DNA of 63,051 bases, counting the filler, from Octopus bimaculoides (Eukaryota), in NCBI RefSeq assembly GCF_001194135.2. It is 4 parts of 4 records of this genome, joined end to end, with 100 filler letters (N's around TTAATTAATTAA, not from the genome) between each part and the next. Parts side by side here need not be neighbours in the genome. Positions count along the whole stretch, not along the records: positions 1 to 28,489 come from NC_068985.1; positions 28,590 to 59,165 come from NC_068983.1; positions 59,266 to 61,078 come from NC_068988.1; positions 61,179 to 63,051 come from NW_026307240.1. The stretch is one strand, 5' to 3'. This document shows positions 1 through 63,051 of this stretch, in pieces. Position 1 is the first letter of the stretch, and every line of letters begins with the position of its first letter. Both the position numbers and the translations under genes were made by a program. The notes beneath the pieces are model-generated. The model ran no database searches. It saw only the letters and a program-made list of their open reading frames with translations, and was not told the origin of the DNA.

Positions 1-575
1 AGGTACTTACTTTCATGTACCTTTTAAAAAAAAAAGCCTGAGGTGACCGTGGTTTTTTCCGTAGGCTTTTCTCTCCACGGATAAACCTAATCTGTTCCCC
101 GTTTTTTACATCGACTGTGATACACGATCCCTATTGATCGCCCTCCCCACGTTTTTTTTTTTTTAAATTTTTTTTTTTCTTCTCGCGATCCCTTTTGATC
201 CAAATTATCCCCCCCCCCCAAGAAAAGCTCTACTTTGTAATTTGTCCATTTTCTGTATTTAGCCCTGTGTGGCTATAATAAAAAGATATCTGTTTATATC
301 TATTTATCTACTTGTTTATATTTATCTATCTACCTGTCTATCTCTGTCCATCTATCTATCTATCTATCTATATGCATACCTACAGACATACACACAGACA
401 CGCACACATGTGATCACACACACATACGCACATGCACGCACGCACACACATACATATCTCCTCTTATCCTGCTTAATTTTCGAATTTCTTATACCACTGC
501 TGCTATGTATTTCTATACAAGGCATATGTACATGTGAGAGCGCATGTGTACGCACGCGCGCTTTACTACGAGCGG

Positions 576-606
<31 letters not shown>

Positions 607-1326
607 GATACAACCGCACTTTGACATGCGAACATATATACATATACACATACATGTGTGTATGTGTGTTTGTGCGTGCGCGTGTGTGTGTGTATAGTAT
701 ATAATTCACAGAGAACTTACCATCAATGGTGAACTATTTACGTATACGTGTATTATTTGTTGTTTACAAGCTTAGAATCTATACCCCGGTGTGTTATACA
801 TCATTTCTGATCGAAAATCGTGACGCAGCAACAGATTGAAATGAGACAAAGGGAATATATAAAATGACAGCTTTAGAGGCCATAAACTAAAAGTGTGTGA
901 AATCGTAGTGGCGTAATACACAAGCATATCCATAGAAACCAAATCATAGATGCATATAGTCACAGCAGCCATCATACACAGTATCTAATATATGCGGCTA
1001 TATTAGTACATTAATGGAGACGCACAAGTATCTGGTAAATTATATCTAATCGTATGTGAGTTTATATGTGGTCATATCTATAGACATGCATCACATACAT
1101 ATATTCTTTTTCTTTCCGACATTCCTTTCTTTCGTTTTTGCCTCTTTGCACACACACACGTACACACACAGACACACAGACACAGACACGCACACGCACA
1201 CACGTACATATAAGTATATACGTGTACATACGTATCTACCTCTGTGTATATCTACATACACGCATATTTATGTATAAACATGTGTGCGTGTATCTATATG
1301 TATACACGCATACATATATATATATG

Positions 1327-1376
<50 letters not shown>

Positions 1377-3654
1377 TGTGTATATATATATATATATGTG
1401 TGNNNNNNNNNNGTATGTGTGTGTGTATATATATATATATATGTGTGTGCGTGTATATATATATATATATATATATATAAAGAAAATTGCCAAAGCGAAA
1501 TACACACGCACACACACAGACACAGCTTACAAAGAGTTGGTGTTGATATAAATTATATATCCATACTGAAAGCAATATGTCTAAAATGATGTAATAACTT
1601 CAAGAATATTTTTTTATTGTGATGCTGTCTGCAAACACTACATAAGTATTTCTCTGAAATTTATTTCATAATGTTCAGAATCTATGATCTAAAACAAGAA
1701 AGAAAAACCGACAGAGTAAAATGAATAATGTATAAATACATGTGTTCATGAATATATGCGTGTTATATGTTAACAAATTAGATATTTGTATGTTTTGCTG
1801 TGTATATTTTTGTTCCGAAATAAAACAATTGAAAGAGTATAAAGAATGAAGAAAATGGTGTGTATCTGGGTGTGTTTATAGAGAGAAACATAGCTAGCGA
1901 GAAAGTTACACAGATTGGAGGAGAAAAATAAACAAAGAGAGAAGGAGAAAGTAAGAAAGGGTAGAAAGTTGTGTGTGTAGCAAGGTAGCAGACGACATAT
2001 CAATTGTGCAAATAAGATGAGCAGACGACTTACCACGTGATCAGTAATATAAAAGGAAAAGTATTTTGTTTGTTTGATACGAACATTTTCATGTTATGTG
2101 AGTTGTAATTTTATATTGATATTTGTTGAAAGTCAATAGGGATGAGAAATAATAGATTATAGTGATTTAGGAGCTGCGTCTATGTGGTTGTGTGCTTGCA
2201 TATCAACGTGTGTCAATTCTGTCTCTGTTAACTGAAACATGGCTGCAGGCATGGTGAGTAGTTAAAAATTATCGCTTGTCAATCAGAAGATGAGGAGTTC
2301 AAATGTCATATCGCGATATCTTTCCTTCTAATACATGTACGAGGCTTAACTCAAACTTTTACAGTGAAATTGTATACACGAAACCCGTGGAAGCATGTCA
2401 CATAGACTGTCACTTTAATTCAAAGGGTAAGCTTTATCAAACAGTCTCTCAAGCGGCTCAACATTTAAGAAGTTCAGTTGATCAACTAACTAGCATATTC
2501 ATTGTAGAGGCTGAAGGCGAATATTTTAACTCCTTTACGTAATTAGAATATTATAATCAACATTATTCGCTAATGTCTTCGCTATTATCTTCGCTATTGT
2601 CTTCGCTATTCTAGGTATTTATTATTATCATTTCTGCCATCACTGCTTGAAGCAAAATGCATACTGACATGAGATAGTTGCCATCGTTCAATCTTTGGTA
2701 AGAGATTTCAGGAAAATTATCATGTGCTCTCCGAGCTGTGACCATATCTCTCCATCTCTTATATCGCCGACCTCTACTAGTGTGGCCAACCCGATTGAGA
2801 GCAATATTTTGGAATGTCATAGTAAACATTAGCCTGAATACATACAAAGATGTAGATTCAGGTGTTGATGCCTATTTGAGTTTACGAAACTACAGATTTT
2901 AGCTAAATATGATTCATCTTGATTCAACTGCCCAGTAACTGTACGATTATCTTTGATCCACAAAGTCATGTTTCTGGTTGCGTAATTTCGACCGGATCTA
3001 TCGGGTAAATAGGCATTCGTGCATAATGTGCATTCTTCTGATAATACACAAGTGATTTGCTTAATCGACTGTTTCTTTACTGGGTGTACTTCAGATGTTG
3101 TTACATTAACTCAGTCACTTTTATGTATAGGTATCAATAAAACGTCTGTTTTATAATTATTTGTTATTGAATAATGTTAGTAAACGCGATCAAGTCCGTT
3201 AGGTCCTTTAAATTGTTATTTTGAGAAGTTAGTCAGATAACGTTCTCTGATTCCATGACGTATTTTCTGACGTTGATGAAGTCAATGGAGCCATAAAATC
3301 AGTCAGGTTAATGTATGTGAGAAAATAGTTGCGCCAGGAAGAACACCAGAGCAACATTTTCAGCTTCATCGAGGGTCAATTGCCGTCGTTAAAACTAGAG
3401 TTTAACAAACTAACGTGCATGTTTTCCATAGTTTTTAATTGACTGCATAGTATTCTTATGAAGTTGTGTATCGATGCTTGCAATCACTGAACGGGGAGCT
3501 TATTACATTTTGATAGTATATAACTGTTGCCTTCCTATATGTTGTTTTATCACAACACGCACACACACACTTATATATAACAAGAAATATTTGTCTCTAT
3601 AGAAACAAAAGGGTTTATAGGACTGCAAAAGAAGTGCTCAAATATAAATGGAAC

Positions 3655-3896
3655 GAAGCATTTGGTTATAGAACCAACATTAAATTTGGGTCAACGACTT
3701 TGCATACAGCACCACCCCTCAAATAGGCCGTTCTATTCGTATTTTATTTGATTATATATTTTTACCTTATGTGATTTTATGTATAAGTATTATTTTTTAT
3801 GCGTTTGGGAACCATGGTGATTTTTATGTATGATGAGGGAGGATGTATGTAAAGTCGTTGACCCAAATTTAATGTTTGTTCTATAACCAATGCTTC
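3655..3896. repeat. Inverted repeat (fold-back), ~52-bp arms around an AT-rich ~137-bp spacer, abutting (TA)n
   Basis: gaagcatttggttatagaaccaacattaaatttgggtcaacgactttgcatac (3655-3707) is the near-perfect reverse complement of 3845-3896. Confidence 0.85.
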
Positions 3897-4202
3897 TTTA
3901 TATATACATACATATATATATATACATATATATATATACATATATATATATATATGTATGTGTGTGTGTACAACTACACAACTGTGATATTGCGTTTAAG
4001 GGAAATGCATTAAAATGATATGGCGTTAAGAAACACAGCATAGCACATAGCTAGTCCATTTCGTTTCGCCTAGCTTTGAAGTATGTTTCGATTCGTAACA
4101 CAATACATTTTTAAATGGATTCCCTTAAACAAAATACTGCAGATTTGTAGCGTTGAACACCACACATTAAGTACCGTTCTATATTTAAGAGATGGGGAAT
4201 TA

Positions 4203-4400
4203 TGTACATTATTCATATTTGACGGATATTTGTTCTCCAGCCTTCAACAGGTGCATTGGGGAAACTTTGAACCTGGATTTTCATTCTTAAGGTATTTTTC
4301 CATATTATTATTATTGTTATTATTATTGTTACTATTCGGGTCATTGCCTCGAATCGAACTTGGAATCTTGGGGATTTAGCCTGCGCTCTTAACCACCACA
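4203..4400 (-). mobile_element. Degenerate tRNA-derived SINE with internal (TTA)n
   Basis: The minus strand reads like a tRNA head (gtggtggttaagagcgcaggctaaatccccaagattccaagttcgattcgaggc) with A/B-box-like motifs, followed by (AAT)n and a tail. Confidence 0.5.
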
Positions 4401-4501
4401 ATTATGGAGTGAAGTTTAGGACTTATAAATCTAATAATTTCCTATCCTTCCTTAATACCGGTTCCCATATGCTATTCATATCTGCACTCGGTCTGTACAC
4501 G

Positions 4502-4585
<84 letters not shown>

Positions 4586-5086
4586 ATGCCTGGCTGTGGT
4601 AAGAAGTTTGCTNNNNNNNNNNNNNNNNNNNNNNNNNNNNNNNNNNNNNNNNNNNNNNNNNNNNNNNNNNNNNNNNNNNNNNNNNNNNNNNNNNNNNNNN
4701 NNNNNNNNNNNNNNNNNNNNNNNNNNNNNNNNNNNNNNNNNNNNNNNNNNNNNNNNNNNNNNNNNNNNNNNNNNNNNNNNNNNNNNNNNNNNNNNNNNNN
4801 NNNNNNNNNNNNNNNNNNNNNNNNNNNNNNNNNNNNNNNNNNNNNNNNNNNNNNNNNNNNNNNNNNNNNNNNNNNNNNNNNNNNNNNNNNNNNNNNNNNN
4901 NNNNNNNNNNNNNNNNNNNNNNNNNNNNNNNNNNNNNNNNNNNNNNNNNNNNNNNNNNNNNNNNNNNNNNNNNNNNNNNNNNNNNNNNNNNNNNNNNNNN
5001 NNNNNNNNNNNNNNNNNNNNNNNNNNNNNNNNNNNNNNNNNNNNNNNNNNNNNNNNNNNNNNNNNNNNNAGAGAGAGAAAGAGAGT

Positions 5087-5134
<48 letters not shown>

Positions 5135-5276
5135 ATATCTATATACATAATACACACATACATGCATCCATACATTCACACACACATACACATTCTACAC
5201 ACATACGCACATGCATTCAGACACACACATACACACAAACGTCGTCCCATTGATATTGTTCTTTTACTTGTTTCAG

Positions 5277-5475
5277 TCAACAGAATTTTATGGGGCAGGG
5301 ATACATGCTCTCATTCGAAGGTGCAGTCTTGCTATTGAGAGCAATGGTGACTATGTTGAGAAGTAGGGATGTGATCCACAGAGGACCAGCTTCATTTTGA
5401 TGTATGATACATGTTCCTGTGTTGGTAATTATACCTGTCCTAAACAAAATGGCATTACTTTTTGACTCACACTCG
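5277..5475 (+). mobile_element. Mariner 3' fragment (transposase C-terminus plus right TIR)
   Basis: Translates STEFYGAGIHALIRRCSLAIESNGDYVEK* (stop 5364-5366), a mariner-type C-terminus. Ends cattactttttgactcacactcg followed by TA. Confidence 0.7.
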
Positions 5476-6319
5476 TACATTAAGAAGTAAAATCGGTAGA
5501 GCACTAACTAAATTCACTCTGGTACGCCTTTTTGCCTGCTGAGTTTAATTTCTGTTACGGTTAGCTACGCACGTCCCCAACTATAGGTTCGACTGTTCGT
5601 TAGGTACAACGAGCACTAATATTTCATTTCTCCGTTAAGGATAAATTTATGTATATCTTAACTCCGTTAAAATTCCTTTCTATGTTATTACTTGTTGACA
5701 AACTCTTTCGAAAGAATAAGGATTATTACGCTTCCATTCATTGAATTTTCTCAGAATTTCATAATAATGTTACTTTCTAATTAATCCTTGGGTAAGTGAA
5801 GAAATATCTTCCTTTAGCATTATGAGAAGCGCGTTTTCTAAACTGCCATTGTGTTCAAAGTTCTTTGGTTGTACTTGGATAAAAATCAGTTAACCGCAAA
5901 AGACCGTTGAGAAGATAAAACTCAACACTCAATTTCCATTCTTTAAAATTTCGATGATTCAGTTACGCGAGAGGATCATTGTTCGTTTTCTTTGAGAAAA
6001 ATGCAGAACAAAGGCAATGAAACTCACTTCAAACACGAGAATTTGGATTTTAAGGACCTTGTTAGCTAGATAACAACAACATCACTTTATGCTGCATTCA
6101 GCCCTCTTTCCGCAGTGATTGATTAATTGTGCTGGTGACATATCATACGCAGCAACGCTGTTAGGTTATACTTTTTAACTCGAAATTTATTTTAAATATT
6201 TGTTCTACTTATAGTTTTTTCAATTCTAGAATATTTAAGAAAATCAATGACAACTATTTAGAGACACACTAAATTAAAACTCGAAATCTAGGAGAAATCA
6301 CTTATCTCTCTCTCTCTCT

Positions 6320-6453
6320 CTCTCTCATACTTATTCTCTCTCATACTTACTCTCTCTCATACTTACTCTCTCTCATACTTACTCTCTCTCATACTTACTC
6401 TCTCTCATACTTACTCTCTCTCATACTTACTCTCTCTCTCTCTCATACTTACT
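6320..6453. repeat. 16-bp minisatellite (tctctctcatacttac) x ~8
   Basis: catactta[c/t] recurs at 6326, 6342, 6358, 6374, 6390, 6406, 6422 and 6444. Confidence 0.9.
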
Positions 6454-6693
6454 CACTTTCACTCCTTCACTCACTCTCTCTGTATATATACATGTATATT
6501 TTTTGGTATTTATACGTATATATCTATATTCATATGTATGTTTACATGTATGTATGTATATATCTAGCTATCTATCTATCTATATTCATATGTCTATATG
6601 AATACAAAAATATATATATATTCTCTGTGCGTATATATGTGTTTTTGTGTGTGTGTATGTGTGTGTGTGTGCGTGCGCGCGTATGTGTGCGTC

Positions 6694-6743
<50 letters not shown>

Positions 6744-8308
6744 GAAAATATATCCATCCATACGGATATACATACATATATGCATAACCCTATGTACCAT
6801 GTTGCATGTACAATTATAACTTTTGACGGTAATGGAGAAGTAAACAATATTTGCCATGATATTAACATCGCAGTTATTGATTTTTTATTTTATGTTTGTG
6901 TTTTTTTTGTTTATCATACAATGGCATCGCCATATTACATATTGCATGTTACGAAACATCAACTGAGAAACAAATATATCTGAGATACTTTCGTTACCAT
7001 TCTTCTTAAAACTAAATCTAAAAAGCAAAATCAAATACGCTCTTTCTTCTTCTCAATGCGTGCAACATTAGCAAGTAAAATATTCATAATCATATAAATA
7101 TTGATGTGCAACATTCAATATTTTATATTATTTCTCATCTTTTTTTTAATTTTATTTTGTTTTTATTTACTAGCATACACATTTAGTTATTACACTTTTT
7201 TTTGCAAGTTTGCGAGATAATTTTTATAGACAAATATATGAACTTGCTTTTTTTATTACCTTATTATTGTTTGTTGTTTAGGTGATTGATAGCTCGTTTT
7301 TTGTTGTTGTTGTACATAAAAGGAAACGAGCTAAATATACTGGCGTATTAACATCTTACCAAATATGGATTTATTCTGGAAACTTCACATAAGAACAGCG
7401 CATATCATTTACGTTTGCATCAAGCGAGATTTCTAATTATATTCACATCGTTTACATAAATAGTTACGATTGATATTCCTAGTAATTTTGGTGCAGTTGG
7501 GTGAATTGCTTAATTACAGGGGCTTACTAAAGATCGCTGTCTAGGATTTCTAAATTTCAGTCTTTGATGTCACTTGCCGAACATGAGAACATAAATCTGA
7601 TTCCATGGATTTCAGCGAACAGTCATTGTGACTTCACTTATTTACGTCATCACTTTTTACTCATGTTTTCATAATGTTGTTTTCGTCGAAAAACTAACCG
7701 TATAAAATTTATATAGAAAATATATGGAAAACATAAGGAAAATACATAGAAAATATATAGAAAACATATGGAACATATTTAGAACACATAGAATATATAT
7801 AGAAAACATAAAAATTATATAGAACTTGGATCGCATCGGTTTATATTCTCCTTAGAATATAAACTAATGTGATGGCGAATGGTTCTGTGGTTAGGTTGTT
7901 GCACGCACTAAAGCGAGATAGTGGTTTTAACACCAAGATTCGAAATTGCGATACGGTTTCATATCCTAGGGACATACCTCCCGTTGTCAATCATTAAATT
8001 AATGTTTTGTTGATTTGGGGTTAATTTAACATAATGGATGCTGACCAGCACCTCCCAGTCACTCATGTGACCTGTATTTATTTTGCCTTTAGGTTCTAAT
8101 TGCTAATAAGTCACCCTTTTTATTAATTATATAATTCCAAGAGTTAGAGGTTGTTAATCCAACCAACTAAGGGATAATATCTATCCAATATGCAGCTGGT
8201 AGAATGCCCAATTATTATTTTTACACAGTGTTTAATCATTGCATGGCAATTACACTACTGAATGTAATAAATGGGCGAGGGTAAAAAGTTTTATAAGAAA
8301 ATGGAGGG

Positions 8309-8397
8309 GATCAAGAGGTGGTATTCATCAACTTTTAGACATTATATTATATCTATTTACATAATATGTCTAAAAGTTGATGAATACCACCTTGATC
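8309..8397. repeat. Near-perfect ~89-nt hairpin (short inverted repeat)
   Basis: gatcaagaggtggtattcatcaacttttagacat pairs with atgtctaaaagttgatgaataccaccttgatc; AT-rich loop. Confidence 0.9.
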
Positions 8398-8695
8398 GCC
8401 TTAATATTTTCTGTCATCGGTCGACACAATGAAAATGCCTCCATTAAATAAATATTTTAAATAACTGTAAGTACTTTATTGAACATTAATGGCATGAAAA
8501 TTCTAGCTTCAGGTTGACCATTAATTATTAACTCCGTCAAAAAAAAGGTAATACTGTGAGGATTGTGAATAGTGTCCCCGGATATTATTGAGACTCTGCA
8601 CGGAGTTTCTAGGTGCACCGGAATATCCTGACTTGTGACAAATCCTATGGAATGACATTTAGTAGAATACAGAGGGGGACTGCTAAGTAGTGATC

Positions 8696-9142
8696 AGTAA
8701 AATTGCTATGCTATTATCAGTCCGAACATGCTTGATGCACGTTCGAATACGAGGACAAGCTACTCACTGAATTCTGTCATGGAGAATATATCTCACTTGT
8801 TGACAAATTGTGTGTCTACACGTAGATCAGCTTGCAGCACCACCTACCTAGACAGTGAGGTGCTATCATTTCGGAGTAGTTATCTCCTCTTCGGTGGCAA
8901 ACACTAGGCAGACTACGATCAGCTCGTAGCGTCGTATGCCTAGTATCTGTGACCGCAGGGGGAAATAACTACTCTGAAATGCTAGGATCTCGCAGTCTAG
9001 GTAGGTGGCGCTGCGAGCTGATCCAGGTGTATATTGTCGACAAACGGGATATATTCTCTGTGACAAAACACATTGAATCGGTTATTCCCCAGTTCAAACG
9101 TGCATCAAGCATATTCAGATTGATAATAACATGACATTTACT
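8696..9142. mobile_element. ~450-bp imperfect palindrome with degenerate hammerhead-like core in each arm; probable Penelope-like inverted pLTR
   Basis: The arms mirror around ctacga-tcagc-tcgtag (~8912-8929). Minus strand 8869-8894 reads CCGAAGA-GGAG-ataacta-CTCC-GAAA. The palindrome is certain; the PLE assignment is inference. Confidence 0.7.
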
Positions 9143-9149
9143 AGATATA

Positions 9150-9384
9150 TCGCAAACTACTTTTTCGGCAAACGGATTTAGCAGAGAATATAGAAACTTT
9201 CAAGGTTTTATGAACTTCCAGATTCTAAGAAGGGTTTGGAAGCGTATCTAATGTGGTTTGCCTTAAATGCATGTTTATACGTTTATGAGAGCCGTCAAGA
9301 AACCATCGGAGTATTTTGTTGTGTTCAGGGATAGGGTATCACATATATTAGATATTCTGTATCAAAGTAAATATTTGCTGCTAC

Positions 9385-9385
<1 letters not shown>
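9150..9385 (-). mobile_element. Possible degenerate GIY-YIG endonuclease remnant running into the palindrome, ending at (TA)n
   Basis: Frames give DTEYLIYVIPYP* and HKRINMHLRQ, loosely like the PLE GIY-YIG NLIYxIxC...LxxRxxxH pattern. The YIG motif itself is not recognisable. Confidence 0.3.
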
Positions 9386-9428
<43 letters not shown>

Positions 9429-9585
9429 CACTTAGATATGTATCGACCAAAGATTGTTCCAAGCCATGTCTAACTTAATAGCACCACCTGATAGGATTAT
9501 CTAAATCCTTTTTAAATCAAGTTTTGTGGTATAATCATCCATCCAAGTAGTGAGTTGTTGTTGAGTGAGTTGTATATATATACAT

Positions 9586-9621
<36 letters not shown>

Positions 9622-9849
9622 TTATGTATGTATGTACGTCGTGTGTATATAGGTATATATACTTGTATTCATGTTTGTGTACATCAGGAGTCGGATCCTT
9701 GACTGTCACGTGTGCAAGTAAGCTGTTCACCATTTATTATTATACATAACTGGATAAACCACGTAATAAATAAATTATTTCTGTTGAGCAATTACCTCAT
9801 GTTGTAATAAACAGCAGCAGTTTATTTTTCAAAACGTTAGAAGATTTTA

Positions 9850-10760
9850 GAAATGAATTGATGTTTTCGCTTCATCCAATCTCGATCTTCTCTAGAGCAT
9901 TCCTGTGTTTATGGGAAATGTTTATTTTACTCTGAATTCCTGCGTGGGACCTTCTTGAATATCTATATTTCAATATGAGTAGCTTGTTTGTTAAAACTAT
10001 ACGAAGTCTTTGTTCTTTGCCGCATCCTTTGAAACGATAATTTGTCCCAGCTTGGAATTGTTTCCTTGACATTCGTAATGGATAATCTTGTATATTCGAT
10101 ATAAATTCTTTTAGTTTTATGCTATTGTCTTGAATACTGATAATTTCAGAATAATCCTGTTCTCTTTTTATTGATTTAGTTTGAGGCTATAAGAAACTGA
10201 AACAAAACAGACCGAAATTGCTGAGCTATATTCTCATGTTGAACAGAAATCATAAATTCTGGTTCCATATAGCCAGACACGATTGTATGTGCCGCTTTCG
10301 GCTCATGGGTAAATTCTGTATTATTTGTTAAGCAGAGATCTAACGGATTGTTGGATTTCGTCGGATAAAGGATAATTTGTTTTATAAACAGTGTATGATT
10401 AGGGTCCAGCAAGGATACAATCTATGACATTTCTTAAATAATATTTCACTTTGGTCTTTTGAATCCAGATGGATTGAAATCATGCGAATGCGAAACAATA
10501 CACATATACTGATCCATTTCCATTAATACAGCATCCAAAGCGGTATTCAAATTCTACACTGCAATCTGAGAAATCTGGACGTTACTGTTTTGTAGATGTT
10601 ACCCACATTGATTTCGAAAGTAGAACCATCACTTCGACATCCTCATCAACGCATACATTTCTATTATAAACCTCTGTTTCTTTCGTGTCAGCATCAATGA
10701 TTACATAAAGATGTAAGCGCATTTCTACACAGAATATATGTACTTGTAGATATCACTTTT
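9850..10760 (-). mobile_element. CR1/L2-type LINE ORF2 fragment (APE endonuclease C-terminal half), degenerate
   Basis: ORF 10176-10412 has FIKQIILYPTKSNNPLDLCLTNN, matching the CR1 PTRxxNxLDLxxTN motif. The upper boundary is uncertain. Confidence 0.65.
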
Positions 10761-10913
10761 TCTGCAGTTGCCATTGATATTGGCTTAGGATTTTGGCTCA
10801 ACGTCATGAATTTGGCGGCGGTGCTAAGTTGATTAAATCCACTCCAATATTTAATTACTCCTCATTTTAATTGACATGGATATTAAGTCATTTAGTGTGA
10901 TGAGGCAGATTCA

Positions 10914-11272
10914 TTCTTTTACTTGTTTCAGTCATTTGACTCCGGCCATGCTGGAGCACCGCCTTTAGTCGAACAAATCGACCCCAGGACTTATTCTTTG
11001 TAAGCCTAGTACTTATTCTATCGGGCTCTTTTGCCGAACCGCTAGTTACAGGGACATAAACACAGCCACATCCGTTGGTGATAGTAGGATCACAAAAACA
11101 CAAACACACACATATATATACGACGGGCTTCTTTCAGTTTCCTTCTACCAAATTCACTCACTAGGCTTTGGTCACCCCGAGGCTATAGTATAAGACATTT
11201 GCCCAAGGCGCCACGCAATGGGACTGAACCCGAAACCATGTGGTTGAGAAGCAGGCTGCTTACCACACAGCC
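10914..11272 (-). mobile_element. tRNA-derived SINE, family C (octopus OK-like)
   Basis: Head ggctgtgtggtaagcagcctgcttctcaaccacatggtttcgggttcagtccc, CORE-like ccttgggcaaatgtctt, and tail ending gactgaaacaagtaaaagaa. Related copies at 24.3 kb and 32 kb. Confidence 0.85.
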
Positions 11273-11631
11273 ATATATNNNNNNNNNNNNNNNNNNNNNN
11301 NNNNNNNNNNNNNNNNNNNNNNNNNNNNNNNNNNNNNNNNNNNNNNNNNNNNNNNNNNNNNNNNNNNNNNNNNNNNNNNNNNNNNNNNNNNNNNNNNNNN
11401 NNNNNNNNNNNNNNNNNNNNNNNNNNNNNNNNNNNNNNNNNNNNNNNNNNNNNNNNNNNNNNNNNNNNNNNNNNNNNNNNNNNNNNNNNNNNNNNNNNNN
11501 NNNNNNNNNNNNNNNNNNNNNNNNNNNNNNNNNNNNNNNNNNNNNNNNNNNNNNNNNNNNNNNNNNNNNNNNNNNNNNNNNNNNNNNNNNNNNNNNNNNN
11601 NNNNNNNNNNNNNNNNNNNNNNNNNNNNNNA

Positions 11632-11835
11632 GGCACAAAGCCTTGAAAAGTTTTGGGAAACGGTGGCTATTCGAAAATATCGACCTCAGTGCATAACTGG
11701 TATTTATTTCATCGACTCCGAAGGATGAAAGGCAAAGTCGCCCGCAGCAGAATTTGAACTCAGAGAATAGCGGCAGACGAAATTTCGCTAAGCATTTCAT
11801 CCGGCGTGCTAACGATTCTGCCAGCTCACCGCCTT
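11632..11835 (-). mobile_element. tRNA-derived SINE, family A
   Basis: Shares gagttcaaatt (B box) and gcctttcatccttcggagtcgat core with copies at 18.75, 18.98, 28.7, 39.0 and 54.5 kb. Confidence 0.8.
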
Positions 11836-11856
11836 ACTATTCTACTAATAATGGTT

Positions 11857-12068
11857 TCATATTTTGGCACAAGGCCAGCAATTTTATAGGCCTGATGGGG
11901 GGGGGGGTAAGTCGATTACATCGATCCCTGGACAAAATTGGTACTTATTTTATCGACCCATAAAGGATGAAAGGCAAAGCGAAATTTGAACTCAGAACGT
12001 TAAGGCGGACGAAAATGTAGCAAATCATTTCCCCCGGTGCTCTACCTTTTCTGCTAGCTCGTCATCTT
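11857..12068 (-). mobile_element. SINE family A, second tandem copy
   Basis: Same core (ggatgaaaggcaaag...aatttgaactcagaacgt) directly adjacent to the previous copy. Confidence 0.75.
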
Positions 12069-13794
12069 ACTTTTCCTATAGATAATAAGGACAAATATTT
12101 ACTGGCGAGTAGAGTGAAACATGTATATGGACGTTTGCATCAATAACAGCATTTGTAAGCAATCTATTTACGCTGAAGGACACATTCTGCAACAAAATAT
12201 ATATTTTTCTGCCTTATCATGATCATGATAACACGGTCACTATCAGAGATATCGGAAATCGGAAACTTAGACGGTCTACTTTTATTAACAAAAATTAAAT
12301 CACACCACCGACAAATGATAAGAATAGCGCCACGCTATTTAGCTAATAAGTCATTACATATATACATATATTTGTACAAATCTGAGTTGAGTGCAATGGA
12401 TAGTTTCTTTTGGTAACGTCATTATAGAGGATGTAGAGCAGAGATATCGAAATCTGAGTTAAAAGTGTAACTTGCTTTGTCTTATGGTTTTGTTTTCTCA
12501 CTTTTATTTCCAACTTGCAGTATTGTGATACACTAAACCACTTGAAACTCCACTTCACAATATTTCAATACACACATACACACGCACGCATACATACACG
12601 CACGCTTGCAAGCACTCACATATATGTATATTCATTTACATGCCTATGTGTATACATATATATAAGTATATATATATCAATTATATATATNNNNNNNNNN
12701 NNNNNNNNNNNNNNNNNNNNNNNNNNNNNNNNNNNNNNNNNNNNNNNNNNNNNNNNNNNNNNNNNNNNNNNNNNNNNNNNNNNNNNNNNNNNNNNNNNNN
12801 NNNNNNNNNNNNNNNNNNNNNNNNNNNNNNNNNNNNNNNNNNNNNNNNNNNNNNNNNNNNNNNNNNNNNNNNNNNNNNNNNNNNNNNNNNNNNNNNNNNN
12901 NNNNNNNNNNNNNNNNNNNNNNNNNNNNNNNNNNNNNNNNNNNNNNNNNNNNNNNNNNNNNNNNNNNNNNNNNNNNNNNNNNNNNNNNNNNNNNNNNNNN
13001 NNNNNNNNNNNNNNNNNNNNNNNNNNNNNNNNNNNNNNNNNNNNNNNNNNNNNNNNNNNNNNNNNNNNNNNNNNNNNNNNNNNNNNNNNNNNNNNNNNNN
13101 NNNNNNNNNNNNNNNNNNNNNNNNNNNNNNNNNNNNNNNNNNNNNNNNNNNNNNNNNNNNNNNNNNNNNNNNNNNNNNNNNNNNNNNNNNNNNNNNNNNN
13201 NNNNNNNNNNNNNNNNNNNNNNNNNNNNNNNNNNNNNNNNNNNNNNNNNNNNNNNNNNNNNNNNNNNNNNNNNNNNNNNNNNNNNNNNNNNNNNNNNNNN
13301 NNNNNNNNNNNNNNNNNNNNNNNNNNNNNNNNNNNNNNNNNNNNNNNNNNNNNNNNNNNNNNNNNNNNNNNNNNNNNNNNNNNNNNNNNNNNNNNNNNNN
13401 NNNNNNNNNNNNNNNNNNNNNNNNNNNNNNNNNNNNNNNNNNNNNNNNNNNNNNNNNNNNNNNNNNNNNNNNNNNNNNNNNNNNNNNNNNNNNNNNNNNN
13501 NNNNNNNNNNNNNNNNNNNNNNNNNNNNNNNNNNNNNNNNNNNNNNNNNNNNNNNNNNNNNNNNNNNNNNNNNNNNNNNNNNNNNNNNNNNNNNNNNNNN
13601 NNNNNNNNNNNNNNNNNNNNNNNNNNNNNNNNNNNNNATATACTGATACGACGCAAATGCTTATATACATATAGATTTATGTCAATAAATGAAATCGGAT
13701 AAATTCGTCCTGCGCCCCAGGAACATTGGAAAGGGGTGAAGTAGTCATGGCTGATTTGGTGCTGACCTAGATCAAAAATTAATGTTGTTTTCTT

Positions 13795-13963
13795 ACATAG
13801 CGACATTTCGTACATTGTACGTTCTGAGTTCAAATTCCACCGAGGCCCATTTTGTCCATATTTCGGGGTCGATGAAATAAGTAGCTGTTGAGCACTGCTC
13901 TCGATTGAAAAGACTTGTGTACTTTCTCGAGGCTGCTGGCCTCGTGCCAAAATTTGAAAACAA
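13795..13963 (+). mobile_element. SINE family A, partial
   Basis: cgttctgagttcaaattccaccgagg...ttcggggtcgatgaaataagta...gtgccaaaatttgaaa. Confidence 0.7.
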
Positions 13964-15567
13964 TATTAAAATGAGATATTCTAATCATAATTATTCGCAG
14001 CTATAATGTCTAGGGAGCACATCTATAGAGGTTTCATAGTTTTCTTTTCAAACCATAGGCTTCTATTTGAGAGAGATTTTTGTAGCTTTTCTGCCCAATC
14101 ATGTAACTACATAAATGATCAATCACTTGACCGTTCAAGATTTACTATTAAGAAATCTAAAATCTACGGTCTATCACGGCATTTTCTACAACATTTTAAA
14201 ATTTAGTTGTTTAAAATGAACAAGGAAAATAATTGTTAAAATATTTTCAACTATAGCTAAATGAACATTCATGAATAATTTCAAAATTTATATTTTTGCA
14301 ATTATGAACATTTTCATAATTTATGAAGCCAGTCTTGTTTCAAAAATAAACTAAAAATATACAACGATCTATGAAAACGTTTGTGGATCATTTTAACAGC
14401 ATTATGGTTTCTCATTCAAAATAAATTTGTTTGGCTCTGAATAGAGACATATTTAGCTCATTCTATTTTACTCTTGATTACACAAGCTAATTTCCTTCTT
14501 CGATTTGCAAGCGATAAGAAATTCTGCTTGAACTTGTGTGAATTTCTATTCCCACTCTGATTACTAGCCTAGGGTCATATCTCCAGCATGATCTAGATTT
14601 GATATAGAATCTTACAATCTCAATTCTTTCTCACAAATATGTAATATATATNNNNNNNNNNNNNNNNNNNNNNNNNNNNNNNNNNNNNNNNNNNNNNNNN
14701 NNNNNNNNNNNNNNNNNNNNNNNNNNNNNNNNNNNNNNNNNNNNNNNNNNNNNNNNNNNNNNNNNNNNNNNNNNNNNNNNNNNNNNNNNNNNNNNNNNNN
14801 NNNNNNNNNNNNNNNNNNNNNNNNNNNNNNNNNNNNNNNNNNNNNNNNNNNNNNNNNNNNNNNNNNNNNNNNNNNNNNNNNNNNNNNNNNNNNNNNNNNN
14901 NNNNNNNNNNNNNNNNNNNNNNNNNNNNNNNNNNNNNNNNNNNNNNNNNNNNNNNNNNNNNNNNNNNNNNNNNNNNNNNNNNNNNNNNNNNNNNNNNNNN
15001 NNNNNNNNNNNNNNNNNNNNNNNNNNNNNNNNNNNNNNNNNNNNNNNNNNNNNNNNNNNNNNNNNNNNNNNNNNNNNNNNNNNNNNNNNNNNNNNNNNNN
15101 NNNNNNNNNNNNNNNNNNNNNNNNNNNNNNNNNNNNNNNNNNNNNNNNNNNNNNNNNNNNNNNNNNNNNNNNNNNNNNNNNNNNNNNNNNNNNNNNNNNN
15201 NNNNNNNNNNNNNNNNNNNNNNNNNNNNNNNNNNNNNNNNNNNNNNNNNNNNNNNNNNNNNNNNNNNNNNNNNNNNNNNNNNNNNNNNNNNNNNNNNNNN
15301 NNNNNNNNNNNNNNNNNNNNNNNNNNNNNNNNNNNNNNNNNNNNNNNNNNNNNNNNNNNNNNNNNNNNNNNNNNNNNNNNNNNNNNNNNNNNATATATAT
15401 ATATATATATATATACATATATTGATTGGATATCTGCTTTCGATCACCAAGAACTGCAGCTAAGGTCTGATGCTTGTGGACCTTAAAATGTCTTTTGAGG
15501 TTTCCGTTAGATTTTCAGACCTCATGGCACACACGGAATTGACATACATACATACATAGATACATAC

Positions 15568-15840
15568 ACCGTTCGGCCATACATGTGTATGGTATTGCAC
15601 CTAGAAAGTTACCCTCCGAAGCAACACACGGAAAAGTTGTTTATGGAAGACCAGCGGTCGCTCATGCATACCAGCCTCCTCTTTCCCTGTAACCGATGTT
15701 ATCTAAGTGGAAAGCAAACGCCGATCCAGCTTGGCACCTATGACGTCCCCAATCGTTTCCTTAGCTGTGTATCGTGAAATTAAGTGTATTGCTGAAAAGC
15801 ACAAAACATACCGGTCCGGAAACCGAAATCACTAATCCAT
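15568..15840 (-). mobile_element. Probable further SINE-like element next to (CATA)n
   Basis: Minus-strand head ggattagtgatttcggtttccggaccggtatgttttgtgcttttcagcaatacacttaatttcac resembles the B-box plus tgtgtccttgagcaagacact domain of the other SINEs here. Confidence 0.4.
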
Positions 15841-16544
15841 AATTATGAACCCATATATGTATATATACGTAAATGACGAACAATGAGAACAAGTGCTCAA
15901 CACCTAAAAGGCTAATAACAATTCTTTATTTGTGTAGTAATAAAATGGAAACGAACACCAATTCTCAATGAGATCAAGTTGAATAATTGCTTAGATACGG
16001 TACACTTAAAACACAAATAATATATATATATATATATATATATANNNNNNNNNNNNNNNNNNNNNNNNNNNNNNNNNNNNNNNNNNNNNNNNNNNNNNNN
16101 NNNNNNNNNNNNNNNNNNNNNNNNNNNNNNNNNNNNNNNNNNNNNNNNNNNNNNNNNNNNNNNNNNNNNNNNNNNNNNNNNNNNNNNNNNNNNNNNNNNN
16201 NNNNNNNNNNNNNNNNNNNNNNNNNNNNNNNNNNNNNNNNNNNNNNNNNNNNNNNNNNNNNNNNNNNNNNNNNNNNNNNNNNNNNNNNNNNNNNNNNNNN
16301 NNNNNNNNNNNNNNNNNNNNNNNNNNNNNNNNNNNNNNNNNNNNNNNNNNNNNNNNNNNNNNNNNNNNNNNNNNNNNNNNNNNNNNNNNNNNNNNNNNNN
16401 NNNNNNNNNNNNNNNNNNNNNNNNNNNNNNNNNNNNNNNNNNNNNNNNNNNNNNNNNNNNNNNNNNNNNNNNNNNNNNNNNNNNNNNNNNNNNNNNNNNN
16501 NNNNNNNNNNNNNNNNNNNNNNNNNNNNNNNNNNNNNNNNNNNN

Positions 16545-16935
16545 TATATATATATAGTTGAAATTTTCAGAAAGACAAAAGACGAAGATATGTGTATAAA
16601 CAACAAGCAGGTGTATAAATTTGACGCTTGGGAAAGTGAGAAAGTCTTTTACGTTTCGAGCCTATGCTCTTCAACAGAGAGGAATTGAGCGGTATTGGTC
16701 GAGATGACCCAAGACGGGCAGGTAAGGCTATGCAAGTGCTGTGGAAGGACCGTAGTTAAACTCTCGGTTCGATAATGATACAAGTGAGGAGCCTAACGCG
16801 TGTCTTGTATGTTAAATGAAATGAGACAATAAAGCCAAGGCTGTGTGGAATTTTCAGGACATTAATAAAGGGAAAGTTAGTCTTACACCTGTTTCTGAGA
16901 TTTTAGGGATACCCCTTCATCAGAAGCGATGTGAG
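16545..16935 (-). mobile_element. (TA)n-adjacent insert with two degenerate hammerhead-like motifs
   Basis: Minus strand 16641-16680: CTGTTGA-A-GAGC-atag-GCTC-GAAACGTA. Minus strand 16882-16930: CTGATGA-A-ggggtatccctaaaatctca-GAAACAGGTGTA. Confidence 0.45.
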
Positions 16936-17045
16936 ATGGTTAGGTCCTTAGTTTTGGTGAGTAGGAGTAAGAGGAAATTTTTTGTGCAGGAATACGCATG
17001 TCCTTAAGAGAGTCACATGCATATATTCATACATACAAACAAACA

Positions 17046-17140
17046 CCCTGTTGTTGATGTTGGAATTCCAATGAAGGTGCCTTGGATCTAGGTTAGAAAC
17101 CGACTCTTTCTCAACTGGAAAGAAATTTTGAAATAAAACT
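17046..17140 (+). mobile_element. Short ~95-bp repeat (family D) embedded in (CATA)n/(TATG)n
   Basis: ggaattccaatgaagg...ttagaaaccg...ctttct...aagaaat..tgaaataaaact is also found at 32527-32613 (+) and 53962-54055 (-). Confidence 0.75.
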
Positions 17141-17487
17141 AAGTACGTACTTACATAAATACATACATGTATGCATACATACGTTTAAACAATATATGTT
17201 ATATCATATTAGATTACATATCATATATTTATATATGTATGTGTTTGTAATGTACATATATATGTATGTCTATGTGTGTATACATGGTTACAGACCTACT
17301 ACCGTATATCATTATGAGTTAATCCTGAGATCCACATCCATAAGTATACCTATCTCAATAACTCTCTGTCAACTGGTTTAAAAACCTATTTCTATGTAAT
17401 CTGTTTTGTTTACATTGATCGTTTCAGAAAACTATTCATCATTATTCTGTATATTGAGGGCCCATGTTTGACACACGAACCACTTTC

Positions 17488-17538
<51 letters not shown>

Positions 17539-17794
17539 CATAATATGGTAAAAATTCGATATTAATTAATATCAATTTAATACCAGGAAACTAGCACATT
17601 AAAAGAATCAGAAGGTTATTGAAAAATTTTTTTTCAAGATCCTAAAAAGATTATAGTACTCGTGTATATAAGATTGACCAGTGACCGGTCTGTCAAAATG
17701 CTAGAAGAAGCTCACTTAAAAAATTCTCAAATACGGATTCAGCGGAGCAAAAACAGGCCGGCTAGACCAGGGAAAATTGTACATACCTCGATTA

Positions 17795-17860
17795 TCTGCA
17801 GACTATAGTTTCAAAATCAACACTTTCAAAATAAAAGTGTCTATTTATCTTCAGTACAAA
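17795..17860 (-). ncRNA. Type I hammerhead ribozyme motif, intact catalytic core
   Basis: Minus strand: tttgta-CTGAAGA-taaatagacacttttattttgaaagtgttgatttt-GAAACTATAGTC-tgcaga. Stem I has 6 bp (2 GU), stem II is long with a basal U-U mismatch, stem III is palindromic (ACTATAGT), and the site is GUC. Lies in an insert between two (TA)n tracts (17531-17975). Confidence 0.7.
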
Positions 17861-18002
17861 TTGCCGATATTCTTATAATCGAACAGAATCTCGTGCTAGT
17901 TGTCTTCAACTAGTGAAAGCGTGCACGTGATTCTATCCATTATAAAGATTAAAATTCAAAAGTCTTAGTTTATATATATATGTACATATATTAAAATAAA
18001 TA

Positions 18003-18006
18003 CACA

Positions 18007-18076
<70 letters not shown>

Positions 18077-18085
18077 CACACACAG
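18003..18085. repeat. (CA)n microsatellite
   Basis: Direct reading; one of dozens of (CA)n/(TA)n/(CT)n/(CATA)n tracts. Confidence 0.95.
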
Positions 18086-18749
18086 AAACACACTTATTGT
18101 GTAATATAATTTCTGCTTATTAGAGTAAGGAATATTTTATTCAGAATGCATCATTCATCATTATTATTTTCGTATCTTCTCTGTTTCTACGACAATTATA
18201 GCATGTCTCTTTCATTTAGTTGTAATTTCTAAAACGATATCATTATGGCCAGCTAAAATGAATGGCTTATCATGTACAGCTGCCTGTGCTGATGGTTATG
18301 GCTGCTTACTTAATTCATCACTTAATCTTGTCACGTTATTTTGGAATTGATTTCAAACGAAGTTTTAAAATCTTGTAAACGAGTGTATATTTTTATCATA
18401 TTACGATAAAATATGTATTATGATCCAATTTAGGAACTTCAAAGTCCTAGCACTTAAAACTAGAAATAAGAGCTAAGTCCCCAGCATACCATTCTATACC
18501 ACGTGAGAAGAGCTCACGTTGAATGATGACGTCGGGTAGAAATAATTCTGACTGATCCTATCTTCATAGTTTCTGTCTGAGCAGGGCTTTGTTGGGGCCA
18601 ACAAGCTACAACAAAACCACGAAAGACAAAGTATAGAATAACATAATTTGTAAAATGGCTTTTTGCAAGCAAAATCTATCTACAATAGCTAACAAGGCAG
18701 TAACCAAGTTCAGGATATCATGCTGGCTCATATTATTATTTTGTATTTC

Positions 18750-18962
18750 AAGGCGGCAACATGGCAGAATCGTGAGCACGTCAGGCGAAATGCTTAGCGG
18801 TATTTCGTCTGTCTTTACGTTCTGAGTTCAAATTCCACCGAGGTCGACTTTGCTTTTCATCTTTTCATGGTCGATAAATTAAGTACCAGTTGTGTACTGG
18901 AATCGATCTAATCGACTGGCCCCATCCACGAAAATTTCGGGTCTCTGCCTAGATTAGAAAAG
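18750..18962 (+). mobile_element. SINE family A, near full length
   Basis: aaggcggcaacatggcagaatcg (A box)...ctgagttcaaattcc (B box)...tttcatcttttcatggtcgataaattaagtaccag. Confidence 0.85.
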
Positions 18963-18978
18963 ATCTTATTTTATATTT

Positions 18979-19185
18979 CAAGGCTGCAAGGTGGCGGAAA
19001 CGTTAGTACGCCGGGCGAAATGCTTAGCGGTATTTCGTCTTTACGTTCTGAGTTCAAATTCCGCCGAGGCAGGCTTTACCTTTCATCCTTTCGGGGTCGA
19101 TTAAATAAGTACCTGCTACGCAGTGGAATCGATATAATCGACTTAATCCCCTTCCCTAAGTTGCCCGTGTGCCAAAAATTTGAAA
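18979..19185 (+). mobile_element. SINE family A, tandem second copy
   Basis: Same architecture immediately downstream of the previous copy. Confidence 0.85.
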
Positions 19186-19250
19186 TCATCATTATTGTAT
19201 ATTTCATTCAAATATGTCTTATGCTCATCTAATACAGAGATAAAGCAACT

Positions 19251-19568
19251 GACATTCCGTCGGTGGAAACGACGACTATTCCTGTTGATCTAATCCACAG
19301 AAGTACCAGCTCGAGAAATCAACGAGTAAGTGGTTGAGTACTCTACAGATACGCCTACCCTTAATGCAGTTCTCAGAGACATCCAGCATGAAGCAGAATG
19401 TGACAAGGTTGGCCCCTTTAAATTACAACTCATATTTGCTAACTGAGTGGGCTGGAGCAAAGTGAAATAAAGTGTCTTGCTCAAGGACACAACGCATCAC
19501 CGTGTATCGAAATCACAACCCTACGATCGTTTACCGGATATTCTAACCACTAAGCTACGTGACTTCAC
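19251..19568 (-). mobile_element. tRNA-derived SINE with a different head but family-B-like tail (OR1/OR2-like)
   Basis: Head gtgaagtcacgtagcttagtggttagaata...ttcgatac, then tgtgtccttgagcaagacact. The tail shares tgtgacaagg and ccgtcgg motifs with 20732-21111. Confidence 0.7.
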
Positions 19569-19974
19569 TGATAAAAGTAACACGTTTACCATGAAGGAGT
19601 TAGTATGTTGCCAGACAGTGTTACAACCTTCGATTTGATTTTCTCTCAAACCATGGAGCTCGTAAGTATTCATTACCGTAAAAATTGCTCCTCGTATTTC
19701 ATATTATTAGACACTACATAGGTATAATTGTACGAAACTAAATATCCAGCTAAATGCCAAATTAGTTTTTCTCACTGCTCTCACATCAGCAGAATATAGA
19801 AGCAGTATTATTTTATCACGTTCATTCCACATATAAATAGGAAAGGAGTGTGTATGAAAAAATCCGAATAACCAGCCATTGCAAGGCCGGGGGCCATTTT
19901 ATCAGTACTATTTTCCCCTTCAACACGTTCTGTCAAATATCTGCTGTTTGAAGCTAATGTAATTCATTATTAAA

Positions 19975-19976
<2 letters not shown>

Positions 19977-20066
<90 letters not shown>

Positions 20067-20082
20067 ATCTCTCTCTCTCTCT
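19977..20082. repeat. (CT)n microsatellite
   Basis: Direct reading. Confidence 0.95.
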
Positions 20083-20378
20083 ATGTACCTGTCTGTCTGT
20101 CTATCTACCTATCTATCGATTGACGAATACACACGCCTCTGCGTGTGTGTGTGGATAGATAAATAAACATGTATATACATACGAAAGAATATATATAAAT
20201 ATAAATGCATGTATGTGCGTATTTATATACATATGTTTATGCATATATGTCTACACACACACACACACATATATAGATAAAGAGAGAAATATATATACCA
20301 TCATGTTTATATATAAATATACATACAATCGTATATATATATATCTATATATATATATCAATACATACAATCGTGTTT

Positions 20379-20436
<58 letters not shown>

Positions 20437-20731
20437 CGTGTTTATATATATATACTTATAATTCAATTCATACCATATTTAAATTGGTTTCTTCCGTTGA
20501 TTAATTTTAGCAGATTGCAGGAAGATTTCTACACAAATCCACGACCAACTTTTAGCAATTTATGATTGCGCCGGAGATTCGAGATATTTTATGATTATTT
20601 CCTAGCTGTTTTTTTTCCCCCAAATAGCTAGACGTGTAGTGCATCACGAAGTCATGTATAGATATAGAAAATCATTCAATTCCCTAATTGTCAAACATTA
20701 GCCATATTTGTAATAAATGATACATTATGAA

Positions 20732-21111
20732 TGGCACTCCGTCGGTTACGACGACGAGGGTTCCAGTTGATCCAATCAACGGAACAGCCTGCTCGTCAAA
20801 TTAACGTGCAAGTGGCTGAACACTCCACAGACACGCGTATCATTAACGTAGTTTTAGGGGAGATTCAGCGTGACACAGAATGTGACAAGGCTGACCCTTT
20901 TGAATTACAGGTACAACAGAAACAGGAAGAAAGAGCGAGAGAAAGTTGTAGTGAAAGAGTACAGCAGAGTTCACCCCCACCTGCCGGAGCTTCGTGAAGC
21001 TTTGGGTGTTTTCGTTGAATAAACACTCACAACGCCCGGTTTGGGTAATCGAAACCGCAATCCTACGACCGCGAGTCCGCTGCCCTAACCACTGGGCCAT
21101 TGCTCCTCCAC
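20732..21111 (-). mobile_element. tRNA-derived SINE family B (octopus OR-like), full length
   Basis: Head gtggaggagcaatggcccagtggttagggcagcggactcgcggtcgtaggattgcggtttcgatt; closely similar copy at 42183-42562. Confidence 0.9.
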
Positions 21112-21779
21112 GGCATATTATATTCTGGTGTTGATACTAGCTTATATCGCGTATAGAGACGGACACTTGCGCATACACAGGGATGCACAGGGACTAATAG
21201 GCAGATATGTGTAGGCAACGACTGATGGACATAGATTTTTGTTCGTATGAAAAGTATCAGTGAAACATGATCACTTCAGGCATATTACTCTATTTGTACT
21301 AATTTTCTCAAGAACTTGAACAAATATTAATAATGCCTAATTAAAAGGAATCACACAGCTGTGCAGATAATTAATGGTTGTAATATTGTAGAGTAGAAAA
21401 CGGATAAAAATAAGGAAGGAAAAAAAAAACAAAAGCCAAGAAGCAAAAATTGTACTACTTTATTACTTTTACGTTATTTAAAACGTCATCATATTCTTTA
21501 AGTTTATTGAAATTTCCAATCATATTCCCACATCATTTCATGTAAAAATTCATCGAAATTTTGAGATATTGATATGCTTAATCTGTGAAATTTACGAGTA
21601 TTTCTTATCTTAAAAGAAAGTTTGAATCTTTATCTGAAATGACTATCTTTACGTGTATACATATATGCATCGAACCGATGCATATATGCGCACGTGGCTA
21701 AGTAGTTCTACGCAAGAGAGACGTTCAATTTCTTTCTATTTACTCCATATTACTCGAAAAATGTGACAACCAGTTGCAA

Positions 21780-23000
21780 GGTACATATTGGAAGGAACAT
21801 ATCTCTGGATGTGGAGTACTCAGGCATTAGAATTTCTTGCTAGATTTCCAAACGTACCCAAATGTGAAAATGGATGTTATCCAACCATCTCATTCTTGGT
21901 CTATCCTTAGCGTGAAAAACTCGTCTTGCAATCCTTTCTTGTGACCTGATAAACACATATCCGTAATATCGGTGCTTTGACATCTCAATGCGGGTAAATA
22001 ACGTCTCCATGAACTCAAACTGAGTATCCTACAAAGGAATCCCAATCCCGCTACTTAAAATGTTTCGGACATTATCCAACATTTATGACCACAGTGGAGG
22101 ATAAACACGAAAATCTTTTCTGTGGGTTCAATGTTGGGACTGGCACATTATTGTTTCCACTTGCAGTTCTAGCCAGAAATTCAGCATCCAGCCTCATATA
22201 AGTCGTCAATACGTTCCTGAGATACTTAAACGCCTCCAGTGATGTTCCTCCTTTTGAACTATTGCGAATATCACTCCGGATTATCAGTTATTTGGAATCT
22301 TTCCGGAGGTCAAAGTTGCCTGTAATACACGAATCAGCAAAGGCCTTTAACATCTCTGCTGAAGGCCTTTAACATCTCTGGCCGAAAATCTTCCTCTGCA
22401 GTGGCCTTGCTAAATTTTACTGCTCTAATCGCACCTGTGGTATCAGCCTCTGTGAAATCAATATTCACCCTTAGAATCACTTGTTAACAGGACGTTTTTT
22501 ATTGCACCTGGATTCAGGTGGTCAGCAAAGTATTTTCGCCATCTCCCAAGACCGTCCTACTCTGTACATAACAAAATACCAACTGAGTTATTAAAGACTT
22601 TTCTGGAAGAGGGCTTCTTGTTACGAAGTCTGTATTGGCGGATATAAATTCAGTCTAGTGTAACCTCAAAGTAATCCTGTGATCTAGCTTTCGCGTTTTT
22701 ACTGCCTCTGCATAATCTTTTGTTCCTCAGTGTATTGAATGCGCAAAAGAGGAGACTTGTTTCCAAGCCAAGCTTTGAAAGTCTGGTTCTCTTCTCAGGT
22801 GGCATCATTAACCTTCAGGTAAACCTGGAGTGGGATGTTCTTTTTCACCTGTCGGCATAACGAGCTGCCTTCGACCCGTAGGATTGTACTACTGACGAAA
22901 CAATCGCCATCTCGTTTCGATGTCTTCACTTTGTTCAAGATATTCACTGAATTAGCATGCATTAATGCCCGCATATTTGTTTCTGATTCCTTAATTCGCC
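21780..23000 (-). mobile_element. RTE-clade LINE ORF2 remnant with internal deletion of the RT core
   Basis: Minus frames give GRWRKYFADHLNP, KATAEEDFRPEMLK, EAFKYLRNV, ILHCGHKCWIMSE and KDRPRMRWLDNI (RTE-type C-terminal motif). Confidence 0.8.
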
Positions 23001-24163
23001 AGAGAGTTACCTAAGAATTGAAATGAAAACTCTTTAAGCTTTCAAAATATTTAAATCAGATAATATGCAGGATTTTTAAATATTTTTTCACCGGTTCATA
23101 TTCTCGAAACTTATCATTATCAATGTTTCTCGTAATTATTGGCGATCTATTTAATTTCGAACGCCATTACAGTTTTGAAAGTTAAAAAAAAAAAAAAAAA
23201 AAAAACTGTACATCCTGTTCATTACGAGGATCACACATTTCCTTGAACTTTTGTTCTGTAGACTTATTTTATTGAATGTTTTAATAACTTTACTAAGCGA
23301 ATAATTAGATTCATGTGTGTTATTTGCAAAAGTATTGTGCTTGCAAACGATACAGACTGTTACATTGATTTCAGTATATATCATTTTTTCAAATGTTTTA
23401 TATCTTCTCTTCATTGAATTTATATCAATACTTGCAATCGATATTCAAGAAATCATCAAACCAGGATCGTAAAGAAATGAGAAGAAATGAGAGATCCCCC
23501 AATTGTAGCAGTTTTTTTTATCAAATACTATTTCTTTCGATGGACAGCCATCAATTGGAATTAGCACACATAAGAGATGTGAGACTTTTGAAATTGCTAC
23601 TTGAAGACCCGTCATCTACAAATTAGAAACAAGTGTGTTTAAATCGTATGAATAGCTGGTGTTCAATATTCACAAGTATTTATTGTAGTGGTTTAATGAC
23701 TTTCTCAATTACTGCCATGTTTTGCAGACTCATGTTGCAGCATATTGCTGCAGTTAATTTGATATTTCTCCGTTAAAAAATATCTAAGTTAATTGTCACT
23801 AAAATTCGGTTTAAGATCCTTTGAGATATCAAGTCATTGTATACAGGTTTCATTGAGATGCGTCCGATGTAAATCACCACGAAATGTTCAAGGGTGCAGA
23901 GCTTGTTTAGGGATTCAAAAAAAGCTTTGAATAAAATTTTGGTGAACATGCTATTCGCAACACATTTCGTTCACCATTAAATATTTCTATTGTGTCTTAT
24001 TCGTCACGTAATTACCAAAAAATGACAAAGGCAATATTTTTTATCTTTAATATCCAATCACCATCCCTGAGGAATTTTAGGAATAAATCAAACTCAGTGC
24101 TTTTTTGTAAAACCTGCTACTTAAGTATTCCATCAGTTCTTTTGCTGAAGCTCTTGGTTACGT

Positions 24164-24208
<45 letters not shown>

Positions 24209-24281
24209 ACACACATACACACACACATACACACACACACACAAACACGCACGCACACACACACATGCACACATATATGCG

Positions 24282-24438
24282 TACAGTAGGCTACTGTCAG
24301 TGATCTCCACCTCCCAAATACAATCACAAGCGTTTGGTCGGCTCCAGGCCATAGTAGCAGACAGTTGCCTAAGTTTCCACGCAGTGGAACCGAACCCGAA
24401 AGCATGTGATTGGGAAGTAAACTTCTTACCACACAGCC
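24282..24438 (-). mobile_element. SINE family C (OK-like), 5' part
   Basis: ggctgtgtggtaagaagtttacttcccaatcacatgctttcgggttcggttccactgcgtgg. Confidence 0.8.
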
Positions 24439-25244
24439 ATTTTGAAAATCCAAAGGAAATCTGTCATTCACAAAAAATGTAGAGTTGCTAGTTGCTACCT
24501 GCGACCCGCAACCCCTAAGCTAAAACACGCAAATTGAGAACAAATGATTCGATCTACAAGTACGGTTAGCAATTCGTGCTTTAGACCTAAAAAGTGCACA
24601 CCGAATTTCACTGTTCTGCTAGTTTACAAGATTCCGATACAGCGAAATCATGTGAATCCTTACACCATATTCTAACTTTTTAAAACGCCAATGGGCTGGT
24701 TTCATAGGAAAAAAGTTAATAACAAAAAATAATTTTATCAATTTTCAGCAAGTAGACCAATCTTGCATACACTGCGTGGAACCTTGTAACGTTTTCAAAA
24801 GAAAATTAAATTTATGAACGTGTTGGTACTTTATAAATCGTTATCATATAAAAATGCAAATATTCGAAACTTCTTTTAGTCTTAAGAACTGTGCTCCCAC
24901 ACGCACACACACACATCACTGATTGAGCGATTAAATTAAGTGACTAATAAAGTGAGAGCGAACTCGTTTTGTTTCAACTTAAAACAAAGACCAAAAACCA
25001 AACTTCAGAAGCACCGCATCATTAAAAGAAAATTCAATGATATTAAATAAGAACCAAAAATGTAACGCTTCTAATGAGGTCAGAGTTCAGTGCCTTCGTG
25101 GTTTTTATTAAGTTGCAACAAAAAGAATTCAATGGCAAACTGCGTCGCAGCGGTTCGCGTTGGTCCGATTCTTATGACCTCACCTGCCTCTTAACACATG
25201 CGGCAGAAAGTGTTTAATCGTTAGAGGTATTATATTATTTTAGA

Positions 25245-25334
25245 GTACACTGAATACATTTTCGTCCCTAATCAGTTAAATTACCGCCCCCGCAACAATT
25301 TTGCTGCCAATCATTTTATTTCAGACCCGCCCCC
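25245..25334 (-). promoter_or_regulatory. Candidate TATA-less Pol II promoter (GC box - CCAAT - GC box - Inr-like)
   Basis: ccgccccc 25284-25291, ccaat 25307-25311, cccgccccc 25326-25334, minus-strand TCAGTG near 25250, and a CAG|GTGAG donor at 25184/25183. Confidence 0.3.
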
Positions 25335-25473
25335 AGGTGTTAGAATCTCCAGCGTTGAGTTTTCCTGATGTTGACAAAACGTTCATTGTACACACACACA
25401 CACACGTAAACACTTACATGCTCACGCACATGCATGTATATATGAATGTGTGTATGTCTGTGTATGCATATGC

Positions 25474-25523
<50 letters not shown>

Positions 25524-27870
25524 CTAGAGCAACGCGACGCGTAATAACGGAGGTGTAAGTTCATGTCTCATAGCCGGCCCCAACACTTTTTCTGAAAAGT
25601 AGGAGTAGCTTATCCAGTTCAGGCTATATTATTAGCATTATCCTGCGTGTGAGAATTTAAAATCACTTCTTTAACTTTCTAAGACATCTCAACGCTTCTA
25701 AAAGCAAAGTTTGTTTGTTTGTTTTCGTTCATCGTAATTTGAGATTATATATAAGTGTGTGTGTGAGCCTGTGTGTGCGTGAGTCAGTGTGTGTACATTG
25801 TGTGTACATTGTGTGTGTGTGTATGCATGTATACGTATTTGTTGCGGACATTGACCAAAAATTTCTATACCTTATAAAAATCTGAAATGTTGTCTGTAAT
25901 CTTCCTCTAAGTAGCTCAACCTCTGCATTTGCTGCTGGAAGCATCTGAGATGGAGGCAGTCTCATAAAGTTAATGGACTATTCTGAATCTTCTGAATTAA
26001 TATATTACTTATTATTTGTATGGGACTACGTATGATTTTCAACGAATTCAAGGTGTCATATCAGGTGATACGTAACCGATACATTAATAAACAGGTAATG
26101 CTAAACACCTTATATAGTTTACGAATATCTTTCTATGTATGAAATTGATTTTACCCTGATCAGCTTGCTTTTATTCTAAACCTGATGATCAATATATAAC
26201 CAAAATCAAATTGTAAGACAGTTTAAAGAGACACAGATTGATTTAACACAGATGTTATCCAGTCAAAATTTTGATTTTGCTAACAATGAAATTTTCAATT
26301 GCATCTTTACTCGAGATAATATGAAATGTCTGAGACGTTTACGACAGTCTGGGCCAATTTTAAAAAGTTAATGGAAGCTTACCAAGTAAGACAGTTTCTA
26401 AAGTAATCTATTATGATTATTCCAAGCGGAAAGAATACTATAAAATAAAGATAAGATATACTGTTAGATTAAAATGGTTTTCAATCAAATAAATCATTAG
26501 TGCATAAATATGGGTGAGCTTTGATGCGAATAATGATTAAGAGGCAGCGATTAAATATATATTTGAAATCTCACAAAAGGTTAGTCAAAAGAATATAATG
26601 TAAATAGTCTTGAAACAATTGTAGAGAGACTGTATCGTTAAGTAAATGAATCTGTACACAACGATATAGAGATGGATACAATATTGTAAATGAAATAACA
26701 ATGTAGGCTTTAGAAGTCTTCGTGTTGTAAGGCGAGGAATTTTAATTAAGATAAAACATTGACAAGTATAAGGCTTTTGTAAATAACTACGTAACGCTAT
26801 AAGAGTGTCAGGATGTGGAATGTACCGAGGACACCTCCTGCATGGCAGAACAATAATATAGAGGATTTAAACACAGATGCTTTAGTAAGACAAATAATTT
26901 TAGTTAATTAAAATTAATATCATTCTTCTGGAGAACAAATAATTAACAAAATGACTAAATTGTCCAAAAGTAAAGCAGGAAAGTAGTAAAGTCAATCCCG
27001 AAATTTAAGATAATTAAAGTTAATTAAATATGGTTTCAAAATCGAACATTATTTCTGACACAGTCTGTTAGTGGATGCTGCTAGTCCTTATTATGTGTAT
27101 AAGTGAAATCAACAATATTGTATCTGAAAGATTGACATTTATGACAGCTATTTCTAATTTTGTTACGACACTATACATCTCGTTATAATCGATTTGATGG
27201 ACACGTTCCAACCACACACTAACACACGTAAAATGTCAACTGAAGTTAATGGTTCTTGCCATTCCTAACGACTCAAAAACAGTATCATAACAAGCAGCAT
27301 ATTCGATATTTTTCCCTCTGCATTCATCACACATACGTTATACTGAATGGACCTACTGCAGAAACCACTCGGTTGCGTTTCATCATTACTATGACCTATC
27401 AGAGCTACATGATGATAAACACAACATACATAAATATCGAAAGTGGGGGAAGATATTCTTCCTGGTATACAAAGCATTGAACTATTTAAAGCTTCCATCT
27501 TGATAAATAAGGTCTAATCCTTTTTTAAAGCCAAATCGGGAAAACCCACTAATTATTAATAGTAATAAACTTTTGGCCAGATTCTACATTTTCGCAGCCA
27601 GTATGTTGTACGTCTTAAGAGGATGAAGAAGTAGGATTGTTCCCTGCATCCATCCATCGACCACCGGGTGGTTATGGATCGATTGATAAAAATGATTGCC
27701 AAAATAGGAAAAGAGGCCACCACAAAATTTCATCAGACGCACATGTAAGCTAGTGAGAATAAATGTATAATTATCCACAATCTATGTTCATTGTGTGTCT
27801 GTGTGTCTGTGTGTTTAACAAATGAGAAAAAGAGAGAATGGAATTCACGAGATTCTTTATTAATCACAAC

Positions 27871-28161
27871 GATCGTTTCGACCCATCTTGCATCGGCCTC
27901 TCGCAGATGAAAACCTGGACAACTGGTTGCGGAGCTTCATCATTCGGTGTGGATGTGTCAGGTCAGGTGATATTTTAACAAGTTTGTAATAACATTCCAA
28001 ACCACAATACCCTGTATCCAACCAGCAACAGGCAAATAAGGAAAGAAATGTATAATTATGGAAGTAAACAAAACCCAGTTTGTTGAGCAAATGATGCACC
28101 GCAACCAGTTGTCCGGAATCTCATTCGCAAGTGACTGATGTAAAAATAGCTCGAAACGATC
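27871..28161. repeat. Diverged fold-back, ~75-bp arms, with hammerhead-like remnants at the outer ends
   Basis: ggacaactggttgcgg (27917-27932) mirrors ccgcaaccagttgtcc (28099-28114). gatcgtttcga (27871) mirrors tcgaaacgatc (28151-28161). Confidence 0.7.
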
Positions 28162-28407
28162 TTCCTGAACAATAAAGAATACTTTTCTATATTTAGATAT
28201 TCTAAATAAATTTTGAAAGTTATGTTATGCAATATTTAAATACTTTTAACAACTTTTATTGTAAGTAAAATGGGCATAATGCCCATTTTACTTCAATATT
28301 TGCCTTAGGAATACAATTCAACATCGTACAGACCGGGCCGAATTCAGGGAGACCCACTAGTATATATGTATGTATGTATGTATCTATCTATACATACATG
28401 CACACAT

Positions 28408-28440
<33 letters not shown>

Positions 28441-28683
28441 CGCACGCTTACACCCCCCACACACATATTTATGTATATATATATATATANNNNNNNNNNN
28501 NNNNNNNNNNNNNNNNNNNNNNNNNNNNNNNNNTTAATTAATTAANNNNNNNNNNNNNNNNNNNNNNNNNNNNNNNNNNNNNNNNNNNNTATATATATAT
28601 GTAATCTCTATAGACGTACGTAATTCTTCTCACAAATACTCTTACATGTACACAAATTTGTCAGGAGATGGACTGATAGAAAT

Positions 28684-28845
28684 ATTATTGGTTTCAAATT
28701 TTTGCAATTTTGCGGAAGGGGTTAAGTCGATTACATCGGTCCCAGTGCTTAACTGCTACTTATTATATCGACCCAGAAAGGATGAAAGGCAAAGTTGGCC
28801 TCGGCGGAATTTGAACTCAGAATGTAAAGACAGTCAAAATGCCGC
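28684..28845 (-). mobile_element. SINE family A
   Basis: ggatgaaaggcaaagttggcctcggcggaatttgaactcagaa. Confidence 0.75.
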
Positions 28846-28849
28846 TGGA

Positions 28850-29439
28850 GGCAAATTCTCGCTTATTAGAAAGCGAAACGATCCAGGTTACACGACGAAA
28901 ACAGTGAAGTTTTGGGGAAAGAGTCTGTTGCTTTAGGAATACATAAAAATCGATGGTTCAAGAAAGTTGATTAAAATTGACGCTGACTTGAATAGTGCCA
29001 AATTCCTCCAGTTGCTGAAGGACAATTTCATACCAGACTTGGATGAAAGTGAGATTTTTCAGCGTGACGGAGCTCCATGCCACAGATCGCGTGCAACTCA
29101 ACAGAGTCTGGCTGATGAAGGTGCTACCGTATTGAATGATTCGGCAGCTCAGAGCGCTGACTTAAACATCATCGAGCAAATATGGACGGAGTTAAAGAGA
29201 AGAGTTCGTCAGAAGAATCCACGCAATCTTGAAGAGTCGTGTGAGCTCAGCCACAGAGATTGGCTTCTCATACCTGTGAAGATGACGAAGGATTTCCATG
29301 CATCTCTTCCCAGGCGCATTGAAGCAATTATTTAAGCTAAGGGAAGCCACATGGAATATCAACAATGTACAGTTTCTTCTTGAAATGTACATTATGTAAT
29401 AAATTTTCATTATAGATATTTTTCAGTTTTAGAACACTG
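28850..29439 (+). mobile_element. Tc1-family transposon 3' half, D35E spacing, with right terminus
   Basis: ORF 28967-29335: FQRDGAPCHRSRATQ...VLNDSAAQSADLNIIEQIW...LPRRIEAII*AKGSH. Ends ...agaacactg followed by TA. Confidence 0.85.
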
Positions 29440-29962
29440 TATTTTGATTGGTTTATGTGAGGTGGACGAAAACCTTTGCACGGCCATTTTTGGTGGTCGT
29501 CTTGCATCTTCCTCTCTCATTCAGAACACCTACTGCAAAATATAATGACTAGGTATGGAAATAACTCCAATAGGGCCAATGTTTCATCTGTAAAAAACGC
29601 AATGCGAAACATCCACTTATAAGTTGGCAGTTATTAGAAATTTACAGTAGTTTAAAGTGGCCGAAGGCATTTACACGTCACTGTACACATCTTTATCATC
29701 TAATTGCAATTTTAGTCTAGGGACCTGCTGAGGTACTTCCCTTCAGGGTTTTGTGGATCCCATCACCTCAGTAATTATTTTAAGACTGTGTGTTTGTGTG
29801 TGTGTGTGCGTGCTCAAACGCGCATACATATTTATCCGGAACTTCGTTACTACCGCTTAAATTTATATTTCAGGAAGATAGACATGGTAACTGTGTGTTT
29901 GTACAACAGTAGAAACCATTTCTGTGCCTCTGTATATATATGCATTTATGTAAGTCTTTGTG

Positions 29963-29995
<33 letters not shown>

Positions 29996-30099
29996 GTGCG
30001 CGTATATGTGTGTGCGTGTGTGTGTGTGTGTTCCTTTGAGTATGAGCATGAGAGGAAGTCTACGTACTAAATTGATTCTTTGCAGCGTTCCTTCTTCCT

Positions 30100-30148
<49 letters not shown>

Positions 30149-30277
30149 CTAAAATTCTCTCTTGTTTAGTACAGGGAATTATTCATTTTTTCTTCTTTTA
30201 ATTACAGTTATCATGTATGGAATGTATCTCATTAATATTTCACAGCAGCTGTGTAGGTAGATAAGTTATCTACTTAC

Positions 30278-30444
30278 TTTGTCACTCGATTCGATGAGGA
30301 CGCCTCTTGCAATATTTAGACATAGTATGCTAGAGATAGCAACCTGGTTTCCTTCAAATAACATTTCATCTACGAAGTGTATGTTTACTCTACTTTCATA
30401 AACAACAGAATGGTCACGGTAGGTTGTTCTCTGATAAATCGGAA
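30278..30444 (-). CDS. Candidate internal coding exon (167 bp, phase 1 to 0) of an unidentified protein
   Basis: Strong acceptor (ttgttctttattctaatttcag) and donor (AAA|gtaagt). One open frame only: xPIYQRTTYRDHSVVYESRVNIHFVDEMLFEGNQVAISSILCLNIARGVLIESSDK. Product not recognised. Confidence 0.5.
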
Positions 30445-31869
30445 CTGAAATTAGAATAAAGAACAAGATCATCAACAACAGCTAAAATATTTTATTAAAT
30501 TCCATCCTGCTATGTTGAAAAAATATACGCATTGAGTAAAGTTTTGCTTTTAAGATAAATAATAGAGTGGAAAAAAGATCATATTTTAACAAATATACCG
30601 TTCCTTTTACGCTTAAACATGAAAAGGAATGATCTTCAGGACTCCTGATGAGACCTTCACGTAAGTAATTCTGTCACATATTCCATTTAGATCCACTATG
30701 CTAAACCCGCAGATGTTCTCAAAATTTGGATCTATGATGCGAAATTAAAAATATAGAAATCTGAATAAATCCCTGGCTAGTACTTCCGAACTGATATAAT
30801 TTAAAATTATGAAATTTGAAGTTAAGGAAATTATTCCTCTCTCATACAGTTGCCAACGGTAAAATTATAGCTCGGGTATTAAAACGCAGCGCTGATTTAA
30901 CTTGTAACATCTTCACGAAAAGTTATCCAAATTCAATGAATTTTCGTCTCCGTATCTTGTACAGCAGCCTCTTTTTTCTGGTAACACAATTTCTCCCCAG
31001 ATGGGCAGGATTTAATTATCAATGAGAGAGTGGTCCATATTTAACCACCCTTTGGTTAACGTTTCTTTCAGCTCTATAAGTACAATTTTTGACGATATTG
31101 CATGGAGCCTTTTATTGAGTTGTTACTATACCATTGGATTGATATCGCGTCTTTAAGCAACTTATTTCTGAAGTTTGATTCCGTGAGTTCTTTCCAAGTT
31201 TGTGTTTGAAAAGCTTGATCTTCTTATGAATTTCTACATTAGAATATGTCTAATAAACTCTTTATAAATAGTTAAAATATTTTGTCCATTTTCTCATTCA
31301 GTAGCAATCTGTGTGCTACGATATCAAATATATATTAACATTTAATTCTTCTAAAAATTTATGACATTAATAGTTGCTTGTATTTACCTGTATGTCAGCC
31401 ATGATTGGGCAGCTCTATGGTCCAGGCGCCCCTTCTTTGTATGCCTCAATGCATACAAATATTTGTTAGCGTAAACCTAATAGTTTTCAGTTCGATAGAC
31501 AAATAAAAGCTCCATTTCATGTATGTGGGGCCGTCTTAGCCAGCGTTTGTCTAATTAATCTTACGCTAACATACACATGTACGCAGCTATTCAAGTTCTT
31601 TGTATGTGTTCATCTTTCTTTCCGTACATCTACACACACACATACACATATACACATACATACATACATACATACATACAACCAACAGTATGAATAACAA
31701 GCTAATTAGATTACAGATTCAAGCTATCAATGGAGTTGTAAAAATTTATAAAACGTTCCAGAAGTTTAATATTTAAGCATATACGTGCATGTCAAGATAT
31801 GCGACTATATAGATGAGAATACACCCATAAAACAAAACATGCAAAACAACACATACACACAAAAACAAT

Positions 31870-32133
31870 CTTTATTTGTTTCCGAAATTAGACTACGACC
31901 GTGATGGAGCACCACCTTGAAGAGTATTTTTGTCGAATGAATGATTCGACACTAGTACTTTATTTTTTAAGCATGACGCTGATTCTATCGCTGTCTTTTG
32001 TAGAACTGCTAAGTTACGGGAACGTAAAAACACTAACACCAGTTGTGAAACGGTAGTTGGGTACAAACACTATTATAAACACACGCAAGCACGCACGCAC
32101 ACACGCACGCACATACATACATACATACATACA

Positions 32134-32189
<56 letters not shown>

Positions 32190-32333
32190 NNNNNNNNNNN
32201 NNNNNNNNNNNNNNNNNNNNNNNNNNNNNNNNNNNNNNNNNNNNNNNNNNNNNNNNNNNNNNNNNNNNNNNNNNNNNNNNNNNNNNNNNNNNNNNNNNNN
32301 NNNNNNNNNNNNNNNNNNNNNNNNNNNNNTATA

Positions 32334-32370
<37 letters not shown>

Positions 32371-32521
32371 GACGCGCTTCTTTCGGTTTCTGCCCACCAA
32401 AGCCACTCATAAGGCTTTGAACGGTGGGAGGCTACAGTTGAAAACACCTGCTCAACGTGCGACGCAGAGGGATTGAATCCGGAACTATGCAGTTGAGGAG
32501 CAAGCTTCTTACGAATCAGCC
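31870..32521 (-). mobile_element. SINE family C split by an expanded (CATA)n/(TA)n microsatellite and gap
   Basis: Tail at 31870-32070 (gatggagcaccaccttga) and head at 32368-32521 (ggctgattcgtaagaagcttgctcctcaactgcatagttccggattcaatccc). Confidence 0.7.
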
Positions 32522-32648
32522 ATGCCTTGCTGTTGAAATTCCAAAGAAGGAACATTTGGTCTACGTTAGAAACCGATTCTTTCTTCATTGACAAGAAATC
32601 TTGAAATAAAACTGAATAATAACATATATACTTCTATGCATGCATACA

Positions 32649-32679
<31 letters not shown>

Positions 32680-35600
32680 TTGCATCCATACGCACGTAAT
32701 ACATACATACATACATACATATATACACCTTCACCCTTCTGTCAGCATGAAGCAGTTCCGTCAAGCTAACATGAAGCCGTCGAGCAGGACAGGAGCTGGC
32801 TTCTTTGTGAAAGTCTATCAGAAGCACGCCTTTTCTAAGTAGTGGGGGGTATGCATGTATGTATGCATGTATATATATATATATTGATATTTGATATAGC
32901 CAGTACATACATGCATACAGCTTCACCCTTGATACTTCAGTTGGACTAAGATATATATGTATTTTTGTTTGAGTATAATATGTATTAGGTCCGAATGAAT
33001 GGCTTTGAAATTTTATGATGCGATAAACATTTCCAGCAAACTGATGTAATTATTACTATAATTATTGCCAGTTAACTAGAGCAGAGTAGCATTACATTAT
33101 TTTATGACCTGATGAGTCTAAGCCGAAGATGAACATCAGTAAGTAGTGAAGCTTCGTGAAATTACTTATGGAGCTGCACATGAAATAATGGTCAACTAAC
33201 AATGCACTAAAATGATAATAAAATTTAACTATAAATTACTGAATATTTTTTTTGTTCCTAATATATATTTAAACATTACCTTAGACACAGTTGCAATATT
33301 AAGCGTTTTGCAACAGCGTATATAACTTGACAAACAACGCCTTGTCAACTAATTACATGCCAATCACTAATTCCGTTGAAATTATTATCAACCAGGGAAT
33401 ATTTCTTTGCTTTTAGAAATGTTCCTGAAATTACAACTCAGTCTGAAAAACAGAAAGATGATGAAACGAAAATGAATTTAGTTACACAAAACGACTTGAT
33501 GGTCAGATGTTCATATGTAAAAAAAAAACTTTTTGTCCATGGTGCGATTGAACAGCGCTGGTGCAATGTTAAGAAACAACAAGCATTGAAATTGTATACA
33601 AAATTAGCTTAGCATTATTTAAATATTAATATCAGTCGATAGAACTGTTTAAGGTAATCTTTAATTTTAGCAGTCATAGGAAAACGTTTGTCTTAGTGTA
33701 TATTACACTTTTGTTTTTAAGTTCATATCACAGAATTACATTTTGTTTTAAGCTGACGTGCAATATTAAGTGGTGACCCGTTTATAATTGCAGTTTCTTT
33801 GCGTCTCATCATATATCATGTAGTATTGATATATGCATATATCTAAAATACTTGTTTAGCGATGAATTTTGTTGTGTGAAATGCGGTTTAATGCCTGATA
33901 ATATAATTACTTTTGAATAAAATAAGTCAAGATGAATATCAATAAGAAAATGCAAAGGCAGGTTGAAGTTGACCGCACTGAAACATTTATTACTGTGGCT
34001 AAAGTGAAACAGCAAACTGGTAGGACATTAATAATTGTCAGTACATTACATAGATTTAAACCATTATAGAATTTGAAGATGAAAGGTTAGAAAAACGTGA
34101 AGCATAGCATCAAAGATTCTAGTGACAATTCTGTTCTAAACCTAGGGAAAATGCAAAACATAGCGTCAAAGATTCTGGTTACAATTCTGTTCTTGCTGAA
34201 ACTGCAAACTGAAGACACTGCTCCCATTGTCGAAAATCTCCAAAACTCGCTCGTAGCAAACTCAGCACCTTAAGGAATTAGCAAGAAAAACCAATCCTTA
34301 AATAGCTGATGTAGGGACGTTACGCTTGACCATCACGTTAAGAGGTGGACAATCCAAGTAAAACTAAATGGACTGGACCACCACGTGATAAACCAAAAAG
34401 AGGTAGCTAAAAGTAAAAGAAAAAACACAAATTGGATAGCTAAAGGTCAAGAGCGATCATTCTTCTACTACAACTTGCTAGATTATTATTTGTGATTTTG
34501 TAATAGACGACCTTCTTTCTTCAGTTGCATCAGAATCTCCATAACTGAGATACACCCCCAGCTGAAAATTGCTATTGGCCATGTAAATTATCACTTGTTA
34601 CATATTCTCTCATATTTTCTGCACAAACAGAAATAGCTCTTTCACAAACATATAACATAGACAGTGAACTCACTGGATTCTTTCCGACTAAACAGGACGT
34701 CTGTAATTATAACTGAAGTTTTGTCCAATTCATCTCTAATATGCAGCTTTTAGATTTGGTAAATCAATCAGGCCACTTCAAAACTAGACCTTAATACCTA
34801 AAGCTGAGCATATCTGCCTCTTTGTTTCTTTTTATTCGCCGTTATTTCGCAGGTATTCTAACCTCAAAGTTTCCCTGCAATAGGAAGAGAGGTATAAAGT
34901 GTTTCTTTAATAGTTGTTTTCCTAAAGTGTGAAATTTGTACTTCCCGATACGACTCACGACACATTGTCGCTTGATTTATTTGCTATTCTGCAAGCATGT
35001 AACTTCTTTTTAAAGTTCAGAGATCAACTGGAAAACAATGACAGTTTTATATACCTAAAATCTTTACTAAAAATATAAAATAACTATATATCTAAAAATA
35101 AAACAAGAAAAAATTATCCCTTCATTAATAATTTTAATTCATTTAAATGATACAAAATGAAATCGAAACATGTATATAAAAATTTGACACAAATACAATG
35201 CATAGCAGAAAAAAAATACTGCATAATATTTATGAAAAGTCTAATTTATAAGATGAAATAGTTTTTTGGTGGTTTCTGACCCGAGAAAGTCATTTCAAAA
35301 AATTATGTTAAGCCATGTGTGCTTCTTTTGCTACACTTTGACAATGGAAATGTGATTTCAATTAATTACACCTATTGTGTGAAAAAATCTGATTTATTTC
35401 TAATTTTTGGTTTCCATCCTTCTTAATATTAATTATTTGCTCTTGGATTATGAATGAACGGTATTTTATTTCACAGTTTTTATTTTGTAAAGCGCATATT
35501 TTTCACATTTTTTTAATATAACATTTATCCTTGAATATAGAAAATAACAATAATTCGACAGTTTAAAAATATCTGTCAAGTATCATAGAATAACATCAAT

Positions 35601-37643
35601 TTCTGATCTTAAAATAGAATTGCAAAATTCCTAACCTCTTCTTCTAAGAAAATTGTTTTAATTTTTGTTTCTACCACATATAAGAGGATTTTGCCTTGAG
35701 GTAATCAAAACGTTTCTATGAAAATCAGATACTTATGTTTGGCTTCTCATTGAATTAGAAACTATTTTAAAGAAAATATTTTAAATTAACCTCTTCGTTA
35801 TATGCATTAAAACCAAAATACTAAAAATAGTATTCATTTTTCAAACTGCTTTATTTAAATCTATAATTCAAAATATAATTCAATGAGAAATTTTAAAATA
35901 CTCAATCATTTAACATTAAATATAACACCAGAAAATCCAATTATTTCTCTTTTACTAAACAAATAAAATAAAATGTAAAATTTAAATATTTTCAAATGTT
36001 TCAGTAAATATAATAGATAAAATGTAAATATATATAAGCATAATTTACATGATAAACATTGTTTATATAAATTGCTAATTGCTGCATATCACTAGTAGGA
36101 GTAGAGAGTTTTGGATGAATTATCTCCACTATCGACATTTTAACATTCGCACCATTATCGCCGACCTGAAGATGATGAATGCATTTAGATAAGTAGGCAA
36201 GTGATTAGATTATAGTTAACTATGCATAAGAAAATATAGTTGCATATCAAGAATTTTAAAATACATCCTAATATTATTCTTACCCACTCATCTCAATTCA
36301 AGTATAAACAGATGAACTACCAAATATATCTGTCAAGCGTTCGCATACATTACTGTGGAAGATTGGGATTTTTATTCATAACAAAATGTTAAAGACATGT
36401 TTTATATTTACTTCATCAATGGACTCGTAGTTAACCCTGAGATATAAAATGTCATTCAAACCGTAAAAATAAAAGGAACGCTCTTTATGATCAATATAGG
36501 TGTACGTGTACCTGTTTTCTTTTCCGTGTTTTGTTTATTATTCTGTATTTGCAGCAAATGGATTAGTTTTGATTAGAAAAAAAAAAGTTCTTAAATTCAA
36601 GTGCCTTATGCCTCCATATGAAATTGTAAGGAGACTTCGCTGTAATAATAGTGAGAAAAATCAGGAAAACATAAGCTTTCAAACAAGATGTTATAAAAAA
36701 TAGCATTATTCTAAAACTTTTGAGTAGCATAGAATACATAAACATGTAACATAACAAAACAAATAGTATACGAGAAAAATATTAACACAACATGGTTAAT
36801 AAATACTTTTTATACCACATGCATTTTCCCAAGCATAATGGTGGCTCTGAGAAGAAATCTGTCATGCCACATGTATTACCCTTAAGGTATAATGTTATGC
36901 TTGTACGCCTATCTTTAATTTTTAAAATGCAATTTAGTGAAGTATCATCAATTGGTAAAGCAAAATTTGTTATAGCTGTGCATTAAGTATATTTTATAGA
37001 AATAGAAATTAAATTATACTACAGTCGAGTGAAATTAAGTACACGAAGGCTTTGAAGGTTTGATAAAATAGGAGATAAATATTAACTTCTAGGAATTACT
37101 ATCTTTTTTGAGTAACTATTCATCTAGTCGCATTAAATCGTGCAATTGAATTATAGAAGTAATTTTCGTTTTCAAGTAGAATAATATTCAAATCCTTGAG
37201 AAAAGTTATAGAAACTAGCAGTGAAAGCTACCAACAACTCTAAAAGAATCTCTGCGTCTCAACACGAATAAATTATTTTATAAAATATACAATGCCACTT
37301 GTTTGTCAATACAGTTTTATATTTTAAATCTTATCCATGAAAATGATTTCTTGCATGAATAAAAGTCCCTTGATATGTATAGTAAAAATAGAACTGAAAT
37401 AATCACCAAATAATTCACTCAGGGCGTAGGCTAAGTGAAATAGCTTTAACCAAGAATCGATACCAGATCGAAAAATTACCTTCCTAAATTTTGATTTCTT
37501 AATTAATGATCTAAAAAAAAAAACGAACTAATATTGATTTCTACTATTAAGAAGGAAAAAATAGCAAACTCTTGGTACACTTCAAGAGACCAAAACGTGT
37601 ATCATAACAGAAAAGGAGTACTTTTCTTGTCAGTTACTTTTTA

Positions 37644-38875
37644 TTAGGTTGTTCCGAAAATAATGGTCGATTTATTCTGGAAAAATTAACAATAGAAATA
37701 TTTTAATTAAGCAAAGTATGAGCTGTGAACATCTATGCATCGCTGCTACCGATCAACGAGATTATTTATGCCTTGTTGATAAAAACTTATTGATTTTAAT
37801 GCTAAGAAATCTTTGAAAGCTGATTCCACCTCTGGTTTGGACCTGAAAGTTTTATCACTTAAAAACGTGTTTAAGTGCTTAAAAAATGGCAGTCAGTGGG
37901 TGAAAGATCAGGAGAATATGGCGGATGTGGCAAAGTCTCGTATCCTAAGTCTGTGAGTTCTTGCAGCGTTATTCTTGCAACATGTGTCTTTGCATTATCC
38001 TGGATCAGAATTGGGCCATACTGATTCACCAATGCAGGTCTCATTTTCTGCAAGTGAGCATGCATTTCAGCGAGTTGATGATTGCAGTAAACCTCTGCTG
38101 TAATGGCCAGACCAATTGCAGACCAGCAAACAGTCACCATAATCTTTTGGTGATGCAATTTTGGTTTGAGGAAATGCTTGGGGAACTCATCACAATCAAG
38201 CCGTTGACCTGATCGTTTACGGTTATCATAAAGGATCCACTTTTCGTCACAAATGACTATTGGGTCAAGAAAAGGGTCATTGGTGTCTCGCAGAAAGAGC
38301 ATCGAACATACTTTAAAACGCCGAACGTTTTGATTTTCATTGAGCTCATGCGGTACCCATTTATCGAGATTTTCACCTCATCCATCTTCTGCAGATTGCG
38401 TTAGACCGTTGCAATACAGATACCAAGTGCCTAATACATTTCTCTGGCATTTTAACGTGGTTTTTTTCAACAATTGCTTTCAGTTGTTCATTGTCAAGAC
38501 TCCATGACTGTCCTCTACCTTCTTCATTTTCAAGGATCTCATCACCACTAAGGAGTTTCTGAAAACACCTTCGTACTGTGCGATCACTTGTGGACCCACT
38601 TCTCATTCTCCGTTGATATTGGCAGCAGTTTGGGAGGCATTGTGCCCAAGCTTGAACTCATACAAGAAAAGTAAACGAAGGTCCTTTATTGGCATGTTCA
38701 TAATTAAAGGGGCCAATGCTTCAAGAATGTTTTCTGTCTGAAATAAGTAGAAAATTATGAAAGAGCATGCATCAATGATTAAGTATGTCGAAATTCACTT
38801 AAAATATAATACTATGATAAAATTGCGTTTCAAAACACAACACTTAGAGCGACCATTATTTTCGGAACAACCTAA
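37644..38875 (-). mobile_element. Full-length mariner (DD34D, cecropia/Hsmar1-like), inactive
   Basis: Perfect 26-bp TIRs ttaggttgttccgaaaataatggtcg with TA on both sides. Transposase pseudo-ORF 38701 to 37707: MNMPIKDLRLLFLYEFKLGHNA..., ICDEKW, QDNAKTH, YSPDLSPTD; stops, frameshifts and a short deletion. Confidence 0.95.
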
Positions 38876-38956
38876 TACCATGACTTTCACTAGGTGAACA
38901 ACTATGGAAGATAACAGAACTGCAGTTAATTAATAAGCGATACACTGAACATATAA

Positions 38957-39150
38957 TGGTTCCAAATTTTGGCACAGGGCCAGTAATTTCGGGGGTAGGG
39001 TGTAAGTTGATTGTATCGAAGTCATAATTCAGTCGATACTTATTTTATGTGCCCTGAGAGGATGAAAGGCCAAGCCAACCTCGGCGGAATTGGAACTCAG
39101 AACGTAAAGCTGCTAAGCATTTTGCCCGGTGCAGTAACGATTCTACCACG
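38957..39150 (-). mobile_element. SINE family A
   Basis: ggatgaaaggccaagccaacctcggcggaattggaactcagaacgt. Confidence 0.75.
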
Positions 39151-39724
39151 TATTGTTAGGCGTTTATATCCACTTGAAGTGAGCCAGCAAAAGTTAAGTG
39201 TTCGACCTAGAGCAAACCACAATACCAATAATGGAATTCAAATCATCAAATATTTGGCCGGTAGTTTCAAATACTATCAACATTGCTAATTTCGACTCCT
39301 AATAATGATGATGACAGAAGCAAATATTTAGAACAAACACTTGGGACGGAATTTAATCAGTAACATAAATTGTATATATGTCATATCCGGTTGGGAACGA
39401 ATTATCAATAAGAGTTTTATTACAGTTTGGATACAATAGAAAATAATTGAATGTTGATTTCTCGTATAATTTGGTTTGTGCAGCAAAATTACAACATCCA
39501 GCGTTTAAAATGAAGTGAAGTATCATGAAAATAGTTCGGGCCACGCATATATAACTGTATTTCTGAGAATCGTTCCAAATTGCTGAGTCTTAATTGGATG
39601 TCCATAGTTCATTAACCCTTAATGCCGTTTAAATGAAAGTATTTACTTTTGTGTTCCTAACATGAGTTCCAGCTGGAATTCCTAATATCAAATGCCCAAG
39701 TTCATTATTTGTGAACCAACTAGA

Positions 39725-39890
39725 CATATATATTTCTAACCTAGTCCAGTCGCATCATCGCCTCATTTTACATGTTTCTGATCATTTTCGCCGCAATCCG
39801 AGCACGCCTACTACCATTGAAACCTGCATAACCACAAAATGAGACACGCAAACATACAACTTTCGGCCATTTCACTTTTATATAGAGAGA
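39725..39890 (-). mobile_element. Possible Helitron-like 5' terminus fragment
   Basis: Minus strand starts tctctctatataaaagtgaaatggccgaaagttgtatgtttgcgtgtctc, a TC-start pattern typical of non-autonomous Helitrons. Confidence 0.3.
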
Positions 39891-39928
39891 TAAATGTAAG
39901 CAAATTATAAAAATAACAAAAAATATAT

Positions 39929-40016
39929 ACAGTACAGTACTATTTTTGCTTCACGGATTTTCACGTGTCACGGGGGGTGGGGGAACATAGCACCCGCGAT
40001 AGTTGAGGGATTACTG
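39929..40016. mobile_element. Possible pogo/Tigger-like terminus
   Basis: Ends ccgcgatagttgagggattactg followed by TA (reverse: CAGTAATCCCTC). Confidence 0.35.
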
Positions 40017-40033
40017 TATATATATACCTGATG

Positions 40034-40718
40034 GTACTAGAAAGTACCAGCTTTCCTAGAAATATAAATCAGATGAACTCCGAAGCCACTGAAAGCTCAC
40101 TGCAAACAAAAATGGTGAAAGCGGATGCTGAATAAAAATTATAGCTCCTACCTTTGCTAAGGCCGCAAAAGGAATGGCAGATAACTTAATATCAATTTCG
40201 GGCTCGGTCCTAAAAAACACTTACCCCTATTTAGAAACATTCAGCTCAACCATGCTTACGTGTTCATGTGAAATCCCAACGCACATTCAAAAACGAATTA
40301 AGTGAATAATTTATAAATATATAAGGATATTATTATTAATAATAAATAATAATATTAGTGGCAATCCAAAGTATGAACCATACAAGCAAGTTTAAAAAAC
40401 ATTATTAATGATATCCTTATATATTTATAAATTATTCACTAAGTTCATTTCTGAATGTGCCACACGAACACACAAGCATAGTTGAGGTGAATGTTTTTAA
40501 ATTTGGCTTTCTTTTCAGCAAACTTAAGTGAAGAGGGATGAGTGTTCTTTAGGAAATCGATATTAAGTTATCTGCCGTTCCTTTTGCGGCCTTTGCAAAG
40601 GTAGGAGGTATAATTTTTATTCACCGCTCGCTTTCACCGTGTTTGTTTTCAGTGAGGTTTCTATGTCTTCGGAGTCCGTTTGACTCCTATTTCTAGCAAA
40701 ACTGGTACTTTCTAGTAC
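40034..40718. mobile_element. ~685-bp fold-back element (~300-bp arms) beside (TA)n, with partial hammerheads in both arms
   Basis: gtactagaaagtaccag (40034) mirrors ctggtactttctagtac (40702). Inner arms agtgaataatttataaatatataaggatat. Plus strand 40521-40569: AACTTAA-GTGAAGA-...-GAAATCGATA-TTAAGTT. Confidence 0.8.
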
Positions 40719-40766
40719 TATAATGTTTTTAAACTAGCCTGTACGGTACATGCTTTGGATTGCCAC

Positions 40767-40800
<34 letters not shown>

Positions 40801-40832
40801 TACTATCAATAATAAATTCCTCATGTGCGTGT

Positions 40833-40866
<34 letters not shown>

Positions 40867-42182
40867 ATATGCGTGTGTGTGTGTGTGTTTGTGTGTGTGT
40901 ATATGCGTGTGTGTGTGTGTGTGTATATATATATAAATTAAAAAACATATAGCAAATGCACAAACAAACGGAACACAGATACAGAATGTCACTAACTCTT
41001 CATCAGTTATCGGCCAGAGGATCAAACGCAATTTTGCATCTTACGATAATATTGTTTCCCTTTTCGTGGCGCCAGCAACAAGAAGCTGTCGGGAAATGGG
41101 ACAGAAACATAACTGAACGAGAACGAAGAAACAAGAAATGAATAAACATGCAATACAAAGGTGGTCATACGAACATAAATAAATGTGATTCAAGGCATTA
41201 ATGGACGGACAAAGGACGAAGACGAAATAAATAGTTTACGACATTAGGGCCATCAGAGACGATTGTATGGATATATATATATATATATATATACAAGGAA
41301 AGAAGTATTGACACAGAGAGAGGGGGAGACAGAAATTGAGAGAGTAATCAATATGCAGATAGAGACAGTTAGTTTCTGTATCTAGGCATTGTAAGAGTTG
41401 CGTGATGTATAATACGCGAAACCAGTTTTATGTGATACATGTGTACTGGATCTCTGTTCCTTGATACTGTTTATTAAGTAGCACGTTGCAAATTATATAA
41501 ATTTCTCTCAAATTAGCTTCACAAACAGTTTCAAGAAAGAAATATCTTGGCCTTCCCATGTTTAATTCTATATAAGAGGCTTATTGCCCTTCTGTACTCT
41601 GTTCAGTGAACACCATTTCATACATTGAAAATCGCTACAAATAATTACCATCACAATTTCAGATGATCTCTTAAGAATTCTCACCATTTATATCATTGTG
41701 CAAAGCTCTTTGTTGTAAACATTAGCATTGCTCTTTGGATCGAGGGAATATTTCAATCTTATTGCTTTTCTTTCTTCCTGCTAATCTCAGATAACTACTA
41801 TATTGGTGTACTTATGTGTAATAGATGGTACTGCTGCTGTTATCGCTGCACGTTAAAACCTCCTATATTAAAATCAACACAATTAAACTAATTGGCAAAC
41901 ATTGACTTCTCTACATGCTTTAAACGTGTAACTCATCGGTAATGCGGTTTAATTTGTATGCCCCTTTTATCATTAATTCAACGTCAGCTTCTTCTCTGAA
42001 CATTTAATCCCACCGTGTCACCATTACCTATCAACTGTATTCAGGTGTCAAATTTTTATTTTAGTGCTTTCAAATCTCACACACTCCGAACAAAAGACAT
42101 GGTCCACATTTTCTTCTCCAGAAATTCAGTCCTCTAAAATCACCCACCAACACTTTTTCTGGAGGCAGTGATTGTTTTTGTT

Positions 42183-42562
42183 TGGCACTCCGTCGCTTAC
42201 GACGTCGAGAGTTCCAGTTAATCCGATCAACGGAAAAGCCTGCTCATGAAATTAACGTGCAAGTGGCTGAGCACTCCACAGACACGTGTACACTTAACGT
42301 AGTTCTAGGGGGAGATTCAGCGTGACGCAGTGTGACAAGGCTGACCCTTTGAATTACAGGCACAACAGAAACAGGAAGTAAGAGTGAGAGAAAGTTGTGG
42401 TGGAAGAGTACAGCAGGGTTCGCCACCATCCCCTGCCGGAGCCTCGTGGAGCTTTAGGTGCTTTCGCTCAATAAACACTCACAACGCCCGGTCTGGGAAT
42501 CGAAACCGCGATCCTATGACCACGAGTTCGCTGCCCTAACCACTGGGCCTTTGCGCCTCCAC
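42183..42562 (-). mobile_element. SINE family B (OR-like), full length
   Basis: Close homologue of 20732-21111. Confidence 0.9.
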
Positions 42563-43949
42563 AGGCAATGATTAATACATATTCAAAATGTACCTCAAAC
42601 GCGCCAGTCTCATTGTTATGTTAATGCTTTCAAAGTTCATTGGAATCGTCACTCTCCCGAACTAATGATTAAAAAGAATACGTTTGCACTTTCTTTAAAC
42701 GTTTGTGTCTCTATTATTTTTCATATGATCTACTGATATCTTAGTTCACTGAAACTAAATGCTATGCAGAAGTTAATTTCATTTCTGTATATTCTGAGTT
42801 CCACTGACTACAGTGTAATTATTAGAAACTCAGTTACTGAGTATTTATTGGAAAAAGAGGCCTAGTAATGTTCTAGTTTGATCCAATATTCAAAACAACT
42901 TTGTGAACTATTCTTAAATATTTATGTTCCTTTATGGTAAACATATCCTTAGATAATGATAAATGCAGTTAACGACGGCATTGAAATATGCTGTTTTATG
43001 GACGATTGCTTTCTTGAAAGTAACCCTTTCTAAAATGTTAGGAGAGATGCTCCTTTCCGTAGCAGAAATGTTATGGTCAACTGTTTAGCTTAGCAAAGCA
43101 AGAATGCTTAATTGTTTCGCATTAAATCGGTTCATTTCCTCGTGTAGTTTTGTAACTTTTAATCTTCTGTTACCAGTAAACTCATTTAATTACGATTCTA
43201 CTACCACTGGGTTATCTGACTGCAAACTTGTTACATAAAATATATATAACTTATTTTCACTCTTGTTACGAAAAAGTTAACTGTTTTTCAGTATACGATC
43301 CCTGACAATTTAAAATGTCAGAGACAATTCATAGTGGCTTGAGCTGAAGCAAACGGCTGCTGGAAAAACTTGATTAACCTGTTCCGATCCATACCTCACT
43401 TCCTGCGCTCGAAGGACAAAACCTGGTATCAGCGTGGAATCTAAGAATTATTGGAAAGGCGTCTTCAGACAGTGCAACACGGTGGCCTCTACTTAGAATG
43501 CTATGCTGTTTTCGTTGTCACTTGATGAATAAAGCAAACAAGTTACCAAAATATTGCAAAACTTTTAACTGAACGAAATATATTATACATATAAAACAAA
43601 AAAATTACACATAAGTGTGTGAGTGGCATTTTTAGTCTTTTATTCTTTTCATCAATGGAAAGCGACCATGCTGCAACACCGCCTTATTTTTATTTTTGCT
43701 TATTTCCATTTTTTCCAATTTTGTTGGAGTCTTATGGTATGATGAAAGTGGTCTGTATTTGAGATAGTAAAGCTGATTTTCAATGCCTGCAACCTTTTAT
43801 AGTTCTTTAACTGATGTTATTTTACTATAAAAAAAATTTCTGTAACCCTTCACTTTCTTCTACGAGATTGGCTGTGTTTGTAGACCAAAACTGGGACCAG
43901 TAATCTTGTCAACTGTAAACTAAGGTTCTTGTGTTATGAAAGTTCTCAG

Positions 43950-44990
43950 GATCTAGCGGTTAAATTTGTGATGTACCCCCAAAAAGGTGCAGGAATTAAT
44001 ATGATTACTCTTAATTCCCTTATTTTGAGATTTCCGTCGCTGTGTTTTCTGGTGTAAAATAATTTGTGTGTGTGTCAATTCTGTAATAAAGAACCTGATA
44101 TTTTGATGCGTTGGATTTAGCATTATTTTCATCTCTCGATCAAGAAATGATATTTTTCTCATTCTGGGAGTGTGACGGCAAATTCTGTAGCTTGGATAGC
44201 AATTAATACTTCTGTCCATGCAGCATATCTCGTTAAATTTGCTGAGAGTATCTGATCTTATGCGTGAAAGAGAAATGATAAATAATAGAGACCTTAGAAG
44301 TGGTCCTTGAAGCACACCACTTATTACAAGTGACTTGGCAGTGAGGAGAGTGTTTGCAGGAACAGCTTTATTCCTAGCCTGTAAAAAGCCAAGAATTTTG
44401 TACTCTGAATTTCCTGTGATACCAAGATCCTATGACCGATAATTCCATGATCAATCTTGTCAAAGGCCTTAGCAAAATTAAGGTATATGCAGTCAGTGTC
44501 CATTCCCTTTAGAATATTATTAATGATTGTATTCAGGTGTAGTATTTGTATCAGTCAACTTAGTCTTGTCCGAAATGTATGCTGTAGAACACCAAGAGTT
44601 CGCTTTCCTCCAGATGTTTGATTATTTTTTTTACTACAATGTGTTTTACAATTTTGACGTGTGTGAATGAGTGAGACATGTCTATGAATTTTAACACCAA
44701 CTAAGCTATCCCTTTTGTGTGTACGTGTTATTGTTGCTTCTTCCTGTAATTCTGGAAATATGCCGGACTCTAACGACTTTTCGAATAGTAGGTTTAATGG
44801 TTTGGCCAGACTGTGTTTACACGGTGTGTACAACAAATCATTAATTCACCACGCTTATAAGCAATGTGAATATTGTTAGCTAATATTATCTTCGATCTGT
44901 CTTTCTCTAGTACATAACCAGCAAGGACGTCTATCTCTGCGTCTTGCAGCATCGACGATTTCAATCTATATCTAATTTTATCGTCCAAAT
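43950..44990 (-). mobile_element. CR1-clade LINE RT remnant
   Basis: DCIYLNFAKAFDKIDHG (~44455-44505), SGVLQGPLLRSLLFII, and LFEKSLESGIFPELQEEATIT. Confidence 0.8.
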
Positions 44991-45269
44991 TATGGATTTA
45001 TAGCTCATGAAGTAACTCGGAGAAGGAATGATCTCAGCAGCAATAATCGTATAACTCAACTCTCTTGAGAAGATTCTCCCTATAAACAGCTGCCTTCAAA
45101 CAAATCACTGGGCTAGGAATGACATCATCAAATATTAGGAAATCCGTCCTCTCTGCCCCACTCTATACATGACGGGTGATGACTGTCCACTCGTAACGAG
45201 GGAGATCATCATTGATCATTTCCCACGAAAAATGCCAGCAATACACGTGCATGAATTTATTGCACCAGC

Positions 45270-45600
45270 AGTCAGCTTCAAGTGCCTATGTTTCCCATAT
45301 CAGAAAAACCAAGTTCCCCAAATTGTGATGGTATTTGTGGCTGTTTCCAGTGACGGTGACATCAAGCCGTCCCACATCTTTGAATAAAAATTTAAGGCTC
45401 AATTCAGACGGTTATACGAAACTATCTGAGATTGTGGTCTGTCTCTTGTTGGAGGGGGATGAGTTCGAAGGTCATATGTGTGACAGCAGGATTCAGTTTT
45501 TAGCCAAACCTCCGGAAAGAGGCGAAAATGGTTGTCAGAGTATTTCTACTTCACCAGCCCCAATTTCCGGCCTCCTAATTACTCCGATTATCCAGAACAG
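45270..45600 (+). mobile_element. maT/DD37D-like Tc1-mariner transposase fragment
   Basis: TKFPQIVMVFVAVSSDGDIKPSHIFE, LRLNSDGY, QQDS, and SPNFRPPNYSD across frameshifts. Confidence 0.6.
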
Positions 45601-46485
45601 CCTGAATATTGAAATATATATATATAAACTTATACATACATGTGTAAGATTGTGTATGAATGTGTATGTACGTATGCATGTATTTGTCTATGTCTTTCTA
45701 ATTCCTACTACATTTCGCTTGATTTTTGCCGATTCATACTCATGGCCATTCTTCTAATACAGGATTTTATGTTACTTGTCATGACATCCTCAGTCTCTGG
45801 TATTAAAACACAATGACATTGCTCTTAGTCAAAATAAGCGAGTTGTGAATATCGTAGCCCAGTCATTAAGTTTTCAGTGATCCTAAACTGTAAAGTCTTT
45901 TATCAAAGAAATCCAAAATTTCGCTGTGCAGGACTAAACACTGGAGCAGTCAACGAAAATTTGAGGTCAGTAGCTTGTTTTAGATTGTTCTTCTGCTCCC
46001 GAATCTTACTTACGATCCACATTTCCCTGCTATATAATTAAACATATTCATATATAAATAAATTAATTATATTCCACAGTTTTTCTATCAGAGTTCAACA
46101 TTATTTCCATGCAAATATAAATTCATATATGGGAAAAAAGTTTTCTCACGTGATATTTGTTAAAAGTACGCCAAATTATTATAGATATTAAGATTTCTCC
46201 AGAGGAAATCATGTTTTATAAATAAAAATAGAAATATTATGCATGCTGTTCAAAATTTTTAGGAAATTTGCCAAATGCCAGAACAATCGCCAACAGAATT
46301 CACATGACAATACAAATTATCTGACCATATTCAGATACACACACATGTATAAATAATCGAGTGTATGTATGTACATGTGTTCGTGTGCATGTATGTCTGT
46401 GTATGTATGTGTAAGAATACAGTTATGATTTTTTGTTTCCATATAAGTATCTATATATTAGAACCGCTATTTTACTGAGTAGATT

Positions 46486-46487
<2 letters not shown>

Positions 46488-46553
<66 letters not shown>
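46488..46553. repeat. (AAT)22 microsatellite
   Basis: Direct reading; abuts the R4/Dong-like LINE. Confidence 0.95.
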
Positions 46554-46554
<1 letters not shown>

Positions 46555-47834
46555 TTATGGGGAAAATGTGGGTATTGATGTCAAGGAAAAGAAATATAAT
46601 GGGAGTGACAAAAGAGAAGATCCATGGTGGAAAAGAAAAATACAGGTGGGATTAGTTATGCTCTAGAAGGACATTTCTGTGTTAGACCGAAAAGAGTAGG
46701 GGAAGCTAAAAGGCGAACAAAAATACAGGACACTGAACAAGAAGTATGATATTGAAAGAAAGGGCCTGAAAGTGGTAATGGAAGAACTGAAACAGCGCCT
46801 CGCTGCAAAGAAAGCAAGGATGGTAAGATACGACCAAAAATGAAGGGATACCAGCAGAATAGGTTATTCAGAGTGGATCAGAAGGGATTCTACAAACAAA
46901 TACAGGTGAGAGTGTACAGATAAAAAGTTGATATCAGATAATATTGAAAGTCAAAGGTTTTGGAGTGACATCTGGAGCAAAGACAAGGAGCACAAGAAGG
47001 ATGCTGAATGGTTGAAAGAACTGTCCACAACAAGCAGAACTAATCATTTCAGTTAAGGAAGTGAAGGAAATCAGAAAAAAATGGGCATGGAAGGCCCTGG
47101 GGCCAGATGGAGTTCAAAGTTACGGGATCAAAAGATCTGGTGAATGTCATGCACGAAGAGCTTCACAATTCAACACCTTGTTAAATGCCGACTAAGTAAC
47201 AACACCAGAGTGGTTGAAAATGGGTAGGATAGTGCTGTGCTTGAAAACCATCTTATGTGGAAATTATTAAATGGAATAGTCGCAGAGTCAATGTACGGAC
47301 ATCTAGGTAACAAAAATGGAATCCTGCTACATGAGCAGAAAAGTTGCAAGCGTAAGTGCAGAGGTTCCAAAGATCTAATCCTGGTAGACAAAACTGTACT
47401 TAGAGACTGTTAGAAGAAAAAACTATCTTTGGCAGGTCATGAATCGATTATCGTAATGCGTACGATATGAACCCATATTCTTGGATTATGGAACGCATGA
47501 ACCTATTTGTTATTGTATCCAATGTTGAGCGATTGTTTGGGAAAAGTATGGGGAAGTGGAGGACGAAACTGACAGCATATCGAAGAAGTTTAGGTACAAT
47601 AGAAATCAGCTGAGGCATCTTCCAAGAGGACTACTTGTCCCCACTGATCTTTGTACTGTGCATGATATTACTAACACTGATTCTGAGGAAAGCAAATGCT
47701 GAGTATGTATTCAAGACCTGCCAACAAAAAGTCAACCACTTCTTATTCATGGATGACCTCAAACTTTATGGCAAAGATGAATCTCAAGTCGATTCCCTCG
47801 TGGATACGGTGTATACTTTCAATGCTGATATCAG
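46554..47834 (+). mobile_element. R4/Dong-like non-LTR retrotransposon fragment (pre-RT and RT), truncated at both ends
   Basis: DPWWKRKI, EELKQRLAAKKARMVRYDQ, QQNRLFRVDQKGFYKQI, GIFQEDYLSPLIFVLCM, NHFLFMDDLKLYGK. Confidence 0.8.
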
Positions 47835-50200
47835 GACAAGGCACAAAGGTCAGGCGATAAATGATAACTGAGGCGATGTAAGCATTCACTACATCTGCTC
47901 GACCTTTCAAGGACAGCTTCCAATCAGCCCATTTCTGAGTAAGTCCGGTCACCCGGTTCTCCTCCTTGTTCCAGTTTTTATCAACCAGAACCCGAGCGGT
48001 TTAACTAGTTCGTTGGTTCAGCGTCCGACGACCCCGTCCGATGGCCTCATCCTGCCTCTCCAGGAGCCCAATCGCAAACCCACCGATTTGTTGGTGTTGA
48101 CTTTAGCACCTGCAACCAACTCATATTCCTTTAGGATGATGCCGACAATCTCCACTTCGGAGGCGTTCGACACCATGACACTGACGTCGTCCGCGATATC
48201 CAACACAGCCCTTCCTTGCCCCAATTCGAATGGGATGCCTCTTAGCTGTTCCAACTTCCGCAGCAGTGACTTGCGTTCCAATACGTACAAAAGAGGCGAA
48301 AGCAGGTAGTCTTGACGGACCCAGAGTGCGATGTCAAATGGCTCCGATAGCTGGTCATTTACTTTGACCACTGAACAGGTGCCGCTCAGCACTGCAGCGA
48401 CCCAGCCTCTAAAAACGTGTTCGAAACCGCCTGCCTTCAGGACGGCTTTCAAGTAGCGATGGTCTCAACCCTATCAAATGCTTTTGATTGATTGAAATTG
48501 ATCAGAGCACCCCGAAGCCAGCTTTAGTCCCAGCCCTCTTTATGCAGTATCGCATAAGGTGGAAGTTGTCGTGGATAAACCTGCTCGGGATTGCGCATAT
48601 TTGCGCTCCTCCGACCAGACTACCGACAAGCACTAGCCTTTTCTAAAATCTTGTTTAGCAGGGTTATGTGCCGAAAATTTTCTAGTATGTCCCCATTGTC
48701 GGTGTCCTTCCTCAGCAGAGTCACTACACCTCTGCTAACAGCACTAGGAATTATTCTGTTATCTTGCCAGCTGCAGTAAACGCCTGCAAATAGGTCGCCA
48801 AACAAATCTGGCATGAATACATAGAGTTCATAGGGTAGATCTGCCACTTGCGCAATCGCTCATCACCTTCCAAATTTCAGCGGCTGTTATCAGCCTTTCA
48901 CATAACCTCGCGTAAGCTGCCGAGAGCTACGGCAAGCCGTCCAGGTACGAACTAAAGTTCAGTACCGTTGTCGACCCACCGTCCTCTCCAAACAGCTGCG
49001 CGAAGTGCTGCTGAAAAGCTGCACACATCTGCTTGGAGCCTCGTAGCACGTACCCATCCCGACCCGTCAAAGACCTGATCGTGGTTTTTTTCAACATGGC
49101 GCCTCTACCGTTCGAGCTCATCGGAGATCTTTAGTTCCTTCCTGTTGGAGCGCTCAGACCTTAGCTCTGGCAACGCAACCTTCGTGTTTCACTTCGAAGA
49201 AATGGTCAAGAGTCATTCTCGACGCTAACACATCGGTCTCAAAGCCCTTTTTAATTGCCTCTTCTAATTTGCGAACAAGTTCATCCTCTAATCTATTCCT
49301 ATCTATTGCTAACTCTTTGCTAAACGCTATCATTTCTGTTCTAACCTCCCTCCTCAGGGCGGCTCACCACCGGTTGTTGACGATTTCCTCCGTCAACTGC
49401 CGCTTAACTAGTTCACTAATCCGGTCCATGTAGTCTTTGCGTACCGGAAGGACGCGTTTAACTTCCAGTAAACGGGTCTCTATCTACAGGCCCCAACTCG
49501 AACTCTGCAGATCACAAACATGCGATCTGTGTAGCCGAGTAATTTAAATTGTGGACAACCAAGACTATCCCTCTCCTCTGACCTAACTAATACTTTATCT
49601 ACATACGATCTGAATGACCTATTGTGGTTCTCCATTCCCACACTGGCACATCAGAGAAATCTAGTCGATACCTATCAGACAATTGGAAGTCTCTGATTAG
49701 GTTTTCGAGACTTTTGCATCCCCTTCTGTATACTAGTCCCACACATTCCTTTCGTGCGTCCAAAATCCCATTCCAGTCTCCTGTAAGTACTAAACTGCGC
49801 GAGTTTCCCAGTAATGTTTCTAGACACCTGAAGAATTCTGGTCTCCCAGCCCCTTTCGGAACATAGACGACCACTAATCTAAGGGCGCTACCTTCGCTAC
49901 TATTCACATCTAAGACCACTAAGAAAATTGCCTTTTTTTTTTCGAGATCTAAGTATTTTCAGAATAGCACTGCTACCGCGCCGCCCACTCCTGACAAACC
50001 ACATGATGAGAATATCTCATAGTCATCGAAAATGGGTGCTAGTGCTTACGCATTAGAAATCCTTGTCCCGCTAATTGCAGCCACAGCTAAATCGATCGAC
50101 CTGAGGTCGTTTAGCAAGTGACTTTGCTTCCAAACTAACCCAGGCCATGAACATTCACACGCCCCACCCTGAAAACGACCATGTTTATCAGAGAAACAAA
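47835..50200 (-). mobile_element. Tx1/L1-clade LINE ORF2 (APE plus RT), decayed and 3'-truncated
   Basis: Starts MVVFRVGRVNVHGL at 50182. LVVVYVP, LTGDWNGILD, LPYELY..MPDLFGDL, VRQDYLLSPLLY, IADDV, KLSLKGRADVVNAYIASVIIYRLTFVP. Confidence 0.9.
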
Positions 50201-50201
50201 A

Positions 50202-50334
50202 TGGAAGACATTTAGTAAAGATAAAAAGTCTCATAAGATTCAAACGGTTCCTGGGCGGATATCTCCATCAAATTCCAGACAAACCACTTACACTTGGGTA
50301 TATCTGCAAACAATAACTCTTTATGCGAATGGGC
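50202..50334 (+). mobile_element. CR1 3'-end fragment
   Basis: FKRFLGGYLHQIPDKPLTLGY followed by an NNSLxEW-like stretch. Confidence 0.5.
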
Positions 50335-51536
50335 TATAGTGCCTTAAGGATGTCTGTAACATGAAACAACATTCGATGTCTTTTCCAGATAATGTTTTTT
50401 AAGTTAGGTATGGCCTGGGTCAATTCTGACCGAAACTTATCGAAGTATCTAAGTATTCCATTGCAATCTTAATGTTTGTCAATACTAAGATGATACACCA
50501 AAATCTCGACTTATTTTCTTATACTACATTTTGCATTTGCCTATTTAAAAAGATAACAAACAAGAATCCCACTTATATAAAAGAATGACATATTTGGATA
50601 GGGTAGTCGTATACACATTATATCTGAAAAAATCAGACACGATGCTTATGGTTTGAAGGCACTTAATCATATGTCTCCTGTATAAAGCATAATCTCGGGA
50701 TAAATATATTGGGGGCGTCGAAGTGTTCTTTCAATCCGACTGAAATAGCAAATAAATTTTCCCCCAAATTACAGTCCAAACTACTGATAACAAATATAAA
50801 CATGTTGAATAATGCTGTTGTAGATCCACTATGGCAGAAAGTAAAATAAGAAAAGAAAATAATCACGGCTGTGACACATTTCAGTATATGTTTTCTAGAT
50901 TAGAAGTGACCAAGAGTTGAGATATTTTCATATTGTAAATCACTGTGCAGTAAAACATGTATTACCTATTCTACTGCTGTTCCAAAACAACATGAGGAAT
51001 TGATCAATGAATTTTCTTTAGAGCCGGGTAGATTATCATTCCTAGGATACCAATACTCTATTTCTTAGACATGATATCAATAATACGATAGCACTTTCAT
51101 TGTAGAGTTTTCTCTTTGAATATGTGCAAATGTGTGCGTATACAATGACAGATATCTCTTCAACTATTCCATGAAATTAATGTAATCATGACTTAAATAA
51201 ACATTCAGTAATTAGTTTTAAATATACTATCGTAACATAATGTCTGTAGGAAGTTCACAGTTCAGAATTGAGAGGCTTTCTTGATAGATTTAAATGAATA
51301 CATGACATGAAGTGGGTTAAAGATAGCTAGGTGTGCGAGAGTAAAGATTAATTAATCGAAACATGGCCAAAGCTATTTTATAAGTCTTGTAGAAGATAAT
51401 CAGTGAATTTTTCCTTTAAACACACTACTTGTTAATATATGTAGCGTCTTTAAATAGACCAAATTCACCCGCGTGCACACACATATATATCTAGATATAT
51501 ATAAATACATATGTGAAAAATATGTTTGACTTAATA

Positions 51537-51577
<41 letters not shown>

Positions 51578-51589
51578 CTTATATATATA

Positions 51590-52410
51590 TATATATATAT
51601 AACAGGATGCGTGTCTGTGTGCCTGTCATGTTAAAACTCGAGATCCACCCAACCGATTTTAATGAAATTTTATACATGTATTACATAGGCTCCATGGAGT
51701 GTCGGCCAAGGGGCAGATAAACCGCATTTTAAAGCATTTTCGCAGTGTTAAGGCCCGTAGCTTGAAGAGTATCGAGTCGCTTTCCTCTAAATTTGCAACA
51801 AACATTAATCAGGCTCCTTGAATTGCTGTTGATTAAAAAGAGTTTCCGACGTCAACTATGGGTGCTCCTAAAATGCAGATTAATCAGATTTCAGTATACT
51901 GCACTGGGTATTATCTTTGTTTTAGGCCATTTTCCGACGATAAAATATTGACACTATTTATGCATTATAAGTAGCGTATAATATTTCATGAAAACCTTTT
52001 TATCCAGTTTGGCAGAGGAAATGAGAAGAACATTAAAATTATTGTCGGCGCCCTGTTGATGTTTCATCTTACTATCCCGCGTACCACCGGGCTATTTGCG
52101 TGGTGTGCGGCTGGGTAAAGGCGCAACAAACCCATTCATCCATTCTCCAGAAGTGCCCTGTTGATGTTTAACGTCTTTTTTTGTTTTCACGTGGGCCTTT
52201 ATGTATTTTCGAAATACCGGTAGAATAGCCCATCTTGTCTTCATGCAGGCCTTTATGCCTTCATAATCCCAAACTAGAATACTCATCCATATAAGTCTAA
52301 TTAACTCGGTAACACATTAAACACACAAATAGTCACCCCGCAAACCCACTCGCGCCAAACATTCCATAATAATACAATTTGCATTTGCAAATACATAGGG
52401 TCCCGCCTAG
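51590..52410 (+). mobile_element. Probable non-autonomous Helitron-like element
   Basis: Starts in (TA)n, then gcgtgtctgtgtgcctgtc...ccacccaaccgattttaatgaaatttt; ends gggtcccgccTAG. Internal 14-bp direct repeat ccctgttgatgttt (52051, 52156). Confidence 0.5.
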
Positions 52411-54126
52411 CACTAAAAACATCCTAAACTCTAGCAATTATTAGCCATAACACATTTTCCAAACCACCCAATATTTGGTATGAGTTAGCTCCCTTTCCAC
52501 CTTGTTACCCGCTTCACTTACACCGCCGGTGTTAACTAATCGTAAAACTGAATGCATATGTGCGGAAAAATGGGCTTAATTAAACTAGGATATATGCACC
52601 TAAATAATACTCACGCCGCCCGAATTACCCAACGAAACTAACCAATCTACCACAGGCAAACCTCTACCCAGCGAATTTACCAGTGCAAGAACAAAAATTT
52701 AATGTAAGAATTATCACTTCGTTTAAATTACCGTCACATATGTATCAATTATTTTCGCATCATAACCTATCTATATTTGCATTCTGAAGAGATTTAATTA
52801 AACCAGAAAATTGAAACGATCGTAACTGCTACCCTCATCTCTGCTTCTTCCTTCTTTGTTATCTATTTAATTAAAGACATACCAGCGAAAGCCACGAGTT
52901 CCCCATTGTTATTATATCCAGTTTCTTCTCTCTTTCTCTTATATATATATATGTATGTGTGTGTGTGTGTAGGTATAAATGTATATTTGTATATATCTCT
53001 TTCACTGTGTATATTCGTGAGTGTGAATGTGTTTGTGTATTCTCTGTGTGTGTGTATGTGCGTGCGCGCGCGCGCGTGTGTGTGTGTGTGTTCCTGTTTT
53101 GTCTACCTGTCTATCTATTTGCGGACGAAGATTTGACCAAATAGTTCAGAAATTTGCTTTCAAGTCAAGGGATCCCCAATTTCATCCCACTTTATGGCGT
53201 CTTGGCAAGCGTCATACCAAAACTTTATTTAATACTCAACCCTACTGACTGAAATGAAGTGGACAAAATTCCGCCAACTGCATTTTACCCACAATTCAAA
53301 TGTTGAGCTTCATTACGTATTGGGTCAGACTAATATTGGTGATCAGAATTACGTACAGGGTACACGTGTCTGTGAAGTACTCAACCTATTCTATGTTAAT
53401 TTAAGATAGAGGTAATATTGATTAAACAATTGGTTTTGATCGTCAAGTTAATGGAGGAATCATTAATCACTGAATTATTGATATATCAATCTCCAGTGAT
53501 GCAAAAGCTGTTGACATATTCAGAATTGCTTTCTGATAAAATAATAGTTCTTTTATTTAGGCACAGTGCTACGTATATGCACACTATGACAATAGCTGTG
53601 TAATAGGTTTGACGTTTACTGTATTGTAATATCATAGACGTAAAACAATTGCGGAACATATTAAGATCACTATCAGTAGTGAGCGGAAAATATTTTCACC
53701 TTCAAATACTATTTATAAATCTGTATTATAATAAAGATCGTCCGATTTCTAGTGTATGCTAAGCATAATATTTCGGCTACGTTGTGAAGATGTAATGAGG
53801 CAGTAAGTTTCACTTAATTGTTTTCCCAAACTAGTGTAGTATTTTAAATTTACAGTCTGAAAACTCACTAGTGTGCACGCGATCTCGGACGCAAGCACGT
53901 ACGTACGTACGTACGTATGTATGTATGTATGTATGTATGTATTCATGTATGTATGTCTTTGGTTTTATTTGGAAATTTCTTGCCAATAGAGAAAGAGCCG
54001 GTTTCTAACTTAGATTCAAGGTTCCTTCATTGGAATTCCAACGACATCAACAGGGTATTTTTGCAGGTATGCATATATGAATATGTATGTATGAACTAAA
54101 AATATAACTAAAAGTAAAGGGAAAAA

Positions 54127-54204
54127 ATCAGGTTACACTGCGGCACACCTAGCATCGTTTCGTGGCACACCAGTGTGTCGCAACATACCGGTTGCAGAGC
54201 ACTG
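54127..54204. mobile_element. Possible hAT-type MITE terminus
   Basis: gcggcacacc...gtggcacaccagtgtgtcgcaacataccggttgcagagcactg (reverse: CAGTGCTCTGCAACC). Confidence 0.4.
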
Positions 54205-54536
54205 GTCTATCGAATTGTTGATATACATTCTCAACACTACTATTTTCTTCCTATTTCTGTATATATGTGACCACTTCTAACCTGATCTATATTCGATTTG
54301 ATGGTGAAGTCTAACAGGATCGAAACATGCCGGATCCTTTTACTGGTTGGTTGTAAATTCACAGTCATTTCTAGCTTTATTGACTTTCTATTCCAGCCTA
54401 ATTTGTGACTCCACTACCATATACGCGCAAATAAACACAAACAGAACATTGGTACATGCGTATATGCATGCATTCATTCATGGACTTAATTTTGAATTAA
54501 TGGATGCTTTTTTTTTTAAATATAAACAATATTATT

Positions 54537-54748
54537 AAGGTGGCGAGCAGGCAGAATTGTTTGCACGCTGAGCAAAATGCTTAGCAGCATATCGTTTATC
54601 TTTTTGTTCAAATTCTACCGAGGTCAATTTTGCTTTTCATCCTTTCGGGGTCGTTAAAATAAGTACCAGTTGAACACTGGGGTCGGTCTAATCGACTCAC
54701 TTCTCCCTTGAAAATTACTAGCGTTGTACAAACATTTGGAATCAATAT
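54537..54748 (+). mobile_element. SINE family A
   Basis: aaggtggcgagcaggcagaattg...tttcatcctttcggggtcgttaaaataagtaccag. Confidence 0.8.
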
Positions 54749-56768
54749 AAACAATAATATTAACAATGGTAGATGAAGCTTGCAGAATCAGAAGATCGCT
54801 TCAGATTAAATTTTTCTTCATTGGCCTTAGAAATCTATATAAAAAGCATTAACCTTACAAGAACTCGAACCTTGCAAACCGAACCACACTAAATGTTTTT
54901 GTCCTTTTTTTTTTTTCGCAGTAGATTCAAATATTAGTAAATTCTTTACAATATTTCGAGCCTCCGCTGCTCCTCAGCCGACTGTGCTGGTAATTCGTTA
55001 AATAATCATATTGATATCATATGAGAAATTTCAGGCTTTCAATTGGTCGACGTCTTGAATCAAGATGTGATAACATGTTATGTTACAAAATAGCAGAGGT
55101 AGTCTGATTCAAGGCGGCCTAAGTAACTGCTAAATTACTAAAGAAACAATGAAAGGCACAACATAATTATGTTGTTTAACCCCAAATCAGCTCTGTTCGA
55201 CCGGATAATTGGTCAGAGGCGTCCAGGCCGTGATGATCCTGACATTTTATCTGCTTTTCATAGGAAGCCCAGTGATCCGGAGGGAGAATCGATGGTTCGT
55301 GAAAAATTGCCTTCTAAAACTAATGGCTTAGTCACAAACGTTGCTTTCGAACAATGAATATCGGCAAAACGAAAGGGTTGTCTATTTTATGTTTGATATT
55401 GCTCTTAATCACATTGTTCCCATGTTCATGTAACAGTAAATAAATATTTTCATTATCATTTCGGTGATTTTTTTCTTTAAACATAAATCGAAATATGCAG
55501 GTTATTAATTTGCTGTATCGCATTTGATTAATAATCTTAATTCGATTATGTACGATTTATTACTATGAATTATGCAATTCAATTCCCTTAAATCACTCAA
55601 AGGAAACTTTTTAAATATCGACTGCACATGTTTCAACACATATATTGAATCAAATTTCATCTGTTTCCAACATTCTGCAGCTAATTTATTATTACGTCAT
55701 CATATTCTTTTTATTTACCACTTTGCAATAAATGGGCATTTTATAATACGTGGTAATATTGCTCTACCACCAAGTTAATACCATAGCATGTTACAATCTT
55801 CACACCAACTATTTGGATTTCTTGCTATCACTTTCAGTTCAACTTTGACATCATCTTTTTTTTTACTCTATTAATGTTTTTCATAAAAGCGTGATTGCAA
55901 TACCCATTAAGCTCTATACTAATCACTTGCGCCCCAGTAATTTAGGCGGTAAAATAGTATGCAATTATAAAAATGAGGTAATCTCTTTACAGTTAGCAAA
56001 TATATTCCGATAAGACAAGTTTGCAGCATGGTTTCAGTTCACACTTGGAGAAGTTCCATCTTAATTAGATCATAAATACTTATGGTAATCGAACGAATGT
56101 GTTATAAATAATTTTTTACTTTTCAATTTCGAAAGTGGGAGTCATGCGTAATCTTCTATGTTTTATGCATTGTAAGAGAATTAAGTCAAAGTCAGATCCG
56201 TAGGAGATGCATTGTGTCAATTTTTAGATTAGAAGAATAAACTGCCTATCCATCCTAGACATGTTCACTGTAAAGCTGCCCAGAGTTCAATAAACCCAAA
56301 CTTGTCTATTTGATAAGTGCTACCGTGTACTCTTCACGCTTTACATTTTCCTTACCCTTTAGTAAAGAGGACCAGTCTACGCTTATGACGCTTGCGCACT
56401 CTTGGGAACCAAAGAGACTCTATTGTAATACATGTCCATCTTAGACAGCTGTAAGTTAACACCTAGAGGAGAAACATGCGTGGGAAGTGAAATAGTCGTC
56501 TGAAGTAGGTAATTCGGTCTTAATCTTTCCCATACAATATAACAGAGTGATATTGATAATATTCAAATTACATATTCGCCGAATATTTATCCTATGCTTG
56601 TAATCTAGATCACGTCACGGAGCAAAATATATTATATCGCATGCTTTCACAACATATTATTGCATTAGAAAAATGACTTGTCACTAATATCTAATCGCTT
56701 TCTAGAAGTAAAAATTATTCATAGCCCTGATAAATTGCTATATATAATTACTGTATGGGGGCATAATC

Positions 56769-56805
<37 letters not shown>

Positions 56806-57422
56806 CAAGTAGCGTGCTTGTATGTTAGGGAACACTGCGTGGGATGGTAATATATGAGAATGTGTGTGTCTGTGTTTATGTGAATGTGTTTCAGGGGAGT
56901 GAAACAGATTAGTAGCAATAGCGTTTAGCAGATAGACGTGGGTTCAAGAAGCTAGGGGATATGTGTTTGAGTGCATGCGTGTGCCGCAGAGCGTGTACGT
57001 ATGTGTCCCTATGTATATGCGTATGTGTGTCTGTGAGTGCGCACACACCACATTTACACACGTATACGCAAACACACAGACATACACACAAACGCTTACC
57101 AATTCAAAAAGCCCGCCACACCACGCACATGCGTGTGCCCACACACACACACGCCGACACGCAAACACAAACACACACATAAGTATCTCGAAGTGTTTTT
57201 CTTGGAAATGAAATGAAAATCAGATAACGGCACGCATGCACGCACCACATACACACACACACACTTACATACACACTCACTCACAGACACTCAAACACAC
57301 ACACACATACACACACACGAACACTTAAAGTGCACTGACTGGGACATTACATTTTCCTCTGCGATTCTCTTCTTTTTGAGACTTGATAATTAAAATGTCG
57401 TAAATGAACTGTTAAGCATATA

Positions 57423-57458
<36 letters not shown>

Positions 57459-57689
57459 NNNNNNNNNNNNNNNNNNNNNNNNNNNNNNNNNNNNNNNNNN
57501 NNNNNNNNNNNNNNNNNNNNNNNNNNNNNNNNNNNNNNNNNNNNNNNNNNNNNNNNNNNNNNNNNNNNNNNNNNNNNNNNNNNNNNNNNNNNNNNNNNNN
57601 NNNNNNNNNNNNNNNNNNNNNNNNNNNNNNNNNNNNNNNNNNNNNNNNNNNNNNNNNNNNNNNNNNNNNNNNNNNNNNNNNNNNNNNNN

Positions 57690-57726
<37 letters not shown>

Positions 57727-57741
57727 CATATGTATATATAT

Positions 57742-57812
<71 letters not shown>

Positions 57813-57898
57813 CATATATATATACATACATATATACATGCATACATACATACACACTCATACATACATATATATATGTACATCTATACATACATGTA

Positions 57899-57944
<46 letters not shown>

Positions 57945-58485
57945 CGTGCGTGTGTTCAGATATCTTTACACACAATTTTATGCTCAAAATAGCATTATAA
58001 TCATTTTGATTTCTCTCGGCAGAAGGCCAATATAAATGAGACGTGCGTACATACCAATCGATTGTACCATTTGCACTTATTTGCTGGAATACAACTCATT
58101 GACCCTACACAAATAAAAAGCCAAGCCGAACTCGGCACAAATTGAACAGTTAAATAGTGTAATAACAATCTAAATGCTGCAAAAGCTTCCATTGTGTCTC
58201 TATTTGTTTTAAACGGCCTAATCACGATTACTTTAAACTGACATGAACATGGTTAGCAAAATAAAGAAACTTGTGATATGAAGATAGCAGATAAAATCTC
58301 TAGACTATCTCGTATTACCTACTCTAAAATCATTTAGACTATGCAAGAATATATCCACAAGAATATTCATGAATGACGTTGCCTCATCTATGATTCTAAA
58401 GTGTTTAACAGAAGCGACTCGTGTAAAGATTGTACTTTCCTCAACATCTTGCGTCAGAATACATGCGTCCTTCTTTTATTACTCG

Positions 58486-58486
<1 letters not shown>

Positions 58487-58535
<49 letters not shown>

Positions 58536-58644
58536 GTCTGTCTGTCTGTCTGTCTGTCTGCCCATCTGTTTGCCTGTCTGTCTGCTTCTCTCTCTCTCTG
58601 TATGTGTGTATGTCTGCCTATCTATCTATCTATCTATCTATCTA

Positions 58645-58680
<36 letters not shown>

Positions 58681-58735
58681 CCCGTCTGTTTGCCTGACTG
58701 TCTCTCTGTGTGTCTGCCTGCCTCTCTCTTTATTC

Positions 58736-58805
<70 letters not shown>

Positions 58806-58818
58806 TTATCTATCTAGC
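58487..58818. repeat. Compound (TATC)n/(TGTC)n microsatellite
   Basis: Direct reading; source of the spurious YLSI-repeat ORFs. Confidence 0.95.
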
Positions 58819-58828
58819 TAACTAACTA

Positions 58829-59165
58829 TCTTTCTGCGCGAGGGATAAGTCGCCTGGATAGGATGGTCTACCCTACGAGCTGTATTGTCAAATGCCAGAC
58901 TTGTTTGGCGACCTCTTGGCATCAGTCTACTGCAACTGGCAACAAAACGGGAGAATTCCCGGTTTCGTGAGCCGAGGTGCAGTGACATTGCTGAAGAAAG
59001 ACCCAAACAAAGGGAATTTTATAGATAATTTCAGGCCCATCACTCTCCTCAACGCAGATTTGAAAATTTTGGCCAAAGTAATAGCCGAGAGGTTGGCGCT
59101 TGTCATCGATAAACTGGTCGACAGGGCGCAAACATGCGCCGTGCCGGGCAGAAGTATCCATTACA
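58829..59165 (+). mobile_element. Tx1/L1-clade RT fragment, same family as 47835-50200, running into a gap
   Basis: DKSPG*DGLPYELYCQMPDLFGDLL...NFRPITLLNADLKILAKVIAERL...QTCAVPGRSI. Confidence 0.9.
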
Positions 59166-59276
59166 NNNNNNNNNNNNNNNNNNNNNNNNNNNNNNNNNNN
59201 NNNNNNNNNTTAATTAATTAANNNNNNNNNNNNNNNNNNNNNNNNNNNNNNNNNNNNNNNNNNNNACTAAGGAGAT

Positions 59277-59359
59277 GAAAGAAGAAGAAGGAGGAAGAGG
59301 AGGAGAAGAAGAAGAAGAAGAAGAAGAAGAAGAAGAAGAAGAAGAAGAAGAAGAAGAAG

Positions 59360-59393
<34 letters not shown>
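59277..59393. repeat. (GAA)n/(CAA)n trinucleotide tract
   Basis: Direct reading. Confidence 0.95.
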
Positions 59394-59906
59394 TCAATGA
59401 TGACGACTTCATCAATTTAATTAGTTGATTAGTTTACATGACATTGACAGAACAAACACTGTATAGCGTCAAGTAACGAATCTACTTTTTTTTAGTGATC
59501 AAATAGACTGCGCGAATACTTTATAACAGTAAACCTAACTAATGAGACAACCGAAACTGCGTTGAAATTTATTCGGTCGAACCAAAAATAAACAAAGTTA
59601 AATCGCCACGGAAATTGCTAGGCTCTATTATCAGTTTTGCCTAGCAGACAAAATGCCCGTCCAAAACACAAATTCCACTTAAAACTCAGAAATTACAATT
59701 CATAGAATGAAAACGTTTTTGATTTCTCATTCTTTTCTTTCTCGTTTAAGTAACTCTTTGAGCCATAGTATGTATAAACATACATACATACATATATAGT
59801 GTGTATACGTTAATATATCGATGTGTGTGTGTGTGTAGACCAATATATATATGAAATTACTTGGAAATAGATGCGTGCCGTACAATTACATAATAAATAG
59901 TATATA

Positions 59907-60634
59907 TATTACAAATAAAAGGGTAAAGGAATATTAATTTATTAATAAATTAATAATTAATAATTTTTACCAAGCACTTCGGTATGTAAACACCATTATC
60001 GGTGAAGAACTTATTTAAAAGTTCTTATAAATTTATAAACATAATTAAGAGATCAGCAACAGTTGCTTCACCACATACCGAAGTTCAGAAATAGCAGCTA
60101 AAGTGCTAAAACTCCAACAGATACCAGTACTTGTAACTCACAAAGTCAAAACAAGAAGAAAAAACAACGAAACTAACCAGTCTTAGTCAATCATAGACGC
60201 GTTTCTGGATCAGAATGGTAAAAACCTTCATTTCCGTCATCAGTATGATATTCTAGTTTGCAGGTTTGAAGATGCAGGCAATTATGCATGCTCGACCAAG
60301 CGACATCATGCATCAACATAATATTACCAGTACCTCCGAACTTACATAGGTCAGTCATTCCATTATCTCTCCTCGAGAATTATCATGTGCGTCACAAGCG
60401 ATACCGCAGAAAATATGCGGTTTACTATCCGGGAGTGAATAATTATTACAAATAAAAGGGTAAAGGAATAATAATTTATTAATAAATTAATAATTAATAA
60501 TTTTTACCAAGCACTTCGGTATGTAAACACCATTATCGGTGAAGAACTTATTTGAGTTTTAGCACTTTAGCTGCTACTTCTGAATTTCGGTATGTGGTGA
60601 AGCAACTGTTGCTGATCCCTTAATTATGTTTATA
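59907..60634. mobile_element. Penelope-like insertion: direct repeat A (59907-60016 / 60444-60553), inverted repeat B (60034-60114 / 60554-60634), hammerhead and GIY-YIG remnant
   Basis: Both repeat pairs are near-identical by direct comparison. The plus frame at 60280-60390 reads GNYACSTK...TYIGQSFHYLSSRI. Ends at (TA)n. Confidence 0.75.
60190..60249 (-). ncRNA. Type I hammerhead ribozyme motif, intact catalytic core
   Basis: Minus strand: atcata-CTGATGA-cggaaatgaaggtttttaccattctgatcca-GAAACGCGTC-tatgat. Perfect 6-bp stem I, canonical palindromic ACGCGT stem III, GUC site. Stem II GGA/UCC with a basal C-A mismatch. Confidence 0.75.
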
Positions 60635-60673
<39 letters not shown>

Positions 60674-60708
60674 TACATGTACATGCCTACATATATATGT
60701 ATATATAC

Positions 60709-61061
60709 ATGCATATATGGGTACAGACGTCTAAAAAGCGGGTACAGGACACCACCAACGGTTCAAACAACATGAAATACGTAAATAAACGAGAAAAAAA
60801 TTAAGAACAGGACAAGTAAACACAGTTGTCTATCTACTCACTTTGAGCATTCGAGAATTTATGGGGGAAACTGTCTTTGAAGACACATATTGTCGTTGAA
60901 TGCTCGAAATGAGGAGTAGATAGACAGCGATGAAGGGTCGTTTCTCTGTGTCTACTCGTCCTGTTGACCATTTTTTCTTGTTTATGCATTTAACCCGTAT
61001 TTAAAACCGTATTTAACCCGTTGTTTGAACCGTTGGTGATGTCCTGTACTCATATATGCAT
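60709..61061. repeat. ~350-bp diverged fold-back between (TA)n tracts
   Basis: gtacaggacaccaccaacggttcaaacaac mirrors gttgtttgaaccgttggtgatgtcctgtac. Inner tgtctatctactc..gagcattc mirrors gaatgctc..gagtagatagaca. Confidence 0.8.
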
Positions 61062-61253
61062 ATATATATATATATATANNNNNNNNNNNNNNNNNNNNNN
61101 NNNNNNNNNNNNNNNNNNNNNNTTAATTAATTAANNNNNNNNNNNNNNNNNNNNNNNNNNNNNNNNNNNNNNNNNNNNATCTACCTGCTAGAAATAAGAG
61201 CTAAAGTCTTAAATTAATCCACTGTACCGCACGAAGATAACAGAGAAAAACAA

Positions 61254-61716
61254 TATGCGAGGAAAACAGAAATAATTAAAACATTTAACAGCATAAATAA
61301 AAATATTATGCAATTAGGGATACCCACAAACCAGGTTTCAGCTTTTGGGTATTTAAACTCTGAGCCTCGTCACTGTGGACCACCAGTTTAAATCCGTGAC
61401 TGTTCATGTTACTCTCTGAGTGTGCAACTGGTTTTGTTTTGCGCCAAAAACAGAGCACATGGTGTATAAAAATTTATAAGCAAAACATTCAAACAGAGAT
61501 TTGAAAGCACCATGTGCTCTGTTTTTGGTGCAAAACAACAGTTGCACAGTCAGAGTTTAACGTGACTGTTATGGATTATTACCCGGTAGGCCACACGGAT
61601 GAGGCTCAGGGTTTAAATACCCAAAAAGCCGAAACCTGGTTTGTGGATATCCCTAATTGCATAATATTTTTATTTGTGCTGTTAAATGTTTTAATTCTTT
61701 CTGTTTTCCTTGCATA
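61254..61716. mobile_element. ~460-bp fold-back (~210-bp arms, 43-bp spacer) with one hammerhead per arm
   Basis: Plus strand 61591-61646: ccaca-CGGATGA-GGCT..AGCC-GAAACCTGGTT-tgtgg. Minus strand 61324-61378: ccaca-GTGACGA-GGCT..AGCT-GAAACCTGGTT-tgtgg. Confidence 0.85.
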
Positions 61717-61757
61717 CTCTCTCTCTCTCTCTCTCTCTCTGGCAAGCCAAGTGAGAT

Positions 61758-61867
61758 CGTTGCCAGTGCCCCTGAACTGGCTCTTGTGCGGGTGGCACAT
61801 AAGATGTACCATCCTGAGCGTGACCGTTGCCAGTACCGCCTGACTGGCTCTTGTGCGGGTGGCACAT
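61758..61867. repeat. ~67-bp GC-rich tandem repeat running into an assembly gap
   Basis: cgttgccagt...actggctcttgtgcgggtggcacat at 61758 and 61825. Confidence 0.8.
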
Positions 61868-63051
61868 NNNNNNNNNNNNNNNNNNNNNNNNNNNNNNNNN
61901 NNNNNNNNNNNNNNNNNNNNNNNNNNNNNNNNNNNNNNNNNNNNNNNNNNNNNNNNNNNNNNNNNNNNNNNNNNNNNNNNNNNNNNNNNNNNNNNNNNNN
62001 NNNNNNNNNNNNNNNNNNNNNNNNNNNNNNNNNNNNNNNNNNNNNNNNNNNNNNNNNNNNNNNNNNNNNNNNNNNNNNNNNNNNNNNNNNNNNNNNNNNN
62101 NNNNNNNNNNNNNNNNNNNNNNNNNNNNNNNNNNNNNNNNNNNNNNNNNNNNNNNNNNNNNNNNNNNNNNNNNNNNNNNNNNNNNNNNNNNNNNNNNNNN
62201 NNNNNNNNNNNNNNNNNNNNNNNNNNNNNNNNNNNNNNNNNNNNNNNNNNNNNNNNNNNNNNNNNNNNNNNNNNNNNNNNNNNNNNNNNNNNNNNNNNNN
62301 NNNNNNNNNNNNNNNNNNNNNNNNNNNNNNNNNNNNNNNNNNNNNNNNNNNNNNNNNNNNNNNNNNNNNNNNNNNNNNNNNNNNNNNNNNNNNNNNNNNN
62401 NNNNNNNNNNNNNNNNNNNNNNNNNNNNNNNNNNNNNNNNNNNNNNNNNNNNNNNNNNNNNNNNNNNNNNNNNNNNNNNNNNNNNNNNNNNNNNNNNNNN
62501 NNNNNNNNNNNNNNNNNNNNNNNNNNNNNNNNNNNNNNNNNNNNNNNNNNNNNNNNNNNNNNNNNNNNNNNNNNNNNNNNNNNNNNNNNNNNNNNNNNNN
62601 NNNNNNNNNNNNNNNNNNNNNNNNNNNNNNNNNNNNNNNNNNNNNNNNNNNNNNNNNNNNNNNNNNNNNNNNNNNNNNNNNTATATATACATACACACAC
62701 ACACACATGGCTACATACTGTTATTGACTAATTTCACAGGTCCAGTTTCCCGTCTCAACAGTATAAAGTTTTATATTGGAACCAACTCTACATGGAGTCG
62801 GAAAGACTGGCAACAGTTTGAAGTCGATATTTTCACACACACACACACACACACACAGACACACACACAGATGGTGTGTGTATGTATATATTTGTGAATA
62901 TACATATATGGATATATAGGCTATATTTTTCCTTATATGTATGTGTAGTGTATGTGTACATGTATATAAGTGTGTGTGCATGTTTTTGTGTATACAACTA
63001 CATATATAATGTGTGTGTATGTATATTTATGCAATTTCATAGATACATTAA

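Follow-up and report, generated by a model that had tools for sequence, protein, structure and literature searches.

The fold-back elements in a 63-kb window of Octopus bimaculoides DNA (the whole stretch that was analysed, 63,051 nucleotides) are probably scars left long ago by 5'-truncated insertions of several Penelope-like families that carry hammerheads; their arms are joined head to head, and their ribozymes point outward and are broken in sequence. The most reasonable reading is that the outward polarity arises incidentally when Penelope elements insert. Earlier papers already describe pLTRs inverted head to head and hammerheads paired on opposite strands (2013, 2014 and 2021, with the mechanism in 2024). 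For annotation, an outward hammerhead together with a one-sided tail marks short fold-backs as Penelope products, which are otherwise readily misfiled as MITEs or unknown repeats.

Inverted repeats and hammerhead remnants in the window

Self-BLAST of the window revealed ten local inverted repeats with arm identities of 70-95%, besides the TIR pair of a mariner:

3652-3899, inverted repeat
3958-4167, inverted repeat
8305-8401, inverted repeat
8696-9142, inverted repeat, element A (8.7 kb)
27852-28180, inverted repeat, element B (27.9 kb)
28257-28298, inverted repeat
40031-40721, inverted repeat, element C (40.0 kb)
60034-60634, inverted repeat in the 60.0 kb insert
60742-61049, inverted repeat
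61242-61728, inverted repeat, element D (61.3 kb)

The ten tested elements are mutually unrelated, with a single 18-nt cross match among them, and the roughly eight unrelated-looking long inverted repeats described in an earlier, sequence-only reading are therefore real. Local fold-backs take up 5.8% of the called bases of the window. The window also contains a LINE fragment, the one named relative of which is a cuttlefish protein (44%).

A structural descriptor applied to the whole window found complete type I hammerhead motifs only at 17854 and 60243, both on the minus strand, and with one core mismatch allowed both arms of element D matched as well. Motifs with a palindromic stem III and at most one core mismatch number four in the window versus zero or one in each of 20 dinucleotide shuffles, which answers the question of motif frequency in shuffled sequence that had been raised earlier. 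In a two-arm test, a hammerhead was sought jointly in both arms of a fold-back and scored against 100 shuffles. An outward motif was obtained for element A (equalled by 0 of 100 shuffles), element D (0 of 100) and element B (3 of 100), while that of element C was not significant (33 of 100); no inward motif rose above chance, and the 3.65, 3.96 and 60.7 kb repeats gave no hammerhead in this test. A candidate at 60.7 kb was dropped as weak, with two mismatches and a non-palindromic stem III, and CUGANGA boxes at 33109 and 54977 failed the structure test and were rejected. The uniform outward polarity claimed for the arm hammerheads was found in all four named fold-backs, which by itself is a 1-in-16 event.

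The features of these four elements are as follows.

8652-8666, element A, left target-site duplication copy, 14/15 identical to 9131-9145
8667-8707, minus strand, element A, one-sided tail of 41 nt on the left arm, from the left duplication to the mirror of the right arm end
8708-9130, element A, head-to-head fold-back with an arm identity of about 78%
8853-8901, minus strand, element A, left hammerhead remnant with changes U4C and U16.1C
8947-8995, plus strand, element A, right hammerhead remnant with changes U4C, A6C and A9G
9131-9145, element A, right target-site duplication copy, paired with 8652-8666
27852-28180, element B, arms of 90 nt, 76% alike, spacer of 151 nt
27864-27910, minus strand, element B, left hammerhead-like remnant that keeps GAAAC and stems I-III, the last palindromic
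28121-28168, plus strand, element B, right hammerhead-like remnant that keeps GAAAC and stems I-III, the last palindromic
40031-40721, element C, fold-back, arms 84-86% alike
40183-40227, minus strand, element C, left hammerhead remnant, first core box deleted, seen by eye
40523-40567, plus strand, element C, right hammerhead remnant with C3G, 3' side of stem II deleted, seen by eye
40722-40766, plus strand, element C, one-sided tail of 45 nt, followed by (TAT)n
61183-61253, minus strand, element D, left-arm extension of about 70 nt past the position that mirrors the end of the right arm
61254-61718, element D, head-to-head fold-back with an arm identity of about 85% and (CT)n at its right end
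61322-61378, minus strand, element D, left type I hammerhead, C3G in this copy alone (C3 in all other copies)
61591-61648, plus strand, element D, right type I hammerhead, U4G in this copy alone (U4 in other copies)

An intact CUGANGA/GAAA/UH core is present in none of the eight arm copies. The traces are clear at 61.3 and 8.7 kb, where in element A the hammerhead is recoverable from the two arms combined; the 27.9 kb core is non-canonical and has no canonical CUGANGA box, and at 40.0 kb the deletions are complementary, the missing part differing between the arms. A hammerhead or remnant had been assigned to every arm of the four fold-backs, and of this assignment the traces in both arms stand, with all eight copies broken and the 40.0 kb remnant recognised by eye only. 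C3G, a change also present in one arm each of elements C and D, abolishes cleavage (PMC11167929). No Rfam hammerhead reached the gathering score among the matches listed, which included a single weak hammerhead match, to Hammerhead_3 at 61581-61640 (18.8 bits, E 1.1), the others being microRNA-like hairpins on microsatellites; this blank says little because minimal motifs of this sort are poorly covered. A covariance model trained on 45 hammerheads of the control set was too family-specific, recovering no window motif and missing even the complete ones, and is evidence neither way.

Outside the arms, the following single motifs and inserts were located.

16645-16679, minus strand, doubtful hammerhead (16.6 kb) with A6U, a weak stem I and an additional base ahead of stem II
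16882-16926, minus strand, hammerhead remnant absent from the earlier reading, CUGAUGA box intact, extra bases before GAAA
17795-17860, minus strand, complete single type I hammerhead (17.8 kb) with a palindromic 8-nt stem III and a GUC site
59908-60634, minus strand, 60.0 kb insert with (TA)n at either end
about 60188-60249, minus strand, complete hammerhead in the 60.0 kb insert, outside the inverted arms

By sequence, only the lone hammerheads of the 17.8 kb and 60.2 kb positions keep core and stems intact, and folding computed for them as monomers does not produce stem III. Of the three further hammerheads suggested earlier, these two are complete, whereas the one at 16.6 kb is doubtful and fails both scans; the remnant at 16882-16926 fails the stem II test of the structural descriptor. 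The (TA)n association likewise holds in part, for the 17.8 kb insert (about 436 nt, 17534-17969, with runs on both sides), for the 60.0 kb insert and for one end of the 16.6 kb insert, but among the readable ends of fold-backs A-D only one of seven is so flanked. Overall, 10 of 20 element ends lie within 25 nt of (TA)4+ versus 7% of random places, three of those ends being defined by the runs themselves. The 60.0 kb insert also has an inverted end piece of 84 nt (95%) and a direct repeat of 109 nt with one mismatch around a 537-nt unit.

Proposed Penelope-type insertion and the control set

An inverted truncated copy, joined head to head with its 3' ends outward, is found in all four window fold-backs, and one-sided tails or extensions occur in A (41 nt), C (45 nt) and D (about 70 nt). 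The insertion unit of Penelope-like elements (PLEs) comprises a pLTR, an inverted 5'-truncated copy next to it and a 30-40 bp tail (PMC8557442), head-to-head being the most frequent arrangement (PMC3846280), and PMC4209133 describes dual hammerheads 100-700 bp apart on opposite strands. The 15-bp duplication of element A, together with its one-sided tail, is a Penelope signature; a repeat this long was seen in 2 of 150 random boundary pairs. The extension of element D counts against a Penelope origin, being longer than the usual 30-40 nt. It is common to other family copies, and contig pieces of runs X1 and X13 begin at 61183-61188 and continue into the arm. An inverted copy of the element C tail lies at the element centre (40358-40405). 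Neither a target duplication nor a tail was found for element B, and its arms align just 16 nt beyond the cut site. No target duplication was found for B, C or D; the ends of C and D lie in microsatellites or at a gap, which forms the left flank of element D.

No Penelope ORF was matched in the window by tblastn at E 0.5 with Penelope proteins, and Pfam searches of 17 window frames returned just Tc1/mariner and LINE RT pieces; the autonomous PLE sharing a pLTR, for which a search had been advised, was accordingly not found within the window. Penelope membership of the window families rests on anatomy because no such ORF was matched. The proposal of several distinct Penelope-like families with type I hammerheads and a palindromic stem III is supported.

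The control set comprised 105 metagenome loci with 123 minimal hammerhead matches, drawn from one pattern-chosen subfamily with a few overlapping loci; 120 single matches to a generic hammerhead pattern in viral contigs were left out. An upstream (outward) inverted partner accompanies 54 of the 123 hammerheads versus a downstream (inward) partner in 2, both inward cases being adjacent separate copies, and among the 41 hits with at least 500 nt on both sides the figures are 24 and 1. Ribozyme polarity in these fold-backs is thus not random, and outward polarity is likely a general rule in unrelated animal DNA; 54 outward cases against 2 explained inward ones make a small quantitative addition to a known pattern. 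Target duplications of at least 8 nt were present in 22 of 39 control fold-backs (3.4 in shuffled pairings), and a duplication with a one-sided spacer (tail) of 28-45 nt in 16 of 39 (0.5 in shuffled pairings). Control tails measure 31-41 nt. The control hammerhead stems covary. At locus L208 a Penelope-type ORF begins directly after the tail, and at L182 the GIY-YIG end of such an ORF lies upstream of the hammerhead. P0011 is presumably a Penelope protein, by family motifs read in its sequence. Pfam gave no RT or GIY-YIG match in 119 control-locus frames, and full-length Penelope-type proteins were blank too.

On this basis, an element-encoded RT and GIY-YIG protein, supplied in trans, may nick both strands of an AT-rich target, and each nick could then prime cDNA synthesis from a pLTR position about 60-200 nt downstream of its hammerhead. 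If the two starts were separated by a few tens of bases, one arm would end up longer, giving the tail. Both cDNAs would terminate early and be joined at their truncated 5' ends, with repair producing the target-site duplication. A sufficiently long arm would carry the hammerhead outward because the hammerhead sits just upstream of the cDNA start points. Cutting and extension of both target strands and two internal RT starts are reported for PLEs (PMC11167929). Alternatively, self-priming on an antisense template (Arkhipova 2013) would give the same geometry and is indistinguishable here. The hairpin, and the burial of the ribozyme within read-through RNA, would then be side effects, and the copies would decay neutrally afterwards.

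RNA of the element D family and alternative explanations

The element D family has many copies and occurs in a second organism too. Its core at 61373 is intact in all other copies (14 contigs in X1 and 13 in X13) and in RNA reads (17/17 and 6/6), and that at 61597 is intact in nearly all other copies. In the window copy, the core has been lost at about the same rate as the remaining arm sequence. Judged by sequence, the arm hammerheads of element D are decaying copies of a true ribozyme family. Family RNA reached a depth of at most about 55 reads versus more than 14,000 on the neighbouring repeat, matching the DNA depth ratio. The strand of this RNA is unreadable because the libraries read the neighbouring repeat in both directions equally, and no read-end pile-up occurs at the cut site in these standard RNA-seq data of low depth. 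Changes in X21 RNA (A>G 9, T>C 12, C>T 8, G>A 11) resemble by kind those in X1 DNA (A>G 5, T>C 9, C>T 7, G>A 7), and no A-to-G cluster appears among the matches listed for this sparse RNA. Opposite-strand read joints mostly reflect the mirror positions of element D and were left out as evidence of other fold-backs.

Two other origins of the arms have to be weighed. Cut-and-paste movement of MITE or fold-back DNA transposons, with hammerheads contained in or captured by the arms and polarity inherited by descent, is very unlikely. The long inverted arms, many copies and lack of an ORF would suit it, as would the Tc1/mariner elements in the window and element B with neither tail nor duplication, but the ends of A, C and D are asymmetric, the 15-bp duplication of A is offset by its tail, and the true mariner of the window differs in having symmetric 28-bp TIRs with TA. 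Elements A, C and D do not resemble DNA-transposon TIRs with TSDs, a match to which the sequence-only reading had named as counting against itself. Four unrelated families would moreover each need to capture a hammerhead in the same sense, and the control set links the anatomy to Penelope ORFs. An origin of the arms from non-LTR retrozymes, non-coding hammerhead repeats that form small circular RNAs and borrow Penelope machinery, with fold-backs as inverted monomer insertions, is unlikely; it overlaps the Penelope explanation, from which it departs in that the template would be a dedicated non-coding circle and not the end of an autonomous element. A circular or tandem template would account for the further copy of its tail that element C carries upstream of the left arm, and the direct repeat of the 60.0 kb insert, the lack of tblastn matches to Penelope proteins in the arms, the reported derivation of retrozymes from PLEs (10.64898/2026.07.22.740005) and their occurrence in mussel (PMC7229834) point the same way. 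However, partial tandems are normal for PLEs as well, the window contains no hammerhead-containing direct repeat and no element with two tandem hammerhead-bearing units (the working definition in 10.64898/2026.07.22.740005), and RNA of the element D family is scarce and does not pile up at the cut site.

That a selected system keeps the polarity outward, locking the ribozyme in dsRNA and supplying long ADAR/Dicer substrates, is highly improbable. Computed folds of whole elements A and D do give a hammerhead stem probability of 0.00 versus 0.49-0.94 (stems I and II, right arm of D alone) and predict helices in which up to 49-52 pairs follow without interruption. In lizard, editing of Penelope copies is heavy, and octopus is unusually rich in dsRNA (PMC5625713). 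A-to-G changes occur at mirror positions 61663 and 61307 in both RNA runs and in no DNA contig; an RNA-only A-to-C accompanies the change in all four X23 reads over 61655-61663, which points to a paralogue or allele difference. Outward polarity, published before, is also the rule in unrelated animal DNA and follows from insertion, and nothing is left to lock because all eight arm ribozymes are broken. The lock that had been proposed is thus unsupported, and its premise that transcripts from either strand make the antisense copy first survives for read-through RNA, in which the predicted fold buries the ribozyme, but not for transcripts starting between the arms, which would have no antisense copy. 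It is possible, though doubtful, that self-contained long dsRNA in this lineage has its chief source in Penelope-type scars, which would serve as ADAR substrates in read-through RNA of either strand. Were that so and the window representative, much of the exceptional non-coding hyper-editing reported for octopus would follow from the insertion geometry of a retroelement, and the nearly absolute outward rule with its one-sided tails would document two-strand priming on the scale of a genome. Greater importance would follow only if much of cephalopod hyper-editing turned out to fall in the scars, a point beyond the reach of one window and the sparse RNA of one family.

Comparison with known systems

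The palindromic MITE-type Harbinger repeats of Xenopus, which are ADAR substrates (PMC5625713), resemble the window elements in forming a self-contained long hairpin per repeat, and differ in their DNA-transposon origin, symmetric ends and lack of a ribozyme. Naiad PLEs occur in Octopus and target (TA)n (PMC8557442); their inverted insertions adjoining (TA)n make them a candidate source of the hammerhead-free fold-backs at 3.65, 3.96 and 60.7 kb. They do not explain elements A-D or the 17.8 and 60.2 kb inserts, which carry hammerheads or remnants, because Naiads lack canonical hammerheads. Non-LTR retrozymes (PMC7229834; 10.64898/2026.07.22.740005) are similarly short, non-coding, AT-rich and likely PLE-mobilised, with a type I hammerhead, and share the partial tandem traits of element C and the 60.0 kb insert, whereas the window has an inverted rather than direct arrangement and no tandem hammerhead monomer array.

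The hammerheads described in PMC4209133 are likewise of type I with a short palindromic stem III, mostly in solo or truncated copies, and include opposite-strand pairs 100-700 bp apart, noted in Schistosoma, the pair direction not being stated in that passage; stem II is longer in element D and at 17.8 and 60.2 kb, and the core of element B is non-canonical. Compared with EN+ Penelope-like elements (Penelope/Poseidon, Neptune, Nematis and Hydra; PMC8557442, PMC3846280, PMC11167929), the window copies have no ORF, old and decayed arms and the extension of about 70 nt in D. They share with these elements the inverted head-to-head arms with 3' ends outward, the one-arm tail, the variable-length duplication (in element A only), the AT-rich or microsatellite flanks of some inserts, and the hammerhead upstream of the arm end.

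Inverted repeats and hammerhead motifs in the window

Self-BLAST of the window recovered 10 local inverted repeats, bearing out the sequence-only reading, which had counted about eight long ones. It also recovered one mariner with 28-bp TIRs. The local inverted repeats cover 3,414 of 58,595 called bases, and cross-comparison of the 10 elements revealed a single 18-nt match and otherwise nothing in common. No Penelope ORF was found in the window by Pfam analysis of 17 frames, which returned Tc1/mariner and LINE RT pieces, and no tblastn match was obtained there with the longer Penelope-type proteins used as queries.

28937-29335: Tc1-type DDE_3 transposase fragment (Pfam)
37642-38877: decayed mariner, perfect 28-bp TIRs beginning at TA, transposase pieces PF01359 and PF13358
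47900-49960 and 58862-59164: two oppositely oriented LINE fragments, each containing RT remnants, 73% alike
11665-12075, 13798-13968, 18735-19206, 28681-28846, 38952-39151 and 54529-54749: dispersed SINE-like family of ~230 nt

Relatives of the two LINE fragments possess RT, endonuclease and zf-RVT domains, one being named from cuttlefish. The SINE-like family occurs in both orientations, sometimes in tandem, and is a further source of inverted pairs. In three N gaps of the window, N runs of equal length flank a short island of A and T only, identical in each gap; it is likely a scaffolding marker and not sequence.

A type I fold descriptor identified two complete motifs in the window, 17854(-) and 60243(-), both single, the latter lying beyond the inverted arms of the insert that carries it. 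The single hammerheads proposed at 17.8 and 60.2 kb are thus complete, whereas the one proposed at 16.6 kb, with A6U and a weak stem I, fails both scans; a better remnant is present at 16882-16926, at a distance of 240 nt. Allowing one core mismatch added both arms of element D and two non-palindromic matches of a kind also produced by shuffles, while motifs with a palindromic stem III numbered four in the window and never more than one in any of 20 shuffles. Elements A (8.7 kb), B (27.9 kb), C (40.0 kb) and D (61.3 kb) had been described as fold-backs with a hammerhead or hammerhead remnant in each arm, all outward, that is, with the ribozyme sense on the minus strand in the left arm and on the plus strand in the right. 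The polarity holds in 4/4, a 1-in-16 event, but none of the eight arm copies is intact. In a two-arm test, in which each motif base may come from either arm, elements A, B and D yielded an outward motif, equalled in 0/100 (A), 3/100 (B) and 0/100 (D) column shuffles; element C gave no outward motif above chance (33/100), and no inward motif in the fold-backs was better than chance. By eye, element C has lost the first core box in the left arm and the 3' side of stem II in the right, the arms combined making one motif with a C3G change. In element B, GAAAC and a palindromic stem III survive and stems I and II are plausible; neither arm has a canonical first core box.

Insertion anatomy in control loci and in the window

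Metagenome contigs scanned for one minimal hammerhead subfamily provided at least 105 control loci with at least 123 matches; the loci displayed have 30-48% GC, few ORFs and one rolling-stone gene match, and look like animal host DNA. Among the 123 matches listed, the inverted partner is upstream (outward) in 54 and downstream in 2; among those listed that have 500 nt or more on each side, 24 of 41 are outward and 1 inward. The median spacing of hammerhead pairs is 179 nt among the matches listed, and 40 of the 105 loci listed, a few of which overlap, contain an outward pair. Both inward cases (L181, L208) fall between adjacent separate copies. Sufficient flank was available for 39 fold-backs (L153 and L155 excluded as overlaps); 22 of them have a duplication of at least 8 nt, versus a mean of 3.4 in 30 shuffled pairings, and in 16 a 28-45 nt spacer separates the duplication from the arm at one end, versus a mean of 0.5. 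Covariation is seen in stems I and II of 45 control motifs (75 double changes versus 19.5 in shuffles). Two loci match a Penelope-type ORF.

L208, 520-708: Penelope-type ORF match
L182, 437-715: Penelope-type ORF match

The ORF of L208 starts directly after the tail, the one-sided arm extension, and leads in two search steps to the protein P0011 (796 aa), whose end matches L182 immediately upstream of the L182 hammerhead. P0011 is presumably Penelope-type, as judged from RT and C-terminal GIY-YIG motifs that we recognised; a Pfam scan of it recognised no RT or GIY-YIG, and since a full-length protein was missed in this way, Penelope elements are easily overlooked. Based on the polarity, tails, duplications and Penelope ORF links of the control loci, the outward hammerhead fold-back with tail and duplication is an ordinary Penelope insertion product in this unrelated genome set.

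In the window, element A lies between two directly repeated 15-bp copies that differ at one position (8652-8666, 9131-9145), a match equalled by 2/150 random boundary pairs, and 41 nt separate the left copy from the arm. The right arm of element C has a 45-nt tail, an inverted copy of which lies at the element's centre, as expected from a tandem or circular template. No target duplication was found at the ends of elements B, C and D. An insert at 60.0 kb is a complex partial tandem, in which an end piece of 84 nt is inverted and 109 nt are directly repeated. The direct repeat looks much younger than the adjoining 95% inverted arms and is either a recent duplication or an assembly artefact. The (TA)n flanks previously proposed occur at the single inserts and at several repeats lacking a hammerhead, but at only 1/7 readable ends of elements A-D.

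40326-40405: centre of element C, where its tail and AT-rich run recur in inverted form
59908-60016 and 60445-60553: 109-nt direct repeat, 1 mismatch
60705-61065: fold-back without recognisable hammerhead, between TA-rich runs
40683-40696(+), 61188-61201(-), 60085-60098(-), also 30343 and 18473(-): similar 14-nt motif

The fold-back at 60705-61065 is a candidate Naiad-type scar; it may have a 14-nt duplication, with a spacer of 23 nt on one side only. Read in ribozyme sense, versions of the 14-nt motif occur close to the outer (3') end in three hammerhead elements that are unrelated otherwise; they may represent a common recognition or start signal, or be due to chance.

Element D in RNA and DNA reads

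Two RNA runs (X21, X23) and two DNA contig sets (X1, X13) were aligned to 61179-61867 at 80% likeness. Family D is multi-copy and present in the same organism as the window and in a second organism. The left-arm C3 is canonical in all aligned copies (14 X1 contigs, 13 X13 contigs, RNA reads 17/17 and 6/6), and the right-arm U4 in all X1 depth (14 contigs), 287/317 of X13 depth and 2/2 RNA reads; both lesions of element D are therefore private to this locus, and the ribozyme of the family is intact. C3G abolishes cleavage in an Anolis element (PMC11167929). Two lesions in 22 core positions approximate, by calculation, the general divergence of the element D arms, as expected from neutral decay. 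Several contigs begin at 61183-61188 and continue into the left arm, which is thus ~70 nt longer than the right.

61735-61867: very high-copy repeat inserted where element D ends on the right, ~67-nt internal duplication, >14,000 RNA reads

RNA depth on element D is at most ~55, versus >14,000 on this neighbouring repeat. No pile-up of read ends was found on element D, and the kinds of base change are similar in the RNA and DNA data sets. Among the rows listed, with RNA and DNA from different individuals and contigs that omit rare variants, A-to-G on the ribozyme-sense strand appears at 61663 in 6/12 and 4/4 RNA reads and at the mirror place 61307 in 3/11 and 8/12, in 0 DNA contigs at either. 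All 4 X23 reads with the 61663 change also carry A-to-C at 61655. Editing or an expressed paralogue could account for the A-to-G signal, which serves as a lead only.

Origin of the fold-backs

The sequence-only reading had proposed non-autonomous Penelope-like or retrozyme families, with the fold-back locking the ribozyme in dsRNA and providing substrates for ADAR or Dicer, a regulatory role. In computed folds of whole A and whole D read-through RNA, the ribozyme stem probability is 0.00 and helices reach 52 pairs, so burial of the ribozyme is predicted, as a consequence and not as a selected lock; RNA initiated between the arms would escape it. Given that the outward geometry is the ordinary Penelope product and that 0/8 arm cores are intact, the regulatory reading is unsupported and very improbable.

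The fold-backs likely originated as Penelope-like insertion scars. Penelope pLTRs (terminal repeats) contain the hammerhead, reverse transcription begins within the RNA shortly downstream, where a pair of adjacent sites delimits the tail, and both strands of the target are cut and extended by the Penelope protein (PMC11167929). Each of the two nicks could yield a short cDNA; joining of the cDNAs at their truncated 5' ends, a putative step, would produce head-to-head arms with 3' ends outward. Antisense self-priming, proposed to account for head-to-head as the most frequent form (PMC3846280), would yield the same shape.

Overall, the repeats and outward polarity of the sequence-only reading stand, but the arm cores are broken and its 16.6 kb motif is doubtful. 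No paper on hammerhead fold-backs in octopus was found in searches of the main texts of open-access papers; in the available part of a description of Octopus vulgaris Penelope families, ribozymes are unmentioned (PMC13282606). Penelope is heavily edited in lizard, and octopus dsRNA potential is high (PMC5625713). These scars may carry a share of cephalopod hyper-editing. Giant squid has 235 hammerhead matches (PMC6962438), and retrozymes have been described (PMC7229834, 10.64898/2026.07.22.740005). Already published for Penelope-like elements are pLTRs with minimal hammerheads and paired motifs on opposite strands, 100-700 bp apart (PMC4209133), as well as inverted 5'-truncated copies, the 30-40 bp tail, a preference of Naiads and Neptunes for (TA)n, and the presence of Naiads in Octopus (PMC8557442).
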